A stretch of DNA of 60,369 nucleotides from Eubacteriales Family XIII. Incertae Sedis bacterium. GTDB taxonomy: Bacteria > Bacillota > Clostridia > Peptostreptococcales > Anaerovoracaceae. Shown piece by piece: positions 1-60,369 of this stretch. Below the pieces are notes generated by a model that worked only from the letters and a program-made list of their open reading frames with translations, was not told the DNA's origin and did no database searches. Numbering within the stretch: position 1 is the stretch's first letter; each line of letters begins with the position of its first letter. The position numbers and the translations under genes were made by a program. The DNA lies in the NCBI GenBank assembly GCA_031276135.1, contig JAISNR010000087.1, forward strand, positions 1 through 60,369. Reading direction: 5' to 3'.

Positions 1-837
1 GGGAAAACCGCGAAGAGCATACTCATTTCCTGCGGCGCAAGGCTTGCGCCGTTCGACATCGCCGAGATTCGGGACATCACCATGTACGACGAGCTTGAGC
101 TTGACACCCTCGGCGACGAAAAGACCGCGCTGTTCATCATCATCAGCGACACCGACGACAGTTTTAATTTTTTGGTGTCAATGTGCTACACGCAACTGTT
201 CAACCTTTTATGTGAAAAGGCCGACGACGTCTACGGCGGCAGGCTCCCCATCCACGTTCGGTGCCTCATCGATGAAGCCGCGAACATCGGGCAGATTCCC
301 AAGCTGGAGAAGCTGATGGCGACCATCCGAAGCCGTGAAATCTCCGCTTGTCTTGTCCTGCAGGCGCAATCTCAGCTAAAGGCACTGTACAAGGACAACG
401 CCGATACCATTGTCGGCAATTGTGATTCGGCCATTTTTCTCGGCGGCAAGGAAAAAACCACGCTGGAGGACTTGTCTAAAATTTTGGGCAAGGAAACCAT
501 TCACAGCGTGAGCACCAGCGAGACGAAGGGCAACAGCCCGTCCTACGGCAAGAATTATCAGCGGCTCGGCAAGGAACTGATGACGATGGACGAACTGGCG
601 GTTTTAGAGGGAGATTCCTGCATCCTGCAGCTTCGCGGCGTGAGACCGTTCCTCAGCAAAAAGTACGACATCACGCGCCATCCGCTGTACCGCCGGCTTT
701 CCGATTTCGACAAGCGCAACCGCTTCGACGTGACCAAGTATCTCTCAACCGCTTTGAAGGTTAAGCCTACGGACACGTTCGAGGTCATTGATGTGGAACT
801 GCCCGAACCGCCGCCACCCGAAGCCTTCGCCGCGTAG
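1..837 (+). CDS. Type IV secretion coupling protein (VirD4/TraG family), C-terminal part; the 5' end lies outside the window
   Basis: Frame 1 is open from nt 1 (GKTAKSILISCG...) into the listed 82..837 ORF. The peptide ...ALFIIISDTDDSFNFLVSMCYTQLF...IHVRCLIDEAANIGQIPKLEKLMATIRSREISACLVLQAQSQLKALY... has the Walker-B-like hydrophobic-DE core and the 'lvlQs.sQL...Y' segment typical of TraG/VirD4 coupling ATPases. Conjugation genes follow directly. Confidence 0.8.
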   Translation, partial: GKTAKSILISCGARLAPFDIAEIRDITMYDELELDTLGDEKTALFIIISDTDDSFNFLVSMCYTQLFNLLCEKADDVYGGRLPIHVRCLIDEAANIGQIPKLEKLMATIRSREISACLVLQAQSQLKALYKDNADTIVGNCDSAIFLGGKEKTTLEDLSKILGKETIHSVSTSETKGNSPSYGKNYQRLGKELMTMDELAVLEGDSCILQLRGVRPFLSKKYDITRHPLYRRLSDFDKRNRFDVTKYLSTALKVKPTDTFEVIDVELPEPPPPEAFAA

Positions 838-838
838 C

Positions 839-877
839 CCGCCGTTTCCCCCGTTCAAGGGGAGCGGCGGCTCTTTT
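839..877 (+). terminator. Candidate rho-independent terminator after the coupling-protein gene
   Basis: Imperfect GC-rich hairpin CCGCCGTTTCCCC-(loop)-GGGGAGCGGCGG followed by CTCTTTTCATTT, immediately after the stop codon at 835..837. Confidence 0.45.
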
Positions 878-970
878 CATTTCCCGGGTCAAACGGGCGC
901 AAGCCCTGTGACAATCCCCGCGCCGTATGGCGGGGCAAAAAGTATTTCCCAAATTTTAGGAGGTTTTTGC

Positions 971-1186
971 ATGAATTTCTTCACAGAGGCGATCAATACC
1001 CTCTCCATTCTCGTTGTGGCGCTTGGCGCCGGCCTCGGCGTCTGGGGCGTTATCAACCTTTTGGAAGGGTACGGAAACGACAATCCCGGCGCGAAAAGTC
1101 AGGGGATCAAGCAGCTAATGGCCGGCGGAGGCACAATTTTGATCGGGCTGAATTTGGTGCCGTTGCTGTCCGGTCTGTTCGGTTAA
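971..1186 (+). CDS. Small two-TM conjugation protein (Maff2-family-like)
   Basis: ATG at 971 is preceded by TTAGGAGG (955..962). The 71-aa product MNFFTEAINTLSILVVALGAGLGVWGVINLLEGYGNDNPGAKSQGIKQLMAGGGTILIGL... has two hydrophobic helices around a GYGNDNPG loop. It occupies the position after VirD4 that is typical of Clostridia ICEs. Confidence 0.75.
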   Translation: MNFFTEAINTLSILVVALGAGLGVWGVINLLEGYGNDNPGAKSQGIKQLMAGGGTILIGLNLVPLLSGLFG

Positions 1187-1191
1187 CAACC

Positions 1192-2061
1192 ATGAGTTGG
1201 CTGACCGATTGGTTCACGGACTGGCTCAACCGGAGCCTGATCGACGCGATCATGGAACGGTTCGACGGCATGTACGACTCAATCAACGCGCGGGTCGGCG
1301 AGATTGCCGTGGACGTCGGTCAGACACCGGAGTCATGGAACTCCGACGTCTACTCCATGATCAGGACTCTGTCCGAGACCGCCGTCATACCCATAGCCGG
1401 GATGATCCTCACGTTCGTGATGTGCCACGAACTGATCAGCATGATCATCGAGCGCAACAACATGCACGATTTCGAGATTTTCAACCTGTACAAATGGATT
1501 TTCAAAACTTTCGCCGCCGTCTACATTCTGACGCACACCTTTGACATCGTCATGGGCGTGTTCGGGCTGGCGCAGCAAGTGATCGGCAGCAGCGCGGGCG
1601 TGATCCGGGGCAGCCTGAACGTCGGCGCCGGGAGCGCCCTCGCGGACTTGCGGGTGATGCTGGAGGCGATGGGCACATGGGAACTCATCGGGCTGTGGCT
1701 GGAGACCTTCATCGTCAGCCTGTGTCTGCAGATTATGACCGTCGTGATTTTCATCATCATTTTCGGCCGTATGATCGAGATATACCTCACGGTTTCGGTC
1801 GCGCCCATCCCGCTGGCGACGATGGCCAACCGCGAGTGGGGGCAGATCGGAAACAACTACCTGAAGTCCCTGTTCGCGCTGGCGTTTCAGGGATTTCTCA
1901 TCATGGTCTGCGTGGCGATTTACGCCGTGCTGGTGCAGAACATCCCGTCAAGCGGTAACGCGCATGCGGCCATATGGACGACGGCGGGCCATACCGCGCT
2001 TTTGTCCTGGGCGTTGCTGAAATCGGGGTCGCTGGCCAAGAGCGTGTTCTCCGCGCACTGA
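1192..2061 (+). CDS. Polytopic conjugal-transfer membrane protein (VirB6/TrbL-like; CD0415/CD1112-family-like)
   Basis: In-frame ATG at 1192 (MSWLTDWFTDWLNRSLIDAI...). There are several long hydrophobic segments (VIPIAGMILTFVMCHELI, FAAVYILTHTFDIVMGVFGL, LIGLWLETFIVSLCLQIMTVVIFIIIFG, LFALAFQGFLIMVCVAIYAVL). Synteny with Maff2 and PrgI/VirB4 genes supports the call. Confidence 0.7.
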   Translation: MSWLTDWFTDWLNRSLIDAIMERFDGMYDSINARVGEIAVDVGQTPESWNSDVYSMIRTLSETAVIPIAGMILTFVMCHELISMIIERNNMHDFEIFNLYKWIFKTFAAVYILTHTFDIVMGVFGLAQQVIGSSAGVIRGSLNVGAGSALADLRVMLEAMGTWELIGLWLETFIVSLCLQIMTVVIFIIIFGRMIEIYLTVSVAPIPLATMANREWGQIGNNYLKSLFALAFQGFLIMVCVAIYAVLVQNIPSSGNAHAAIWTTAGHTALLSWALLKSGSLAKSVFSAH

Positions 2062-2115
2062 TTTTTCATCGCAGTTTCCATATTAAACAATATCATTTTG
2101 AAGGAGGGTTTTTCA

Positions 2116-2526
2116 ATGGCACAGGAACAAAACACCGCCGCGACCAAGATCGAGGCGCGGGCGTATCCCATCAAAAATCCGGGCAAGGGCAGCAACATGC
2201 TGGCTTACGCAAGTATCATCATTGACGACAAGTTCGCCGTGAGCGGTCTGCGCGTGCTTGCCGGCGAGAAAGGGCTGTTCGTGTCCATGCCGCAGACGCG
2301 GGACAACACGGGCAAATGGCGGGACATCTGCAATCCAATCATTCCCGAACTGCGCGGGCAGATTAACGAAAAGGTTTTGGACGAATTCGCCGCCGCGATT
2401 GACGCGCTGGCGAACGAGCGCGAGTCCACCGTGGCAAGGCTGCGCGACGCGGCAAAGACCGCGAAGGAGCGCCCCGCCGCGCCGCCGAAAGACAAAGCGG
2501 TCAAGAAGTCCGAGCCGGAACTGTGA
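2116..2526 (+). CDS. SpoVG-family-like protein carried on the ICE
   Basis: GAAGGAGGG RBS, then ATG at 2116. The peptide ...IEARAYPIKNPGKGSNMLAYASIIIDDKFAVSGLRVLAGEKGLFVSMPQTRDNTGKWRDICNPI... follows the SpoVG pattern (V.v.i.......lkA.asv..dd.f.i.glrvieg..GlFvamP). It ends in the charged tail ...KERPAAPPKDKAVKKSEPEL. Confidence 0.75.
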   Translation: MAQEQNTAATKIEARAYPIKNPGKGSNMLAYASIIIDDKFAVSGLRVLAGEKGLFVSMPQTRDNTGKWRDICNPIIPELRGQINEKVLDEFAAAIDALANERESTVARLRDAAKTAKERPAAPPKDKAVKKSEPEL

Positions 2527-2537
2527 GGAGGTGCGGC

Positions 2538-3674
2538 ATGGCAAACGACGCAATACTGTGTCTGAACGGCGAAATAAAGCCCGGTGATTCGGTGATTTCC
2601 GTGGGCGGCGGCGCTTATCGTTATCTGATCGGCGAAGTTCGCTCAATTGACGGGTCCGAAACCACTGAGCACACGACCGGTATCCGTGTCGATTTCACCG
2701 TCTTTGATTATTACGACGACAGGATCGGAGAAATCGAAGCGGCGTTCGAGAAACTCCGCGGATATGCCGCAGCTTTTGAAGACTTGCCTCTGGACGACGC
2801 GATTGTGGCGCCGGGCACATTGATCCGCTTCGGCCCCAATGACATCAGCCGCGAGGAATTGGACATGATTCTTGAAAGCGAGGAAAGCGCCGCCGCATTC
2901 TGCGACGGCGAATTTGCGCGCCGGATGGGGATAGAAATCCCCGACTCCGCGCCGGAACGGAAGGGCTATGTCGTCGCGGAGTCGGACGGCGATGGATATA
3001 TTCCCGGCGCGTTGCACATTGAGCGTAACGACAGTTTGTTCATGTACCCGAACGACAGCGAGGCGGCAAGAGCCGCCGAGGCGGACGGCGTCAAACTGAT
3101 TTATGGGCTGCCGTATATCCCGGACGGCATGTATCTCGACACGCCGGAAAACCGCGCGCTCATCGGGCGCGTTTCCGAGGAAACGAGGCTTGCCATGCCG
3201 GCGACGGGGGAACTGCTGCGAAAACTCCATGCGCGTCTGGACGAGTGCTACGGCCGCTGGGAAAACGTGACGCGGATGCGCGACAAAAAGTTCCTGTTCG
3301 ACGACGCGGAGTCAATCGCGGCGACCCGCCTGTCCTACGGGTATTTCAGGAACGAGTATGAGTTCACTGTGGGACGGGCGGAGTTCCTGCTCAAATTCGA
3401 GAACCCGCTTGATCTCCTGTCCGACCGCTGGGCGGACAGTGCGCTCCTTGTCGCCCGCCGCACCGCCAAGGCGGTTTTCGGCGACCGGAACCGGACGCCG
3501 GAGCATGGCGACTGCCGTCCGGCGTCGGAAGCGGCGAGGCAACCTCTGATCCAAACGCGGGAAGACGGCTTGACGTCCGTCCTCGACACCCTGCGCCGTG
3601 CGCGGGAGAATCCCCCGGAACACGCGCCTAACCCGGACCGGCCGGAACGGAATAAGCCCGATCATGACCTGTGA
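2538..3674 (+). CDS. Hypothetical ICE accessory protein (378 aa), acidic, with a conserved C-terminal tail
   Basis: ATG at 2538 lies after GAGGAGG. The ORF is long, has the same codon style as its neighbours, and no recognised catalytic motif. It ends ...LTSVLDTLRRARENPPEHAPNPDRPERNKPDHDL. Confidence 0.55.
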   Translation: MANDAILCLNGEIKPGDSVISVGGGAYRYLIGEVRSIDGSETTEHTTGIRVDFTVFDYYDDRIGEIEAAFEKLRGYAAAFEDLPLDDAIVAPGTLIRFGPNDISREELDMILESEESAAAFCDGEFARRMGIEIPDSAPERKGYVVAESDGDGYIPGALHIERNDSLFMYPNDSEAARAAEADGVKLIYGLPYIPDGMYLDTPENRALIGRVSEETRLAMPATGELLRKLHARLDECYGRWENVTRMRDKKFLFDDAESIAATRLSYGYFRNEYEFTVGRAEFLLKFENPLDLLSDRWADSALLVARRTAKAVFGDRNRTPEHGDCRPASEAARQPLIQTREDGLTSVLDTLRRARENPPEHAPNPDRPERNKPDHDL

Positions 3675-3691
3675 GAGGAGGAAAAATCATT

Positions 3692-5830
3692 GTGAATACG
3701 GAAAAACATATAACGCTCGGCAGTTTGTTTGACGGCATAGGGGGCTTCCCCCATGCCGGTTCTTTTTTCGGGATCGAGCCGCTGTGGGCAAGCGAAATAC
3801 TAACCCAAGCGGTGTCGGTCACAAAGCGTCATTTTCCCGCGATGGAACACGTCGGCGACATTATGAAGCTTGACGGGGCGAAACTGCCGCCCGTGGGCAT
3901 CATCACCTTCGGCTCGCCCTGTCAGGACCTTTCGACCGCCGGGCGGCGCGCCGGAATGGGCGGGGCGCGGTCGGGCCTGTTTTACGAAGCGATACGAATA
4001 ATTGACGAAATGAGGAGGGCCACCGATGGCAAATACCCAACCCACGCCGTCTGGGAGAACGTCCCCGGCGCGCTCAGTTCGGGAAACCCGCGCGGAAGCG
4101 ACTTTCGCGCCGTGCTTGAATCGTTCACAAAAACCGAAATTCCAATGCCTGCTTCCGGAAACTGGGCAAACGCCGGAATGGTGCGAAGCAAGGGAGTTAA
4201 TCTCGCTTGGAGGGTGCTTAACGCCCAACATTTCGGAGTCCCGCAACGGCGCCGCCGCGTCTTTCTTGTCTGCCGTTTTGGAGCCGGATGCGCCGGTGAA
4301 GTATTGTTTGTCGAAAAAAGCCTGCGAGGGCATCCTGCGCCGTGCGGCGAAGCGGGGCAAGGAATTGCCGCCGATGCTGCGGGAGGCGCTGGAGGCGCAG
4401 TGCCGGGAGGCGGCTGCCTGACGCCGTGGGATGTGCAGAGCCGCCGCGTTCACGCGGAGGGCGGCGCGTGGCCCGCGCTGTACGGCGCCGAGGGCGGCGG
4501 TCACGGCTACGCCGCGGTGGATTGCCTGAATCCATGGGATACCCAGCAGTCGCGGGTATTCACCGAAGACGGCGCGGCTCCTACGCTTGCCGGCGCCGAC
4601 GGCGGCGGGGGCAGGAATCCGGGCGGGCTTGTCGCGGCGTTTCTCGGCGGGGCTTCCGCGAAGTCGCGGAGCATCGGCTACAGCGAGGAGGTTTCCCCCA
4701 CGCCGGAATCCGTCGCCTGCGGCTTCTCGTCTCCCCGGCTGTGCGAACCTGAGCTTGCGCGGACGCTTACCGCGCGCGGCGACGGCAGCCCCAACCTTGA
4801 CGGCGGGCCGAACGTGGTCGCTTTGAGCGTTCATCAGAACCAAGCCGGTAACGTAAGCGTATCGGAAACGGCGTACACCCTCGCCACCAACGGCAATGCC
4901 ACCGGACGAAACGCGCCGTTGGTGGCGCATGAGAATATGGCGGCGGGCGTAACCTCCAAAGGCGACGGCGACTGTTTTCTTACGCCGGAATGCCACGGCG
5001 CGCTCTCGCGGGGCGGCGGACAAGCGGGGCAAGGTTATCCGGCCGTGCTTGTCGCGCACCCAGAGGTGTCCGGCACGCTCTGCGCGTCGGGCGCGGGTCT
5101 GTCACGCCCCGGGGGTATGGCGTCTGAACCCGACCTCTGCGTGGCTTACGCTCTCGCCGGGAATATGGTCGGGCGCCGGGAGCGCAACGGGCCCAACGGC
5201 AGCGGCGTCAGCGAGAACCTCGCGTTCACTCTGACCGCAACGGACGTCGAGGCTGTGGCCGCCGCGCTCCCGATTCCCATACAGGACAAGGCCGCGCGGC
5301 ACAACGGCGGCGGACTTACCCGCAACGGCGACGGGGCCGGAAACGGACTCGGCGTAGGCAAACCGGGAGATCCCGCGCCCACCGTCACGGCGGGCGACCG
5401 GCACGCGGTGGCGGCGGTATTTAACCGTCAGCGCAGCGATTTGTTCAAAGAAGAGGATGTAGCCTGTACCCAGGCGGCGCGGCAATACAAGGACGCGACG
5501 GATTTGGTGTGCGAATCCGGTGTATCTGCTGTTGATTGCCGCAACCATAAGGAGATCGGCGACATGTCCGGCACGCTGCAGGCAAAGAACAAGCCTGGCT
5601 ATTCGCTCAATTTTCAGAACCCGGTCAGAGCCGGCTACATCGTGCGCCGGCTCACGCCCACGGAATGCGAGCGGCTCCAGGGATTTCCTGACGGCTGGAC
5701 ACGGTTCGGCGCGGCGGGCGAGGAAATCAGCGACACGCGCCGCTATCAGATGCTTGGCAATTCGGTCGCCATCCCCTGCGTGGCGTTCGTGCTGGGCAAT
5801 ATCGCGCTTCAGATTCGAGGTGACGCCTAA
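3692..5830 (+). CDS. DNA (cytosine-5) methyltransferase with a greatly expanded variable (target-recognition) region
   Basis: Motif I LFDGIGGF, IV GSPCQDLS, VI ENVPG, VIII QRRRRVFLV, IX RRLTPTECERLQGFPDGWT, X YQMLGNSVAIPC. About 458 aa lie between motifs VIII and IX. The start is placed at GTG 3692, 10 nt after GGAGG; the GTG at 3671 is an alternative. Confidence 0.9.
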   Translation: MNTEKHITLGSLFDGIGGFPHAGSFFGIEPLWASEILTQAVSVTKRHFPAMEHVGDIMKLDGAKLPPVGIITFGSPCQDLSTAGRRAGMGGARSGLFYEAIRIIDEMRRATDGKYPTHAVWENVPGALSSGNPRGSDFRAVLESFTKTEIPMPASGNWANAGMVRSKGVNLAWRVLNAQHFGVPQRRRRVFLVCRFGAGCAGEVLFVEKSLRGHPAPCGEAGQGIAADAAGGAGGAVPGGGCLTPWDVQSRRVHAEGGAWPALYGAEGGGHGYAAVDCLNPWDTQQSRVFTEDGAAPTLAGADGGGGRNPGGLVAAFLGGASAKSRSIGYSEEVSPTPESVACGFSSPRLCEPELARTLTARGDGSPNLDGGPNVVALSVHQNQAGNVSVSETAYTLATNGNATGRNAPLVAHENMAAGVTSKGDGDCFLTPECHGALSRGGGQAGQGYPAVLVAHPEVSGTLCASGAGLSRPGGMASEPDLCVAYALAGNMVGRRERNGPNGSGVSENLAFTLTATDVEAVAAALPIPIQDKAARHNGGGLTRNGDGAGNGLGVGKPGDPAPTVTAGDRHAVAAVFNRQRSDLFKEEDVACTQAARQYKDATDLVCESGVSAVDCRNHKEIGDMSGTLQAKNKPGYSLNFQNPVRAGYIVRRLTPTECERLQGFPDGWTRFGAAGEEISDTRRYQMLGNSVAIPCVAFVLGNIALQIRGDA

Positions 5831-6234
5831 TGCCCTTCGTGCCTGTTCCCAAGGATTTAACCAAAGTCAAGACGAAAATCGCGTTAAACCTCACCAAACG
5901 CCAATTAATCTGCTTTAGCACCGCCGCCGCCGTGGGGCTGCCCGCCTATCTGCTGACCAAAGGCGCCATAGGCAACAGCGCGGCGGTGTTGCTCATGATT
6001 GGGTTGATGCTGCCGTTCTTTTTTCTCGCTATGTTTGAGAAGGACGGCCGGCCCGCCGAGAAAATCCTGCGGAATTTTATCCGCGCCAAGCTCCGGCCGG
6101 GTACGCGCCCCTACAGGACGGAAAATCTGTACAAATATCTGAGCGAAGGAGGAGAACACCTTGCAAACCAAAAACAAACGGCAGCAGACGCGCCTCGCGG
6201 AAAACGTGCGCCGGGCAAAATCAAACCGCGCTGA
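5830..6234 (+). CDS. PrgI-family / VirB3-like small membrane protein
   Basis: MPFVPVPKDLTKVKTKIALNLTKRQLICFSTAAAVGLPAYLL...AAVLLMIGLMLPFFFLAMFEKDGRPAEKILRNFI. It has two TM helices and sits directly upstream of, and overlapping, the VirB4 gene, as is usual for this family. Confidence 0.7.
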   Translation: MPFVPVPKDLTKVKTKIALNLTKRQLICFSTAAAVGLPAYLLTKGAIGNSAAVLLMIGLMLPFFFLAMFEKDGRPAEKILRNFIRAKLRPGTRPYRTENLYKYLSEGGEHLANQKQTAADAPRGKRAPGKIKPR

Positions 6235-8653
6235 CGCGAAGGCCGCCCCCCGCGCAAAGCCCCAGGCTAAGAAGCCGGCCAAGACCGCGGGAGTTTCCTC
6301 ATCCCTGTCGGCGAAGCTGTTCGGCAGGGCCGACAAGCCCCAAACATCCCAACAGTCCATTCCGTACCGGGAAATGCACCGCGACGGCGTCTGCCGCGTC
6401 ACCGACCGGCTCTACACCAAGACGATGACCTTTTCGGATATAAACTACCAGCTGGCGCAGAACGAGGACAAGAGCGCCATCTTCGACGCCTACTGTGAAT
6501 TCCTCAACTATTTCGACTCGTCCATCTCCGTTCAGCTGACCTGCGTCAACAAGCGGGTCAACGTCCGCGAGTTCGAGCAGTCCGTCGACATCCCGCGCAA
6601 GGACGACGCCTTTGACTCCATCCGGCGCGAGTACGCGGATATGCTGAAAAATCAGCTGGCGCGGGGCAACAACGGTCTTGTGAAAACGAAATACATCACC
6701 TTCGGCATCGAGGCCGATTCTCTCAAAGAAGCCAAGCCCCGCTTGGAGCGCGTGGAGGCCGACGTGCTGAACAACTTCAAGGCGCTCGGCGTGTCGGCGC
6801 GTCCGCTATCAGGCGCGGAACGGCTGGAAATCCTGCACGGCCAGCTTCACCCTGACGGAAACGAGAAGCTCCGCTTTGACTTCAAGGACATCGTCAGGAC
6901 GGGAACCTCCACGAAGGACGCCATCGCACCCACCGGCTTCGACTTCCGTGACGGGAAAACCTTCCGTATGGGAAACCATTACGGCGCGGTCAGCTTTGTG
7001 CAGATACTCGCGCCGGAGCTTACCGACCGTATGCTGGCTGACTTCCTCGATATGCAATCGCCGGTGACCGTCACCCTGCACATCCAATCCATCAATCAGA
7101 GCGAAGCCATCAAAACGGTCAAGCGCAAACTGTCGGATTTAGACAAAATGAAGATTGAGGAGCAAAAAAAGGCGGTACGCGCCGGGTACGATATGGATGT
7201 GCTGCCCGCCGACCTCGTCACCTACGGCAAGGAGGCCGCCGCGCTGCTGGGCGATTTACAATCCCGCAACGAGAGGATGTTTCTCGTTACCATCCTCGTT
7301 TTGAACACCGCGAAGAGCAAGCAGAAATTGGAGAACGACGTTTTTGCCGCGGCGGGCGTCGCGCAAAAATATAACTGCCAGCTGAAACGGCTGGACTGGC
7401 AGCAGGAGCAGGGCCTCATGTCCTCGCTTCCGCTGGGACTGAATCAGATTGAGATTCAACGCGGCCTGACCACATCCTCGACCGCTATCTTCGTGCCGTT
7501 CACCACGCAGGAACTGTTCCAGCACGGCGAGGCGCTCTACTACGGGCGCAACGCCCTGTCGGGCAATCTCATTATGGCTGACCGCAAGCGATTAAAAAAT
7601 CCGAACGGCCTGTTCCTCGGTACGCCGGGCAGCGGCAAATCTTTCAGCGCCAAGCGTGAGATCGTTAACGTGTTCCTTATGACCGAGGACGATATCATCG
7701 TCGCCGATCCCGAATCGGAATATTTCCCCATCGTCCGGCGGCTCGGCGGTCAGGTGGTGAAGCTCTCGCCCACGTCAACGCAGTATCTGAACCCGATGGA
7801 TATAAACTCAGACTACGCCGACGACGAAGATCCGCTCACGCTCAAAAGCGACTTCATCCTGTCGCTCTGCGAACTCATCGTGGGCGGCAAGGACGGACTC
7901 GCGCCGGTGGAAAAGACAATCATCGACCGCTGTGTGCGGCTGGTCTATCGGGATTACCTGACCGGCCTCGCGCGCAGCGGCGCCGCAAGCCCGGAGAAGA
8001 TGCCGGTGCTGGAGGATTTGTACAATCTCCTGCGGGCGCAGTCAGAGCCGGAGGCGCAGAATCTCGCCACCGCGTTGGAGATATACGTCACCGGCTCACT
8101 CAATGTTTTCAATCACAGGACAAACGTCAACGTTTCGAACCGCTTGGTCTGCTTCGATGTAAAGGAGCTTGGCAAGGGTCTGAAAAAGCTCGCCATGCTG
8201 ATTCTCCAGGACGCCGTTTGGAACCGCGTCACGCAAAACCGCGCAGCCAAGCGCACCACATGGTTCTACATCGACGAGATGCACCTGCTGCTCAAAGAGG
8301 AGCAGACGGCGGCATACACGGTGGAGATTTGGAAACGCTTCCGCAAGTGGGGCGGCATACCCAGCGGATTGACGCAGAACGTTAAGGACTTGCTGGCGTC
8401 ACGCGAGGTGGAGAACATCTTTGAAAACTCTGACTTCGTGTACATGCTCAACCAAGCGGCGGGTGACCGACAGATCCTCGCCGGGCAGCTTGGCATCTCG
8501 CCGCATCAGCTGTCCTACGTCACCCACTCAAACGCGGGAGAGGGTCTGCTGTTTTACGGCGATGTCATCATCCCGTTTCAGGATTTTTTCCCGAAAGAAA
8601 CCGAATTGTACTCACTTTTAACAACCCGGTTATCCGAGTCTGTTGCGGGGTAG
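6161..8653 (+). CDS. VirB4-like conjugal transfer ATPase
   Basis: TTG at 6161 lies 8 nt after GGAGG. Walker A GTPGSGKSF. DPESEY and ...WFYIDEMHLLL (Walker B-like). The N-terminal SIPYREMHRDGVCRV...YTKTMTFSDINY is typical of Firmicutes VirB4/TcpF-type ATPases. Start codon uncertain. Confidence 0.9.
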   Translation: MQTKNKRQQTRLAENVRRAKSNRADAKAAPRAKPQAKKPAKTAGVSSSLSAKLFGRADKPQTSQQSIPYREMHRDGVCRVTDRLYTKTMTFSDINYQLAQNEDKSAIFDAYCEFLNYFDSSISVQLTCVNKRVNVREFEQSVDIPRKDDAFDSIRREYADMLKNQLARGNNGLVKTKYITFGIEADSLKEAKPRLERVEADVLNNFKALGVSARPLSGAERLEILHGQLHPDGNEKLRFDFKDIVRTGTSTKDAIAPTGFDFRDGKTFRMGNHYGAVSFVQILAPELTDRMLADFLDMQSPVTVTLHIQSINQSEAIKTVKRKLSDLDKMKIEEQKKAVRAGYDMDVLPADLVTYGKEAAALLGDLQSRNERMFLVTILVLNTAKSKQKLENDVFAAAGVAQKYNCQLKRLDWQQEQGLMSSLPLGLNQIEIQRGLTTSSTAIFVPFTTQELFQHGEALYYGRNALSGNLIMADRKRLKNPNGLFLGTPGSGKSFSAKREIVNVFLMTEDDIIVADPESEYFPIVRRLGGQVVKLSPTSTQYLNPMDINSDYADDEDPLTLKSDFILSLCELIVGGKDGLAPVEKTIIDRCVRLVYRDYLTGLARSGAASPEKMPVLEDLYNLLRAQSEPEAQNLATALEIYVTGSLNVFNHRTNVNVSNRLVCFDVKELGKGLKKLAMLILQDAVWNRVTQNRAAKRTTWFYIDEMHLLLKEEQTAAYTVEIWKRFRKWGGIPSGLTQNVKDLLASREVENIFENSDFVYMLNQAAGDRQILAGQLGISPHQLSYVTHSNAGEGLLFYGDVIIPFQDFFPKETELYSLLTTRLSESVAG

Positions 8654-8688
8654 CAAGATTTCAATTTCACACATTTAGGAGGAGCGAT

Positions 8689-8928
8689 ATGATCAATATC
8701 AATGAAAAATCCCCGGATACCTATACCGCCGCGGAAGTGCCGGAGATTCTGACGCTCTTTTCCGAGGCGCCGGACGCTGCCGACAAAGCTGTCAGCGTCG
8801 CGGCGGGTTGCTTAGATTACCTTGAGTCGGAGGAGTACGGCAAGCTGTTGGAGTGGCGAGAATTCGTCAACTTTTTCACAGAGCAAGTCTCCGTGAAGGT
8901 GGGTAACGGCGCGGAGGTCGCGTTATGA
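8689..8928 (+). CDS. Small acidic hypothetical protein (79 aa)
   Basis: Strong RBS TTAGGAGGAG, then ATG at 8689. Its stop overlaps the next start (ATGA). No motif recognised. Confidence 0.5.
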   Translation: MININEKSPDTYTAAEVPEILTLFSEAPDAADKAVSVAAGCLDYLESEEYGKLLEWREFVNFFTEQVSVKVGNGAEVAL

Positions 8929-9719
8929 GAGCCGCCCGGATTACGGAACACGCAGAGGTGAAGGAGCTTCTTTCCATCCTGCGCGAGAACAACATCGACG
9001 CGAAGGACTTGACCGCCGTCCTCGCGTCCGTCGACGCGATGGAGCGGCAACTTTCGGCGGCTGCCGGGGAACTGACAGCCATGCGGCGGGAGCTTGCCGG
9101 TATGCGCGAGGAGCGAAACCACCCGATGCGGACGCTTTTGCAAAAAGCAGAGCGGTCGCTGTCCGGGATGGTCAGGAATCTGCGCGCCAAGCTCAAAGAG
9201 ATTAAGGACGGCATCGTCGGCGGCTGCCGGCGCGCCGTGAGCGCGTTTAAGGATACGGGCGTTTCCGCGCTGAACAATCTCGCCGGGTTCTTCGACGTTA
9301 AGCCCGCACTGGAGTCCATGCGCGACAATCTGAACGAGAGCATCGCAGCGGCTGAGAAGTCCGTCGCCGGGATCGAGGCCGCCGCCGAGCAGTACCACTC
9401 GGCGGGCCGCGCCGTCCGCAACATCGGACGCGCCATTTCCGGCAAAGAGCCGATCCCCGAAATCAAGCCCAACGGCAAGCTGGCGCGGCTGCTCCGGTCG
9501 CCGTTTCGCTTGGAGCTTCGGAATCTGAACGGTTCCTTGCGTAGCGTCAATAAGGCGCTGGCGGGGTTAGATAAATTAGAAAAAGCCGACGCCCGGCGCA
9601 AGGAGGCGGCGCGACCATCCACGCTGGAAACCATGAAGGTTCTGCGGGTGAAGGTGGAACAGCGCAAGAAAGACGCGCCCGCGCAGGAGAAAACCAAGCA
9701 GACGGAGGCCGCCATCTGA
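8925..9719 (+). CDS. Coiled-coil hypothetical conjugation-module protein (264 aa)
   Basis: Translationally coupled to the previous ORF. The sequence is heptad-like and rich in A/E/R/L (…LSAAAGELTAMRRELAGMREERN…). No catalytic motif. Confidence 0.5.
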   Translation: MRAARITEHAEVKELLSILRENNIDAKDLTAVLASVDAMERQLSAAAGELTAMRRELAGMREERNHPMRTLLQKAERSLSGMVRNLRAKLKEIKDGIVGGCRRAVSAFKDTGVSALNNLAGFFDVKPALESMRDNLNESIAAAEKSVAGIEAAAEQYHSAGRAVRNIGRAISGKEPIPEIKPNGKLARLLRSPFRLELRNLNGSLRSVNKALAGLDKLEKADARRKEAARPSTLETMKVLRVKVEQRKKDAPAQEKTKQTEAAI

Positions 9720-9760
9720 GCGGCTTCCGTCATTTTCGTATGAGGAGGTGAACCGGCGCG

Positions 9761-12622
9761 TTGGAACGAGAACACGAACGCCGTCCGCGTGACAAGCGAA
9801 ACATGACGGCGGACGGTATGGAAACGCGGAGCGAGAATCTCGGCGACGCCGGGCGCGAGGACTTCAGCCGCCGCGCTCTGCCAAGCCGTGAGCCGGGAGG
9901 CGCGCCGTTGTCCGTCCGCGATACGATTGCGCGGTATCGGGAACAGGCGAAACAAGCTGACGGTCAGGCGTCCGCGCCTGCGGAGGACGCTCCCCTTAAT
10001 ATGGAGGAGACCATTTCTCCTGAACAGCCGCCAACCGGAACAAATTCACGCTTCATCAGACCGGCCGCTGACCGCGGGAACGCGGACGCGGCGCGTTCGG
10101 CGCAGCGAAGCACGGCCTACAGCCGCCGCTTTGTGGAGTCGGAGGTTTCCGCTCCCGGCGCGTCCGCGCCCGAAACACCGCAAGCATCCGCGCCCAATCA
10201 TCCGGGAGCGTCCGGCCCGCTGACGGAGCCGCTTCCCGCCGAACAGAGCGCGGAGCGGAACGCTCAACCACCGGCGCGGGAGATACACGGCAAACCGGAA
10301 CACACGCCGCGTCCGTTCGACACCCGACCGGGCCGTCTCCGCTTCGGCGGCGCGGATAAGACCGCGTCTGCCGCGCCCACGCGCCCTGCCAAGCCGAAGG
10401 ACGCCGCAGGGTACGTCAAGCCAGGCGATGTCGCTTCTGCCGCCGCCGCTCCTGCCGGTAAAACGGACAAGGCAGTTCAGACCGAAACGCCGCCTGCGGA
10501 TAAAACGCCCGCGAAAAGCAAAAAACCCTCCAAGCTGCAATTCGGCAAGGACGAAGCCCCAACGACCGCCGCGCCGTCAAGCAAAAAACAGACGAAAACG
10601 CGGGGCAAGGCAGAGCGTTCGGCGGTTAAACTGGACAAGGCCAAGAAAAAGCTGCCGCAAAAGCGTCGGCTGTCTGTGGCGAAGTCCTTTGACGCGGAGA
10701 TCGGCAAGCCCAAGCGGACGCTCCATTTTGAAACCGAGGTCAAGACCCGGCGTGAACATCTCAAAGGGCCGCTTCTCACCCGTCCGGTCAAGGCGGGGGC
10801 GAATGCCGCCGTCGCTTACGGTCACAAGAAAATATATCAGGTCGAGCATGAGAATGTCGGCACACAGGCGGCGCACCGGGGCGAGATGCTGGCCGAGGGC
10901 GGACTTCGGGTGGCGTACCGCTTCCATAAAACCGCGCCCTACCGCAAGGTGGAACGGCTGGGGAAAAAGACCGCGAAGCTGAATATAAAAGCGGATTATC
11001 ACCGGGCGCCCCGGGACAATCCCAAGTTAAAGAGCAACCTTCTCTCCCGCATGGCGCAGAAACGGAAAATAAAGAAACAGTACGCCAAAGCCGCGAGGGA
11101 GGCCAAAAAGACGGCGCAGAAGGTGAAAAAGACCGGCGACATCGTCGGCAGCGCGGCGCAGGCCGTTGCGCGAACTGTGGCGCGGCACCCGGTCTTGTTC
11201 GGCGTAATCGCCGGGCTGGGGCTGCTGTTCGTTCTCATCTCGGCGCTGTTCGGCTCCTGCTCCAATATAGCGGCGGGCGGTGGCTCCGCTATCGCCGCGT
11301 CCAGCTACCTCGCGGAGGACGCCGACGTTGACGCGGCTGAGCTTTCCTACACCGAATGGGAAACGGATTTACAGCTTGAAATCGCAAGCGCGGAATCAAC
11401 CCATCCGGGATTTGACGAGTATCGGTACAGCACCGGCGATATTTCCCACAATCCCTACGAGCTTATGGCCTATCTGACCGCTCGGTTCAGGGATTTCACC
11501 TATTCCGGCGTAGAGGCCGACCTTCGGGCCGTATTCGCGGAGCAGTACCGGCTTACCTTCACGGAGTCTGTCGAAACCCGCTACCGCACGGTCACAAAGA
11601 CCGACCCGGACACCGGCGAGGAATACGAGGAACAGGAAGCCTGCGAGTGGCGCGTCCTCACCGTGACGCTCACGGCGCGTTCGTTCACCGATGTGGTTTC
11701 GGGCCGCCTGAGCGCGGAACAGAGCCGGCATTACAGTCTGCTCCTGCGGACGAAGGGCAACCGCCAATACGCGGACAGCCCCTTTGACTTCAACTGGCTG
11801 TCCTATGTGTCCTGTTACTACGGCTGGCGCGTACACCCCGTCACCGGCGCGAAGGATTATCACAAGGCGGCGGACATCGCCGTGCCGCAGGGTACGGAGA
11901 TTCACGCCGCGAACGCCGGAACCGCCGGCGTCGGCTATGACGCGGGCGGCTACGGCAACTACGTCACAATCACCGGCGCGGACGGGCTTGTCACCAAGTA
12001 CGCGCACTGCTCCGAGGTTCTCGTCACGAGCGGCCGGACGGTGAACGCCGGGGACGTGATTGCCCGCGTGGGCAGCACCGGGCAAAGCACAGGGTCGCAT
12101 CTGCACTTTGAGGTGACGAAGAACGGTTTGTACCTGAATCCGCTGTATTTTGCAATCACCAACGACGACGGGAGCGCGTTTATCCCGCCCGGCAGCCCCG
12201 GAGGGCGTCCGATACCCGATTACCCCGGCGAACCGATGGACGATCCGAGCTTTGCCGCGCTGATGGAGGAGGCGCAGAAGCACTTGGGCAAGCCGTATGT
12301 TTTCGGGGCGAACGGGCCCGATGCTTTCGACTGCGGTTCGTTCGTGTCCCGGTGCCTGACCAAGAGCAGCGTCAAAAACACGGGACGGCTCGGCGCGCAA
12401 GCGCTGTATAACCTGTGTACGCCTGTGTCGCGGGAGAATCTGCGACCGGGCGATTTGGTTTTTCTGACAGGCACCTACTCCTGCCCGAACCCCGTCAGCC
12501 ATGTGGCCATATATGTCGGGAACGGCATGGTTATCCACGCGGGCAGCCCGATCCGGTACACGTCCATAGATACCGCCTTCCGGCAGAGTCACCATTACGC
12601 CTACGGGCGCGTCAATCCATAA
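9761..12622 (+). CDS. Bifunctional cell-wall hydrolase of the mating channel: M23 metallopeptidase + NlpC/P60 (CD1108-family-like)
   Basis: The first ~470 aa are P/A/K-rich and look disordered. One TM (HPVLFGVIAGLGLLFVLISALFG). M23 signature HPVTGAKDYHKAADIAVPQGTEIHA...GNYVTI...GSTGQSTGSHLHFEV. NlpC/P60 signature GKPYVFGANGPDAFDCGSFV...VSHVAIYVGNGMVIHAG. Start uncertain (TTG 9761 or ATG 9803). Confidence 0.85.
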   Translation: MEREHERRPRDKRNMTADGMETRSENLGDAGREDFSRRALPSREPGGAPLSVRDTIARYREQAKQADGQASAPAEDAPLNMEETISPEQPPTGTNSRFIRPAADRGNADAARSAQRSTAYSRRFVESEVSAPGASAPETPQASAPNHPGASGPLTEPLPAEQSAERNAQPPAREIHGKPEHTPRPFDTRPGRLRFGGADKTASAAPTRPAKPKDAAGYVKPGDVASAAAAPAGKTDKAVQTETPPADKTPAKSKKPSKLQFGKDEAPTTAAPSSKKQTKTRGKAERSAVKLDKAKKKLPQKRRLSVAKSFDAEIGKPKRTLHFETEVKTRREHLKGPLLTRPVKAGANAAVAYGHKKIYQVEHENVGTQAAHRGEMLAEGGLRVAYRFHKTAPYRKVERLGKKTAKLNIKADYHRAPRDNPKLKSNLLSRMAQKRKIKKQYAKAAREAKKTAQKVKKTGDIVGSAAQAVARTVARHPVLFGVIAGLGLLFVLISALFGSCSNIAAGGGSAIAASSYLAEDADVDAAELSYTEWETDLQLEIASAESTHPGFDEYRYSTGDISHNPYELMAYLTARFRDFTYSGVEADLRAVFAEQYRLTFTESVETRYRTVTKTDPDTGEEYEEQEACEWRVLTVTLTARSFTDVVSGRLSAEQSRHYSLLLRTKGNRQYADSPFDFNWLSYVSCYYGWRVHPVTGAKDYHKAADIAVPQGTEIHAANAGTAGVGYDAGGYGNYVTITGADGLVTKYAHCSEVLVTSGRTVNAGDVIARVGSTGQSTGSHLHFEVTKNGLYLNPLYFAITNDDGSAFIPPGSPGGRPIPDYPGEPMDDPSFAALMEEAQKHLGKPYVFGANGPDAFDCGSFVSRCLTKSSVKNTGRLGAQALYNLCTPVSRENLRPGDLVFLTGTYSCPNPVSHVAIYVGNGMVIHAGSPIRYTSIDTAFRQSHHYAYGRVNP

Positions 12623-12642
12623 AAAATATGAGGAGGCACACG

Positions 12643-12915
12643 ATGAACCCCAAACTTCAAAAAACCGTCCGCGAGATTGAGCGGACGAAGGAGAAAATCG
12701 CCGAGCTTCAGGCGCTCCTGCCCGAACTGGAGAAGCAGAAGACCGACCTTGAGAACACCGAGATTGTCAAAGCCGTGCGCTCGGCCTGCGTCGCGCCCGG
12801 CGATCTCGCGGATTTCCTCGCGTCCTATCGGGCGGAGCTTGTCAAACAGCCCGCGCCGACAGCGGCGCGAACCGACTACCGGGAAACGGAGGCTCAGACC
12901 GATGACGAAGCGTAA
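12643..12915 (+). CDS. Small coiled-coil protein (DUF4315-like)
   Basis: AGGAGG at 12631, then ATG at 12643. MNPKLQKTVREIERTKEKIAELQALLPELEKQKTDLENTEIVKAVR... Its position after the hydrolase is typical for this ICE family. Confidence 0.6.
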   Translation: MNPKLQKTVREIERTKEKIAELQALLPELEKQKTDLENTEIVKAVRSACVAPGDLADFLASYRAELVKQPAPTAARTDYRETEAQTDDEA

Positions 12916-13819
12916 ACTTTTCCTTCCGATGTTCGCGCTTATGCTCTGCATGGGCGCGTTTCTTTTCACAACGCCCGCTTTCGCCGCCGAATCCGCGGAA
13001 ACGCTGACCGTGGAGGCGGTGTGGCTGGAGGGCGACACCCTGCACATTCAGGTCACCGACAGAAGCACCGGCGCCGACCGGACGCTGGAGCTAAATCTGC
13101 GCGATTACGCCGGGACGGGCGACGAGTATGTGTCCGTGCAGGCCATTGACCGCGCCGGCAACAAATCCAACACGATCCGGTTCAAGAATCCCTACTACAC
13201 AGCCCCGGCGCCGGAGACTCAGGCAGCTGCGCCCACGCCTGACGAGGGCGGAACCGCTTCGCCGTCACCCGGTCAGAGCGAGTCCGCATTGCCGGACGGA
13301 GCTTTCACCCCGGACGGGGCGGGTACGGTCATGGATAACGTGACCACCGGTGAAGGCAAGGAGTTTTTCACCATCAAGTCCGAGGACGGCGCGGTGTATT
13401 ACCTGATCGTCGACCGCCGGCGGACGAGCGACAACGTATATTTCCTGAACGCCGTGACCGAGCGGGATTTGCTCTCCATCGCGGAGTCCGGTGACGGCAC
13501 AAGCGAGAGCGCAATCCCCGGAGGCAACGTCAACGAACCCACGATGACGCCGCCCGGCGACACATCGCCGGAGCCGACTCCCGAAGCGCCCGCTGCTCCC
13601 GCCACGCCGGGCGGCATGGGCGGCGGCGCGGTCATCTTCATCCTTCTCGCCGCGATTGCCGCGGGCGGCGCCGGGTACCACTTCAAAATCCTGCGCCCCA
13701 AGAAACAGGCCGCAGCGGACGATTTTGAGGAGTACGACGAGCCGGAGGAGGATTCGGACGACGGTGATTCCGCTGACGACGAAGATGACGATTGCGACGG
13801 CAAGGAGGAAACCGAATGA
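12902..13819 (+). CDS. Secreted, C-terminally membrane-anchored conjugation protein (DUF4366-like)
   Basis: Signal peptide MTKRKLFLPMFALMLCMGAFLFTTPAFA. P/T/E-rich linker. C-terminal TM GGAVIFILLAAIAAGGAGYHF followed by an acidic tail (EEYDEPEEDSDDGDSADDEDDD). Confidence 0.6.
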   Translation: MTKRKLFLPMFALMLCMGAFLFTTPAFAAESAETLTVEAVWLEGDTLHIQVTDRSTGADRTLELNLRDYAGTGDEYVSVQAIDRAGNKSNTIRFKNPYYTAPAPETQAAAPTPDEGGTASPSPGQSESALPDGAFTPDGAGTVMDNVTTGEGKEFFTIKSEDGAVYYLIVDRRRTSDNVYFLNAVTERDLLSIAESGDGTSESAIPGGNVNEPTMTPPGDTSPEPTPEAPAAPATPGGMGGGAVIFILLAAIAAGGAGYHFKILRPKKQAAADDFEEYDEPEEDSDDGDSADDEDDDCDGKEETE

Positions 13820-14895
13820 AACGCGTATTGTTTTCCCTGACGGTCATCGCCGCGCTGACGGCGCTGACGGCTGTCTCGGCCTTTGCCGCCGAGGATACGC
13901 CGCCTACCGGCGTGAGCATTACCGTCGTCATGCCGGATACGGCGGAACAGCCCCCGCAGGGCGGCACGCAATCGGCGCCCGCCATCTCCGCGCCGTCACT
14001 CCCCGCCGCGTCCGCGCTGTATCCGACAAGCGTTGAGGAACTGCGGGAGAATAACGGTCGGCAAATCATTAAGACCTACGCGCTCTCCGCGAACGAGAAC
14101 CCGCAAAATATCTCACGCGAACCCTTTGAGCGCGACGGTTGGCTCTACACATTAAGCGACATCACCAAGACCGAGACCGCTCTCGCCGACGCGCGGGATC
14201 ATACCGAAACGGTCACGGTCAACACCGAAAGCAAGGACATGGAGGCGATCCTGCGCGAGCTTGCTCCGACGCTGGAATTCACCTCAGAGGACGGCTACAC
14301 CGGCGTTCTGACGCTGAACGTCGCCGCAATCAAGGTGGAGCAGGCCGGGACGAAAACCACCGGCTTCAACGTGTCCGCGACAAGGGAGTATCCTCATCTG
14401 TCCTCTAACGACACCTCGCTGATTCCCAAGACCATCACGGACGGCGGCAGGACGCTCCGGCTTGCCGCAGTAGACTGGCGCGCCGGGAACCTCGTCACGG
14501 TGGACTATGAGGCGCTCCCGGAGTATTACACGGCTGTCGCCACTTACACCGGCACCGGGAGCAAGACCGTGGTGACAGGCTACACGACTGCCGCCGAGTA
14601 CAGCGGGACGATTGGTAAAATAAAGCCCGGCAGCACGGTTTACACTGCGTATTTCCTCGGTGCGGAGATTGTTCCCGAACTGACGCCGCCGGAGATCGTA
14701 ACGGCATCTCCCGCGCCTGATGCGGAAACAACGCCCGATGCCGAACAAACCGCAGACCCGTCCGCGAACGCGGCGTACCCGGTGATTTTCATCGCGCTCG
14801 CCGTCTTGCTCGCCGGTTTGGGCGCGGGATATTTTCTGATGCGCAAAAAGCGCGCCGCAATCAACAAAAACGATGAAGGAGATTCCCCCGTATGA
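13816..14895 (+). CDS. Secreted, C-terminally membrane-anchored conjugation-module protein (CD1107-family-like)
   Basis: AAGGAGG, then ATG at 13816 overlapping the previous stop. Signal peptide MKRVLFSLTVIAALTALTAVSAFA. C-terminal TM YPVIFIALAVLLAGLGAGYFLM + RKKR. Confidence 0.55.
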   Translation: MKRVLFSLTVIAALTALTAVSAFAAEDTPPTGVSITVVMPDTAEQPPQGGTQSAPAISAPSLPAASALYPTSVEELRENNGRQIIKTYALSANENPQNISREPFERDGWLYTLSDITKTETALADARDHTETVTVNTESKDMEAILRELAPTLEFTSEDGYTGVLTLNVAAIKVEQAGTKTTGFNVSATREYPHLSSNDTSLIPKTITDGGRTLRLAAVDWRAGNLVTVDYEALPEYYTAVATYTGTGSKTVVTGYTTAAEYSGTIGKIKPGSTVYTAYFLGAEIVPELTPPEIVTASPAPDAETTPDAEQTADPSANAAYPVIFIALAVLLAGLGAGYFLMRKKRAAINKNDEGDSPV

Positions 14896-15653
14896 AAAAA
14901 CCGATCACGCTGCTTTCGGCCCTCGCGCTGTGCGCGGCCTTCGCCGCGCCCGTTTTCGCCGCCGACCACACCTTCGGCTCCGGGCCGGATTACGATTCCG
15001 TCTTCGGCAAGCCCACCGGCTACGACGAACCCGTGACCGGCGACCCGCAGGCCTCCAACGAGCGCCGCAACAAGGACGCCGCCCACAACCCGCCGCCCTA
15101 CTTCTACGGCAGCGGCGACATCCCGACCGATCCAAGCAGCCCCTACCACGACAACACGCCGAACGGCGCGGGCGGCGGCTCATCAGGCGTTACCGAACTC
15201 CCCGCTGCGCCCGGACTCCTGCCGTCCGCCTCGGCCGGCGTCACGCAGAACACCGCGCCGAAGTATTACGCGGACGGCAGCATCGGAACCCTCTGCGTCA
15301 CCAAGACCAAAAAGACGATAAAGGTGTACGAGGGTGAGGATTTGTCGAACCTCGCCAAAGGCGCGGGGCATTTCGTCTCCACAAGCGCGTGGGACGGCAA
15401 CGCGGCCTTCGCCGGCCACAACCGGGGCGGCTCGGCGCACTTTTCCTTTGTGAAGGACTTGGAGGTCGGCGACACCGTCACCTACACCACGCCTTACGGC
15501 GCGAGGACGTATGCCGTGTACGGCAAGGTGAAAATCGGCGAATACGATTCCTCCGGCCTCGGTTGGTCGGCGGACAACATCCTCAGCCTCATCACCTGCG
15601 TCGAGAATACCCCGGAGCAGCGATTTCTTGTACAGGCCCGCGAGGTCGTATAG
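14892..15653 (+). CDS. Sortase-family transpeptidase encoded on the ICE
   Basis: N-terminal hydrophobic anchor, a Pro-rich linker, then the catalytic triad context: ...NAAFAGHNRGG (His), ...NILSLITCVEN (TLxTC-type Cys), ...QRFLVQAREV (Arg). Its start overlaps the previous stop (ATGA). Confidence 0.8.
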   Translation: MKKPITLLSALALCAAFAAPVFAADHTFGSGPDYDSVFGKPTGYDEPVTGDPQASNERRNKDAAHNPPPYFYGSGDIPTDPSSPYHDNTPNGAGGGSSGVTELPAAPGLLPSASAGVTQNTAPKYYADGSIGTLCVTKTKKTIKVYEGEDLSNLAKGAGHFVSTSAWDGNAAFAGHNRGGSAHFSFVKDLEVGDTVTYTTPYGARTYAVYGKVKIGEYDSSGLGWSADNILSLITCVENTPEQRFLVQAREVV

Positions 15654-15694
15654 GCGCAAAGCGAGATTTTACGCGCCTTTTTCGCCAAACGGCC

Positions 15695-15722
15695 TTGACA
15701 ATCCGCAAACCTATGGTAACAT
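15695..15722 (+). promoter_or_regulatory. Candidate sigma-A promoter for the adhesin operon
   Basis: TTGACA (15695..15700), a 16-nt spacer, then TGGTAACAT (extended -10; TAACAT at 15717..15722). It lies in the only sizeable intergenic gap of the operon, 38 nt upstream of the 15760 start. Confidence 0.4.
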
Positions 15723-15759
15723 ACAACACAAGTTTAAGTGAACCATAGGAGGAAAGAAT

Positions 15760-16650
15760 ATGAAAATCAAGGGCAAATTCGGCTTCGTCGCGGGCTTCGT
15801 CTGCGGGGCGCTGCTGTTCGGAAGCACGGCGGCGTTCGCGGCGGGCATCCTCGCGCAACCAAAGACGGCGGCGGTCGTGATCGACGGCCGGACGGTTGAC
15901 TTGGAAGGCTACGTTATTGAGGGCAGCCACTATTTCCGGCTGCGCGACCTCTCCGCGAAGCTCGCGCCGGGCGGCAAGGACTTCGGCGTCGTTTGGGACG
16001 GCAAGGGAAACCGCGTCGTCATCGACACCGGCCGGAGCTATGACCCGGACGAGCGGTACAGTCCCGCGCCGGCGGCAACAAGCGGGTACGGAACCGCGCC
16101 CAAAATCCTGAAGCCGGGCGATGTGGTGAAAACCACGGACGGCGATTACACTGTCACGGCGGGACAGCTTGAGCGTCAGGCGGAATTGGAGCGGCACGGT
16201 CTTGAGTTCGGCAAACCGCTCGCGCCCGACGCGCCGCTCCCGGCGTGGCAAAGCGAATGGGACGGCTATCCCCGCGTGAGCATCCCCGCTCCGACGCCGG
16301 TGCGATATCGGGGCGACATTCGCGGAGCAGCCTATGACTCTATGACAGTGTTCAATTCCTACGAGGTCGAGCGCGTGATACGGACGATTTACGCCTACGC
16401 CAAAAACAATCCGTCCCTGTGGCAAGACAAAAACCCGGCGACGAACGTCCCGAATTTCACAATCAAGGTTGAATACGCGGACGATATGGAAACCGGCGTA
16501 TTTTATCCGTGGGAGAACGCGATTGTGCCGGGCGAAGCCGCCGTAAAGAAAAAGGTGGAATCCACAGGCGGCGGCGCGATCTTTCGCATCTACGTCATCG
16601 ACGACTACAACAACGGCAAGTATCTTGACACCCAATACTTTATGAAGTGA
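15760..16650 (+). CDS. Secreted protein with a copper-amine-oxidase-N-terminal-like ('stalk') domain
   Basis: RBS TAGGAGGA. Signal peptide MKIKGKFGFVAGFVCGALLFGSTAAFA. ...AAVVIDGRTVDLEGYVIEGSHYFRLRDLSAKL....FGVVWDGKGNRVVIDTG follows the stalk-domain pattern. Confidence 0.55.
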   Translation: MKIKGKFGFVAGFVCGALLFGSTAAFAAGILAQPKTAAVVIDGRTVDLEGYVIEGSHYFRLRDLSAKLAPGGKDFGVVWDGKGNRVVIDTGRSYDPDERYSPAPAATSGYGTAPKILKPGDVVKTTDGDYTVTAGQLERQAELERHGLEFGKPLAPDAPLPAWQSEWDGYPRVSIPAPTPVRYRGDIRGAAYDSMTVFNSYEVERVIRTIYAYAKNNPSLWQDKNPATNVPNFTIKVEYADDMETGVFYPWENAIVPGEAAVKKKVESTGGGAIFRIYVIDDYNNGKYLDTQYFMK

Positions 16651-16742
16651 CTCGCACAATCCCATATCAAGCGCAGAGGACGCGGCTTCGGCCGTGTCCT
16701 CTTTTTGCGCCCAAAATCAGACTGAAAAGGAGAGATTTTTCT

Positions 16743-19700
16743 ATGAAGCGATTCCTATCCCTTCTGCTGACGTTCATCACGCTGCTTGGCGCGATGACGC
16801 CCGCTTTCGCGGCGCCCACGCCGGAGGAAGCGATGACCGACGTCCGCATCTACGCGGTCGGGGATTCCGTAAGCCATCTGCTCTACGACGGCGACCCGAA
16901 AAGCCTCACACCCGCGTATTACACGACAAAATCCATCACCGGCGTTGTCACCGAATATCCCGCCTACTGCATCAACCCGCATTTGCCGGGGCCGAGCGTG
17001 GGCGGGCCGTACAGCGTAGATACCAAGAGTTTAATCTCCAACCCCAAGATTTGGGGCATCATCACGAATGGCTATCCCTACAAGACCATCGGAGAACTTG
17101 GCGTTCACACCCGCGAACAGGCGTTTTACGCCACGAAGATGGCGCTGTGGACGTACATCAACGGCTGGGACGTGAACCTTTGGACAGCCGCGAACGGCGA
17201 ACAGGCCGCCACGCTGGCCGCCGTAAAAAAGATTTACGCTGCGGGTATGGCCGTCAGTGAGATCAGAGAACCGATCTTCACCGTTGCCGCCGACAAGCCG
17301 AAAGCCGAGATTGACGCGCTTGATCCCAATTTCGCGTCGCAGACCTTCACTGTTTCTGCGGACGTGGAAATCAGGAGTTATGAGGTTGCTCTTGACGACA
17401 GCATCCCCGGCGGCACGAAAGTCACAGACCTCAGCAACAATTCCAAGACTGTTTTTTCGCCCGGCGAGAAGTTTAAGGTGCTGATTCCCGCCGACCGCAT
17501 CTCGAACGCAACCGGCAATTTTGAAGTCACGGTTCGGGGCCAACTGAAAACGGACGCTGTGCTTTACGGCGTTTCTTTCGATCCCTCCCTGCAGGACTTT
17601 GCCGTCACCCGCGACCCGTTCAGCTTCGAGGACGCGACGGCGACCGTCCTGTACTCTCCGCAGAATACTTTCCTTGAGATCGTCAAGCTCGCGGCGGGCA
17701 CGAATTCTCCGCTTGCGGGCGCGGTGTTCAAAGTTACGGGGCCGGACGGCGTGGTCGGCACGTTTGCCACCGACGCCTCCGGAAAGACAGCCGTGCCGCT
17801 GACCAAAGCCGGGGCTTATTCGGTGGAGGAAATCACCCCGCCGAGCGGCTATCTGCCGGGCGTCACGTCGCACAAGGACGTGACCGTCCTGTGGGAGCAG
17901 AAAACCACCGTTACCTTCACCAACGAGAAAAAGCCCGGTCTGTCCATTCACAAGGTGGACGCCGACACCGGCGCGGGGCTGCCCGGCGCGGTTATCCGTA
18001 TCGCCCGTGAGGGCGGCATGAAGCTGACCGACGTGCAGACCGATTCCTCCGGCCGGGCCTATCTCACGGATATCGCCCCCGGCCCTTACAGCGTGGTTGA
18101 AATCACCGCGCCGGAGGGATATATCCCGAACAGCACACCGCAGACCGTCATTTTGGAAGCGGGCAAGACCGCGACGGTCACGGTGGTGAACAGCCAAAAG
18201 CCCGGACTCATCATCCGCAAGTTCGACGAGGACACCGGCCTTCCCCTCGCCGGCGCGGAATTCTCCGTCGCGCACAAGGGAGGCAGCGTCGTCTATGAGG
18301 GCATCACCGACGCTTCAGGCGTGATTCGGCCGGAGGGCCTCTCTGCGGGCTGGTACACCGTGACCGAGCTCGCCGCGCCCCACGGATACCTGAAAACGTG
18401 GGAAACGAAGGACGTGTACCTCGAACCGGGCAAGGTGGTCGAGGTCAAGTTCGACAACCGCCTGAAACCCGCACTCCGCTTGCTGAAAGTGGACGCGCAG
18501 ACCAATGCGCCTTTGGCGGGGGCCAAGTTCAAGGTGTGGAAAACCGAGGGCGGCACGGCCGGCGAGTACGTCACCGACGCCAACGGCATGATTGCCGTCT
18601 ACGATTTGGAGGAGGCGGTCTACTCCGTCGAGGAAATCGCCGCGCCGGAGGGCTACGTTCTCTCCCCTCAGCGCAAGGACATTCGGCTTGTGTGGGGCGA
18701 GGTCAAGCAGCTTGTTTTCACCAACGCGCCGAAACCCGCGCTCGTCATCCGCAAGTTTGACGAGGACACCGGTCTCCCCCTCGCCGGCGCGGAGTTCTCC
18801 GTCGCGCACAAGGGCGGCAGTATCGTCCACGAGGGCATCACCGGCATGGACGGCACGATTCGGCTCGACGATCCGGACGAGGGCTGGTACACCGTGACTG
18901 AGCTCGCCGCGCCGCACGGCTACCTGAAAACCCGGGAAACGAAGGACGTGTACCTCGAACCGGGCAAGGTGGTTGAGGTCAAGTTTGACAACCGCCTGCG
19001 CCCCGCGCTGAAGCTCATCAAGCTGGACGCGCAGACGAGCGCGCCGCTTGCGGGAGCCAAGTTCAAGGTGCAAAAGACCGAGGACGCAACCGTGTCCGAG
19101 TACGTCACCGGCACGGACGGCACGGTCACGATTTACGATTTGGACGAAGCCGTCTACTCCGTGTGGGAGTTCGAGGCGCCGAATGGGTACTTGCTCGACA
19201 CCCAACACAAAGACATCGCGCCGGAGTGGGGCAAGGTCAAGGAGCTTGTGTTCACGAACCGCGCCCGCCCGGTTTTGGAGATTGTGAAGCTGGATCGCGT
19301 CACCCGCCGGCCTTTGTTCGGCGTGAAGTTCCGCGTCACCAAGACCGAGGGCAATACCACCGGCGACTACATTACCGGCGCGGACGGAAAAATCACCATC
19401 AAGAATCTTGACGACGCTGTCTACACTGTCGAAGAGATTTCCGTTCCCGACACGCACATCCTCGCCCCCGGCAGGCAGACCATAGAGCTTGAGTGGGGCA
19501 AGACCAAGACGGTCATTTACGAGAACGACAAAAAGCCGCGCCTGACCATCACTAAGACCGACGAGGTGACAAAGACGCCGCTCCGGGGCGCGGTGTTCAA
19601 CATCACCGTTAAAAACGGGCGCAATCTCGGCGATTTTACCACCGACGGCAAGGGCGAAATCGTCTTTGAGCGACTCGACCCGGATTTGTATGTCATCACC

Positions 19701-22700
19701 GAGGTCAAAGCCCCGGACGGCTACGCCGTCACGGGCGGGCCGCAGGACGTCCGGCTTGTCTCGAACGGAGACCATCTCGCGGAGTTCCGCGACAAGGCGC
19801 TGTCCCCGCTGTATATAAAGAAAGCCGACGCCAAGACCGGCCTGCCTGTGGAGGGCGCGAAGTACCGCGTAGTCAAGATGAACGGCGAGTTCGTGGGCGA
19901 GTACGCCACCGACCGCTACGGCTTCGTATCCATTCCGAGGCTTGAACCGGGCTGGTACACCGTGTTTGAAATCTACGCGCCCACCGGCTACACCATCGAT
20001 GTGACGCCGAAGTCTGTGGAGGTCAGGCTCGGTGAGCCCGCCATCGTCGAATTCACCGACAAGCCTTTCGGCGGCCTGCTGGTAAAGAAGGTGGACGACA
20101 AAACCGGGGCCGCACTCCCCGGCGTGGACTTCAACATCACCAAAGTGGACGGCTCCCACGTCGGCGACTACACCACGGACGAGCGCGGCGCGATTCTCCT
20201 GCCCTCGCTGGAGCCGGGGAATTATGTGATCCGCGAGACCCGCGCGGCGGCGGGTTACATCCTCGCCGGCACGCCCAAAACGATAGAGGTCAAGTGGGGC
20301 GAAATCGCCGAGGTCACGTTCCGCAATAAGGCGATGAGCGGCTTGCAGATTGTCAAAATCGACGCCGACACCAAGCAGCCGCTCAAAGACGCGAAGTTCA
20401 CGCTTTACAAGATGAGCGGTGAAATCGTCGGAACTTACACCACCAACGGCGACGGAGTCATCGTTCTCGACAAGCTCGCCCCCGGCTGGTATAAGGTCGC
20501 GGAATCCCGCGCGCCGGAGGGGTATCTCATTGACGACACGCCGCAGGATGTGGAGGTCACAAGCGACCGGTTCATCAAATTGGTGTTTGAGAACCGCAAA
20601 ATGTCCGGCCTCATCGTCCGCAAGGTGGAGGCGGTCACGCTCAAACCGCTGACGGGCGCCGAGTTCAGTATCAAAACGCAGGACGGGCGGCTCGTCGGCA
20701 ATTACCGCACCGCCGCGGACGGCACGTTCTCCGTCTCGGCGCTCTCTCCCGGCCGGTACACCGTAACGGAAACCAAAGCGCCGTCGGGCTACATTTTGGA
20801 CGATAACGCGCAGACGGTGGAGATTACCCACAGCAAAACGGTGACGCTGGAATTCCAAAACAAGCCGCTGGCGTCCATTCAGATTAAGAAGGTTGACGAG
20901 TTTTCCGACGCTCCGCTCTCCGGGGCTAAGTTCACCGTCCACCATCAGGGCGGCGCGCTTATCGGCGACGACTTCACCACCGGCGCGGACGGCACAATCA
21001 GCATCCCCGCCGCCGAGCCGGGCTGGTACATCGTCCGCGAAACCCGCGCCCCGCAGGGCTACACTTTGGACGAGACCGCGAAAACAATTGAGGTCAAGGC
21101 AAGCGTTCCCGCGGTCGTGACCTTTACCAACAAGCCGCTGTCGGGCATTGAAATCCTCAAAACCGACGCCTACTCCCACGCGCCGCTCTCCGGGGCGACC
21201 TTTACGGTGGAGCGCGACACCGGGGAGAAAATAGGCGCCTACAAGACCGATTCGGCGGGAAAAATCCTCGTGTCCGGGCTGACCGAAGGGACGTATGTCG
21301 TATCCGAAACCGTCGCGCCGGAGGGGTATATCCTCGACGCCGCGCCGCAGACGGTGGTGGTCAAATCCGGCAAGCTGACGACAGCGGAGTTTGTCAACAA
21401 ACCGCTGTCGGGCCTCAAAATCCTGAAGCTGGACAGCGCGACGCGCCAGCCTATCGCGGGCGTGGAGTTCTCCGTCAGCAAAATGGACGGCGAACACGTT
21501 CCGACCGAGTTTGGCGGAACCGCTTTTAAGACCGATAAAGCCGGGCAGATTTACATCCCCGGTTTGGCGGATGGCTACTACACCGTGACGGAAATCAAGC
21601 AGGCGGAGGGGTACATCCTCGACGCCGAGCCGAAAACGGTGCTGATTCAGTCCGGCAAGCCCACGGTGCTGGAGGTGCTGAACACGCCGCAATCGGGTCT
21701 GCTCATCGTCAAGACCGACGCCAACACCGGGAAACCGCTGGCGGGCGTGCTCTTTGACGTGACGAGGGCTGACGGCCGGCGCGTGTCGGGCAATATCCTC
21801 AACGGCAACCGGCCGGACACCGAGGCGAACAGCCCCAACCGCACAACCTCTCCGAACGGAGATATTTCCGGCAGCTACACCACGGACGCGCAGGGCAGAA
21901 TCCTCATTAACGCGCTGCCCGCCGGGGAGTACCGCGTCACCGAGCGCAAGGCGCTGGACGGCTACGAGCTTGATACCGAGGTTCACGCCGTCACCGTCAC
22001 GCCGGGCAAGCCGGCAACGCTTCAGCTTACCAACACGCCCAAAGCGGGGCTGAGAGTCATAAAAATCGACAGTATTACCAAAGCGCCCATTTATGGGGTT
22101 GAGTTCATGGTGTTCGACTCAAACGGCGTGGTCGTTGGGCGCTACATCACGGATAACAACGGCGTCATCGACTTCACCGGCGTCCTGTCCGAGGGCCGCT
22201 ACACCATTCGCGAGACCAAAGCCGCGCCGGGGTATTACCTCGATGAAATCCCCAAGACCATCGAGTTCACTGCGGGAAAAGTGACGGAGATTCGCTGGGA
22301 AAACACGCCGCAGGCCGGGCAGATTCAAATCACCAAGCGCAGCGGCGACGACAACGAGGTCAACGGTCTGCCCAAAGGCTCACCGCTGGCGGGGGCGGTG
22401 TTCGAGGTGTACGCCCACAAGTCCGGCAGCCTCGTCGACCGCTTCATCAGCGGCGCGGACGGGCGCGCGGTTAGTAAACCGCTCCCGCCGGGCCGCTACA
22501 CCGTCAAGGAAGTGCAGGCGCCCCGGTGGTACAAGCTCTCCGACCGGACCTTAGATGTGGAGCTTGAGTTCGCCACACAGATTGTAAAGCTGGAATATCT
22601 CAACTACAGCGTCAACACCGGCGTTACCATCCGCAAGACCGGCAACTATGAAGCCATGCCGGGCGATACGATTTTCTTCACCATCAAGGAGCTTCGCAAC

Positions 22701-23153
22701 ACGTCCACGGTGCCGCTCACCGATTTCTACTGGCGGGATATTCTGCCCACCGACGCGGTTAGGCTGAGCAGGATTGTCACCGGCACATACAATCAATCGC
22801 TCAAATACAAGGTGACGGTCACGACCAACAAGGGCGACACGCGGGTCATCGCCGACAATCTCAGCACAACGAAAAACAACGTCATCGACTGCGCGGGTGT
22901 TTCGCTGGGTCTGCGCTCCGACGAGTACGTCACGAGCTTCACTCTGCTGTTCGGAACGGTGAAAGCCGGGTTCACGATTGTGGAACAGCCGCAGATTTAC
23001 GTCAAGGTTCTGCCTAATCTGCCGAACGGCTGCGAGTTCGCCAACAAATGCGACGTAGCCGGCAAATACGGCTCGGAATGGGTCGCGGGCAATTCGACCT
23101 GGCGCGTTAAAACCTACGCGAAGCCCGAAAAACTCCCCCGCACAGGGTATTGA
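16743..23153 (+). CDS. Giant surface adhesin (2136 aa): thioester-domain-like head, 18 tandem SpaA/Cna-B-like Ig repeats, C-terminal beta-sandwich domain, terminal LPRTG
   Basis: AAAGGAGAG RBS, then ATG at 16743. Signal peptide MKRFLSLLLTFITLLGAMTPAFA. YCIN motif (Cys76). 18 repeats of ~89 aa with consensus KPxLxIxKxDxxTxxPLxGAxFxV...GxYxVxExxAPxGYxL...F.N. The protein ends ...PEKLPRTGY-stop. Confidence 0.85.
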   Translation: MKRFLSLLLTFITLLGAMTPAFAAPTPEEAMTDVRIYAVGDSVSHLLYDGDPKSLTPAYYTTKSITGVVTEYPAYCINPHLPGPSVGGPYSVDTKSLISNPKIWGIITNGYPYKTIGELGVHTREQAFYATKMALWTYINGWDVNLWTAANGEQAATLAAVKKIYAAGMAVSEIREPIFTVAADKPKAEIDALDPNFASQTFTVSADVEIRSYEVALDDSIPGGTKVTDLSNNSKTVFSPGEKFKVLIPADRISNATGNFEVTVRGQLKTDAVLYGVSFDPSLQDFAVTRDPFSFEDATATVLYSPQNTFLEIVKLAAGTNSPLAGAVFKVTGPDGVVGTFATDASGKTAVPLTKAGAYSVEEITPPSGYLPGVTSHKDVTVLWEQKTTVTFTNEKKPGLSIHKVDADTGAGLPGAVIRIAREGGMKLTDVQTDSSGRAYLTDIAPGPYSVVEITAPEGYIPNSTPQTVILEAGKTATVTVVNSQKPGLIIRKFDEDTGLPLAGAEFSVAHKGGSVVYEGITDASGVIRPEGLSAGWYTVTELAAPHGYLKTWETKDVYLEPGKVVEVKFDNRLKPALRLLKVDAQTNAPLAGAKFKVWKTEGGTAGEYVTDANGMIAVYDLEEAVYSVEEIAAPEGYVLSPQRKDIRLVWGEVKQLVFTNAPKPALVIRKFDEDTGLPLAGAEFSVAHKGGSIVHEGITGMDGTIRLDDPDEGWYTVTELAAPHGYLKTRETKDVYLEPGKVVEVKFDNRLRPALKLIKLDAQTSAPLAGAKFKVQKTEDATVSEYVTGTDGTVTIYDLDEAVYSVWEFEAPNGYLLDTQHKDIAPEWGKVKELVFTNRARPVLEIVKLDRVTRRPLFGVKFRVTKTEGNTTGDYITGADGKITIKNLDDAVYTVEEISVPDTHILAPGRQTIELEWGKTKTVIYENDKKPRLTITKTDEVTKTPLRGAVFNITVKNGRNLGDFTTDGKGEIVFERLDPDLYVITEVKAPDGYAVTGGPQDVRLVSNGDHLAEFRDKALSPLYIKKADAKTGLPVEGAKYRVVKMNGEFVGEYATDRYGFVSIPRLEPGWYTVFEIYAPTGYTIDVTPKSVEVRLGEPAIVEFTDKPFGGLLVKKVDDKTGAALPGVDFNITKVDGSHVGDYTTDERGAILLPSLEPGNYVIRETRAAAGYILAGTPKTIEVKWGEIAEVTFRNKAMSGLQIVKIDADTKQPLKDAKFTLYKMSGEIVGTYTTNGDGVIVLDKLAPGWYKVAESRAPEGYLIDDTPQDVEVTSDRFIKLVFENRKMSGLIVRKVEAVTLKPLTGAEFSIKTQDGRLVGNYRTAADGTFSVSALSPGRYTVTETKAPSGYILDDNAQTVEITHSKTVTLEFQNKPLASIQIKKVDEFSDAPLSGAKFTVHHQGGALIGDDFTTGADGTISIPAAEPGWYIVRETRAPQGYTLDETAKTIEVKASVPAVVTFTNKPLSGIEILKTDAYSHAPLSGATFTVERDTGEKIGAYKTDSAGKILVSGLTEGTYVVSETVAPEGYILDAAPQTVVVKSGKLTTAEFVNKPLSGLKILKLDSATRQPIAGVEFSVSKMDGEHVPTEFGGTAFKTDKAGQIYIPGLADGYYTVTEIKQAEGYILDAEPKTVLIQSGKPTVLEVLNTPQSGLLIVKTDANTGKPLAGVLFDVTRADGRRVSGNILNGNRPDTEANSPNRTTSPNGDISGSYTTDAQGRILINALPAGEYRVTERKALDGYELDTEVHAVTVTPGKPATLQLTNTPKAGLRVIKIDSITKAPIYGVEFMVFDSNGVVVGRYITDNNGVIDFTGVLSEGRYTIRETKAAPGYYLDEIPKTIEFTAGKVTEIRWENTPQAGQIQITKRSGDDNEVNGLPKGSPLAGAVFEVYAHKSGSLVDRFISGADGRAVSKPLPPGRYTVKEVQAPRWYKLSDRTLDVELEFATQIVKLEYLNYSVNTGVTIRKTGNYEAMPGDTIFFTIKELRNTSTVPLTDFYWRDILPTDAVRLSRIVTGTYNQSLKYKVTVTTNKGDTRVIADNLSTTKNNVIDCAGVSLGLRSDEYVTSFTLLFGTVKAGFTIVEQPQIYVKVLPNLPNGCEFANKCDVAGKYGSEWVAGNSTWRVKTYAKPEKLPRTGY
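17670..22560 (+). repeat. Array of 18 coding tandem repeats (~267 bp each) inside the adhesin gene
   Basis: Repeat starts can be read from the translation (FLEIVKL.., GLSIHKV.., GLIIRKF.., ALRLLKV.., ALVIRKF.., ALKLIKL.., VLEIVKL.., RLTITKT.., PLYIKKA.., GLLVKKV.., GLQIVKI.., GLIVRKV.., SIQIKKV.., GIEILKT.., GLKILKL.., GLLIVKT.., GLRVIKI.., QIQITKR..). Confidence 0.85.
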
Positions 23154-23316
23154 TTCCCCAAAACAGTAAAATGGGTAACTAAAAAAATTGCCGAGGGTAT
23201 GCGGATATATCCCTTTTCGACTGTCGCTTCCCACCCCGGCTCTCCCTCCGGCACACCGCACGGGAAGCGCCCTGAAAACGGGGCGAAAAATTTGTTTCGA
23301 ACAAGCGAGAAAAGAC

Positions 23317-23345
23317 TTGCACAAGCCGCCGAACCAAGTTAACAT
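23317..23345 (+). promoter_or_regulatory. Candidate sigma-A promoter for the accessory-gene operon
   Basis: TTGCAC (23317..23322), a 17-nt spacer, then TAACAT (23340..23345), within a 244-bp intergenic region. It uses the same -10 hexamer as the 15695 candidate. Confidence 0.35.
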
Positions 23346-23397
23346 CACACAAGCCGCGGGAGCGGCAACTTAAAACCATTTGGAAAGGCGGTATATT

Positions 23398-24426
23398 ATG
23401 GAAATCATCGGGTACAACGTCACGGGCGCCGCCCGCAAGGAACTCGCCGGGGCGGTCGGCGAGTTTATCGGAGAGAAGGCGGTCTATCGGTTTGCGCCGT
23501 CCTTCGCGTTTACGGTGGGGCCGTACACCGTCGGCAGGGACGGTTCCCTCCGCTTCGAACCGTCCGAGGTCCGCAGGGACGAGTTTCGTGATCTGACGGC
23601 GCGCTTGGCGGCGCGAGGGTTCGAGCACGCGGAGATCGGGCGCGATCCCTTTGAGGACGACGACGCTTCGGGCGTGGGAGCGTCCGGCGCATCGCCCGCG
23701 GCGGAGTCCATCGCGGTTTGCGAGACGTCTGTGCGGGAGGAAAGGCCGGCCGATCCGTCGGATCACGCCGCACCTCGGGGAGTTGCCGCATTCAACGAGC
23801 GCTCCGGCCGACTGGCAATCGAGATGCCGCCTGACGGGTTCACCGGCACGGCGTTCGCCAACCTCGAAAAGCTGATCGCGGGCAAGGCCGCGCTGATCCG
23901 CAAGGCCGTGGGCGCGGAGGCGCTTCCCGTGGAACGCTCGGAGGACGGGCTTTCGTTCCCGTGGTTCAACGCGGACGCCTCGCCGGAGGCGGTCGGGGCC
24001 TGCGCCCGGTTCGTGTCCGCACTCTGCGAGACGGCGAAAAAGCAGAGGCGGGTGATCCTCAAGGAAAAGCCTCTCGACGAGGGCGCGTCTGAGAAGTTCG
24101 CCTTCCGCTGCTTCCTGCTGAAGCTCGGCTTCATCGGCGACGAGTACAAGGAGTCAAGAAGAATCCTGCTCGCAAACCTGTCCGGCAACGGCTCGCACAA
24201 GACCGGCGACGGCAAAAAGGCCGCGCCGGGGGCCGCTCCCGCCGCAATCGGCCACCATATGGGAATGCGCGGGTATCGGGACTGCCTCTGCTGCGGTCAT
24301 TCCATGAGCGAACCGGCTGAGAATGACGGTGACTCCGACCGGCTGTTCTGCGTCATCAAACGGGACTATGTCGGCGGTGAGCCCTGCGAGGAGTTCAATT
24401 GTCAGGGGGTGGCGGATCATGAATAG
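23398..24426 (+). CDS. Hypothetical ICE accessory protein (342 aa) with a Cys-rich C-terminus
   Basis: ATG at 23398. ...LSFPWFNADASPEAV...KFAFRCFLLKLGFIGDEYKESRRILLANLSGNGSHK... The C-terminus reads YRDCLCCGHSMSEP...LFCVIKRDYVGGEPCEEFNC and could be a zinc-binding knuckle. No function assigned. Confidence 0.5.
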   Translation: MEIIGYNVTGAARKELAGAVGEFIGEKAVYRFAPSFAFTVGPYTVGRDGSLRFEPSEVRRDEFRDLTARLAARGFEHAEIGRDPFEDDDASGVGASGASPAAESIAVCETSVREERPADPSDHAAPRGVAAFNERSGRLAIEMPPDGFTGTAFANLEKLIAGKAALIRKAVGAEALPVERSEDGLSFPWFNADASPEAVGACARFVSALCETAKKQRRVILKEKPLDEGASEKFAFRCFLLKLGFIGDEYKESRRILLANLSGNGSHKTGDGKKAAPGAAPAAIGHHMGMRGYRDCLCCGHSMSEPAENDGDSDRLFCVIKRDYVGGEPCEEFNCQGVADHE

Positions 24427-24940
24427 GGATGCGATTCTTCTTGAGCTTGAGGAAACCCGCGAGCTTCTGCTTGTCAAGATCAATGCCAGGGTGGACGCGC
24501 TGATCGAAGGGGTAAAAAGCGGCGAGCCGCTCGACGAAAGCTCGCCGGCCGTCGAAACGGTGTGGCCGCTGGGCATAAAGCCCGGCCTGTTCAAGGGGAC
24601 AAGGCCGGTCGCCGTACACTTCGGCGACGAGAGGGTCGAGGTCAAAAAATGGCGCGCGGTATACGCGCTGATCCTGCGTCGGTGCGCCGAAGAGCCGGAA
24701 ATGCGCGAGGCGCTTATGAGCCTCCGCAACAAAATCTCCGGCAGGACGCGAACCATCCTTTCCGATAAGCCCGACGGCATGGATTGCCCCATTGAGATCG
24801 CGGAGGGAATTTTCGTCGAAGGTTATTTCGACACGGAATGGCTGATCAAGACGCTTACCGTCGAGATTCTTGGCGCCATCGGCTATGACTGCGGCGATAT
24901 ATCCATTGCCGTCGTTCCCGGAAAAAAGCGGCGGAGATGA
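24419..24940 (+). CDS. Hypothetical protein (173 aa)
   Basis: In-frame ATG at 24419 overlaps the previous stop. MNRDAILLELEETRELLLVKINARVDALIEG... No motif recognised. Confidence 0.45.
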   Translation: MNRDAILLELEETRELLLVKINARVDALIEGVKSGEPLDESSPAVETVWPLGIKPGLFKGTRPVAVHFGDERVEVKKWRAVYALILRRCAEEPEMREALMSLRNKISGRTRTILSDKPDGMDCPIEIAEGIFVEGYFDTEWLIKTLTVEILGAIGYDCGDISIAVVPGKKRRR

Positions 24941-25013
24941 ACGGCATGACGAAACCGGGAGGCGCACCATGACCAAAAGCCACAAACCCCGCGGCGGCAT
25001 GGCGGAGGATTGA

Positions 25014-25385
25014 ATGGGGCGCACGATGGCGTGGCGACCCGCCGAAGACGGCGGCATTTGGGGCTGCAACGGCTGCACGGCCAAGAACTGCGCGAACGGG
25101 CGGGACGAAGATTTTTCCCGTTCGCCCCACGTTTGGGAATCCGCGGGCAAGACCGAGTGGTACGCCCACAAGCCGACGCCGGAAGACTGCCGCGCCATCG
25201 CCGGCGCGGTCAACGCCTGCCTTGAGGCCTTCCTTGCCTCGGCGCTTGACCGGGCGCATGGCAAGGACACGCCCGGTGCGACGAAGCCCTCGATGTTGGC
25301 CATGCCGGAGGCCGGCCGGAAGAAGCCGAAACAACCGCGCAAGGTCGCCGATCTGGGCCAAAAGCGCGGCGATACGGAACTGTAA
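25014..25385 (+). CDS. Small hypothetical protein (123 aa) with a conserved C-terminal tail
   Basis: GGCGGAGGA, then ATG at 25014. It ends ...KPSMLAMPEAGRKKPKQPRKVADLGQKRGDTEL and is followed by a clean terminator. Confidence 0.5.
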   Translation: MGRTMAWRPAEDGGIWGCNGCTAKNCANGRDEDFSRSPHVWESAGKTEWYAHKPTPEDCRAIAGAVNACLEAFLASALDRAHGKDTPGATKPSMLAMPEAGRKKPKQPRKVADLGQKRGDTEL

Positions 25386-25393
25386 GCCACACG

Positions 25394-25419
25394 GCTCCCG
25401 CTTCGGCGGGGGCTTTTTT
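25394..25419 (+). terminator. Rho-independent terminator
   Basis: GGCTCCCGC-TTCG-GCGGGGGC hairpin followed by TTTTTT (25414..25419), 9 nt after the stop at 25385. Confidence 0.65.
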
Positions 25420-25455
25420 CGTTGCCCAAACCCTATCAAACGGAGGAATCGCATT

Positions 25456-27567
25456 ATGAAAACCACATATCGCCTTGCGTTGGCCGAGAAGCCCTCGGTC
25501 GCGCAGTCCATCGCCGCCGTTCTTGAGGCCACCGACCGCAAGGACGGCTTTTTTATCGGAAACGGCTGGATCGTTTCCTGGTGCTGCGGACATCTCGTCG
25601 AGCTTGCCGCGCCCGGCGCTTACGGAGAGGAGTACAAACGCTGGAACCGCGCCGCGCTCCCCATTCTGCCGGAGACGTGGAAATACGCCGCGTCCGAGGG
25701 CAAAAAGAAGCAGCTTGACATCCTGCGCTCCCTCATGAGCCGCGCCGACGTTACCGCCGTGGTCAACGCCTGTGACGCCGGGCGCGAGGGGGAGTTAATC
25801 TTTCGCTTGGTCTACAACTACTGCAAATGCAAGAAACCTGTGCAGCGGCTGTGGATTTCCAGCCTTGAGGACGTTGCTATTCGGGAGGGGTTCGCGGGGC
25901 TGCGCCCCGGCGCGGACTACGACAGCCTGTACCGCGCCGCGCTCTGCCGCGCCCGGGCCGACTGGCTCGTGGGGATCAACGCCACGCGGCTTTTCTCCTG
26001 CCTGTACGGTTCGACTTTGAATGTCGGCAGGGTGCAGTCACCGACGCTTGCGCTGCTGGTTCAGCGCGAGGCGGCGATTGCCGCGTTCACGTCGGAGCCG
26101 TTCTACACGCCGCACATTGATTGCGGCGTGTTCGCGGCGTCCGGTGAGCGCCTACCCGACCGGGAGGCCGCCGAGAGTGTCCTCGCCGCCTGTGACGGCC
26201 GGTCCGCTTCCGTCCTGTCGGTGGAAAAAGCGGAGAAAACGGCCGCCCCGCCGAAGCTGTTCGACCTGACCTCGCTCCAACGGGAGGCCAACCGTCTGCT
26301 CGGCTTTACGGCCCGGCAGACGCTGGACTACGCCCAATCGCTCTACGAAAAGAAACTGCTCACCTATCCCCGCACCGATTCCCGCTATCTGACCGAGGGC
26401 ATGGCGGCCGGGTTGGAGAAGCTCGTCAACCTCGCCGCCATGCGGCTGCCGTTCATCAAAGTTCCGCTGTCCGTCAACGCCGGCGCGGTCATCGACGGCA
26501 AGCGCGTCACCGACCATCACGCCATCATTCCCACGGCGAACGCCGGCAAGAGCGACCTCGCCGCGCTTCCCTCCGGGGAACGCGAAGTTCTGAACATGGT
26601 AATCGCGCGCTTGGTCTGCGCCACCGCGCCCGCGCACACCTTTGAAGCGGTCACGGCAATCATGGAGTGCGGCGGACACCGCTTCACGGCGAAGGGCCGG
26701 ACGGTTTTGGTGGACGGCTGGAAGGCTATTGACGCCGCGTTCCGCGCCGGTCTGAAAAACAAGCCCGACGCCGACGAGGACGGCGAGGAGGATTCCGCTC
26801 TGCCGGATTTAACTGAAGGCCGGGCGTTTCCGTCCGTCACGGCCTCCGTCCGCGAGGGTAAGACCAAGCCCCCGGCGCGGTTCACCGAGGGTACGCTCCT
26901 GCGGGCGATGGAAACGGCGGGAGCGGAGGATTTCCCGGGCGACGCCGAGCGCAAGGGTCTTGGTACGCCCGCCACTCGCGCCGGCGTCATAGAAAAGCTC
27001 ATCAAGGGCGGTTTCGCCGTTCGCCTGAAAAAACAGCTTGTTCCCACGGAAAAAGGGACGGGTCTCATCGCCATACTGCCGGAGGATATTAAGTCCCCGC
27101 TGCTGACCGCCGATTGGGAGCAGAAACTCAAGCTCGTCGAAAACAACGCGCTCTCGGACGCGGACTTTATGGCGGGCATCGCGGCGCTCACAAAGGGGCT
27201 TGTGGCCGCCAACACCGCGCCGCCGGCCGAGTACGCCTCACTGTTCGCCGCGCCGCCCAAAGGCTCTGTAATCGGCAAATGTCCCCGCTGCGGCGCAGAC
27301 GTGACCGAGGAGGCGAAGGGCTTTTTCTGTTCCGGCCGCGCCTGCAAATTCGCGCTGTGGAAGGACTCGCGCTTTTGGGCAGCGAAGGGCAAAAAATTAG
27401 ACAAAAAGACCGCCGCCGCGCTTCTCTCGGAGGGGCGTGTTTCTTTTTCTGATTTGAAAAGCGAAAAAACCGGCAAGACCTATGCCGCAACAGTGGTTCT
27501 CACTGACGCGGACGGCAAAACGGAGTTCAAACTTGAATTTGACAATAACGGGAGGAAAATCGCGTGA
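25456..27567 (+). CDS. topB: DNA topoisomerase III (type IA)
   Basis: ATG at 25456 after GGAGGA. Toprim LALAEKPSVAQSIAAVL and ACDAGREGELIF. Active-site Tyr context LLTYPRTDSRYL. C-terminal zinc ribbon GKCPRCGADV...FFCSGRACKFALWK. Confidence 0.9.
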   Translation: MKTTYRLALAEKPSVAQSIAAVLEATDRKDGFFIGNGWIVSWCCGHLVELAAPGAYGEEYKRWNRAALPILPETWKYAASEGKKKQLDILRSLMSRADVTAVVNACDAGREGELIFRLVYNYCKCKKPVQRLWISSLEDVAIREGFAGLRPGADYDSLYRAALCRARADWLVGINATRLFSCLYGSTLNVGRVQSPTLALLVQREAAIAAFTSEPFYTPHIDCGVFAASGERLPDREAAESVLAACDGRSASVLSVEKAEKTAAPPKLFDLTSLQREANRLLGFTARQTLDYAQSLYEKKLLTYPRTDSRYLTEGMAAGLEKLVNLAAMRLPFIKVPLSVNAGAVIDGKRVTDHHAIIPTANAGKSDLAALPSGEREVLNMVIARLVCATAPAHTFEAVTAIMECGGHRFTAKGRTVLVDGWKAIDAAFRAGLKNKPDADEDGEEDSALPDLTEGRAFPSVTASVREGKTKPPARFTEGTLLRAMETAGAEDFPGDAERKGLGTPATRAGVIEKLIKGGFAVRLKKQLVPTEKGTGLIAILPEDIKSPLLTADWEQKLKLVENNALSDADFMAGIAALTKGLVAANTAPPAEYASLFAAPPKGSVIGKCPRCGADVTEEAKGFFCSGRACKFALWKDSRFWAAKGKKLDKKTAAALLSEGRVSFSDLKSEKTGKTYAATVVLTDADGKTEFKLEFDNNGRKIA

Positions 27568-29207
27568 ACAAATTTCCGTCAAAAGAAACAGTCGAAAGGC
27601 TTCGGAACCGGTATCCCGCGGGGACTCGCGTGGAGCTTGTGTCGATGAACGACCCCTATACCACGCTTCGTCCCGGCGACAGGGGCGCCATTGAATTTTT
27701 CGACGATACGGGCACCGCGTTCGTAAAGTGGGACAACGGCTCCGGGCTGGGATTGGTTTACGGCGAGGACAGTTTCAGGCGCGTCGAGAAGGAAATCAAG
27801 TACGAAACCGGCGCGGATTTTTGGCGAGATACCGCCGTAAGCCACGGCTTGGACGAGGCGCGCGTCATCTGCGGAAACTATCTCGCAACGCAGTTAAAAT
27901 TGAAACAACCCGACGATGAGCATAAGTTCTGTCGGGAGCTTTTCTCGGCGATATACGAGGCTTCGGCGGGGACGGCAGACCCCGTGAGGCTCGTCTATCC
28001 CCACTCCTTCGAGGACGCGAACAACCGGCTGGAAACCTCATATTTCCACGCAAGCCGCGAACGCAATGGCGAGTGCTCCCGCGATATCGACGCGGCAATC
28101 GACGGCTCCTGCTATGAGCGGTACCGCTACAATCTCGACCTCGCGGCGATGAAGGTATTGCACGAATACGGCTTTGAGCGTGTACAGGCGGTGCTGATGC
28201 ACAATATTTATACGCATGAGTACGACGGACGCTATTCGGACTCCAATAAGCAGTGGGCGCAGGGTTTTCATCTGCCGGAGGGAGCGTTCCAATCCGCTTA
28301 CATGAACGCGCATCCGATTCTCCTTGAGGATTTCACGAAACGCACCCGCGAACTGTACGAGGAACTCGGCGCGGAACGCTTCGCCTTGCCGGGTCGTGAG
28401 GAAAGCGGCGCGATTGTCCGCGGCTATGAAATCACGCGGTCGGTTTTCTTTGACGACCGGCGCGGCTTCGCCATCGGACATAACCCGGACGCGCCGTCGC
28501 CGTTTGTCTGCTGGCGGTTCACGACGGAAAACGGCAAGCGGGATTTCTATTGGGGAACCTACGCCGGCGACCTGAAAGGCGCGGCGGATAACTATACCGC
28601 CCGCGTTATCGTGCATTTAAGCGGCGGCGACGTGAAAGAAATCCCGAACCCGCCGGCCGCCGCCGAAATGACCGCCGAGCAGAACGGCAATATGATTGAC
28701 GGCGCGCGGAACAAAGAGCAGCCATCGGAGCCAACGACCGCCGAGCGGGAGTTCGCCGCGTGGATGGCTGTCACCGAGAACAGCCGCCATCGGTGGGTCG
28801 AGGACGACATCTACCGCCTGAACGGGCGCGGCGCGCTGTATTACACGGGCGGCGAGGACGGAACCTACATCCGAATCCAAAGCGACGGCGTTTTGGAGGC
28901 CGGAACGTATGAGGGGGCCGTCCCGCATATCGGGGAGGCCATGTTCCGTCCCGCGGTGGAACAGCGTTTCAACAACTTCTCCGACGCTATGACCGCAGCG
29001 ATGGAGGCGGGCGGCAGGAGGTTCTTGATAGATATGTTCAGCGCGGCGGAGCATTTGGCAACTGAGCAAGCGGCCCGGCGCGCCTACGAAAATCCGCGCG
29101 GCGAGAAACCGTCCGTTTTGAAGCGGCTAAGAGAGGCGCAGCGCGCTCCCAAGCCGCCGCGCAAGGGAAAAACGCCCGGTAAAAGCAGGGGCGATGTGGA
29201 GATATAG
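27564..29207 (+). CDS. Hypothetical ICE accessory protein (547 aa) with a DUF4314-like N-terminal beta domain and a conserved C-terminal tail
   Basis: GTG at 27564 overlaps the topB stop (GTGA), 8 nt after GGGAGG. The N-terminus reads ...YPAGTRVELVSMNDPYTTLRPGDRGAIEFFDDTGTAFVKWDNGSGLGLVYGEDSF. The protein ends ...KPSVLKRLREAQRAPKPPRKGKTPGKSRGDVEI. Confidence 0.6.
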   Translation: MNKFPSKETVERLRNRYPAGTRVELVSMNDPYTTLRPGDRGAIEFFDDTGTAFVKWDNGSGLGLVYGEDSFRRVEKEIKYETGADFWRDTAVSHGLDEARVICGNYLATQLKLKQPDDEHKFCRELFSAIYEASAGTADPVRLVYPHSFEDANNRLETSYFHASRERNGECSRDIDAAIDGSCYERYRYNLDLAAMKVLHEYGFERVQAVLMHNIYTHEYDGRYSDSNKQWAQGFHLPEGAFQSAYMNAHPILLEDFTKRTRELYEELGAERFALPGREESGAIVRGYEITRSVFFDDRRGFAIGHNPDAPSPFVCWRFTTENGKRDFYWGTYAGDLKGAADNYTARVIVHLSGGDVKEIPNPPAAAEMTAEQNGNMIDGARNKEQPSEPTTAEREFAAWMAVTENSRHRWVEDDIYRLNGRGALYYTGGEDGTYIRIQSDGVLEAGTYEGAVPHIGEAMFRPAVEQRFNNFSDAMTAAMEAGGRRFLIDMFSAAEHLATEQAARRAYENPRGEKPSVLKRLREAQRAPKPPRKGKTPGKSRGDVEI

Positions 29208-29231
29208 CCGTTTTGCGGCGGGAGGAAATAT

Positions 29232-29999
29232 ATGAGCGACAAGACAATCCGCTTTATTGACAGCGGTTACAACGAGCTTTTCAGCATTATGGACGGCGGG
29301 CGCATCCGCGTGACCTACCCGCCCGGCGACGGCAGAGAACCCGGCGTCCGTCAGTGCAAATATTTGGACGATACGCATTTTGAAGAAGCCGGGAACGGCA
29401 CGGTTTGGCACATATGTCAGTTCGCCGAACGCATGGAGGCGCTGGGCGCGCTGTACGAGCCGGAGTTCCGGGTCGCGGCGGAGCTCGCGCCGGGCGCGAT
29501 TGAGGACGCGAAGCTGTTCTACCGGAATCGTGAGGAGGGCAATACCTGTATCGGTCATCTGCGCGGCGACTTCGGTCGGAGTGGCGACAGCTTCTTTCAT
29601 TCGTGGGCTGACCATGACGGCGCCCGAAAGACGCCGGAATTCCGGGCGGAGTTCCAAGCTGTGATGTTTGAGCTGCGCCGGGGCGTTTTGAAAGACCACG
29701 CTGCGATGGCGGCGTACTGCCGCGCCCACCCGGAGGCAAAGCTGCCGGGCGACGCCAACCTTGAGCGCTACGGCTTTAAGCTGGAAACCGAGACGCGCCA
29801 ATACTTTGTACGCTGCACAACGCTGCGCGATGATTACTTCTACGTTTGGGCTTACGACAAGGCTCCGGCTGTGCGCGAACGGGAACGGCCCGCCGAAAAG
29901 CCATCCGTGCTGAAACAGCTGCGCGAGGCGCGGGAGGCTCCCAAGCCGCCGCGCAAAGCAAAAGACCAAAACAAAAACAAGGGGGACGCAGAGCTATGA
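29232..29999 (+). CDS. Hypothetical ICE accessory protein (255 aa) with a conserved C-terminal tail
   Basis: GGGAGGAAATAT, then ATG at 29232. It ends ...KPSVLKQLREAREAPKPPRKAKDQNKNKGDAEL, nearly identical to the tail of the preceding ORF. Confidence 0.55.
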   Translation: MSDKTIRFIDSGYNELFSIMDGGRIRVTYPPGDGREPGVRQCKYLDDTHFEEAGNGTVWHICQFAERMEALGALYEPEFRVAAELAPGAIEDAKLFYRNREEGNTCIGHLRGDFGRSGDSFFHSWADHDGARKTPEFRAEFQAVMFELRRGVLKDHAAMAAYCRAHPEAKLPGDANLERYGFKLETETRQYFVRCTTLRDDYFYVWAYDKAPAVRERERPAEKPSVLKQLREAREAPKPPRKAKDQNKNKGDAEL

Positions 30000-30032
30000 T
30001 GTCAACGGCCCTGTTTGAGAGCGAGGCGCAAT

Positions 30033-30383
30033 ATGCCTAAAAATAAACCCAACCGCAAGCGTGACGTTCACTTTCATTTCTGCGTGGACGAGGAAGAGGC
30101 TGCGTTGATCCGCCGGCGCATGGCCGAGATGGGCGTTACAAGCATGGGCGCGTATTTTCGCAAGATGGCTATCAACGGCTACCATGTCACGCTCGACCTC
30201 TCCGACGTGCGGGAGATGGTTCGCCTGCTGAAAAACGCCACCGACAACGTGAACCAAATCGCCAAGCGCGTCAATGAAACCCGAAGCATTTACGCCGCCG
30301 ACGTGGAGGACTTGCGGCGGCGCTACGGTGAGCTATGGGGCGCGGCCAACAAAATTCTGACCGGGCTGGCGGGAATCAAATAA
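30033..30383 (+). CDS. mobC: MobC-family relaxosome accessory protein (ribbon-helix-helix)
   Basis: MPKNKPNRKRDVHFHFCVDEEEAALIRRRMAEMGVTSMGAYFRKMAINGYHV..DLSDVREMVRLLKNATDNVNQIAKRVNETRSIYAADVEDL follows the MobC pattern (R......r....E...i...a...g.s.s.ylR...l.....; ..NlNQiAr..N). It lies upstream of the relaxase. Confidence 0.8.
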   Translation: MPKNKPNRKRDVHFHFCVDEEEAALIRRRMAEMGVTSMGAYFRKMAINGYHVTLDLSDVREMVRLLKNATDNVNQIAKRVNETRSIYAADVEDLRRRYGELWGAANKILTGLAGIK

Positions 30384-30509
30384 TCTCGCCGCCCGATTGA
30401 AAACAAACGGAAAACAGACGCAAAGAGCCTTTGTAAAGCACTCCGAACAGAGTTAAACCGGCACTGTAACAACAGCAAACGCTTGGTTCTGAAAGGATTT
30501 GTGGCATTT

Positions 30510-30800
30510 ATGAGGCTCATTTCGAAACCGGTCGCCGCGCCGGTCGCGCCGGCGCCGACTATCCTGACCGCCGTTTTCTCGTTCGTCCTGTCGGTGTCCG
30601 ATGTGTTTTTCGGTATCGCGTCAGGGCTGGTGTCTGTCGGCGCGGTGGTGCTGCTCATCACCGGCGAGACGGTCGGCGGCCTCGCGTGGATCGGTGTGGC
30701 GTTTCTCGTCAGTCCTTACGGTCTGCCGGGGCCGGCCCGCCGGCTCATCGGGAGGCTGGAGGGTCTCTCCGGTTCGCTGAAAGGGTTCATCTTCGGATGA
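30510..30800 (+). CDS. Small hydrophobic protein (96 aa; about 3 TM), function unknown
   Basis: ATG at 30510 (MRLISKPVAAPVAPAPTILTAVFSFVLSVSDVFFGIASGLVSVGAVVLLITGETVGGLAWIGVAFLV...). A GGGGC-CTCGC-GCCCC hairpin plus T-run follows at 30840..30865. Coding status is not certain. Confidence 0.4.
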   Translation: MRLISKPVAAPVAPAPTILTAVFSFVLSVSDVFFGIASGLVSVGAVVLLITGETVGGLAWIGVAFLVSPYGLPGPARRLIGRLEGLSGSLKGFIFG

Positions 30801-30913
30801 GGTAGTGTGTGAGCGGCGTGAGAGACGATGGGGCCTCGCGCCCCGCCTGCTTTTTCGCTCCTGCCGGTAAAAAAGCGGGAACAGCAAAAATTAATATAAT
30901 TCTGAAATTCATC

Positions 30914-30931
30914 GCGGAGCCACGGCTCCGC
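30914..30931 (+). promoter_or_regulatory. Perfect 7-bp-stem hairpin immediately upstream of the relaxase gene (oriT-type inverted repeat or terminator candidate)
   Basis: GCGGAGC-CACG-GCTCCGC followed by GCTTTTCATT, ending 17 nt before the relaxase start region. Confidence 0.3.
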
Positions 30932-30947
30932 GCTTTTCATTGAGGGG

Positions 30948-32381
30948 GTGAGCATTATAGCGACGACGGCCATTTTCCCAATCCACGCCGGCAACGGGCG
31001 GAGCGTGGCGCGGGCGCTCAAAGACGTGGCGGACTATATGGCAAACCCTTTCAAGACCGAGGACGGCGAACGCATTTCCTCGTTTGAGTGTTCTCCCGAA
31101 ACCCTTGAGGCTGAGTTTCTTCTGTCTAAAAGCCGTTACCGCTCTCTCACCGGGCGACGGCAGGACAGCGATGTAATTGCTTACCACGCCCGTCAAAGTT
31201 TTAAGCCGGGCGAGATTACGGCGGAGGAAGCCAACCGCCTGGGCTATGAGCTTGCCGCCCGCTTTACCAAAAACCGCCACGCCTTTGCCGTCTACACGCA
31301 CACGGATCGCGCGCACATTCACAATCATTTGGTTTGGAACAGCACAAGGCTGGACTGCAAAAAGAAATTCCGAAACTTTAAGGGTTCAACCTTCGCCCTG
31401 CGCCGGTGCAGCGATCTCATCTGCGCCGAGAACGGTCTGTCCGTCGTCAGAAACCCCAAGCCGAGTCCGGGCAGAGATTACGCTCGGCATATGTTCGGAG
31501 ACAACAAGCCGCCTTCCTACCGGGACAGACTCCGCGCCGCCATCGACGCCGCGCTGGACCGGAAGCCCGCGACCTTCGAGGACTTCCTCGCACTCCTGTC
31601 GGCTGAAAACATACAATCCGGACGGCGGGGCAAGCTGCTCCGGCTGTGGCTGCCCGGCCGGAAACAGCCCACCCGCATCGACGCGCTCAAAGGCGATTAC
31701 ACAGAGGAGGCTGTCCGTGAACGCATCGCCGGGCTGCGTATCGTTTCCGCTCCTGCCGGTAAGGTTTCGGGGAAACCCTACGCCGAACGTCCTACCCTGC
31801 TCATCGACATCGAGATAAAAATGCGCGAGGGCAAGGGCGAGGGATACGCGCGCTGGGCAAAAATTCACAACCTAAAGCAGATGGCAAAGACGCTCATCTA
31901 CTTGCAGGAGAATGGTTTAGACGACTATGCCGCCTTGAAAGAAAAAGCGGCGGCGGCCTCGGCGCGGTTCAACTCCCTGTCCGACAAAATCAAGGAGCTT
32001 GACGCGAAGCTGGACGCCAACGCGACCTTGCAGAAGCACATCGTCACCTACTCCAAGACCCGGCAGATCTATGTGGAATACCGCAAGGCGGGTTATTCCA
32101 AAGCGTTCCGAGCGGCGCATGAGGCCGACATTCTTCTGCATCAGACCGCCAAGAAAGCCTTTGACGAACTCGGTTACGGCAAGGGGAAGAAACTGCCCAC
32201 CGTCGCAATCCTGCGTGCGGAATACGCTCCGGCGCTGGAGGAAAAGAAAAAAGCCTACGCAGAATACCGCGGGGCGCGTGACGAGATGCGGGAGCTTTTA
32301 ACGGCGAAAACCAATGTTGACCGCCTGCTGAACATCACGGACGACCGACGCGAACGCGAAACGCAGCGCGAAGAACGCTGA
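30948..32381 (+). CDS. Relaxase / mobilisation nuclease (MobA/VirD2 family)
   Basis: N-terminal ...ATTAIFPIHAGNGRSVARALKDVADYMANPFKT. His-triad HTDRAHIHNHLVWNS. IAYHARQSFKPGEIT. C-terminal coiled-coil region. The start is uncertain: GTG 30948 abuts the GAGGGGG box, so ATT 30954 or ATA 30957 has better spacing. Confidence 0.9.
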   Translation: MSIIATTAIFPIHAGNGRSVARALKDVADYMANPFKTEDGERISSFECSPETLEAEFLLSKSRYRSLTGRRQDSDVIAYHARQSFKPGEITAEEANRLGYELAARFTKNRHAFAVYTHTDRAHIHNHLVWNSTRLDCKKKFRNFKGSTFALRRCSDLICAENGLSVVRNPKPSPGRDYARHMFGDNKPPSYRDRLRAAIDAALDRKPATFEDFLALLSAENIQSGRRGKLLRLWLPGRKQPTRIDALKGDYTEEAVRERIAGLRIVSAPAGKVSGKPYAERPTLLIDIEIKMREGKGEGYARWAKIHNLKQMAKTLIYLQENGLDDYAALKEKAAAASARFNSLSDKIKELDAKLDANATLQKHIVTYSKTRQIYVEYRKAGYSKAFRAAHEADILLHQTAKKAFDELGYGKGKKLPTVAILRAEYAPALEEKKKAYAEYRGARDEMRELLTAKTNVDRLLNITDDRRERETQREER

Positions 32382-32402
32382 CCCGCTTGCGGAACAAAAA
32401 TA

Positions 32403-32539
32403 GCGGCCCGCAAGGGCCGCGCAGCCGACGCCTTTAGGCGTCGATCACGGGGTCTGGGGCAGCGCCACAGCGAGCGTGGGCCGGTGTGTACCGGCCCGCC
32501 TTGCTCGCCACACTTAATTCACCTTCGAATTAAGTGTGG
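32403..32539. other. Cluster of four GC-rich hairpins at the end of the GC-rich (ICE) block
   Basis: The four hairpins are:
- GCGGCCC-GCAA-GGGCCGC (32403..32420)
- CGACGCC-TTTA-GGCGTCG (32426..32443)
- GGGCCGG-TGTGTA-CCGGCCC (32478..32497, with outer GCGAGC/GCTCGC arms)
- a perfect 13-bp inverted repeat CCACACTTAATTC-ACCTTC-GAATTAAGTGTGG (32508..32539)
Base composition switches from GC-rich to AT-rich here. Confidence 0.5.
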
Positions 32540-32684
32540 TTAACTCGAGTTTCGTTTTAATTCGAGTTACGCTCGAAAGCATTGAAACGACAGAGATCCG
32601 TGGTTAAAACTCGAATTAAAATGCGATGGAATCAGTGGGGCGGCAATTGTGTCTGCACTTCGTCGCCCCTGAAATTCGAATTAA
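32525..32684. repeat. Four dispersed copies of TCGAATTAA (one inverted), plus degenerate CTCGAGTT variants
   Basis: TCGAATTAA occurs at 32525..32533, 32611..32619 and 32676..32684. The reverse complement TTAATTCGA occurs at 32557..32565. The copies lie between the hairpin cluster and the 3' end of the integrase fragment. Confidence 0.5.
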
Positions 32685-32697
32685 AAAGTGAAAGGTA

Positions 32698-32874
32698 TCA
32701 GTCTTTCAATCCATACAATCGCTTTATCATGTTGTCATCACTTATGGTAAAGCGATCAGTATTGAGTTTTTCTGTCAGAGGACCGAAATTAAAGTTGGCT
32801 TTTTCTATTGCCAGCCGTTTCTGTTCTGTATCAGCTTTTGCGTAGATTCGTGTGGTTTCCGGTCTTCGCCGTAA
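32698..32874 (-). pseudogene. 3'-terminal fragment of a tyrosine recombinase/integrase gene
   Basis: The minus-strand translation is LRRRPETTRIYAKADTEQKRLAIEKANFNFGPLTEKLNTDRFTISDDNMIKRLYGLKD-stop. ETTRIYAKAD matches the C-terminal '..TT.iY.h.d' box that holds the catalytic Tyr. A TAA stop lies immediately upstream (32875..32877), and no Arg/His boxes are present upstream. The fragment is below the ORF-track size cutoff. Confidence 0.5.
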
Positions 32875-33037
32875 TTATACCATGTCGCCGGTTTTAATGT
32901 AAGGGCAAGGCTGAAAGCGTATACCGCCTAAAGGCGGTGGGCTTAGACCGCGCGGCAGGAGCTAAAAATGTTGAAATACAACCAAGACAATTTGACTTCA
33001 TACTTTGAAATTGTCGAATCGCAAATTAAAATGGTCA

Positions 33038-33834
33038 TTAATATTTGAAATCCACATCTGTGATATTTAAACCAAGTTTCCATTGGCCTATACTGTTGGA
33101 TTCGGGAATGCAAATTATCCGCGACAATGTTTTTTCCAAAAATTGGACGTGTGCACTGACAACTTCGTTGTTTTGCGGAGTCACAGTGCCAACCTCTTGC
33201 CAATTGCCGTCCTCAGACGAAACATATACGGTAAATTTCCTTCCCGACAACATTGCGGAAATATCATTTTCATCAGCAGGAGATAATTTTATTTCAAAAG
33301 TAAACCCCGTGCAATAAGGGATTGCATATGAAAAGACTGTAGGTCGAGTTGTCGTGTTTTCGTATGTAATAAGGTCGGAACGATATTGGGTTCCAAACAA
33401 TTTTTGTTTAAGATTTGAAGCAGGCTCTTCAATGGAAACTCTTAGAGTTGTGTCGGTGATTACGCCATGTGTTTTATAGAACATACTGGCCGCTTCCGCT
33501 CTGGAAATATGTTTTTTTGGCTCGATAACAGTTATAATTTGATAAGCAAACGCCCAATCCAAACCTTCTTCGGCTGATACGCCTATCAAATTCGACGAAT
33601 TGTTCTTTGCGTCGCTTCCCAACGTGCATCTGCGCAAAATCAGACAAAATTCTTCCTGCGTAATAGGGTGTTCAGGTCGAAATTTGATTGCAGTATTGTC
33701 GACAAGGGAGTGGTTTACCGCCCAAGCAACGTAATTGAAAGCGCGGTTTGTAAATGGCACATCCAAAAAATAAGTGTGGTTGTATTCTCCTGCATCGAAT
33801 TTCCCCCAACGTGCCAACATGATAAGAAGTTCGT
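33038..33834 (-). pseudogene. Distal (C-terminal) part of an SLH-domain membrane protein gene cut by the IS21-family insertion
   Basis: The listed ORF 33038..33820 reads ...FLDVPFTNRAFNYVAWAVNHSLVDNTAIKFRPEHPITQEEFCLILRR..., which is SLH-like. The frame stays open upstream to the IS junction (..NELLIMLARWGKF). Confidence 0.65.
33829..33834. repeat. Target-site duplication (left copy), GTTCGT
   Basis: It directly abuts the IS left end TGATTATT..., and an identical hexamer abuts the right end. Confidence 0.7.
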
Positions 33835-34157
33835 TGATTATTCCGTGCCATCAGACCCACCGATTCGCAATTTGGGATCCACCGATCCGCACACTTGATC
33901 CGCTTGTATAAAACGGCCAATCCACGTCAAAAGATCCGCCATTACGCACACAGGATCCGGTACATGCCAAACACGGTACGCCGTTAAGACTCACGTTCAC
34001 GGGTGGCGTCCTTGCCTTGTAACGCATCGAACATCTCGGCAGCGTCTGCCGACAAACGCCAAGGTTAACCCATTACCACACAATTGCATCCTTCCATATA
34101 TAATATGTTGGGGGCGGCTCATGCCGCCTACTAATATTATGGAAGGAGGCCACTAAT

Positions 34158-35732
34158 ATGGCCCCAAAAAACAAATTGAAGCTCATACTCGAGCTTCGCG
34201 CATCAGGTCTGTCCCGCAATGCGATCGCGAAGACACGTCACATCTCGAAACTGTCCGTGAGCGACGTGATGCACCGCGCGGACGAACTCGCCGTCACCCA
34301 TGAGGATGTTAAAAACAAGAGCGACGACGAGATTTACAGGCTTCTCTACCCGGAGAAGTCTGCAATCGCATCGATCTACAAAAATCCCGATTATGCTTAC
34401 ATTCATTCCGAACTAAAAAAGGTAGGCGTGACGCTCAAGTTGCTTTGGCAGGAATATGTCGCCGAATGCAAACGTGAGCGCGAATTGCCAATGGGCTACA
34501 CCAAGTACTGCGACGGATATGCGAAGCATACGCTTTCCAACAGCTTGACCAATCACCTCCGGCACAAACCGGGAATCTCCGTCGAAGTCGATTGGTCCGG
34601 TCCCACCATGGAGATCGTGAATCCGACCACGGGAGAAACCGCAAAAGTATTCCTGTTCGTTGCGACGCTTCCGTTCAGCCAGTATTCGTATGTCGAACCC
34701 TGTCTCGACATGAAAGAGGAAACATGGTTGCGATGTCATGTCAGAATGTTCACGTTCTTTGGAGGTTCGACTGTGCGGATAGTCTGCGACAACCTGAAAA
34801 CCGGCGTCATCAGGCATCCGAAGGATGGTGACATCGTCCTGAATGATCGCTATGAGGCATTGGGCAGTCATTATGTCGCCGCCGTCATGCCCACAGACGT
34901 TCGCAAACCCAAACAGAAAGCCTCTGTCGAAGGAACCGTTGGCAAAGTGGCCACCGCGATCATAGCCAAGCTGCGCAACGTGCGCTTCTTCTCCCTCAAC
35001 GATTTGGAGTCTGCGGTGTCCAAGGCTCTTGGGGAATTCAATGGCGCACCATTCCAAAAAAGGCAAGGCAGCCGCTTGGAGGTGTTCTCCTCCGAGGAAA
35101 AGCCTTGCCTTCGGGTGCTTCCTCCGACGCCTTACGAAATTGCCGAATGGCATTACGGACGCGCGGTTGCGTTGGATTGTCATGTTGTACACGCCAAAAA
35201 TCGTTACTCATGCCCTTACCAATATGTCGGAAAGAAAGCGGACGTCAAAGTGTCGGGCAACATGTTGGAGATATACTGCGGAGGCGAACGCATCGCCACG
35301 CACCGCAAGCTTCCAAGCTATGTGTCGGGCGGTTGGTCCACCCATGAGGAGGACATGCCCGACAGATTCCAAAGACCCGAATGGGACGACGGGCGCATAA
35401 AGCGGTGGGCGCATTCGATCGGCCCATGCACAGGTGAAACGATTGAGCGAATATTCGCGGGAGTGAAGATAAGGGAACAGGGATACAACTCATCTCTGTC
35501 CGTTTTGCGACTAAGCAAAACCTATTCCGAAACACGTCTCGAAGCCGCTTGCGAATTCGCTCTGACAAAAATCAAGTCGCCCCGCTACAACCATCTTAAA
35601 TCGATTCTTGCGCCGGAGCAAGACAAGGTTTTTGCACAACGGGAAGAAGCGCGGGAAGACCGTGCCGATGAATACGCGCCGGGCTATGTCCGCGGCGCGG
35701 CATATTATGGAGGATCCGGTGATGATGAATGA
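34158..35732 (+). CDS. istA: IS21-family transposase IstA
   Basis: N-terminal HTH (LRASGLSRNAIAKTRHISKLSVSDVM). Integrase-core/DDE region (...ISVEVDWSGPTMEIVNP...VFLFVATLPFSQYSYVE...RIVCDNLKTGV...). 524 aa, followed by an overlapping istB. Confidence 0.9.
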   Translation: MAPKNKLKLILELRASGLSRNAIAKTRHISKLSVSDVMHRADELAVTHEDVKNKSDDEIYRLLYPEKSAIASIYKNPDYAYIHSELKKVGVTLKLLWQEYVAECKRERELPMGYTKYCDGYAKHTLSNSLTNHLRHKPGISVEVDWSGPTMEIVNPTTGETAKVFLFVATLPFSQYSYVEPCLDMKEETWLRCHVRMFTFFGGSTVRIVCDNLKTGVIRHPKDGDIVLNDRYEALGSHYVAAVMPTDVRKPKQKASVEGTVGKVATAIIAKLRNVRFFSLNDLESAVSKALGEFNGAPFQKRQGSRLEVFSSEEKPCLRVLPPTPYEIAEWHYGRAVALDCHVVHAKNRYSCPYQYVGKKADVKVSGNMLEIYCGGERIATHRKLPSYVSGGWSTHEEDMPDRFQRPEWDDGRIKRWAHSIGPCTGETIERIFAGVKIREQGYNSSLSVLRLSKTYSETRLEAACEFALTKIKSPRYNHLKSILAPEQDKVFAQREEAREDRADEYAPGYVRGAAYYGGSGDDE

Positions 35733-36468
35733 AGAAACCAAGCGGAAACTGAAGGAAATGGGCTTTGCGGAGGCAATCTCCGCCGCAGAATCTCAGGACA
35801 GGGACGCCGCCAGCGCAGGGCTTACGTTCAACGAACGATTCCAACGCGTCGTGGATTTCGTTTACCGGGAAAAGCACAATGCCAAAGTGCAACGTCTGAT
35901 CAAGGCGGCCGGATTCCGCTATCGCGACGCCGACATGAGCGCCGTCCATTATGGAGGCAGAGGACTTGACAGAGGGCTGATTCAGGAACTCGCCACATGT
36001 CAATACATGGAAACGCACGCAAATGTCATTTTTCAAGGGTTTACAGGTTCCGGAAAAACCTTCCTCGCCTGCGCACTTGGCAAACAAACATGCAAGCTCG
36101 GCGCGAGCGCCCGCTATATCCGTATTCCGGATCTGTTCATGCTGAGGGACGAGGCCTCGCTGAGAAACCAAGGCATACACAGGCTTCTCAGGAAACTCAG
36201 CGGTTACAGACTGCTGATCCTCGATGAATGGTTGCTTGATCCAATGTCAAAGGATGACAGAAACTTTGTCTTCGAAATGATCGAACGAAGGCATGATGAC
36301 GCGTCAACGCTCTACTGCACTCAATACAGAAAGGATGAATGGCATAAACGTCTTGGGGGCGGTGTCCATGCGGACGCGATCATGGATCGCATTGTTCACA
36401 ATGCCATATGGGTCGATGCCGGAGGCATGAACATGCGGGAGTACGCCGCAAAACAAGGTCAAGCGTAA
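35722..36468 (+). CDS. istB: IS21-family helper ATPase IstB
   Basis: ATG at 35722 overlaps the istA stop (ATGATGAATGA). Walker A GFTGSGKTFLACALG. Walker B LLILDEW. The C-terminus ...DRIVHNAIWV is typical of IstB. ATGs at 35707 or 35725 are possible alternatives. Confidence 0.9.
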   Translation: MMNEETKRKLKEMGFAEAISAAESQDRDAASAGLTFNERFQRVVDFVYREKHNAKVQRLIKAAGFRYRDADMSAVHYGGRGLDRGLIQELATCQYMETHANVIFQGFTGSGKTFLACALGKQTCKLGASARYIRIPDLFMLRDEASLRNQGIHRLLRKLSGYRLLILDEWLLDPMSKDDRNFVFEMIERRHDDASTLYCTQYRKDEWHKRLGGGVHADAIMDRIVHNAIWVDAGGMNMREYAAKQGQA

Positions 36469-36583
36469 GTCCGTCGCAACCACAATGCAAATCGGATCTG
36501 AAAAAGCGTATCGGTGGATCTCTGACTGCGTATTGCCGGTACGCTTTTTTTATATTGGCAGATCTGTGGCGGTGAAATAATCA

Positions 36584-36589
36584 GTTCGT
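36584..36589. repeat. Target-site duplication (right copy), GTTCGT
   Basis: It directly follows the IS right end ...AATAATCA. Confidence 0.7.
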
Positions 36590-36595
36590 ATCTCT

Positions 36596-36976
36596 TCAAA
36601 GGCGTATATCGGGTGAAAATGCAGTGTCGGTCGTTCCTTTCATAATTCCATTTTCATGCACATATGCTACAGAATCATAGTACCACGCATTTGTTGGAAC
36701 ATCTGAAAAAGGGAGTGCGTTGGCATTGTTAAGAACAAGACTTTTATTGTCTTCGGTATTTGTTTGATAGTTAACGAAAATAAGAAGAATTAAAATTGCT
36801 GTTAGCAAAATATTTAGACCCACAGTCACCTTGCTAAGCACAATTCTGGTTTCCGAGTTTCTGAATGCATTTATGGCATACATAATGGTGTTCGAAATCA
36901 AAGCCACAAATATCCCGCCAAACATCAGATTTACTATAGGACTTCCAATAAACGATTTAATAGTGCCCATATTCAT
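36596..36976 (-). pseudogene. Proximal (N-terminal) part of the IS-disrupted SLH-domain membrane protein gene
   Basis: MNMGTIKSFIGSPIVNLMFGGIFVALISNTIMYAINAF...VTVGLNILLTAILILLIFVNY (two TM helices), then the start of an SLH domain LPFSDVPTNAWYYDSVAYVHENGIMKGTTDTAFSPD. It stops 7 nt before the IS target duplication. AT-rich like the distal part. Confidence 0.6.
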
Positions 36977-37017
36977 CACCCATCTCAAATACAATCAAAC
37001 ATAATGATCGAATTTGA

Positions 37018-40000
37018 TTATATTGTTTGTTGAAACATTGCTCCTATTTGTTCGCTCACCGAGAACATCGCAATCTTCCCGCGATGATACCGATAAACGA
37101 GGGTGGCATCGGCCATGTTGACCGCATTGTCCCCGTTCACGTCCGCCGCGAGCAGGAGGTTCCCAACCAACTGCATCTTGCCTCTGTGATGCCGGTAGAC
37201 GAGCGTGGCGTCGGCCATGTCGATCCTGTTGTCTCCGTTCACGTCGCCCAAGGTGTAAGGCAGGGCGGCGAAGTTCGCGGTAACCGTCGCATCGCCGCCC
37301 GGCATCGAGAACAGCGTGTTCGGAGAGGACGCATCCTCAAAGTCGCCGCCGTTCGAAGAGCTCCAGCCGTCGAACGCATATCCGGGATTTGCCTTCGCGG
37401 AGATCTCGATCGCATCGCCCTCAAAGTACTTCCCGCCCGCCGTTCCGACCGCGGCGCCGCCCGGACCGGCCTCGACCGTCAGCGTGTAATCGTCCTCCGC
37501 GCCCATGCCGATGTAGACAAGCGCCGTGTTGTCGCCCGTGAAAAGCTCTTCTTTATCGGCTTCCACAGTGAAGTAAAAGGCTTCCGTTTCCGCCGCGAGT
37601 TCCGTCAGATTGATCAACAGAGATTGATGCCGGGCTTCGCTTACGGCGTCGAGCGCTTCCTCGTAAAGCAATGTTCCGTCCAGGCTGTCCGCCGTAATCT
37701 TGAGTGTGGCGTCCGTTGCAATGCCGCCGAGGTTTTGTACGATCACGTTCGCATAATCGTCGCCGTCGGACAGCAGTCTTGTAGCGCCCACCGAGAGATC
37801 CGCGTAGCCGATTCGGGCGCTCCGCGCGTTGTCCGACAACTCCGTTTCCGAATCCGCCAGGACGGATATCTCAAAGTCCCGAAGCTCCGCGAGATCGGCG
37901 GGGACGGCGAACCCGTCCACGACATATTCCTTCGTTTCGCCGGGGCCGAGTCCCGCGCCGTTTATCGTCGCGACGGCATTGCCGCCCGTGTACACGTTGA
38001 TCGTATCCGCGTCCGCGCTGCCCTTGTTCTCGATTGTGAGCGTCAGCGGCAGGGGGCTTCTGGGCCGAACGGCCCCGAAGTCGTAAGATACATTCGTGAG
38101 CGCGATGTCGGTCTCGGGTTCAATCACCGCGACCTTTACGGCGGAGAGCGGCGCGTCCTCTGCGACGCCCTTCGTTTCGAGGAAGGTCAGGATCGCCGTA
38201 TCCCCGGACACAAAACCGTTCGGCGCCGATGTCAGTTCGCTCTCCGTGTCGTATATCCTGTAGGGCGGCGACCAAACCGATCCGTCGAAGGAGGACGCGT
38301 AAAAGGACGTATGCGGATCCGTCCCTTCTTCTCCCTCCGCCGTGCTTTCCCATACGATAAGGGAATTCCCTGCTTCGTCGGGAACGAGCGCAAAGCCCGC
38401 GCCGAATGCCTTCGGTCCGTTCCGGCCCGCAACGCTTTCGATGTTCGTCAGGTTGCTCGTGTACCTGATGTCGCCATCCGCATACCAAAACAGCGCGGGT
38501 ACGCCGTTCACCCTGCCGAACCGCAGACCCGTGTCCGCCGTTTCGTCTTCGGTCAGGCGCGTGATCTCACCGCTCGACGCGTTCACAACCCGTATCTCGC
38601 TGTCTTCGCCCGTGCTGCGGTTTCCGTCCCCGTCTTCGACATAGGCGATGTAAGGCGTTCCGTTCAATGTGCCCGCGTCGAGAGAGGAGATGCTTGCGCC
38701 GGGGCTCGCCGATATCCGCAAAACCGCATCGGGATTCGATGTGTACGCGTAGGCGACGGAATGCGTGTTGCCCATGCCGAACAGACCCTCCGCGCCGTCG
38801 AGTTCGTTCGTAATCCACGCGAGGAACAAGTCGTCGTCCGATACGACCGGCGTCATATCGGCATGGGCGTCATTCGTGAGGGCCGTAACGCCGGATACAA
38901 CTCCCGTGTCCGTATCGAGCTTCGCGCGGTATATCTCTGCGGCGGCGGCCGTTTCGTTCAAGCCAGTGCCTTGTCCGAGCGGTTCCTTCGCCTTCGTCCA
39001 TACGATATGAATGTCGTTTCCGACAACGGCAAGGTCGAAGTTGAAGTCGGCCGTCGAAGCTTCGCTCTCCGGAAATACCTGCACGGGCGCGCTCCAATCT
39101 TCGTTGTCGGAGGAAACGAAATACACGAGGGCCGTCCTGTTCTCCGCCGTTCTCTCTCCGTTGTCGTGCAACCAGAACACATAACTCCTGCCGTTCGCGT
39201 ACACGAGCCTCGGCATGGCGTTCGGGAATACGTAATCGAAAACCGTAAACGCGCTTCCCGGAGCGGAGGCGAGGAGCATGCTTTCGACGGCGCCGGGGCT
39301 CGTGCTCAAATCCAAGGCGCTGAGGCTTGTGCGGCGCAGGTAGTCGCGCTCTATGGGCCTGTAGGCGCCGCTGTCATAGGGGTTGAAGCCCTCGGCGGAC
39401 AACATCCGCATTGTCCGGCCGTGGCTGTCGTAGATCGTCCATGTGCCGCTCGCTATCCTCTTTTCGGCTTTGGCCATAAACGCCTGCACGTAAAGATACA
39501 TTTCCCCCGTCAGGGACACATTGTCATAGTTGTCGGAGAAGCGATGCAGCCAATCTATCGTTACCCTGCCGAATCCGCCCGCGCACAGAACGTCGCCCAC
39601 TCCAAGACCGCCGTTGATGTTGAACACAATAACAGGCTCGATTTCCCCGAGGCCGCCCGAAACACCGGTATTTTGGGCCGTAATCAGTACGCTGATTTCG
39701 ACTTTGCCGGACAAGGAAGCCTTCACTCCGATACCGACGTACACAGGCATCCATCCCAAGAAAAATTGTTGGGTATACGATGCGCCCGCCGATACGCTCA
39801 TGATCACGCCCACGTTGACAACCGTGCTTCCGTCTTCGCTGACATAACCTTCTCCGTAGCCCATGGCACTCGCTTCTATCTTTACCTTCCCCGCGCCGAA
39901 TGACTGCGGAATGCCGCCGAACGCTTTCCCCGCATAGGATTGCGCCATTGTTTTGTTGTATGTTTCGACCATTTTATCCCAATCGACATTCTTGGGTTTG

Positions 40001-43000
40001 TTGATCCCTATTTTGATCTTCCCGTCTTCCGAAACTTCGATTTCAAAAGGAACGGGGTTAAGGCCGAACTCGATTTCGGTGTCCCCTATGATCGGAATAT
40101 CCGACGAAACACCGATCTTCAATTCGCTCCCGACAGACAGCTTCCCTTCCTGTTCCTTCACGTATGCGTCCGGGTCGCTTATCCGCAGCCCCAATTTCCG
40201 AGAAACGGCGTTTCCCGAGGCGTCGATGATCCGCAGCGTTACGTTCTTGCCGGCCTCGAGTTTTTCGATGCGCAGGCCCTGCCCGAAATCCATGTCCGTC
40301 TTGCCCGTGATGATCGTAAGGTCGAAGTCGGGAGCGCCGCTTTCATATACGACCTTGCCGGACTGGATAAGCTGATAGGTTCTTACACCCTCCGGAGCCG
40401 ATGCGTTCACCGAGAAACGCAGCTTCTTCGTGTTGGTTGGTGTCTGCGGCGTCTTTTCCTTGTCGGATTTGAAGTACATGAAGCCGGAAAGCAGATCGAC
40501 CGCCCTGCCGTCGTCCGACGCGGCGTTCACGCCGAAGATGTGCGGCTTTCCGTCGTCGGGGCACAGCACGACCGTCGTCGTCGAGCCTCTCGACACCGTG
40601 CGCGCGTATTCCGCGCTCAGGTAGCCCTCCTTGGAAACCGAGAGACGCACGCTGCCCGTCAGATTCTCGAAGGACGCCAAACCGTTCTTGTCCGTCGTCG
40701 CGGTCGTCGTATTGTTCAAGACGGTGACCGAGGCACCAGCTACGGCTCGATCCTCTTCGTCCGTCACGGATACGGCAAAGCCGTTTGTGGGCGCGGGCGT
40801 GAGGATATCGCCGCCGATCGTGTAGTCCGCGTCGTTTACGGGGTTGCCCTTGATGCCTCGTTTTGCTGCGTTGTTGATCTTTTTCGCGTTGCCGTAGCCG
40901 ATCAGATAGCTGTAAGCTTTGCCGGTGCCGGTGCTTGTCGCCGTGATTCCGGATGACAGAACAAGACAGTCGTTTATGAAAACGCTTCCATGGGAATTTT
41001 CAGCATGTCCACAGATTCCTCCTGAATAAACAGTGCTATCGGATCTGTAAGAAAATATCTCTCCCGAGCTGTGGCAATCTGTTACGGCAACATCGCCGTA
41101 GCTGCTGGAAACGGCTTCACCACAAATTCCTCCTGCATAGATGGGATCCAGAGAGTTGAGGAGAGAAGAAATTTTTCCTGCATTGTTGCAATTGTTTACA
41201 ATGACTTTGCCGGAAATTCGACCGCATATTCCTCCCAGTACTACAAGTGAAGAAACATTACTTGTATTATAACAAGTATCTATGGTAATTGACCCGTACT
41301 GGTGAGCATAGGCCCAAGCGGTTATTCCACCTACATAACGATCGGAAGACGAAACATCTCCCGTATTATAACAATTGCTTATGGAAACCAAACCATAAAC
41401 AGAATCGATAATTCCGCCCGCCGTATGTGAAGAGATGTTTCCTGCATTGTAACAGTCGCTTATTGCCATTGCACCAAAATTCGACACGTATGCATAAACA
41501 TATCCGCAAATTCCTCCGGCACGGTGTGAAGAAGAAATATATCCTACATTGAAGCAATCGATTAACGAAGTTGAGCCGGAAGGCCAAACATAGCCCAATA
41601 TTCCACCCGCGCTGGGATCATTGTTAGAAACAACAGCAGCGACGGAAATGTTTCCTGCATTGTAACAGTCGCTTATTGCAACCGAGTTCGAAGAATGGAA
41701 GTAACCGCAGATCCCGCCCGCATAGGAACGGGATGATGTGGAAGTTGAAGTCGATACAGAAAAAATATTTCCCGTATTGCGACAATCGTTTATTGAAATG
41801 AAACCATCAATATCTCCGCAAATTCCTCCGACATAAACGGGAGCCAGAATTTTCCCTGCATTGTAGCAACGATTTACGGCGCAGACACTATTGGAACCTC
41901 CGCTGCCGATAATTCCACCAGAATTGGTGGAAGAAGAAATTTCTCCTGTATTATAACAATTGCCCAAAGTGAAAGAACCGCTAAGGACGCCGCATATACC
42001 GCCTGTATCATAAATGGCGGAAACTGTCCCTGTATTGTAGCAATTGTTTACACTGAAGGAGCCGGTGGCAGGAACGCGACTGCAGATTCCGCCCGCATAG
42101 GAAGAAGAAATTTCTCCCGTATTGCGGCATCCGATTATCTCGAAAGTTCCTGAAGCATCAACGTAGCCGCAGATTCCGCCCGCATAGGAAGAAGAACCCA
42201 AGCCGGAATCGGAAGCTGAAATTTCGCCTACATTGTTGCAATTACTTATGACAACGGAATCGGAAGCACTACCGTTAATCCCTCCAGCATAAGACTTGGA
42301 ACCGGTTAATGCAGCGATATTGCTTATGTTGCTGCAATGGTCTATAATGCCCGAAGAAGTGTAACCGATGATTCCTCCTGCATAAGATGCATCTGCAGCA
42401 GATGAAGATGCAGAAATATCGCCAATGTTATGGCAATCGCTTATGGCCTTTAAAGAATACGCATAGCCGCAAATTCCTCCCACATAAGAAGAACGGGAGG
42501 ACGGAGCCGAAACAAAACCCATATTATAGCAACTGTTTATGACAACAGAACCGGAAATATAACCACAGACCCCTCCGGCATAGGAATGCCTGGCAGACGA
42601 TGACGATGCAGAGGAAATATATCCTGAGTTATAACAATTGTTTATAGTAACAGAATCTGATGCGTAAGCGCATATTCCCCCGACATAGGGCGTGCCTGTA
42701 GTCGAAATGTCAATATACACGTCTTGCAAGCCTAAATTGCTGATTGTCGCACTTTTAGCATAACCAAACAAACCGTTGTAACTATATTGGGAACCCGTTC
42801 CGATAATCTTCAAATTCAGAATGCCATGTCCGCGCCCGTCGAATATCCCGGTAAAAGGTGTACTCGCATTCCCAATCGGAATCCATTACCCATCGTTAAA
42901 GCCGGACAGGTCTATATCGTTCATCAACACATAGAACCCGGACAAATTGTTCCTGATATCGGAAAGTTGCTGTGCGGTGGAGATTTGAATCGCGTTCGAA

Positions 43001-43299
43001 TCGGACGCGCCTATAGGTGCGAGGAAACCACCGTTGGAAACAATCGCTTGGAGTTCCGTCCGCCGCTGCTCGAACTCCGTCGCCATGGTTTCCAAGCCGC
43101 CTATGACGACGCGGGCCTGCGCATCCACCGAGGACTTGATGTCGGCGATGCCGTTTGCCGCCATCGCTTCGATCTCCACGCTTCCGAGCATCTGCATCCC
43201 GTCCGCACCGGCGGCGAAAACGAAACCGCTTCCGAACGGCAATAGGGCCGTGACGAGCAGTGCCGTCAGCAAAACGCATACGATCTTCCTCTTGAACAT
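37018..43299 (-). pseudogene. Giant dockerin-tailed surface protein, copy A (~2093 codons), interrupted by one in-frame TAA at 42886..42888
   Basis: ORFs 42886..43299 (signal peptide MFKRKIVCVLLTALLVTALL... to ...LSGFNDG-stop) and 37018..42813 are in the same frame and together are colinear with the intact paralogue at 50403..56366. Modules read from N to C:
- GLUG-like repeats (NCYNTGxISS...YAGGICGY)
- carboxypeptidase-regulatory-like fold
- Asp-box-like motifs (SSDNEDWS, SFDGSVWS)
- CARDB-like domain
- InlB-B/Listeria-Bacteroides repeat (NPGYAFDGWSS)
- dockerin (DVNGDNRIDMADATLVYRHHRGK...DVNGDNAVNMADATLVYRYHRGK). Confidence 0.8.
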
Positions 43300-43314
43300 A
43301 GCTTGTAATCTCCC

Positions 43315-44352
43315 TTATTTTTTTATATGTTTCGCATACGCAAATAAACATGCGAACGATACTACAAGACCGAGAAATGGGCAATATGTGTACAATGTCG
43401 ACCATAAACTTGATACGTTCCCACTGTTTTCGCCACCTTCCGATATCAATATTTTTAAAAAATACCATATCGAAAAAAGCAATATGTAAACAAGCATATT
43501 ACTTTTTTTAAGTTCACCACCATCGTAATGCCGATAAACGAATCCCCATGTTAATATTAAAACAACAATAAATATAAGCAATTGAATTTTAGCTGAGTTC
43601 TCTATTATTAAATGTGCTCTCATTTTTTCATCTTTGCCAAGAAACGGCATTGAATAAGACACAACATACAAAAAAGCAAATAATATTGTCCATTTGGGAA
43701 TAAGTTTTTCTTTGGAAATCTCATTTTTTCTTTTATTACGCAATAAGAAAATTGTATGAAATGTAAAAACTACAATTGAAAGATAAATGACAATCGTCAA
43801 ATGTATCGCATTATAAAATTCATAGGGAAGGTAAATCTCTCTTGTCTTGGAAAACAGAAAACCCGTCATCAATGCAAAATAAACCATGAAATTTTCCATG
43901 AGCAGAAAAAATCTGCTATCTTGACGCAACAAGTCAAACTGTTGAAAGTTTTTTAAATATTTTGTGTATATTATAATGCTCGCACAAATAAGTGCTCCAA
44001 ATATGTTATTTGGTAAATATTGAAAATATGTGTCCAAACTTATAGCATTATACTGAACTTTTATTATTATTGGAATCAAGCTTGAAATTATAAGTATACT
44101 CACAATCAACCAACTGGGTAAGCAAAAAATGAATTTGGGCATAAAAATATTTTTAAACCCTCTGTTCCGCGCAATATGCCCATATCTTGACGTATAATAT
44201 GAATTGTGCCAAATAAGCAAAATTGAACACAACGGAAAGATATATTTAAATGGTGCCTCATCAATAAAAATTGTTGCAATCCATATAATACCGGCATCCA
44301 CTGCATTGAGAATTGCATCCACATTTAGCGGTTTGTTTTTTTTAATGTCCAT
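43315..44352 (-). CDS. Strongly AT-rich polytopic membrane protein (~345 aa, about 9-10 TM), function unknown
   Basis: ATG at 44352 (MDIKKNKPLNV...); the TTG at 44382 is an alternative. Hydrophobic segments run throughout (IIWIATIFI, LPSWLIVSILIISSLIPIII, FGALICASIIIY, FMVYFALMTGFLF, IHLTIVIYLSIVVFTFHTIFLL, WTILFAFLYVVSY, IQLLIFIVVLILTWGFV, MLVYILLFSIWYFL, CPFLGLVVSFACLFAY). Composition is far more AT-rich than both flanks. Confidence 0.65.
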   Translation of the reverse strand: MDIKKNKPLNVDAILNAVDAGIIWIATIFIDEAPFKYIFPLCSILLIWHNSYYTSRYGHIARNRGFKNIFMPKFIFCLPSWLIVSILIISSLIPIIIKVQYNAISLDTYFQYLPNNIFGALICASIIIYTKYLKNFQQFDLLRQDSRFFLLMENFMVYFALMTGFLFSKTREIYLPYEFYNAIHLTIVIYLSIVVFTFHTIFLLRNKRKNEISKEKLIPKWTILFAFLYVVSYSMPFLGKDEKMRAHLIIENSAKIQLLIFIVVLILTWGFVYRHYDGGELKKSNMLVYILLFSIWYFLKILISEGGENSGNVSSLWSTLYTYCPFLGLVVSFACLFAYAKHIKK

Positions 44353-44454
44353 ATTATTCACCAAATCCGAATTGTTTGACAATATATTAGATTTTCAATA
44401 TTTTCAGTCACCGGCCACCGTTCGGACGGAGGTCTAAGGTCTGTTTCAATAGGA

Positions 44455-44540
44455 AAAGCAATCTTGCCGCGATGATATCTATAAACAAGTGTGGCGTTGG
44501 TCATATTGATTGCGTTGTTCCTATTTACATTGTTCTCGAA
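44455..44540 (-). pseudogene. Decayed fragment of a dockerin second repeat (dockerin fossil)
   Basis: The minus-strand reading is ENNVNRNNAINMTNATLVYRYHRGKIAF. Compare DVNGDNAVNMADATLVYRYHRGKI at the ends of the three dockerin genes. The nucleotide alignment to 37070..37145 is clear, with mostly G/C->A/T changes. A stop lies upstream, and there is no first repeat or catalytic body. Confidence 0.7.
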
Positions 44541-44609
44541 AGGTTGTACGACAACATGACAATATTATTAATAGTGATCACAACATACGGCAATTCGAAT
44601 GCTTTGCTG

Positions 44610-45821
44610 TCACTCTTGCATTTCTTCAACAAGCCTCTCAAATACGGTTGCGACCTCGGCCCGCGTCGCATTTCCTTGCGGATCAAAAAGATTGCCCGGC
44701 TTGCCGGTCACGACGCCGGCGTTGAAAAAGATCTGTACCGCACTCTTGGCGTAATTCGCGATTCCGTCCTCGTCAGCGAATGCCGCATACCGGGCATCAT
44801 CGCGGAATTGTCTGCTCTCAAATTCGGAATGCCGAGCCAAAATCGTCACAAGATCCTGCCGCGTGATCGCAGCGTCCGGCGCGAAACGACCGCCGCCGAC
44901 CCCGTTCACGATCCCGTTCGCGCCGGCCCAAAGCACGGCGTCCGTATACCATTGCCCGTCTGCCACGTCCGCGAAGGGATTGTCTGCCGCCACCGAGGAT
45001 CCGCCTGCGCTTCGGTACAGCACCGTGACAAGCATGGCACGCGTCATCGCGGCATTCGGCGAAAACCTGTCTGCGGCCGTCCCGTTCATCAGACCTTTGT
45101 CCAGCGCGTATTTCACGGCTTCGAAGAACCAATCGCTCTCCCGCACGTCGGCAAAGGGATTCGTCTGCGGCGTCATGGCGACAGACGCGGAATCATCGCC
45201 CGGCACAGGCGTCGCATCCTCCGAACCGCCGGAAGTCGCAGACGGCGGCTTCGGCGCCGCATCCTCTCCGCTGGACGGAGTTCCGCCGCCGGATGCGCCG
45301 GAGGAAGATGCGGGAACTTCTTTGTCCTTTACAACGAATGTCGCGGGAATGACCGTATTCGGAATTCCATTGACATCCTCGTCGAGAAGCTCAATGTTCG
45401 CCAACGTGACCGTTTTGTCGCCGCCCGTCGATACCGTACAGGCAAAAGTTGCGATTTCCAACGGACCGCCGTTGTACACGGCGTCGGTGAGTCCGCCCGC
45501 GACATTCAGCCTGGGCTCTTCCTGAAAATCCGCATCCGTGAATCCCGTGCTTTCCTTAAAAGCGGACGTCACCGCTCCCGTTCCGGGTTTTACGGTCAAG
45601 CCCTCGGGAAGGATCACGTCAAAGCTGAACGCGAAAAAATTCGTGCCTTCCGCGCCGCTCATGCCGATCGTGAACCGCACCTCGTCGCCGGGCGCCGCGA
45701 CTCGCACGGACGGCGTTACCGTCAACGAGATGCTCTCCGCCGCCGAAACATGCACAATGAATGCCGCGTTTACAATCATTAATGCGGAAACAAGTACAAC
45801 AAAACGCTTTCCGATGTTCAT
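44610..45821 (-). CDS. Cell-surface anchoring protein: signal peptide + one cohesin-like module + linker + 3 SLH domains
   Basis: GGAG, then ATG at 45821 (MNIGKRFVVLVSALMIVNAAFIVHVSA). Cohesin-like ~140 aa (ISLTVTPSVRVAAPGDEVRFTIGMSGAEGTNFFAFSFDVILPEGL...YNGGPLEIATFACTV...TVTLANIELLDED...). P/S/G linker. SLH x3 (FADVRESDWFFEAVKYALDKGLMNG..FSPNAAMTRAMLVTVL; FADVADGQWYTDAVLWAGANGIVNG..FAPDAAITRQDLVTIL; FADEDGIANYAKSAVQIFFNAGVVTG..FDPQGNATRAEVATVF). Confidence 0.7.
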   Translation of the reverse strand: MNIGKRFVVLVSALMIVNAAFIVHVSAAESISLTVTPSVRVAAPGDEVRFTIGMSGAEGTNFFAFSFDVILPEGLTVKPGTGAVTSAFKESTGFTDADFQEEPRLNVAGGLTDAVYNGGPLEIATFACTVSTGGDKTVTLANIELLDEDVNGIPNTVIPATFVVKDKEVPASSSGASGGGTPSSGEDAAPKPPSATSGGSEDATPVPGDDSASVAMTPQTNPFADVRESDWFFEAVKYALDKGLMNGTAADRFSPNAAMTRAMLVTVLYRSAGGSSVAADNPFADVADGQWYTDAVLWAGANGIVNGVGGGRFAPDAAITRQDLVTILARHSEFESRQFRDDARYAAFADEDGIANYAKSAVQIFFNAGVVTGKPGNLFDPQGNATRAEVATVFERLVEEMQE

Positions 45822-45911
45822 ATTTTTCACTCCAAACGATTCTTTTTCCATAATTTTGAATAATCAATCCGCAATGCAAATCGATTTGCGAAAAAAAACA
45901 TGTTCGCAATC

Positions 45912-45942
45912 GGAACGGGCGGGCACAAAGCCCGCCCGTTCC
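45912..45942 (-). terminator. Perfect 13-bp-stem hairpin between the two cohesin genes (terminator/attenuator candidate)
   Basis: GGAACGGGCGGGC-loop-GCCCGCCCGTTCC. On the minus strand a T8 run follows 14 nt downstream. A second palindrome GCAAATCGATTTGC lies at 45877..45890. Confidence 0.4.
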
Positions 45943-45974
45943 CGAAAATCCGTATGCGCGTATTTTGTCAAAAA

Positions 45975-48900
45975 CTATTTTATCGCTTCGGCGTACCTGT
46001 GCAACACGGCGGCGGTTTCCGCGCGCGTGGCGTTGCCTTTGGGATCGAACAGGTTGCCGGGTTTGCCGCTCACGATGCCGCCGCAATACAGGGTTTCCAC
46101 GGCCTTCTTCGCGTAATCGGAAATCAGGCTCTCATCCTCAAAGGTCACATATTGCAGCGTCACGGGGAATTGCTTGCCCGAAAAATCCGCGTAGCGCGCA
46201 AGCAACGCCGCCAAATCCTGTCTCGTCACTTCGGCGTCCGGAGCGAATTTCCCGCCGCCCACGCCGTTGACGATCCCGTTTTCTTTTGCCCATTCCACAT
46301 AGGCGGCATAATATTGCCCCTGCCGCACATCGTCGAAGCCGCTCGCCGTGTACGCGGCCGCGTTCACCTCCGAAAGTCTGCCGAGAACCGTAACGATCAT
46401 GCCTCTCGTCATCGTCGCGTTCGGGCTGAACGCGTTCGCCGAAGTTCCGTTGAACAAGCCGTTGGTCACCGCGTATTCCACGTCACCGAAGAACCAGTCG
46501 GATGCGGAAACATCCGCGAACGGATTGGCCCAAGCCGATGTTTCCTCCTCCGGAGCCTCCGGATCTTGGCCGACCACATAGAAGGACAGATGGCCGGGGA
46601 GTTCAAAGCGCAGAATCTTTGTCGCGGCGTCGTAGCGGCTTGCGAGCTTTTCGCGCGCGCCGTCGTTCGCAAGGCTCCACGCGCCCGCCGGAAGCCCGCC
46701 CGCATAGGGCACGGACACCTCCATCTTGCCTTCAAACGACGTTATGCTTTGTGAACCCGAGGATATGCTTATGTCGAACACCGAATCGCCCTGCTTCACA
46801 CCCGTCCGCTGCGCGGCACTCAAGCCCGAAGCGGGAACGGATTTGACGCTTACGGACACATTGTCGCCTTGAGAAGCGGCCGCCACCGAACGCGCCGCAA
46901 CCCCGTCCAACGCCGCCGTTCCTGCGGGAAGTCTGATTTCAATGCCGGACAGGGCCTCCGCGATGGTCGCAAGCGCCGCCTTGGGCATGCTTGCGGACGT
47001 CGTTCCCGAAATCTTCGACAGGTCGAAGATCGCCGCATTGTCCGATTTGTCGATGATCTCGGCGATCTTCGCGTCGGGCAACGAAAGCGTCACATCGCCT
47101 CCCGACCTCGCATAAGAGATCGTAACGGAACCACCGGCCACTGTCACCGACGAGGGTCCCGACGAGCCGCCGGAACCGCCGGACGGCACCCCGCCCGAGG
47201 AATCGGATATCGTGAGCTTCCCGTTCGCGTAATCGGCGATCCTGTAGTTCGCTCCGGCCGTGCCGTTCAGTGTTCCGCCCGTTATCGTGATCGCGTACTC
47301 CGCCGCCGCGCCGGAATCCGCACCGTCGCATTGCAGGGCGGGCTCGACGGACATCACATCCGCCTTCGCGTCGGGGCTCACGAGACCCGATATGCTGTAT
47401 GTGTATGTCGGGAGCGCTTCGCCGATTCGGATGCTTTTGTCGTCCGCCGTCAGCGTCAGCGGCGCTTTTTCTATCGCGAAACCGAAGCGCGCGCTTCCGA
47501 TGTGTTCCGCGTCGGAAGCGGGGACCTCCGCCGTGAGAACATAGACGCCCGCCTTGACGGGAGCTTCTTCTCCGACTGCGAAATGCGTGCCGTCATACGC
47601 GTCCCCCTCGTATGAGAAAGAGAGCTCGACGGAGGGATCGGACGCGACCGCGCTCACATCGAGGGGCTTTCCGTCATAAACCTTCGTCATGCCAAGCGGC
47701 GCCGAGATGGAAACCGGCGTTTTGTCCGTTATGTTGACGGTGATCACGGCATTGGATATGTCGTAATTGTTGCTTATGAATCCGATCTCCATACCGGCTG
47801 CGGCGTCGACCGCCGCCGCGCTCGCCATGTGAACGGTGAGCATCGAACCGTCGATCTCGGCGTCGCGCGCGAAAACGGGATTGCTTGCGCCGTTTGAGAT
47901 AACGTAGGCGCTCACCTGCGACGAAGCCACGTTGCCCGGCAAGAGACCCGCGAGATCGATCGTGTAATCGGCGGACTCTTTCGATTTGACGTACAGAATC
48001 CGGGAGATGCTCGCGGCGGGTGCTTTGTCGATGACCAGATTGCCGAGAGCAAGGCCCGCAATCGAGCCGTAATTCGTCCCTGCGGCGATATCGGCCGTAA
48101 CCGCGTAACTTCCCGCGTTCGTCGGCGCCGCCGGCGAGCCGTTGTACTTCACGACGACCGCGCCGAGTCCGCTCTTGCCCGCACCCGCCGTCACCGTCAC
48201 GGCATGCGGCGCACCGTCGTAGCGCGCGGCGCCGAGGTCAAAGCTCAGGTTGTCCGTCGCCGGCGCGAGCTTGCCGATCACGAAACTTTGGCTTGCCGTG
48301 CCGGAATAATTTCCCTTGCCCGCGATCGTCAGCGTGTAGCTGCCCGCGTTCGTCTCCGTCGGCAGATTCGTGACGGTATAATCGTCCGCATCCAAGGGGT
48401 CCCCGTCCGTCACGGCATAGATCGGAGATTGCGCGGTTCCGCTATAGGCGTAGTTTCCCGTGATGGCCAGCATGGAGTTCTCAAGGGGCTTCGGGGCGAT
48501 CGTAAAGCCGCCGAGCGCGAGAGCGGGCGCAGCCGAATAATTGTCGCCCTCCGCGATCGCGACGCTTACGGCATAGCTTCCCGCATCGACGGGCGCCGCA
48601 GCCGAACCGTTGTAAGAAACCGCGCCCACGGCCCCGAAGCCCGTCAACCCGGCCTTGGCCGTCGCCGTCACGGAATGCGCGGACGCGTCGTATTGCAACC
48701 CTGTCGGCAGCGTGAAGTCGAGGTCTTCCGGCGACGGAGCTTTCTTCTCTATGGTCAGGCGCGCGGTCTTGCTTCCGATCGCCGCAGCGCTTTCGTATGC
48801 GGCGGTCACATCGTAGCTGCCCGCGTTCGTCGGCGGCGCGGCTGTCGGCCCGTAGGTCGTTGCGCCGACGCCCGCGTAGCTGTAGATGAACGTCCCGCCG

Positions 48901-50315
48901 CTGCCGTCCGCGCTCACGGCCGCAGGCAACGATTTCGGCGTTCCGTCGTAAGTGAACGCGCCGTTCTCGAACGTGATTGTATCGTCGACGATTGTCTTGT
49001 CCACAATGCTCACATTGAATGTGGTCGGCGTTGCGGCGGTGTACTCGTCGCCGCCGTCGCCGTCAACGTTCACGGCCGCCGCGTCGACTTGGATCGTCAC
49101 CGTTCCCGTGGCCTCGCCTGCGGTCAGCGTCGTGCCCGAGAGCTGCGCGTCGGCCGCGCCGGTGCTGCTTGCAATTGCATAGGACAGCGTTCCGCCGCCG
49201 CTCGCCGAGATGCCGGCGGATACGTCAAGCGCGCCGTTAATGACCAAGGTCTTGTTTGCGGCGCCGTTTATCGTCTGCGCGGCCGTGCTGATCTCGCCGC
49301 CCAGCGCGGACGCGGGCAGAGAAGACGCGGAATAGTTGCCCGCGCTATCGCCCAGAAGCGTCCAATCGCTGAGCGCGACGGTCTTCCCCGTTCCGACATA
49401 TGGGTCGGCGTATGCGCCGCTCACGGTGGCCGTGACCTTGCCTTCATCGACGGTTTCAATCTCCGTAAGCCCCGTCACGGGTACGGTCGCGGCATTCGTG
49501 CCGTCGTAAGGCTTCGTGATCGTGCCGAAGGTCGCGCCGGTCAGGTTTTTTGGCGTTATCGTAATCGTGGCGCTTTTGGAACCGAATGCTTCCGCGCCTG
49601 TGTAGGTCGCGGTCACGCTGTACGTTCCCGCGTTTGCGGGCGGGTTCGCCGTCGGCTCGTAGGCCGTACCGCCGGTTCCCGCATAACTGTAGGCATACGA
49701 TCCGCCGTCGCCGAAGTCGGTCGGCGTCGCCGTCAGGGATTTGGCGATTCCGTCGTATGCGGCGGTGATGTCCGCCAGCGTGATCTGCGCGCCGATGTCT
49801 TCTTTGACAATAACCTGTGCAGGGCTGACGAGACCCACCATATTGGAGACACTTTCATCATACAGCGCACTTTCGATCAAATTTATTGTATGGAGGCCTC
49901 TCGTGATCGCCGTGCATGTGAAGGTCGCGATGTCCAGCGGGCCGCCGCTGTATACGGCCTCATTCATTCCGCCGCTGACCATTATTTTGGGGTCTTCGTC
50001 GAAAATCGCGTCCGCAAATCCGGTGGCAGTCTTGAATGCGCCTGCTACGACACCGCTTCCCGACTTCAACGCAAAGCCGATGGGAATCTGGATTTCTATG
50101 CTGAAAGAAAAAAGATTCTTCCCTTCCGCGCTTCCCATGCTTATGGTGAAATCCACCTCGTCGCCCACTTCCACCACAGTGTCCGACGGCGTCACGGTCA
50201 GCGGGATGCTGCCTGCGGCCGTGACCGGCGCGGCCGGAAATGCGCTCACAACAAGCAACATTGCCAGCAAAACCATAAGGCTCCTTCCCCCGGCTTTTTT
50301 GATTGTTCTCTTCAT
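45975..50315 (-). CDS. Large anchoring scaffold: signal peptide + cohesin-like module + ~10 Ig-like (MBG/YDG-type) repeats + 3 SLH domains (1446 aa)
   Basis: GAGGAGGG, then ATG at 50315 (MKRTIKKAGGRSLMVLLAMLLVVSAFPAAPVTA). The cohesin-like module is paralogous to that of 44610..45821 (IPLTVTPSDTVVEVGDEVDFTISMGSAEGKNLFSFSIEIQIP...YSGGPLDIATFTCTA...). Repeated units contain ..YDG..K.L.A....GG.F.YSY.G.G.T.Y.PT..PP.NAGSY.VTA.Y. The C-terminus carries SLH x3 (FADVSASDWFFGDVEYAVTNGLFNG...). Confidence 0.7.
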   Translation of the reverse strand: MKRTIKKAGGRSLMVLLAMLLVVSAFPAAPVTAAGSIPLTVTPSDTVVEVGDEVDFTISMGSAEGKNLFSFSIEIQIPIGFALKSGSGVVAGAFKTATGFADAIFDEDPKIMVSGGMNEAVYSGGPLDIATFTCTAITRGLHTINLIESALYDESVSNMVGLVSPAQVIVKEDIGAQITLADITAAYDGIAKSLTATPTDFGDGGSYAYSYAGTGGTAYEPTANPPANAGTYSVTATYTGAEAFGSKSATITITPKNLTGATFGTITKPYDGTNAATVPVTGLTEIETVDEGKVTATVSGAYADPYVGTGKTVALSDWTLLGDSAGNYSASSLPASALGGEISTAAQTINGAANKTLVINGALDVSAGISASGGGTLSYAIASSTGAADAQLSGTTLTAGEATGTVTIQVDAAAVNVDGDGGDEYTAATPTTFNVSIVDKTIVDDTITFENGAFTYDGTPKSLPAAVSADGSGGTFIYSYAGVGATTYGPTAAPPTNAGSYDVTAAYESAAAIGSKTARLTIEKKAPSPEDLDFTLPTGLQYDASAHSVTATAKAGLTGFGAVGAVSYNGSAAAPVDAGSYAVSVAIAEGDNYSAAPALALGGFTIAPKPLENSMLAITGNYAYSGTAQSPIYAVTDGDPLDADDYTVTNLPTETNAGSYTLTIAGKGNYSGTASQSFVIGKLAPATDNLSFDLGAARYDGAPHAVTVTAGAGKSGLGAVVVKYNGSPAAPTNAGSYAVTADIAAGTNYGSIAGLALGNLVIDKAPAASISRILYVKSKESADYTIDLAGLLPGNVASSQVSAYVISNGASNPVFARDAEIDGSMLTVHMASAAAVDAAAGMEIGFISNNYDISNAVITVNITDKTPVSISAPLGMTKVYDGKPLDVSAVASDPSVELSFSYEGDAYDGTHFAVGEEAPVKAGVYVLTAEVPASDAEHIGSARFGFAIEKAPLTLTADDKSIRIGEALPTYTYSISGLVSPDAKADVMSVEPALQCDGADSGAAAEYAITITGGTLNGTAGANYRIADYANGKLTISDSSGGVPSGGSGGSSGPSSVTVAGGSVTISYARSGGDVTLSLPDAKIAEIIDKSDNAAIFDLSKISGTTSASMPKAALATIAEALSGIEIRLPAGTAALDGVAARSVAAASQGDNVSVSVKSVPASGLSAAQRTGVKQGDSVFDISISSGSQSITSFEGKMEVSVPYAGGLPAGAWSLANDGAREKLASRYDAATKILRFELPGHLSFYVVGQDPEAPEEETSAWANPFADVSASDWFFGDVEYAVTNGLFNGTSANAFSPNATMTRGMIVTVLGRLSEVNAAAYTASGFDDVRQGQYYAAYVEWAKENGIVNGVGGGKFAPDAEVTRQDLAALLARYADFSGKQFPVTLQYVTFEDESLISDYAKKAVETLYCGGIVSGKPGNLFDPKGNATRAETAAVLHRYAEAIK

Positions 50316-50402
50316 AGTTCCCTCCTCATTCAATGTTTTTGTGAAACGGATCAAATCTTCTTTGCCCTGCGGCATGTTATATCATATATGTAAACATCTG
50401 CG

Positions 50403-53400
50403 TCAATGGGCGCTGATCGAAAAAACAGTGATCTTCCCGCGATGATACCGATAAACGAGGGTGGCGTCGGCCATGTTGACCGCATTGTCCCCGTTCACGT
50501 CCGCCGCGAGCAGGTTGTTTCCAACCAGCTGCGTCTTGCCTCTGTGATGCCGGTAGACGAGCGTGGCGTCGGCCATGTCGATCCTGTTGTCTCCGTTCAC
50601 GTCGCCCAATGTGTAAGGCAGTGCGGCGAAATTCGCGATGACCGCCGCATCGCCGCCCGGCATCGTAAACAGCGTGTTCGGAGAGGACGCATCCTCAAAG
50701 TCGCCGCCGTTCGAAGAGCTCCAGCCGTCGAACGCATAGCCGGGATTTGCCTTCGCGGAGATCTCAATCGCGTCGCCCTCGAAGTACTTCCCGCCCCTCG
50801 TTCCGACCGCGGCGCCGCCCGGACCGGCCTCGACCGTCAGCGTGTAATCGTCCTCCGCGCCCATGCCGATGTAGACAAGCGCCGTGTTGTCGCCCGTCAG
50901 AAGCTCGTCCTTTTCGGATTCGACGGCAAAGCAAAAGGCTTCCGTTCCGTTTCCTTCGGCCAAATCCGTCAGGTTGATCAGCAGGGATCGATGCCGCGCG
51001 CCGCTCACCGCGCCGAGCTCCGTTTCGTACAGGACTTCTCCGTCCGGCGTGTCCGCGGTCACGCGCAGCACGGCGTCCGTTTCCGTGCCGCCGAGGTTTC
51101 GCACGATCACGTTCGCGTGGTCGTCGCCGTTTGACAGGAGCCGCGTCGCGCTCACGGAAAGATCCGCATAGCCGATTCGGACGGCCCGGGCGTTGTCCGA
51201 CAACTCCGTTTCCGAATCCGCCAGGACGGATATCTCAAAGTCCCGAAGCTCCGCGAGATCGGCGGGGACGGCGAATCCGTCCACGACATATTCCTTCGTT
51301 TCGCCGGGGCCGAGTCCCGCGCCGTTTATCGTCGCGACGGCATTGCCGTCCGCAGACACGCCGATCGCGTCAACGGCCGCGCTGCCCCTGTTCTCGATCG
51401 CGAGCGTCAGCGGCAGGGGACCGCCGGGCCGAACCGCGTCAAAATCGTAATATGCTTCCGCGAGCGCGATGTCGGTTTTGGGTTCGATCCGGGCGACCTT
51501 TACGGACGAGAGCGGCGCGTCGCCGGCAATGCCTTTTGTTTCGAGAAAGACGAGGACCGGCGTTCCTCCCGTTGCAAATCCGTTCGGCGAAGAGGTCAGT
51601 TCGCTCTCCGTGTCGCAGAGCCTGTGGGGAAGCGACCAAGCCGCGCCGTCGAAGGAGGACGCGTAAAAGGACATGCGCGGACTTGTCCCGTCCTCTCCCT
51701 CCGCCGTGCTTTCCCAAACGATGCGAGAGTTCCCCGCTTCGTCCGGAACGAGCGCGAAGCCCGCGCCGAATGCCTTCGGCCCGTTCTTGCCCGCAACGCT
51801 TTCGACATTCGTCAGGTCGGTCGTGTATTTTATGTCGCCGCCCGAATGCCAAAACAGCGCGGGCGTGCCGTTCACCCTGCCGAAGCGCGGATTGCCGTCC
51901 GCGACTTCATCGTCGGTCAGGCGCGTCTTGACGCCGTTCGACGCGTTGAGCACCCATATCTCGCCGTCCCCGTTTGTGTAAGGATCGCCGTCCGCGTCCT
52001 CCGCATAAGCGACGCACGAAACGCCGCCGAGCGTGCCCGCATCGACCGCGGAAACGGTTGCGCCCGCATTCGCGGGGATCCGCGAAACCGCGCCGGGATT
52101 CGACGTGTGCGCGTAGGCGACGAAATGCGCGTTGCCCGCGCCGAACAGACCGTCCCCGCCGTCGAGCCCGTTCACGCTCCACGCGAGGAGCGAGCCGTCG
52201 TCCGAGATCGCGGGCGTCATGTCGGCATAAGCGTCGTTCGTGAGCGCCGTGACGCCGGAAACGCTCCCCGTGTTCGTGTCGAGCACCGCACAATACATTT
52301 CTGCGGCGGCGGCTGTTTCGTCCAAGCCGGCGCCTTGTCCGAGCGGTTCTTTCGCCTTCGTCCACACGATCCGAATGTCGTTTCCGACGACGGCAAGGTC
52401 GAAGTTGAAGTCGGCCGTCGAAGCTTCGCTCTCCGGCAATACCTGCACGGGCGCGCTCCAGTTTTCGTTGTCGGAAGAAACCGCATACACAAGAGCCGTC
52501 CTGTTCTCCGCCGTCCTTTCCGGAATGTCGTGCAGCCAGAACACGTAACTGTTGCCTCCCGCGCGCACGAGCTCCGGCATGGCGTTCGGGAACACGTACT
52601 CAAAGACTGCGGACGCGCTTCCCGGCGCGGATGCGAGAAGCATGCTTTCGACGGCGCCGGGGCTTGTGACGAGGCCCAAGGCGCCGGGGCTTGTGTGTTG
52701 CAGGTAATCGCGGTCCATGAGCTTGTAGGCGCCGCTGTCGCAGGGGTCGAAGTCCTCGGCGGACAGGGGCGACGCATACGACCGGGCGTTGCTGTCGTAG
52801 ATCGTCCATGTGCCGCCGAGGATCCTCTTTTCGGCCTTGAACACAAACGCTTCCGCGAAGAGATACATTTCGCCCGTCAGGGACACGTTGTCGTAGTTGT
52901 CGGAGAAGCGATGCAACCACGCCAACGTCGCCCTGCCGGACGCGCCCACGCTCAGAACTCCGGAAGCGCCCGCGCCGCCGTCGAGGTTCAGCGCAACGGA
53001 CGGTTTCATTTCGCCGAGGCCTCCCGAAACGTACGGAGGTGTTCCGTCTGCGATCAAGATTCTGAGTTCCGCGCTGCCCGACAAGCTCGCCTTCAGACCG
53101 ACGGAGACATACACGGGAACGACGGCGACGATGAAATGCTGCGTGTACGAGGCGCCCGCCGACACCCTGACCGCGACGCCCACATTGATCGTCGCGTTTC
53201 CGTGTTTGTCGACAAAGCCTTCTCCGTAACCCATCGCGTCGGCGCCCAGGCTCTTGACCGGTCCCGCATTGAAAGACGTGCCTCCGAAAGCCTTTGTCGC
53301 ATCAATGCGCTTTTGGAATGTTTTAAAATCCTCTTTCATCTTTTCCAAGGATGTGCCTTCCGGCCTGTTGACGGCAAACCTGATCTTCCCGTCTTCCGAA

Positions 53401-56366
53401 ATCTCAACCTCAAAGGGAACGGGCGTCAATCCGAGTTCTATTTCCGTGTCGCCGATTATCGGAACGTCCGAAGGAACGGACAGCTTCAGGCTGTTTCCAA
53501 TCGACAGTTTTCCCGTTGTTCCCGCGTCCGAATAGGCGGCGGGTTCGCTTATTTTGAGTCCAAGCTTCTTTGAAACGGCGTTTCCGGATGCGTCGACGAT
53601 CCGCAGCGTCACGTTCTTGCCGGCCTCGAGTTTGTCGATGCGCATGTCCTTTCCGAAATCCGCGCCCGTCTTGCCCGTTATGACGGTGAGCGCGAATGAC
53701 GGAGCGTCGCTCTCAAAGACGACCTTGCCGGATTGGAGCAGTTGGTATGTCTCGATTCCCGCGGGAGCCGAAGCGTTCACCGAGATGCGCAGGGCGGTCG
53801 TGTTGTCCGGCGTCTGCGGGGTTTTCTCCGCATCGGACTTGAAATACATGGGCGCGGAAAGCAAATCTTTCGTACCCCCGAGCAACGCGGCGTCCGCCGC
53901 AAGGATGTGCGGTTTGCCGTCGTCGGGGCAGATCGCGACCGACGTCGTCGAACCCTTAGATACCATGCGCGTGTATTCTGCGCTCAGATAACCCTCTTTG
54001 ATCACGGAGATGCGGATGCCGTAAACGCCGGCGGGCAGACTTTGAAAGACCGCCGTGCCGTTTTTGTCCGTCGCGGCCGTCCCGCCGAGTTCCGCGATGC
54101 CCACGGTCGCGTTCGGCACGGATCTGTCGTCCTCGTCCGTCACGAGCACGGCGAAGCCTTCCGCGGGCACGGACGTGACGGTGTTCCCGCCGATCATGTA
54201 ATCCGCGTCGTTCACGGGGTTGCCCGCAATGCCCCGCTTTGCTCCGTTGTTGGTTTTGATTTGTTCACGGCCCGCATAACCGATTGTATAAGCTCCCCAG
54301 CTGTTGGCTTTTGTCCTGACGATGCTGTCGCACAGCACCGTGCAGTCGTTTATGTTAAATGAATTGGTGCTGTCGCCATAACCACAGATACCGCCGGCAT
54401 ACACAGCGCCGGAAGAAGAGGAAGACGATGCGGATATATCGCCGTCTGTGTTGTGGCAATTTTTTATAGTGAGTGGGCCTCTCGAATAATCGGAACCGTA
54501 ACCGCAAATTCCGCCGGCATAAGAAGACGCACGAGAGGCAAAAGACAGAACATCCCCTGCGTTTTGGCAATTTTTTATTGAAATGGAACCAGCCGGGTAA
54601 GTTTCGATTGATCCAATCATGCCGCCGGCACTCGCAGATGGTCGAGCAACGGAGGAAGAAGACAAAGTGGAGGCAGAAGCGGAAACCCTTCCCGAGTTGG
54701 AGCAATTGCTTATGGGGATGCCGCGGGATTTCCCCAAAATACCGCCCGCAAGGGAAGAATTGGCATCTTCGAAAGTGGCAGATGTGGAAGAAGATGCCGA
54801 AACATTGCCCGAATTATGGCAATTGCTCAAGTTAACAGGGATATCAATATCCGCATACCCGCAAATTCCGCCCGCACGGGATACGGAAGCATTTGAAGAC
54901 TGAACATTTCCCGAATTGTGGGAATTTTTTACAGGACCGTACGTGAAGCCGCAAATTCCGCCCGCATTGGATTCACAATTCCTATGCGAATAGGAAGCAG
55001 AGGAAAAAACATCCCCTGTGTTTTGGCAATCATTTATTGATGCAGCAGAGAACACATAACCGCAAACTCCGCCCGCATAGGACCCTTGATAGTGATTGGA
55101 AGAAACGATTCCCGCATTGTAGCAATTATTTACGGAACCGGAAACCTGGCCGCAAATTCCGCCCGCATAGCATTTGGAAGAAACATTTCCCGTGCTGTAG
55201 CATTCACTCACGGTATCGGCGGCGTAGCCGCAGATTCCGCCCGAATAGTATCCGGAAATATTTCCCATGTTATGGCAATTGCCCACATAACCGACAGTAT
55301 AGCCGCAAATGCCCCCTCCGTAGGCTGCGGTGGCCGAATTGGAAGAATAAATATCTCCTGTGTTTTTGCAATTGTTTACGGTTGCCGAATCGCCGGCAGC
55401 AATGTAACCGCAAATCCCGCCCGCATACGAATATGCACGACCGGAAGGTGTCGATGATGAAACAGCGCCTTTGTTGTGGCAATTGTTTATCGTAACGGAA
55501 CCGGAAGCGTAACCGCAGATTCCGCCCGCATGTGTGTATGAGAAATAGGAAGAAGGCAATAATGACAAAGATGCAATATCCCCTGTATTGTAGCAATTGC
55601 TTACGGTGGCGGAACCGGAAATGTAACCGCAAATTCCGCCCACATAAGAATGGTGTTCACCGTGAGAAGCGGCAGAGCACGAAGAAGATATGCTTCCGGC
55701 GCTGTGGCAATTGGTTATACTGGCAAAACCGGAAGCGACACCGCAAATTCCGCCCACAAAAATATTGGAAGATTTGGAATCAAAAGAAATGTCGAATTTG
55801 GCTTGCACGCAAACATTTTTTATCGTAACGTTTTTGGTGTAGCCGAACAATCCGTCATAGCCTGACCTGGAAGTAATTATTAAATTTTTGATTGAATGCC
55901 CCTGCCCATCAAACGTACCTGTAAAAGGAGCGCTTTTGTCCCCGATCGGAACCCACTCTCCGCCGTTAAAGCCCGCCAAATCGACATCGTTCATCAGCGC
56001 ATACGACCCGGCCGGATTGTTGCGCACATTGTGCAAATCCTGCGCGGTATAGATTTTAATCGCGTTCGGATCGGGCGCTTCTATGGACGCGAGGAAGCCG
56101 CCGACGGCCATGATCTGTTCCGCCGCCGCGAGCTCCCGCTCGAAGTTCGCCGCCATCGCCTCCAGATCGCCGATGAGCGTCGCAATTTCCGCGTCCATAG
56201 CCGCTTTCAATTCCGAAACACCGCTCGCGGCCATCGCTTCGATTTCGCCGCTTCCCAACACCCGCAGCTCATTGCCGGCATCGGGCGTTGCGAATGCAAT
56301 ACCCGTCGACAATTGCAACATCAACGCCGCCGCCAACAAAACACTTACGATTTTTCGCTTGAACAT
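50403..56366 (-). CDS. Giant dockerin-tailed surface protein, copy B (1987 aa, intact)
   Basis: Signal peptide MFKRKIVSVLLAAALMLQLSTGIAFA. It has the same module order as copy A:
- ~20+ GLUG-like Cys-containing repeats
- carboxypeptidase-regulatory-like fold
- Asp-box-like motifs SSDNENWS / SFDGAAWS
- CARDB-like domain
- InlB-B repeat
- C-terminal dockerin LGDVNGDNRIDMADATLVYRHHRGKTQLVGNNLLAADVNGDNAVNMADATLVYRYHRGKI. Confidence 0.85.
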   Translation of the reverse strand: MFKRKIVSVLLAAALMLQLSTGIAFATPDAGNELRVLGSGEIEAMAASGVSELKAAMDAEIATLIGDLEAMAANFERELAAAEQIMAVGGFLASIEAPDPNAIKIYTAQDLHNVRNNPAGSYALMNDVDLAGFNGGEWVPIGDKSAPFTGTFDGQGHSIKNLIITSRSGYDGLFGYTKNVTIKNVCVQAKFDISFDSKSSNIFVGGICGVASGFASITNCHSAGSISSSCSAASHGEHHSYVGGICGYISGSATVSNCYNTGDIASLSLLPSSYFSYTHAGGICGYASGSVTINNCHNKGAVSSSTPSGRAYSYAGGICGYIAAGDSATVNNCKNTGDIYSSNSATAAYGGGICGYTVGYVGNCHNMGNISGYYSGGICGYAADTVSECYSTGNVSSKCYAGGICGQVSGSVNNCYNAGIVSSNHYQGSYAGGVCGYVFSAASINDCQNTGDVFSSASYSHRNCESNAGGICGFTYGPVKNSHNSGNVQSSNASVSRAGGICGYADIDIPVNLSNCHNSGNVSASSSTSATFEDANSSLAGGILGKSRGIPISNCSNSGRVSASASTLSSSSVARPSASAGGMIGSIETYPAGSISIKNCQNAGDVLSFASRASSYAGGICGYGSDYSRGPLTIKNCHNTDGDISASSSSSSGAVYAGGICGYGDSTNSFNINDCTVLCDSIVRTKANSWGAYTIGYAGREQIKTNNGAKRGIAGNPVNDADYMIGGNTVTSVPAEGFAVLVTDEDDRSVPNATVGIAELGGTAATDKNGTAVFQSLPAGVYGIRISVIKEGYLSAEYTRMVSKGSTTSVAICPDDGKPHILAADAALLGGTKDLLSAPMYFKSDAEKTPQTPDNTTALRISVNASAPAGIETYQLLQSGKVVFESDAPSFALTVITGKTGADFGKDMRIDKLEAGKNVTLRIVDASGNAVSKKLGLKISEPAAYSDAGTTGKLSIGNSLKLSVPSDVPIIGDTEIELGLTPVPFEVEISEDGKIRFAVNRPEGTSLEKMKEDFKTFQKRIDATKAFGGTSFNAGPVKSLGADAMGYGEGFVDKHGNATINVGVAVRVSAGASYTQHFIVAVVPVYVSVGLKASLSGSAELRILIADGTPPYVSGGLGEMKPSVALNLDGGAGASGVLSVGASGRATLAWLHRFSDNYDNVSLTGEMYLFAEAFVFKAEKRILGGTWTIYDSNARSYASPLSAEDFDPCDSGAYKLMDRDYLQHTSPGALGLVTSPGAVESMLLASAPGSASAVFEYVFPNAMPELVRAGGNSYVFWLHDIPERTAENRTALVYAVSSDNENWSAPVQVLPESEASTADFNFDLAVVGNDIRIVWTKAKEPLGQGAGLDETAAAAEMYCAVLDTNTGSVSGVTALTNDAYADMTPAISDDGSLLAWSVNGLDGGDGLFGAGNAHFVAYAHTSNPGAVSRIPANAGATVSAVDAGTLGGVSCVAYAEDADGDPYTNGDGEIWVLNASNGVKTRLTDDEVADGNPRFGRVNGTPALFWHSGGDIKYTTDLTNVESVAGKNGPKAFGAGFALVPDEAGNSRIVWESTAEGEDGTSPRMSFYASSFDGAAWSLPHRLCDTESELTSSPNGFATGGTPVLVFLETKGIAGDAPLSSVKVARIEPKTDIALAEAYYDFDAVRPGGPLPLTLAIENRGSAAVDAIGVSADGNAVATINGAGLGPGETKEYVVDGFAVPADLAELRDFEISVLADSETELSDNARAVRIGYADLSVSATRLLSNGDDHANVIVRNLGGTETDAVLRVTADTPDGEVLYETELGAVSGARHRSLLINLTDLAEGNGTEAFCFAVESEKDELLTGDNTALVYIGMGAEDDYTLTVEAGPGGAAVGTRGGKYFEGDAIEISAKANPGYAFDGWSSSNGGDFEDASSPNTLFTMPGGDAAVIANFAALPYTLGDVNGDNRIDMADATLVYRHHRGKTQLVGNNLLAADVNGDNAVNMADATLVYRYHRGKITVFSISAH

Positions 56367-56414
56367 GGCCTTTCCCTTTTCTTTAATACGCGGTTCACAG
56401 AACTTGCATCCGCC

Positions 56415-59400
56415 TCAGTTTCCGCCCGCCGGGAAAGAATCGATCTTCCCGCGATGATACCGATAGACGAGCGTGGCGTCGGCCATGTTGACCGCATTGT
56501 CTCTGTTCACGTCCGCCGCGAGCAGGTTGTCTCCAACCAGCTGCGTCTTGCCTCTGTGATGCCGGTAGACGAGTGTGGCATCGGCCATGTTGATCACATG
56601 ATCCTCGTTCACGTCGCCGAGCAGGAAGGTGTCCGCCGTCGTCACATGCACGGTGGCGCTGTCGGATATCTCCGGATCCGAAATCGATGTCGCCATAACG
56701 GTCAATGTCGCGGCCGTTTCGTCCGCGGCGACCGTCAGAAGTCCCGCGCCTTCGCCGGTCGAAACGACGGTCGTCTCCGCCGATGTGTTTCCGGAAACGC
56801 TCCATGCGACATCTGCGGCCTTTCCGCCCTGCGACTCGTCCGTCGCGCCGAAGGCTTGCGTTCCGCCTTTGGGAACATTCGCTTCCCTCGGCGACACGAG
56901 GATGCCGACATCTTCTCCCTTCATCTCCACTCTGACGGGCAATACGGCCGATACGCCCGTTCCGGCCAAAGCGATTGTGACGCTCGCGTTGCCCGGCAGG
57001 TTGCCTTGGATGCGGACGATCGCCTTGCCGTCTGCGGAAACCCCGCCGACGCTTACGACCTCGGCGATCAAATCGAAGTCTGATTCCGCTTCGAGAAAGA
57101 CAGGATGCGTGGGGTCGTAATTTACGACGGTGACCTCGACCTCGATCGTCCGTCCGTAATCGACGGTTACGGCTTCGGGCAGTATAAGGGACAGAGGTTT
57201 CGTGTAAGCGGCGGTTTTACTTTCCGTGATCGCGCCCACATTCGCGTAGCTCAAGACGGCGGCGCCGCTTTCGATCGTGTAATTCCCGTTTGTCGCCATA
57301 TATCCGTCGTTGTAGACGAGCTTGAATCGCTTGGCGTATACCATGCCGTCGAGCGCGCTCTCGTCGTTCGGATAATCTAGCGTATAAGGTATTCCCGTCT
57401 CCGCCGCGCTTTTCAGCACGAGCGCATTCACGCTTTCGGGTTTCATGTACTTAGTGAACGCAAGCTCCGCGTATGTGTCGTATGCGTTAAACCAAGCGAT
57501 CTGCGGTGCCTCAAGCGAAACCATGCCGACGTTGACTTCCGTTTGCGGCGGCGGCACGGGCAACCATTCGCTTTCCGTAGGCGCGTAGCCCTCCTTTTCG
57601 AAGCGCACCTGCCACAGGCCCTCGGGCGTGTCCCATGCGTAGCGGCCGTTATAATCGGTATGCAACGGGTTGTTTTGCTCATATTCCGTCGAATCCCACT
57701 GTTGCGCCGTATCCTCACCCGGTTCTGTCCACCAAGCTGTAGCTTTGACGCCTTCAATGCGGTTTGAAGTAACCGCTTCATAAACATAGCCGGAGGGGTC
57801 GATTCGCCACTGAATATTTACGGAAAAACCTGCGGATTCGCGAACGCTTCCGTCCGAGGAGCCGGGATCCGGCTCGCTCGATCCGCCACTTGATAATTCA
57901 TACGGCGCCACCAAAACATAGCCGAAACTGCTCATTACTGTTTGTTTGCTTATCGATTTGTCCCAGTTAATAACGCAGTGGTTATCGCTGTTGCAATCGG
58001 TATACGTTATATTCTCCCCATTTACCGCCGTCACAAATATACTGTGACCTGCGCCGCTTCGGCCGCCGTAACGTATAATGTCGCCGGCTTTCAAGCTGTC
58101 GAGGTTCTCTGCTGTTTGCCATTTGCGTGCAATTGGTTCGCCATAGTAGTCTTCGGCTATTTTTTCTGCATACCCCATGCATTGTTGTGATCTTCCCGGC
58201 ACGTAAGTATTGCATGTTGATTCATTTAATTCATTCTTGTGTGTGGTGGGGCAAGGTTTATCCGTCGTTCCGTCAGGATTGTTCCCAACCATCCCAACGT
58301 GATTCCAATATCTCCCATGAGGAAACTTCTCTTTCAACTGTTGCAGGTTTAATGTGCCCGCAAGCAGCGTCGCGCCACCAGAGAGGGCAGAGAATTCTCC
58401 TATATTCCCATCTTCTGATTCACTGTGCCCTTGCGCATTCGCAGCATAGAGCAATTCTGTATTGATTCGTCGACTGAACCTCACATCTCCTTGCACATCC
58501 CTGTCATCGGGCAATTCCGCATCGAGGATCCTAGCGCTCGCAATGTTGTTCGGTCGAACATATTCAACGGTAAGCGTACCCGGCAAATAAGACTTATTGC
58601 CGAAATCGAAGTATCCGACAGCAATGAATACTTCCTTTTCCACGTCCCAAAATGCTTGTATGCGCCTTTTATCATTTGCTTTCTCACTGCATACAAATAC
58701 CTCTCGTACTGCGTCCGGATTCGAAAAATTGACAGTAAACATCCAAGGGTTATTGTTCGAGGTAAATACAATCACAGGTTTCAAACCGTTCAGACTGATT
58801 AAATCGAATTCTCTTTTATCGTAAAATAATTTGAACTCGCTGAGTACGGGGGCTTCATAATCATAAATCACGTCTTTCGAAGCCGTTATCGGTATATCGC
58901 CGACGGATACGACCGCTTTGATTGTGTATGTTGTTTTATCCACGGCATTTGGAATGGTAATTTCTGCGGAATAGCCACCTGCACTGCTTGAAGTTGTCGC
59001 GGTTAACAAAGTGTCGCCGACATAAATCGACACATTTGTTTTTGCTGCGGCAATTCCCTTGACCGTGAACGTCGGCGAATTAACTTCGTCATCTGCCGAA
59101 ATGGTCAACAGAGGGCTGTCCTCCATGAGGACTCCGATAATGTCTTTAACGCTTGTGCCGTTTTTTGTGCATTCGAACGCAGCATACGCATACAACGCTT
59201 CTGTGTCAGTCGGTACAACAGAAACAAGTATCTCGTTTTTGATCAGCACTACTGGCACTGTAAGCACTCCGGTCGAAGGATTGAACGTATAATCAGTGTT
59301 TGCGTTCCCGTTTACAAGAACCGGCGATTCCGTTGTTGCTAAATTCAGATTGCTTGACAGCTTAATTGTGACTTTGGAATTGCTTACATTTTCAAGGCTT

Positions 59401-60369
59401 GTAAGCCTATAATTCACTTTGAAGATAATAGTCCCCGTTGCATTAACACTGCTGTAATCTCTTGTAAAAGCCGAAAGCTCCCGATTGATTAAAACCGATG
59501 GCAGACTTGACGGAAGATTTGGGTTGACTTCAACAGTGATCCCATTGTCAAGGGCATAGACGGTTACCAATGAATTTCGGGGCGCGATAAATTTTACTTT
59601 CGGCGAGTTTGCAAAGACGTATCGCCCGGTTATTGTGCAATAGCCCGCCTCAAACGAGACTGTTTCAAGATTGCTATTGCCGTAGAACGCATAGTCGCCG
59701 ATTGACGCCACGCCGCTCGGTATCGCGATGCTTTCGAGCGACGCGCAACCGTAAAACACATAGTCGTTGACGCTCGCGAGGTTTGCGGGCAACTCGATCG
59801 CAGACAGCTTTGCGCAACCGGAAAACGCATAATCGCCGATGTCGGTCACGCTCGGAGGCATCGTCACGCTCGTCAGATTCGAGCAACCTCTGAACGCATA
59901 CGGCGAGATGCTTTGTACCCCGTCGCTTATCACCGCGGACACAATGGAACTTTTGTACGCCTTCCAAGGCACGTTCGTTTCGTCGTAATTGCCCATCCGA
60001 CCGAAGCCCGCGACGCTCAGCGTTCCTGTGTCTTCGTCGAAACTCCATTTGACGCCGAGCTCCTCGGCCTCGTACTCCACGATGCCACTGAACCCTTTCC
60101 CCGCATATCCGCCCGCCGTGCCTTTCGGCACATACGCCACGGCCACCGACGGGATTGCGTACGATGATATTGTCGGCGCGCTCGCGCCCGTGAATATCAT
60201 TTCGGCCAGCTTTGCGCAACCGGAAAACGCATAGCCTCCGATGTCGGTCAACCCGCTTCCGAGCCTTGCCTTTGTCAGGTTTGCGCAGTCGGAAAACGCA
60301 AAATTGCCGATTGACGCCACGCCGCTCGGTATCGCGATGCTTTCGAGCGACGCGCAGCCGGAAAACGCA
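56415..60369 (-). CDS. Dockerin-tailed surface protein: BspA-type leucine-rich repeats + Ig-like region + papain-like (CHAP/NlpC-P60-like) domain + Big_2 + dockerin; the 5' end lies outside the window
   Basis: The frame stays open to nt 60369 (..AFSGCASLESIAIPSG|VASIGNFAFSDC..). LRR units read IGDYAFSGCAKLSAIELPANLASVNDYVFYGCASLESIAIPSGVASIGDYAFYGN. A Cys...His pair lies in QQCMGYAEKIAEDYYG...GDIIRYGGRSGAGHSIFV. Big_2-like VSPREANVPKGGTQAFGA...LTVMATS. Dockerin LLGDVNEDHVINMADATLVYRHHRGKTQLVGDNLLAADVNRDNAVNMADATLVYRYHRGKI. Confidence 0.75.
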   Translation of the reverse strand, partial: AFSGCASLESIAIPSGVASIGNFAFSDCANLTKARLGSGLTDIGGYAFSGCAKLAEMIFTGASAPTISSYAIPSVAVAYVPKGTAGGYAGKGFSGIVEYEAEELGVKWSFDEDTGTLSVAGFGRMGNYDETNVPWKAYKSSIVSAVISDGVQSISPYAFRGCSNLTSVTMPPSVTDIGDYAFSGCAKLSAIELPANLASVNDYVFYGCASLESIAIPSGVASIGDYAFYGNSNLETVSFEAGYCTITGRYVFANSPKVKFIAPRNSLVTVYALDNGITVEVNPNLPSSLPSVLINRELSAFTRDYSSVNATGTIIFKVNYRLTSLENVSNSKVTIKLSSNLNLATTESPVLVNGNANTDYTFNPSTGVLTVPVVLIKNEILVSVVPTDTEALYAYAAFECTKNGTSVKDIIGVLMEDSPLLTISADDEVNSPTFTVKGIAAAKTNVSIYVGDTLLTATTSSSAGGYSAEITIPNAVDKTTYTIKAVVSVGDIPITASKDVIYDYEAPVLSEFKLFYDKREFDLISLNGLKPVIVFTSNNNPWMFTVNFSNPDAVREVFVCSEKANDKRRIQAFWDVEKEVFIAVGYFDFGNKSYLPGTLTVEYVRPNNIASARILDAELPDDRDVQGDVRFSRRINTELLYAANAQGHSESEDGNIGEFSALSGGATLLAGTLNLQQLKEKFPHGRYWNHVGMVGNNPDGTTDKPCPTTHKNELNESTCNTYVPGRSQQCMGYAEKIAEDYYGEPIARKWQTAENLDSLKAGDIIRYGGRSGAGHSIFVTAVNGENITYTDCNSDNHCVINWDKSISKQTVMSSFGYVLVAPYELSSGGSSEPDPGSSDGSVRESAGFSVNIQWRIDPSGYVYEAVTSNRIEGVKATAWWTEPGEDTAQQWDSTEYEQNNPLHTDYNGRYAWDTPEGLWQVRFEKEGYAPTESEWLPVPPPQTEVNVGMVSLEAPQIAWFNAYDTYAELAFTKYMKPESVNALVLKSAAETGIPYTLDYPNDESALDGMVYAKRFKLVYNDGYMATNGNYTIESGAAVLSYANVGAITESKTAAYTKPLSLILPEAVTVDYGRTIEVEVTVVNYDPTHPVFLEAESDFDLIAEVVSVGGVSADGKAIVRIQGNLPGNASVTIALAGTGVSAVLPVRVEMKGEDVGILVSPREANVPKGGTQAFGATDESQGGKAADVAWSVSGNTSAETTVVSTGEGAGLLTVAADETAATLTVMATSISDPEISDSATVHVTTADTFLLGDVNEDHVINMADATLVYRHHRGKTQLVGDNLLAADVNRDNAVNMADATLVYRYHRGKIDSFPAGGN

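Follow-up and report, generated by a model that had tools for sequence, protein, structure and literature searches.

Proteins moved by VirB/D4-type systems are served by positively charged C-terminal signals (PMC10025392). In Agrobacterium, the signals of VirF, VirE2 and VirE3 (Vergunst et al. 2005, as summarized in PMC10025392) are short, unstructured and net-positive and lie at the extreme C-terminus of unrelated proteins; they are Arg-rich and loosely defined, without a conserved helix or fixed last residues, and their reader also moves the relaxase-DNA complex. The F-like pED208 T4SS translocates ParA, ParB1, ParB2, SSB, PsiB and PsiA (PMC8406263), so that establishment and partition proteins accompany the DNA, and the F 'conjutome' comprises plasmid-encoded T4SS protein substrates (PMC11288057). 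No common sequence tag was found for F, whose signals are heterogeneous and either C-terminal or internal. Portable C-terminal modules are represented by Xanthomonas XVIPCD and Bartonella BID-plus-tail (PMC10025392, PMC8740702). These folded domains of roughly 100-120 residues label an entire set of effectors for a single coupling protein. C-terminal peptide docking is also established in DNA metabolism, as for the acidic tip of SSB. Binding of the F TraD tail to TraM, as cited in PMC12857230, is an example from conjugation. Finally, the polyvalent proteins and LPD domains that conjugative elements encode are predicted to have an early role in the recipient (Iyer et al. 2017, PMC5512222); a keyword search of that paper returned no shared C-terminal tail.

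Here, we analyzed a 60,369-nucleotide stretch of a Clostridia contig, referred to as the window, for which a first-pass annotation had proposed that five otherwise unrelated proteins share a basic, Pro-rich C-terminal tail. The five peptides it gave are exact translations, each followed by a stop codon. The carriers and their tails, as translated, are:

2098..2526, + strand: SpoVG-domain protein, 142 aa from the first start codon (Pfam SpoVG at residues 29-98)
2416..2523, + strand: SpoVG tail, complete module of 36 residues, ERESTVARLRDAAKTAKERPAAPPKDKAVKKSEPEL
2523..3674, + strand: p383, a 383-aa protein with 17 homologues
3570..3671, + strand: p383 tail, LTSVLDTLRRARENPPEHAPNPDRPERNKPDHDL (HMM E 2.4e-6)
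25014..25385, + strand: p123, a 123-aa protein (GC3 0.82, like neighboring genes)
25284..25382, + strand: p123 tail, KPSMLAMPEAGRKKPKQPRKVADLGQKRGDTEL, helix degenerate, spacer and tip intact
27564..29207, + strand: p547, a 547-aa DUF4314 + DUF3849 + DUF4316 protein (Pfam)
29106..29204, + strand: p547 tail, KPSVLKRLREAQRAPKPPRKGKTPGKSRGDVEI (HMM E 1.6e-12)
29232..29999, + strand: p255, a 255-aa protein with 431 homologues
29898..29996, + strand: p255 tail, KPSVLKQLREAREAPKPPRKAKDQNKNKGDAEL (HMM E 3.5e-16)

The tail is about 33-36 residues long, follows the Lys/Pro-rich, acidic-tipped consensus KPSVLKQIREARKAPKPPRKAKEPGKKKEGPEL and has a three-part layout. It begins with a Ser-capped amphipathic helix, [K/R/E]-[P/E]-S-[V/T]-[L/M]-x-x-[I/L]-R-x-A (PSVLxQIRxA), continues with a spacer rich in Pro and Lys, e.g. 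A-P-K-P-P-R-K, and closes at the free carboxyl end with the tip [K/R]n-[D/E/G]-x-[E/D]-[L/I], the last residue being R or H in some close homologues and in most distant relatives. Net charge averages +4.7 (n = 60) with an acidic tip; the window tails range from +3 to +8, except that of p383 at -1. AF2 models of p255 and p383 agree on a 10-residue helix set between a disordered linker and a disordered end. In p255 (mean pLDDT 83), residues 1-210 are folded, 214-224 disordered and 226-235 helical, followed by disorder to the end, while p383 is folded to about residue 315 and its helix at 348-357 is flanked by two disordered stretches. Neither model has a PDB match. No Pfam or NCBIfam model covers or describes the tail, and we found no paper describing it. 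Its identity with Pfam DUF4316 was rejected, as this domain occupies residues 362-392 of p547 and the tail residues 515-547; the other four carriers have no DUF4316 match in Pfam.

The five proteins resemble one another only in their tails. After trimming of the last 38 residues, BLASTP found no similar pair (all E > 0.7), whereas full-length comparisons gave significant matches only from tail to tail (p547-p255 E 9e-12, p123-p255 6e-7, p123-p547 3e-6; p383-p255 reached about 0.05). A leave-window-out profile built from 70 tails of other elements and run against 1,050 six-frame window segments placed all five carriers among the top six, with one spurious segment (E 0.026) just ahead of p123 (0.027). 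Of the three tails first called strong, that of p123 is the weakest against outside tails, aligning over model positions 12-33 only, and its helix part is degenerate (MLAMPEAG). p123 is a real gene, with GGAGGA 5 nt upstream of its ATG and a terminator-like hairpin on its 3' side (25393..25414); it has no homologue among the fetched loci.

Conversely, the two tails initially ranked as weak, those of SpoVG and p383, belong to true members, since orthologues elsewhere carry intermediate or canonical tails. The SpoVG tail had been limited to 2467..2523, but the complete module begins upstream and matches the leave-window-out HMM (E 4.6e-4) over model positions 1-33, reaching the stop. As the NCBIfam SpoVG model (96 positions) matches residues 31-105, the final ~37 residues are an addition to the domain, and the same module is found on SpoVG orthologues in three related loci (L083-L085). 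p383 has no Pfam or NCBIfam match; its database gene call of 378 aa agrees with a start codon lying 5 codons further downstream, and its orthologues have intermediate tails such as GEKPSVMEQIRQAAKEARERPTIPKDSQARNKSGPDL. The p255-type tail ends about 80 of the best 120 of the 431 p255 homologues, and among the loci all 14 p547 homologues have an ER, EL or AR end.

The first-pass annotation suggested profiling the tail for strict C-terminal placement. Among 1.84 billion representative proteins, a search with the profile yielded 97 matches, all in frame and all at the extreme C-terminus. Their ends, each preceded by charged residues, include EL (50), DL (11), EH (10) and ER (10). The 40 matches in 1.34 Mb of loci are all on the ICE strand, and 38 of them end at most 1 residue from the stop. 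A simple tip motif, defined as [RLI] at -1, [ED] at -2, [ED] at -4 and at least 2 K/R in -10..-5, occurs at 0.066% of internal positions; the motif scan found it at the C-terminus of SpoVG, p383, p547 and p255, and by inspection the p123 end KRGDTEL fits as well, p123 lying outside the ORF set of the scan.

Carriers span at least 13 Pfam families, which bears out the suggestion of a portable module. Their domains include ArdA, DMP19, LPD25/28, YodL, DUF3849, DUF3848 and DUF6329, all within the accessory and polyvalent repertoire associated with ICEs and plasmids, and the neighborhoods contain VirD4, Maff2, TrbL_2, PrgI, MobC and relaxase. The DUF3848 protein P0136 and p383 have only a 45-residue tail in common, at 67% identity. 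ArdA is an anti-restriction carrier and the DMP19-like carrier a DNA mimic; together with the polyvalent-domain carriers, these are kinds of proteins thought to be active in a new host. Because the loci are phylogenetically related, the large counts represent few independent events, and the independent evidence amounts to about 10-13 unrelated families. The tail has been added to a wide range of unrelated accessory proteins within one Clostridia ICE group; the original observation is real and larger than first described.

Tagged genes cluster within elements. Two related loci (L089 and L091) have six or seven in a row between topoisomerase and TTRAP-MobC, and a third (L085) has five in its 12 kb. 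In window homologues and related loci, the tail does not occur on VirD4, VirB4, Maff2, TrbL_2, PrgI, the NlpC/P60 hydrolase or the adhesin, nor on topoisomerase, MobC, integrases, methyltransferases or cargo genes; TTRAP lacks it in related loci. DUF3801, encoded beside VirD4 and possibly a machine accessory, carries the tag. Relevant window genes without the tail are:

82..837, + strand: VirD4-type coupling protein, C-terminal part, ending in ELPEPPPPEAFAA; candidate receptor
25456..27567, + strand: topoisomerase; upstream edge of the tagged block in related elements
30015..30383, + strand: MobC/NikA-like relaxosome protein (Pfam), whose homologues end in ...IK
30948..32381, + strand: relaxase without the module, with a basic/acidic tip only, ...DDRRERETQREER

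The window VirD4 is homologous to that of L084 and L085 (T4SS-DNA_transf, TrwB_AAD_bind and TraG-D_C domains). The claim that T4SS structural proteins, methyltransferase, topoisomerase and MobC are untailed holds, and for the relaxase it holds for the module but not for the tip: its end RRERETQREER is related to the tail tip, and the L001 relaxase orthologue ends in ...RERGQERRSTEL (RRSTEL).

More distant Clostridia ICEs display E-R ends that we read, from their sequences, as a sister signature of the tail. Among 80 related loci and the window, 209 of 960 ORFs (22%) end in E-R, against 4.2 expected. These ORFs are K/R-rich at -10..-5 (31-42% K), with acidic residues at -4 and -2, i.e. K/R-rich-[E/D]-x-E-R. 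The signature is found on ParB, giant polyvalent (LPD25/MTase/SNF2) and p255 families; ParA homologues in relatives end in x-R, not E-R. Per locus, the last residue is purely R in 64, purely L/I in 3 and mixed in 5, and L and R toggle between close homologues (P0025 and the window). Only a few evolutionary events may lie behind the L-to-R switch.

Could the similarity be a by-product at the DNA level, the peptide being functionless and the likeness due to recent gene conversion, an RBS or RNA signal of the following gene overlapping the tail codons, or biased composition? Gene conversion does occur, as one L001 tail pair is nearly identical in DNA (92%, with 2/28 synonymous differences); some relatives have an AAGGAG-like sequence inside the last codons, and CGA is over-represented as last codon. 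However, 48-53% of identical-residue codons differ between tails, within elements and between them. The L004 tails differ in 19 of 21 such codons at 68% amino-acid identity, and the window tails share 67% of residues, yet 10 of 22 identical-residue codons differ. Terminal Arg of the E-R ends uses all six codons and terminal Leu four. Since synonymous codons are scrambled, selection acts on the protein; this codon analysis largely refutes a DNA-level origin, which we regard as highly improbable, and the in-frame, C-terminal position of every database match also speaks against it. A portable, intrinsically flexible C-terminal recognition peptide best explains the tail.

Compared with the described systems, the tail resembles the Agrobacterium signals in its position within the last ~50 residues, its disorder apart from one helix and its mostly positive charge, and a reader that also moves the relaxase-DNA complex is predicted here. 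It differs in being Lys/Pro-rich, with a Ser-capped helix and an acidic-x-acidic-L/R tip, in occurring as a putative signal in Gram-positive ICEs, and in lacking the Arg-rich consensus R-x7-R-x-R-x-R. The Dot/Icm E-block (Glu-rich at -10 to -17, hydrophobic near -3) was rejected, as -10..-5 is K/R-rich, and so was a BID/XVIPCD fold: like these modules the tail is portable across a protein set, but it is a much shorter, mostly disordered peptide. Partition proteins, which the pED208 system moves with the DNA, have related ends in the distant relatives here, ParB carrying the E-R tip and ParA ending in x-R; unlike in F, a single recognizable module is shared. Like the TraD tail and SSB tip, which dock in a partner pocket, it presents a free acidic-plus-hydrophobic tip on a flexible linker. 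There, a single protein uses its tip to recruit many partners; here, the tip recurs on many proteins and would presumably address a single partner. LPD25, LPD28, ArdA and the giant MTase-SNF2 carriers belong to the polyvalent repertoire, but most of these domains are here encoded by separate genes, every one of which has a tag of its own.

We give an even chance to the tail being a recruitment or export tag read by one shared partner, probably on the T4SS substrate-receptor side. One common partner would read all tagged proteins of an element, most likely VirD4 or a VirD4-bound adaptor; most elements have a uniform last residue, which points to an element- or lineage-specific partner. Through the tag, proteins for establishment and anti-restriction (ArdA, DNA mimics, polyvalent-protein domains and SpoVG, with ParA/ParB in relatives) would be recruited to enter the recipient together with the DNA. 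Against this stand the relaxase, the only certain T4SS substrate, which has at most the related tip, the net negative p383 tail, the tagged DUF3801, the x-R end of ParA and the tagged block adjoining mobC and the relaxase gene. Instead of protein transfer, early expression of the tagged genes from incoming DNA could account for their action. Overall, the evidence fits docking to another shared partner as well as it fits the candidate export or coupling-protein binding; the first interpretation as a whole is partly supported.

A docking peptide unrelated to export, gathering accessory proteins at the element DNA in the donor or new host, would find candidate partners in the relaxosome/MobC, the ParAB segregation machinery, ssDNA or SSB, or a common chaperone. 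In agreement with this, placement is strictly C-terminal, selection acts on the protein, the last residue is uniform within elements, and DUF3801 and ParB-type proteins are tagged; the basic spacer could contact nucleic acid and the L-type tip is like partner-binding tips such as that of SSB. We nevertheless consider it unlikely, if plausible: DNA binding alone needs neither a free C-terminus nor a fixed last residue, carrier activities are very different with no evident need for co-localization in the donor, and the machine and relaxosome proteins MobC and TTRAP are untagged. Degrons such as the ssrA and MuA tags share the tail's small size, disorder, portability and strict C-terminal position, and their last residue is critical. 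If a host or element protease-unfoldase read the free end, potentially harmful accessory proteins would be kept scarce in the donor or cleared after establishment; many proteins of one regulon are tagged, and a lineage-varying last residue could track host protease specificity. This is quite improbable, as the charged-preceded E-L, E-R and E-H ends are unlike known bacterial C-degrons with non-polar ends (e.g. LAA of the ssrA/ClpX type), the conserved helix and spacer exceed what a degron requires, and the L/R toggle among close homologues is hard to reconcile with a conserved host protease. If instead the T4SS recruitment tag is real, a single recognizable module would mark accessory proteins for transfer in Clostridia ICEs.

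The tail that closes five proteins of the window is a portable peptide, strictly C-terminal and mostly disordered, on which selection acts at the protein level. Within one ICE group it is carried by many accessory proteins that are otherwise unrelated; the secretion machine and the cargo genes lack it. The five carriers are a SpoVG-domain protein and four proteins named here by their length in amino acids (p383, p123, p547 and p255). They lie in the ICE part, which occupies roughly positions 1-32,400 of the + strand and belongs to a Clostridia-type organism (GC content of the window 57.6%).

Genes of the ICE part of the window
82..837, + strand, VirD4 coupling protein, C-terminal end
2098..2526, + strand, SpoVG-domain protein
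2523..3674, + strand, 383-aa protein (p383)
3671..5830, + strand, cytosine methyltransferase
6161..8653, + strand, VirB4
9761..12622, + strand, NlpC/P60 wall hydrolase
16647..23153, + strand, giant SpaA-type adhesin
25014..25385, + strand, 123-aa protein (p123)
about 25456..27567, + strand, topoisomerase
27564..29207, + strand, DUF4314/DUF3849/DUF4316 protein, 547 aa (p547)
29232..29999, + strand, 255-aa protein (p255)
30015..30383, + strand, MobC
30948..32381, + strand, relaxase

The 2,168-aa adhesin terminates in LPRTGY-stop (23139..23156), a sortase motif with neither hydrophobic anchor nor basic tail behind it. Its homologues in the loci fetched for comparison terminate in …FGVLAAMSRKRKED, and the sorting signal in the window appears truncated. 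A non-coding gap of 565 bp separates mobC from the relaxase gene (30383..30948) and contains short inverted repeats at 30846-30879 and 30913-30932, which makes it a candidate oriT region; if so, the block of tagged genes adjoins the transfer origin. Outside the ICE, two overlapping + strand ORFs resemble an IS21-type transposase/helper pair (34158..36468), and several very large, repeat-rich putative surface proteins of up to 1,987 aa are encoded on the - strand (36596..60320). None of the ORFs in these two regions carries the tail.

The five peptides listed by the first-pass annotation match our translations exactly, each with a stop codon directly after it. When the last 38 residues are removed, no pairwise similarity is left among the five proteins (all E > 0.7), and with the tails kept the only significant alignments run tail to tail. 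Comparison of the coding DNA shows that the three strong tails have residues in common but not codons: those of p547 and p255 are 67% identical in residues, with differing codons at 10 of the 22 identical residues. In order to avoid circularity, we built a profile from 70 tails, all from other elements, and ran it against 1,050 six-frame segments of the window. It recovered p255 (E = 3.5e-16), p547 (1.6e-12), p383 (2.4e-6) and the SpoVG protein (4.6e-4), followed by one spurious segment (0.026) and p123 (0.027). The SpoVG tail, given before as 19 residues, is real but longer, a complete 36-residue module (2416..2523). The p123 tail had been ranked as strong; its spacer and tip are indeed intact, but the helix is degenerate. 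p123 is a real gene, judging by its GC3 of 0.82, the GGAGGA sequence at its ribosome-binding site and a hairpin behind the ORF that resembles a terminator. This hairpin (25393..25414, GGCTCCCGCTTCGGCGGGGGCT followed by a T run) separates the p123 and topoisomerase genes.

An alignment of 60 non-redundant tails, with the profile consensus KPSVLKQIREARKAPKPPRKAKEPGKKKEGPEL, resolves three parts. The helix starts S-V-L-x-x-I-R-x-A, with Ser invariant and Val nearly so, the middle is a Pro/Lys-rich spacer, and the tip is a basic run followed by [D/E/G]-x-[E/D]-[L/I]. The tail has a mean net charge of +4.7, the basic spacer contributing +4.1 and the acidic tip -1.5. AlphaFold2 models of p255 and p383 (mean pLDDT 83 and 74) both run from a folded body through a disordered linker and a 10-residue helix to a disordered end, and this single helix coincides exactly with the SVLxxLRxA stretch. 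Searching the two models against the PDB by fold gave no meaningful match (best E 0.05 for p255 and 0.24 for p383, TM < 0.35).

Homologues show the tail moving between proteins. About 80 of the 120 best p255 homologues carry it, C-terminal each time, and homologues of p383 link its diverged window tail to the canonical form (e.g. GEKPSVMEQIRQAAKEARERPTIPKDSQARNKSGPDL). The 45-residue tail is the sole similarity between p383 and the DUF3848 protein P0136. SpoVG orthologues adjoining VirD4 on two metagenome contigs carry RESTVAKMRETARSLKERPAPEKTPEKA...AGAEL; since the 96-position NCBIfam SpoVG model stops at window residue 105, the tail is an add-on to that domain. Scanning metagenomes with the SpoVG protein found only two loci, weak and irrelevant. 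Against 1.84 billion representative proteins, the 60-tail profile returned 97 matches at E <= 1e-3, in proteins of 31 to 834 residues. All 97 are placed at the very C-terminal end; a few seem offset, but these have longer spacers and still end in KKKSQPEL or similar. The last two residues are EL in 50, DL in 11, EH and ER in 10 each, EI in 3 and others in 13. A Pfam scan of 80 of these proteins found DUF3849 (18), DUF3848 (9), DUF6329 (7), DUF4316 (5), DUF4314 and ArdA (2 each), and topoisomerase, DUF4240, DUF6900, YodL, LPD25, LPD28 and DMP19 once each. Neither Pfam nor NCBIfam has a model for the tail itself, which is also distinct from DUF4316. Among 72,556 plasmids, tblastn found no match to the consensus tail and only DUF4314 matches to p547, and a pattern scan of 2.9 million viral contigs gave no confirmed tail.

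Tagged genes are clustered in runs in the fetched neighbourhoods, and the runs of L089 and L091 sit between topoisomerase and TTRAP-MobC.

Tagged genes in four comparison loci
L089, six consecutive: DUF3849, p255-like, DUF3849, DUF4316+LPD25, DUF6329+ArdA, 147-aa protein
L091, seven consecutive tagged proteins
L085: DUF4240, DUF3801, SpoVG, p383-like, 176-aa protein
L004, five tagged proteins

The tail is missing from VirD4, Maff2, TrbL_2, PrgI, VirB4, NlpC/P60 and the adhesin, from topoisomerase, a radical-SAM-like protein, TTRAP, MobC, DUF5699, integrases and methyltransferases, and from all evident cargo genes. In a six-frame census of 92 sources (1.34 Mb, 23,947 segments, E < 0.01), all 40 matches were on the ICE strand and 38 ended within one residue of a stop. 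We considered and rejected a tail lying between polyprotein domains, as the sole apparent internal copy (L004 15644..15844) is in a frame-broken remnant. This orphan stretch (…NRPSTLAHIRAAEQEREHPPAPRKKPKHKTDPEL) has a frame break before it and at least 13 more codons after it, and probably reflects gene decay or misassembly. DUF3801 proteins directly upstream of VirD4 end in a tail variant, …KERPSTRDAMHKFRDRIRNAVRDKTKHKHREGPEL (L084 5819..6334, L085 4601..5077). In L091 (15454..17678), ArdA and the next protein, of 223 aa, share the identical tip KDKGGPEL, the latter without helix or spacer, which suggests local copying of the tip alone.

Could similarity at the DNA level account for the tails? 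We reject recent gene conversion as a general explanation, since synonymous sites are almost saturated. Across PSVL-type tails, i.e. those with the helix, identical residues have differing codons at 48% of positions within a locus and 53% between loci; in a pair from L004 with 68% residue identity, 19 of 21 identical-residue codons differ. Gene conversion does occur, and we accept it for the two L001 tails, which are 92% identical in DNA. We also rejected E-R-stop as the Shine-Dalgarno or ribosome-binding site of the next gene: the terminal Arg codons are varied (CGA 67, AGA 47, AGG 35, CGC 31, CGG 22, CGT 7) and mixed inside each family. A DNA-level artefact as the explanation for tail similarity is close to excluded, and the codon data argue that selection acts on the tail as protein and not as DNA. 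Among E-R-ending ORFs of L001-L080, the share of CGA is 32% in terminal Arg codons vs 9% in internal ones, in several families, and terminal Leu codons of PSVL tails likewise favour NNA (CTA, TTA).

A sister signature was found among 80 loci from a genome scan with the p255 family, covering Oscillospiraceae, Lachnospiraceae, Christensenellales and other Clostridia. Cultured hosts of R-type relatives are Blautia hansenii MSK.15.26, Acetatifactor muris DSM 23669, Dorea amylophila H5_25 and Lachnospiraceae JLR.KK009. Most of these loci are distant; their p255 homologues lack the PSVL helix and nearly all terminate in a basic run plus x-E-R. E-R ends occur in 209 of 960 ORFs of at least 80 aa (22%) vs 4.2 expected, and R ends in 372 (39%); 208 of the 209 are on the ICE strand. 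K/R prevails at positions -10 to -5 and E/D at -4 (62%), and positions -2 and -1 are E and R. The same pattern, with L/I replacing R, is seen in the window tips KNKGDAEL, KSRGDVEI, KRGDTEL, KKSEPEL and NKPDHDL. A strict tip motif is present at 17.9% of + strand termini, at 0 of 223 - strand termini and at 0.066% of internal positions. As the sister loci are related to one another, it is the number of families and not the raw counts that is independent evidence. At least 10 unrelated families share the terminal Arg, including ParB, the p255 family, several small unknown proteins and an LPD25/methylase/SNF2 polyvalent protein of about 2,700 aa. ParA of the distant loci ends in x-R rather than E-R, and terminal Arg is absent from adhesin, RepA_N/DUF6017, TnpV, topoisomerase-sized and MobC families. 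The signature extends over L008-L080, e.g. through seven consecutive genes of L024 (6222..20372).

Most elements keep to one kind of last residue: R alone in 64 loci, L/I alone in 3, and a mixture in 5. In the window, four scored tips end in L/I and the relaxase in R; p123, outside the scoring, ends in L. L and R toggle among close homologues, as in P0025 (...KNKDKGDAER, 65% overall identity) vs the window tip ...KNKGDAEL. One nucleotide change is enough to pass between codons for L, R and H (CTN, CGN, CAY). Tails are 49% identical within a locus vs 40% between loci. This uniformity suggests that each element or lineage has a single reader, an inference that may rest on few evolutionary events. 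VirD4 of elements with L-type tips (6331-8145 in L084, 5074-6882 in L085) has a conserved end of its own, Pro-rich and acidic-hydrophobic (ELPEPPPPEAFAA, LPEAPPPEAFAS, LEEPPPPDAFTT; window 796..834, L084 about 8104..8142, L085 about 6841..6879), and this end may be a docking peptide in its own right. Comparison of the few VirD4 C-termini from L-type and R-type elements gave no interpretable pattern.

We give roughly even chances to the tail being an export or recruitment signal. One partner would then read it, most likely on the T4SS substrate-receptor side (VirD4 or an adaptor), and the tagged proteins would accompany the DNA into the recipient. Export is favoured by carriers that suit a new host, such as ArdA, a DMP19-like DNA mimic, LPD domains and giant methylase-helicases, and by the sister tip on ParB and, more loosely, ParA in relatives, since the T4SS of an F-like plasmid translocates both (PMC8406263). 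It is also in accordance with the positively charged C-terminal signals of VirB/D4 systems (PMC10025392) and with the predicted transfer of polyvalent proteins together with DNA (PMC5512222). Against export, the relaxase has at most the tip, and the tagged DUF3801 is possibly a machine accessory. Moreover, the tagged genes lie next to mobC and the relaxase gene, and could act by being expressed early from incoming DNA. Docking to a partner without any export seems unlikely to us, and a degron still more so; the end of the tail is unlike those of known degrons. Compared with Gram-negative T4SS substrate signals, the tail resembles their C-terminal mode but falls outside every defined class, with neither the Arg consensus of VirB/D4 signals nor the Glu block of Dot/Icm signals, and it is not a folded domain like BID or XVIPCD.

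A broader form of the export reading is tentative, and we hold it slightly less probable than not. Clostridia ICEs would have an export signal that can be read from the C-terminal sequence, namely a basic run plus [D/E]-x-E-[R/L/H], often after a PSVLxQIRxA helix. It would mark all proteins shipped with DNA via the Gram-positive T4SS, i.e. ParA/ParB, giant anti-restriction polyvalent proteins, ArdA, DNA mimics, SpoVG and others (about one fifth of ORFs in the surveyed regions), with a last residue that fits the receptor of the same element. Sequence alone could then suffice to predict the 'conjutome' of gut Firmicutes.

To our knowledge, little has been established on how Gram-positive conjugation chooses protein substrates, or on whether it ships any. 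A 2025 review describes the evidence on substrate recruitment in these systems as limited (PMC12857230). The literature searched on DUF3849, DUF4316, DUF4314 and Gram-positive translocation signals yielded no earlier description of the tail. What these machines ship, and how it is chosen, becomes directly testable with a 35-residue peptide. If the tail is an address label, reporter-transfer and binding assays could be done directly on that peptide, and sequence alone could tell which proteins travel with the DNA in thousands of ICEs from uncultured gut and anaerobic hosts. Tagged DUF3849, DUF3848, DUF6329, DUF4240, p255 and p383 would be candidate anti-defence or establishment factors, and the tag could serve as a handle to deliver engineered proteins into Clostridia. 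Even if it is a docking peptide or a degron, the tag is an undescribed regulatory peptide common to a whole mobile-element regulon.

Follow-up and report, generated by a model that had tools for sequence, protein, structure and literature searches.

Does a locus that encodes dockerins and SLH-anchored, cohesin-like modules without recognisable carbohydrate enzymes serve to display other proteins at the cell surface? The question arises from the window, that is, the whole 60,369-nucleotide stretch analysed here, which is a complete 60-kb contig and to which all statements about the locus are confined. We consider that the locus is probably a cell-surface display system of cellulosome parts with predicted cohesin-dockerin pairing. 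Since anchors with divergent cohesins occur together with three giant dockerin proteins and no recognisable carbohydrate enzyme, the locus looks like a reuse of the "plug-and-socket" parts of cellulosomes for holding adhesin-like proteins at the surface. A sequence-only reading had proposed such an arrangement, in which SLH anchors with one cohesin each display dockerin-tagged giants that are not CAZymes, and the cohesin fold, the genuine dockerins and SLH domains and the gene order on independent contigs all agree with it.

The locus had been described as seven same-strand genes separated by short gaps. The ORFs were found on the minus strand at the coordinates first given, with intergenic gaps of 15-227 nt, but the seventh is only a fragment:

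36596-36994, minus strand: seventh ORF, a truncated SLH-gene fragment adjoining an IS21 element
37018..43299, minus strand: cargo A, a paralog of cargo B, with an in-frame TAA at 42886-42888
43315..44382, minus strand: multi-pass membrane protein of 355 aa, in a low-GC stretch (0.43)
44610..45851 (probable start 45821), minus strand: short anchor (anchor 1), with signal peptide, cohesin-fold module, linker and three SLH domains
45975..50375 (probable start 50315), minus strand: long anchor (anchor 2), with signal peptide, cohesin-fold module, stalk and three SLH domains
50403..56366, minus strand: cargo B, 1987 aa, intact, with the signal peptide as first and the dockerin as last module
56415..60369, minus strand: LRR cargo, 5' end cut by the contig end

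The LRR cargo gene runs without a stop through the first 56 codons from the window end. Cargo A had been taken for one intact product, but its codon 138 is TAA where copy B has GAA (Glu). Of the three dockerin genes one is interrupted, and this premature stop in 1/3 cargo genes counts against the display reading. The 355-aa membrane protein could not be assigned to a family. Its counterpart is missing from the syntenic loci (in the related locus L004 other genes follow the short anchor), and it is therefore probably not a core part.

The three C-terminal tails were scored against Pfam Dockerin_1 (PF00404), and all of them (45.3-49.0 bits) exceeded the gathering score of 22.9 bits. Each tail has two segments, and solved dockerins were matched as well:

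37087-37251, minus strand: cargo A dockerin (Pfam 8.6e-12)
50445..50609, minus strand: cargo B dockerin (Pfam 7.2e-13; PDB 8x39 at 1.3e-8 and 8ajy at 2.8e-6)
56457..56621, minus strand: LRR cargo dockerin, DVNEDHVINMADATLVYRHHRGK ... DVNRDNAVNMADATLVYRYHRGK (Pfam 1e-11; PDB dockerin matches)

Type I dockerins were defined by two segments of ~22 residues, in which a helix comes after an EF-hand-like Ca loop of 12 residues (D/N at positions 1, 3, 5, 9 and 12). Cargo A and B conform to this definition, with the Ca-loops DVNGDNRIDMAD and DVNGDNAVNMAD continuing into ATLVYRHHRGK and ATLVYRYHRGK, respectively; these two segments are almost the same, and dual binding would be compatible with that. 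The loops of the LRR protein read DVNEDHVINMAD and DVNRDNAVNMAD. Recognition helices are alike across unrelated cargo inside one locus and unlike between loci (MADATLVYR[HY]HRGK in the window, MQDVLL[IV]YQxFRGR in L004 and IGDVDxLYQxxRGR in L010), as one would expect if the cohesin partner were specific to each lineage.

Ahead of the dockerins, the cargo consists of the following modules:

50622-50846, minus strand: cargo B InlB B-repeat (Flg_new_2; Pfam)
50877-51599, minus strand: cargo B CARDB-like domains (Pfam CARDB 22.4 bits, cut-off 22.7)
about 51615-52577, minus strand: cargo B beta-propeller with two Asp-box-like motifs (AF2, low confidence)
52827-53909, minus strand: cargo B orphan core, with one database homolog only (P0268)
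53931-54146, minus strand: cargo B CarboxypepD_reg (Pfam)
about 54267-56069, minus strand: cargo B GLUG beta-helix repeats (Pfam GLUG 6.9e-16)
57990-58190, minus strand: weak CHAP/papain-like region of LRR cargo (Pfam CHAP 0.0057, below cut-off)
about 59541-60369, minus strand: BspA-type LRR_5 of LRR cargo (Pfam 4.9e-42; solved BspA-like LRR structures matched in PDB)

Thus, of the cargo modules originally named, GLUG, the InlB B-repeat and the BspA-type LRR were recovered, but CARDB and the papain-like domain fell below their cut-offs. Cargo A and B share 25-55% identity in the GLUG part and 50-94% in the C-terminal two thirds, and the LRR cargo also holds Ig-like modules. These module types point to an adhesin role, although the propeller may be sialidase-like and the CHAP-like region may be a hydrolase. 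It is unlikely, in our view, that display proceeds as proposed with mainly enzymatic cargo, giving the surface a rack of enzymes that act on glycoprotein, mucin or peptidoglycan rather than a rack of adhesins; its candidates would be a propeller hydrolase (sialidase-like or other) in A/B and a CHAP/NlpC-P60-type peptidase/amidase in the LRR protein. The two Asp-box-like motifs would fit such a rack, as would the best Foldseek matches of the propeller (the sialidases NanB and NanA, E about 1e-7), a weak match of cargo A to the BT_1020-like N-terminal beta-propeller family, a candidate Cys (QCMGYA) and His (GHSIFV) in the below-cut-off CHAP-like region, and an S8 peptidase gene within L010. However, the propeller model is of low confidence (pLDDT 48 overall for cargo B and 55-89 in the propeller) and is matched about equally by prolyl-oligopeptidase, TolB and non-enzymatic CyRPA propellers, whereas the Pfam sialidase/BNR and GH families gave no score at E<=1. 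A GH33 sialidase would, besides scoring with the family HMM, have a six-bladed propeller with a conserved FRIP motif and an Arg triad. The only RIP motif of B reads RIS in A, CHAP reached 17.6-18.9 bits where the cut-off is 26, and repeats (GLUG, LRR, CARDB, Ig-like) make up the bulk of the cargo mass.

In the Pfam and NCBIfam searches, none of the locus proteins scored with a GH, a CBM or any further family of carbohydrate-active modules. This upholds what had been read from the sequence, the low-confidence propeller with its two Asp-boxes being the point of caution. The layout of dockerin gene(s), long anchor and short anchor is repeated, with 34-68% identity, on further, independent contigs from metagenomes. 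L004 shares the gene order of the window, GLUG-Doc and LRR-Doc being followed by the long and then the short anchor, and L010 encodes a Doc protein and the S8 peptidase, then the long and the short anchor. The end of a dockerin ORF lies directly upstream of the module gene in L003 (2.3 kb only), a long anchor directly precedes the short one in L001, L006 and L007, and in L009 the neighbours of a module-YDG-MBG protein are giant dockerin proteins of GLUG/LRR type and a protein with a Pfam cohesin. Orthologs of the long anchor occur in L004, L006, L007 and L010, and full-length homologs of anchor 1 are represented by P0002-P0007. In the window, the dockerins that neighbour the anchors sit on GLUG, LRR, CARDB and Ig-like proteins, not on GH/CBM proteins. 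Among relatives, the cargo class is also fused straight to SLH, as in many LRR_5+SLH proteins.

Other cohesins or CAZyme-dockerins may exist elsewhere in the genome, and the earlier labels 'non-cellulolytic' and 'self-contained' would go further than one 60-kb contig allows. The locus might accordingly be accessory to a larger cellulosome- or amylosome-like system, whose CAZymes share its dockerin type and SLH anchors and whose non-catalytic passengers are the GLUG/LRR proteins, as in Ruminococcus flavefaciens. We regard this as improbable. A view limited to one 60-kb contig leaves room for it, and the dockerin proteins of R. flavefaciens FD-1 carry 28 LRR modules, besides transglutaminase-like and peptidase modules, and include an operon of four TGase-like-Doc genes and one LRR-Doc gene (PMC2930009). 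Many Pfam-invisible cohesins in real cellulosome/amylosome producers (bioRxiv 10.64898/2026.02.05.704116) and the sialidase-like Foldseek matches of the A/B propeller are also in keeping with an accessory role. Nevertheless, neither a multi-cohesin scaffoldin nor CBM3 was found within the 60-kb window, and the anchors have no GH/CBM neighbours in L003 (2.3 kb), L004 (scanned with Pfam), and L009 and L010 (precomputed Pfam records in which some genes are unannotated). The hallmark set of dockerin-GHs and a multi-cohesin scaffoldin with CBM was absent from the window and, within the same scope, from L004, L009 and L010. Finally, the few relatives with an assigned taxon are Oscillospiraceae and Acutalibacteraceae MAGs.

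The two anchors are organised as follows:

44622-45158, minus strand: three SLH domains of anchor 1 (Pfam SLH 8.5e-32)
45312-45740, minus strand: cohesin-fold module of anchor 1 (AF2 and Foldseek)
45987-46526, minus strand: three SLH domains of anchor 2 (Pfam SLH 1.1e-30)
46536-49793, minus strand: YDG/MBG_3/MBG_2 stalk of anchor 2 plus linker, about 1085 aa (Pfam)
49794-50219, minus strand: cohesin-fold module of anchor 2, sharing 50% identity with the anchor 1 module

Two anchors with three C-terminal SLH domains each had been predicted and are evident from these scores, and TRAE-type motifs are present in the translated SLH domains. In anchor 1 a Ser/Gly/Pro linker separates the SLH domains from the cohesin-fold module. 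The stalk of anchor 2, previously described as ~1000 aa of Ig repeats, is made instead of YDG and MBG repeats in Pfam (MBG_3 1e-32 in 5 stretches, YDG 1.8e-13, MBG_2 6.8e-11), not of classical Ig repeats. Both proteins have the make-up of an SLH-anchoring scaffoldin (a signal peptide, one cohesin or more and three SLH domains), with the cohesin assigned by fold.

The claim that the ~140-aa modules are cohesins did not hold by Pfam score (PF00963, no match to either module even at E<=10), and PDB sequence searches, run with one sequence alone and with a profile of 8 sequences, also returned no match for the modules; on the other hand, predicted fold and a homology bridge support the claim. Modelled with AF2 (pLDDT 85, pTM 0.81), the anchor 1 module retrieved cohesins at all of ranks 1-30 in Foldseek against PDB (E 8e-9 to 4e-6, TM 0.5-0.75, probability 1.0). 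Among these best 30 structures are two cohesins from SLH anchors, OlpC (4dh2) and OlpA (3ul4), as well as non-cellulosomal cohesins of A. fulgidus (2xdh) and C. perfringens (2jh2); 2vo8 and 2w1n are structural matches too. A profile of the two modules retrieved 242 representatives, 100 of which were analyzed with Pfam, giving Cohesin in 18/100, SLH in 12/100 and Dockerin_1 in 10/100. In the metagenomic protein P0154, the profile match (residues 36-176) coincides with a Pfam Cohesin domain (residues 43-174; 25.8 bits, cut-off 24.1), and its module is 38% identical to that of anchor 2 (BLASTP, E 2e-17). An hhalign comparison with P0051, one Pfam-positive cohesin+SLH protein, reached no significance, which counts against cohesin identity. 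By predicted fold and homology bridge, the anchor modules are classed as very divergent cohesins. It is very unlikely that they are not dockerin receptors but generic beta-sandwich tip/stalk domains of SLH-anchored fibrillar proteins (e.g., ligand-binding or CLIPPER/DUF11-like), with the dockerins binding a cohesin encoded elsewhere: the missing Pfam match, the DUF11-type repeats in giant proteins also matched by the profile's first ~60 residues, the CLIPPER stalk domain 9ifr (Foldseek rank 31 and a weak profile match) and the build of the long anchor from tip, stalk and anchor, as in fibrillar adhesins (PMC9210967), would suit that explanation, but all other folds are outranked by the 30 cohesins, the homology with P0154 is full-length, and dockerin genes adjoin module genes in five independent loci (window, L003, L004, L009 and L010).

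In the display system that we favour, two secreted anchors would be held non-covalently on the cell wall via their SLH domains, each exposing one N-terminal cohesin, near the wall in the short anchor and at the stalk tip in the long one. The genes upstream would supply very large secreted proteins (the GLUG/propeller/CARDB giants A and B and the BspA-LRR/CHAP-like protein), all ending in a nearly identical, internally symmetric dockerin. This dockerin would fit both cohesins in a Ca-dependent way and might do so in either of two orientations. This cargo would most likely bind host, particle or other cells, and some hydrolytic activity is possible. Somewhat short of an even chance is our estimate for a broader proposal, namely a dedicated CAZyme-free cohesin-dockerin operon family in uncultured Oscillospirales-like Firmicutes that combines one lineage-specific dockerin type, several GLUG/LRR giants and two SLH anchors whose cohesins, of a subfamily invisible to Pfam, hold the cargo at two different heights above the wall. 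If true, this would be a modular, non-covalent 'adhesin-some' in which gene turnover swaps cargo and leaves the anchoring machinery untouched, and the compact operon renders the idea of adhesin display testable.

The concept has precedents in the OlpA/OlpC/SdbA anchors, in the dockerin-LRR/transglutaminase-like operons of R. flavefaciens and in non-cellulosomal cohesin-dockerins. Like OlpA, OlpC and SdbA of C. (Acetivibrio) thermocellus, whose architecture corresponds to the 'SLH-anchoring scaffoldin' class (PMC11557425), the short anchor consists of signal peptide, one cohesin, linker and SLH. However, identity to them is 10-19%, the module is invisible to Pfam Cohesin, the neighbours are GLUG/LRR giants instead of cellulases or a primary scaffoldin, and the long anchor lifts its cohesin on a YDG/MBG stalk of ~1100 aa. 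Likewise, group 4 of R. flavefaciens FD-1, its non-CAZyme dockerin proteins, has dockerins on LRR and papain-superfamily-like proteins, encoded head-to-tail in one locus with conserved C-terminal parts, for which its authors suggested a role in cell-surface structuring (PMC2930009). FD-1, in contrast, is a cellulosome producer that anchors via sortase/ScaE instead of SLH, and its operon has no dedicated anchor genes and no described GLUG/propeller giants. Non-cellulosomal cohesin-dockerins were known earlier (Peer 2009, as cited in PMC9012536), and the S-layer-linked dockerins of ANME have been proposed to fix proteins to the cell surface (PMC9012536). The A. fulgidus, C. perfringens and ANME pairs resemble the locus in extending cohesin/dockerin use beyond plant-fibre degradation, but the C. 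perfringens partners are glycoside hydrolase toxins, the archaeal ones are mostly solute-binding proteins, and for none of these pairs has a conserved operon been described in which cargo genes precede two SLH anchors. The systems of Minor et al. 2026 (bioRxiv 10.64898/2026.02.05.704116) are cellulosomes/amylosomes with CAZyme cargo, in a preprint that leaves SLH unmentioned, but the divergent Ruminococcus cohesins found there by AlphaFold are like the modules described here in that the fold is kept where sequence methods fail.

We consider it likely that the display locus, a series of minus-strand ORFs separated by short gaps, encodes an SLH-anchored, monovalent cohesin display system. The locus dockerins would bind the cohesin modules of the SLH anchors, and the cargo would be presented at two heights, near the wall on the short anchor and on a stalk of ~1100 aa on the long anchor. 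The giant cargo proteins (GLUG/propeller/CARDB proteins and an LRR/CHAP-like protein) would have an adhesive role, a label less firm than the display mechanism itself.

Features of the window, with the display locus in transcription order and the flanking elements last
56415 to beyond 60369, minus strand: LRR protein, cut by the contig end
56457-56621, minus strand: dockerin of the LRR protein
50403-56366, minus strand: cargo B, 1987 aa
52827-53909, minus strand: cargo B core
51615-52577, minus strand: predicted beta-propeller of cargo B
50445-50609, minus strand: dockerin of cargo B
45975-50375, minus strand: long anchor (anchor 2), 1466 aa
49794-50219, minus strand: cohesin-fold module of anchor 2
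44610-45851, minus strand: short anchor (anchor 1), 413 aa
45312-45740, minus strand: cohesin-fold module of anchor 1
43315-44382, minus strand: multi-pass membrane protein, 355 aa, in a stretch of low GC (0.43) that separates the short anchor from cargo A
37018-43299, minus strand: cargo A, with an in-frame TAA inside
37087-37251, minus strand: dockerin of cargo A
36596-36994, minus strand: 132-aa ORF fragment with a partial SLH domain
33863-36533: IS21-family element (istA 34158-35732, istB 35608-36468)
1 to about 32400, plus strand: conjugative element of the Firmicutes ICE type, left end cut by the contig end

A promoter and terminator scan found no intergenic terminator, and terminator-like sites did not exceed their frequency in shuffled sequence; for promoter-like sites the count was 24 against a shuffle mean of 11.8, none at an obvious operon start. 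The 355-aa membrane protein matched no Pfam or NCBIfam family and was not present in the syntenic loci.

Pfam recovered several of the cargo modules named by the sequence-only reading, specifically GLUG in cargo B (6.9e-16), InlB B-repeats (Flg_new_2), which with CarboxypepD_reg are common to cargo A and B, and BspA-type LRR_5 in the LRR protein (4.9e-42), whereas CARDB fell just below and the CHAP/papain-like domain below the cut-off. Cargo A and B are paralogs, whose identity is 25-55% over the GLUG part and 50-94% over the C-terminal two thirds. That reading had also taken cargo A as one product, which had to be revised: after 137 codons the frame of 2093 codons is interrupted by an in-frame TAA (codon 138, 42886-42888), where cargo B has GAA (Glu), and the 1955 codons that follow are unbroken, the last 1931 of them being the listed ORF. 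The TAA could reflect a recent nonsense mutation that left a pseudogene, a candidate site of read-through, or an error in the sequence.

The central 760 aa of cargo B (residues 820-1580 searched) are nearly orphan. Their single database homolog, P0268 (a metagenome protein truncated by a contig end at 978 aa), shares 37% identity with the A/B core and joins it to an N-terminal BspA LRR region in place of the GLUG repeats, an arrangement that amounts to a shuffling of domains between the locus's two classes of cargo. Since only this homolog was available, the AlphaFold2 model of residues 925-1590 was poor (pLDDT 48 overall, first 340 residues unmodelled), with a moderately confident beta-propeller within it. 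It is less likely that the cargo is mainly enzymatic; a sialidase-like activity of the propeller is one candidate function. Foldseek searches with the propeller, from this low-confidence model, pointed to nothing more specific than a beta-propeller: sialidases, the propellers of prolyl-oligopeptidases, TolB and CyRPA, which is non-enzymatic, fitted about equally well. The propeller holds two Asp-box-like motifs, and the single RIP motif of cargo B is not kept in cargo A. The earlier view that the locus lacks a recognisable carbohydrate-active module held: no GH, CBM or other such family was found on any locus protein with Pfam, NCBIfam or relaxed scans of unassigned segments, and sequence searches against the PDB found none either. 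NCBIfam gave fragmentary matches only, all to unrelated models that contain LRR, SLH or dockerin parts.

The three proposed C-terminal dockerins and the three SLH domains of each anchor were likewise borne out. Dockerin_1 scored above the curated Pfam cut-off on cargo A (8.6e-12), cargo B (7.2e-13) and the LRR protein (1e-11), SLH reached 8.5e-32 and 1.1e-30 on the two anchors, and the dockerins matched solved dockerins by sequence (PDB 8x39, 8ajy and others). The best PDB match, 8x39, is the dockerin of a protein deposited as 'Serine protease'. Within each dockerin the two segments hardly differ, as would suit a possible dual-binding mode. Such a mode is known for type I dockerins (e.g. 2vn5/2vn6). 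The stalk of the long anchor, previously described as an Ig-repeat stalk, instead consists of YDG, MBG_3 (five stretches) and MBG_2 according to Pfam, rather than classical Ig repeats.

The gene order of the display locus is conserved on independent contigs. In L004 (module identity 38%), a GLUG-dockerin and an LRR-dockerin gene are followed by a long anchor (a 1422-aa YDG/MBG/SLH protein that also has the module at its start) and a short anchor. L010 encodes a small dockerin protein, a Peptidase_S8 (subtilisin-like) protein without dockerin (4022-5488), a 1414-aa long anchor and then a short anchor. A long anchor lies directly upstream of a short one in L001, L006 (68% identical to anchor 2) and L007, and in L003 the end of a dockerin ORF immediately precedes the module gene. 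In L009, a module-YDG-MBG protein stands beside a GLUG/Big_2/cohesin/dockerin protein (2625 aa, 7900-15777), a Pfam-cohesin protein and a 3421-aa LRR/PKD/dockerin protein. Proteins related to the short anchor over its full length, from signal peptide and module to the three SLH domains, came from metagenomes and MAGs only, one of them named Oscillospiraceae, and GTDB species representatives gave a single weak match (L002, Acutalibacteraceae MAG).

The dockerin helices are shared across unrelated cargo of one locus and differ from locus to locus (MADATLVYR[HY]HRGK in the window, MQDVLL[IV]YQxFRGR in L004 and IGDVDxLYQxxRGR in L010), as co-evolution with a locus-encoded cohesin would predict. 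An accessory role of the locus in a cellulosome- or amylosome-like system that spans the genome is unlikely. R. flavefaciens offers a parallel in its LRR-Doc and transglutaminase-like-Doc genes (PMC2930009), and our data cover one contig of the genome, the window being that entire contig of 60,369 bp; no GH or CBM was found in the neighbourhoods of the related loci, for which L004 was Pfam-scanned, L009 and L010 had precomputed Pfam records with some genes unannotated, and L003 spanned 2.3 kb.

The sequence-only reading had described the anchor modules as cohesin-like. Sequence models did not support this: Pfam Cohesin gave no match even at E<=10 on either isolated module, with noise only (GHMP_kinases_N, PKD), searches of PDB sequences by phmmer and with an 8-sequence profile returned no cohesin (antibody light-chain noise, E>0.01), and the module alignment had no significant hhalign match to P0051, a Pfam cohesin+SLH protein. 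A word-indexed search found no homologs with the module alone as query; homologs were retrieved with the full-length anchor. The predicted fold, on the other hand, is that of a cohesin. The AlphaFold2 model of the anchor 1 module, which is 50% identical to that of anchor 2, was built from an alignment with six metagenomic orthologs (pLDDT 85, pTM 0.81), and all of its best 30 Foldseek matches in the PDB were cohesins (E 8e-9 to 4e-6, probability 1.0, TM 0.5-0.75, 10-19% identity), among them the SLH-anchor cohesins OlpC (4dh2) and OlpA (3ul4), the type III cohesin of R. flavefaciens and, from outside cellulosomes, those of A. fulgidus and C. perfringens. An exhaustive profile search with the modules yielded 242 representatives at E<=1e-3, in most of which the module directly follows the signal peptide; Pfam on 100 of them identified 18 with Cohesin, 12 with SLH and 10 with Dockerin_1. 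In P0154, Pfam Cohesin (43-174, above cut-off) overlaps the profile match (36-176), and this cohesin is 38% identical to the anchor 2 module. Since structure and transitive homology agree, though sequence models fail, we treat the modules as a putative divergent cohesin subfamily missed by current HMMs. Ruminococcus cohesins likewise missed by sequence models are documented in a 2026 preprint (10.64898/2026.02.05.704116). The Foldseek ranking, with cohesins first, and the synteny make it improbable that the modules are merely beta-sandwich domains of a generic kind, forming a tip or stalk and binding no dockerin.

In P0121, P0141 and P0152 (4832-5934 aa), dozens of DUF11-type repeats match the module profile over its first ~60 residues; thus the N-terminal strands of the subfamily seem to resemble a common repeat motif, and the whole-protein E-values of such matches overstate cohesin homology. 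Another protein, P0148, combines two modules of the subfamily, Cys-rich repeats and a dockerin. Together with the cohesin-dockerin protein of L009 (7900-15777) it may be adaptor-like, hinting at multi-tier assemblies in some lineages.

The conjugative element encodes a TraG/VirD4 coupling protein, TrbL, a C-5 DNA methylase, a VirB4-like ATPase, an M23+NlpC/P60 wall hydrolase, a CD1107-like protein, a sortase, topoisomerase III, a MobA/VirD2 relaxase and a 2168-aa adhesin with a thioester domain and SpaA repeats (18 stretches). The IS21-family element has imperfect 28-nt terminal inverted repeats (33863-33890 and 36506-36533) and no clear target-site duplication; it has probably interrupted a gene for an SLH protein, because SLH-containing ORF fragments flank it on both sides (36596-36994 and 33038-33820). 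The display locus as cargo of the adjacent conjugative element was set aside, with the SLH-gene fragments and IS21 lying between the two.

For more than 15 years, catalogues have listed cohesin-dockerin modules that have no part in fibre degradation, and for most of these no function has been assigned. Cohesins and dockerins of non-cellulosomal type occur in all domains of life, according to Peer 2009 as cited in PMC9012536, rumen dockerins are not limited to fibre degradation (PMC6487960), and a cell-surface-structuring role was proposed for some dockerins already in 2010 (PMC2930009). A targeted search of a limited literature collection found no description of this operon type. What appears to be new is the combination: a compact, conserved operon, in which our family searches recognised no carbohydrate enzyme, joins two SLH anchors, one long and one short, with dockerin-tagged GLUG/LRR giants and uses a cohesin subfamily invisible to Pfam. 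With anchors and cargo encoded side by side, two cohesins and one dockerin type form a minimal testable system that could reveal the function of cohesin-dockerin pairs outside cellulosomes. Because standard HMM annotation misses the subfamily, metagenomes of the gut and other anaerobic habitats probably hold more such systems than have been counted. If the cargo proves adhesive, the system would show how very large adhesins can be exchanged, with no covalent anchor, by Firmicutes with S-layer-type walls. Scaffoldins that anchor through SLH domains are a standard class (PMC11557425), and the architecture of the window's anchors, with a single cohesin, is like that of OlpA, OlpC and SdbA of C. 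thermocellum; unlike those, the partners encoded here are giant GLUG/propeller/CARDB and LRR/CHAP-like proteins.
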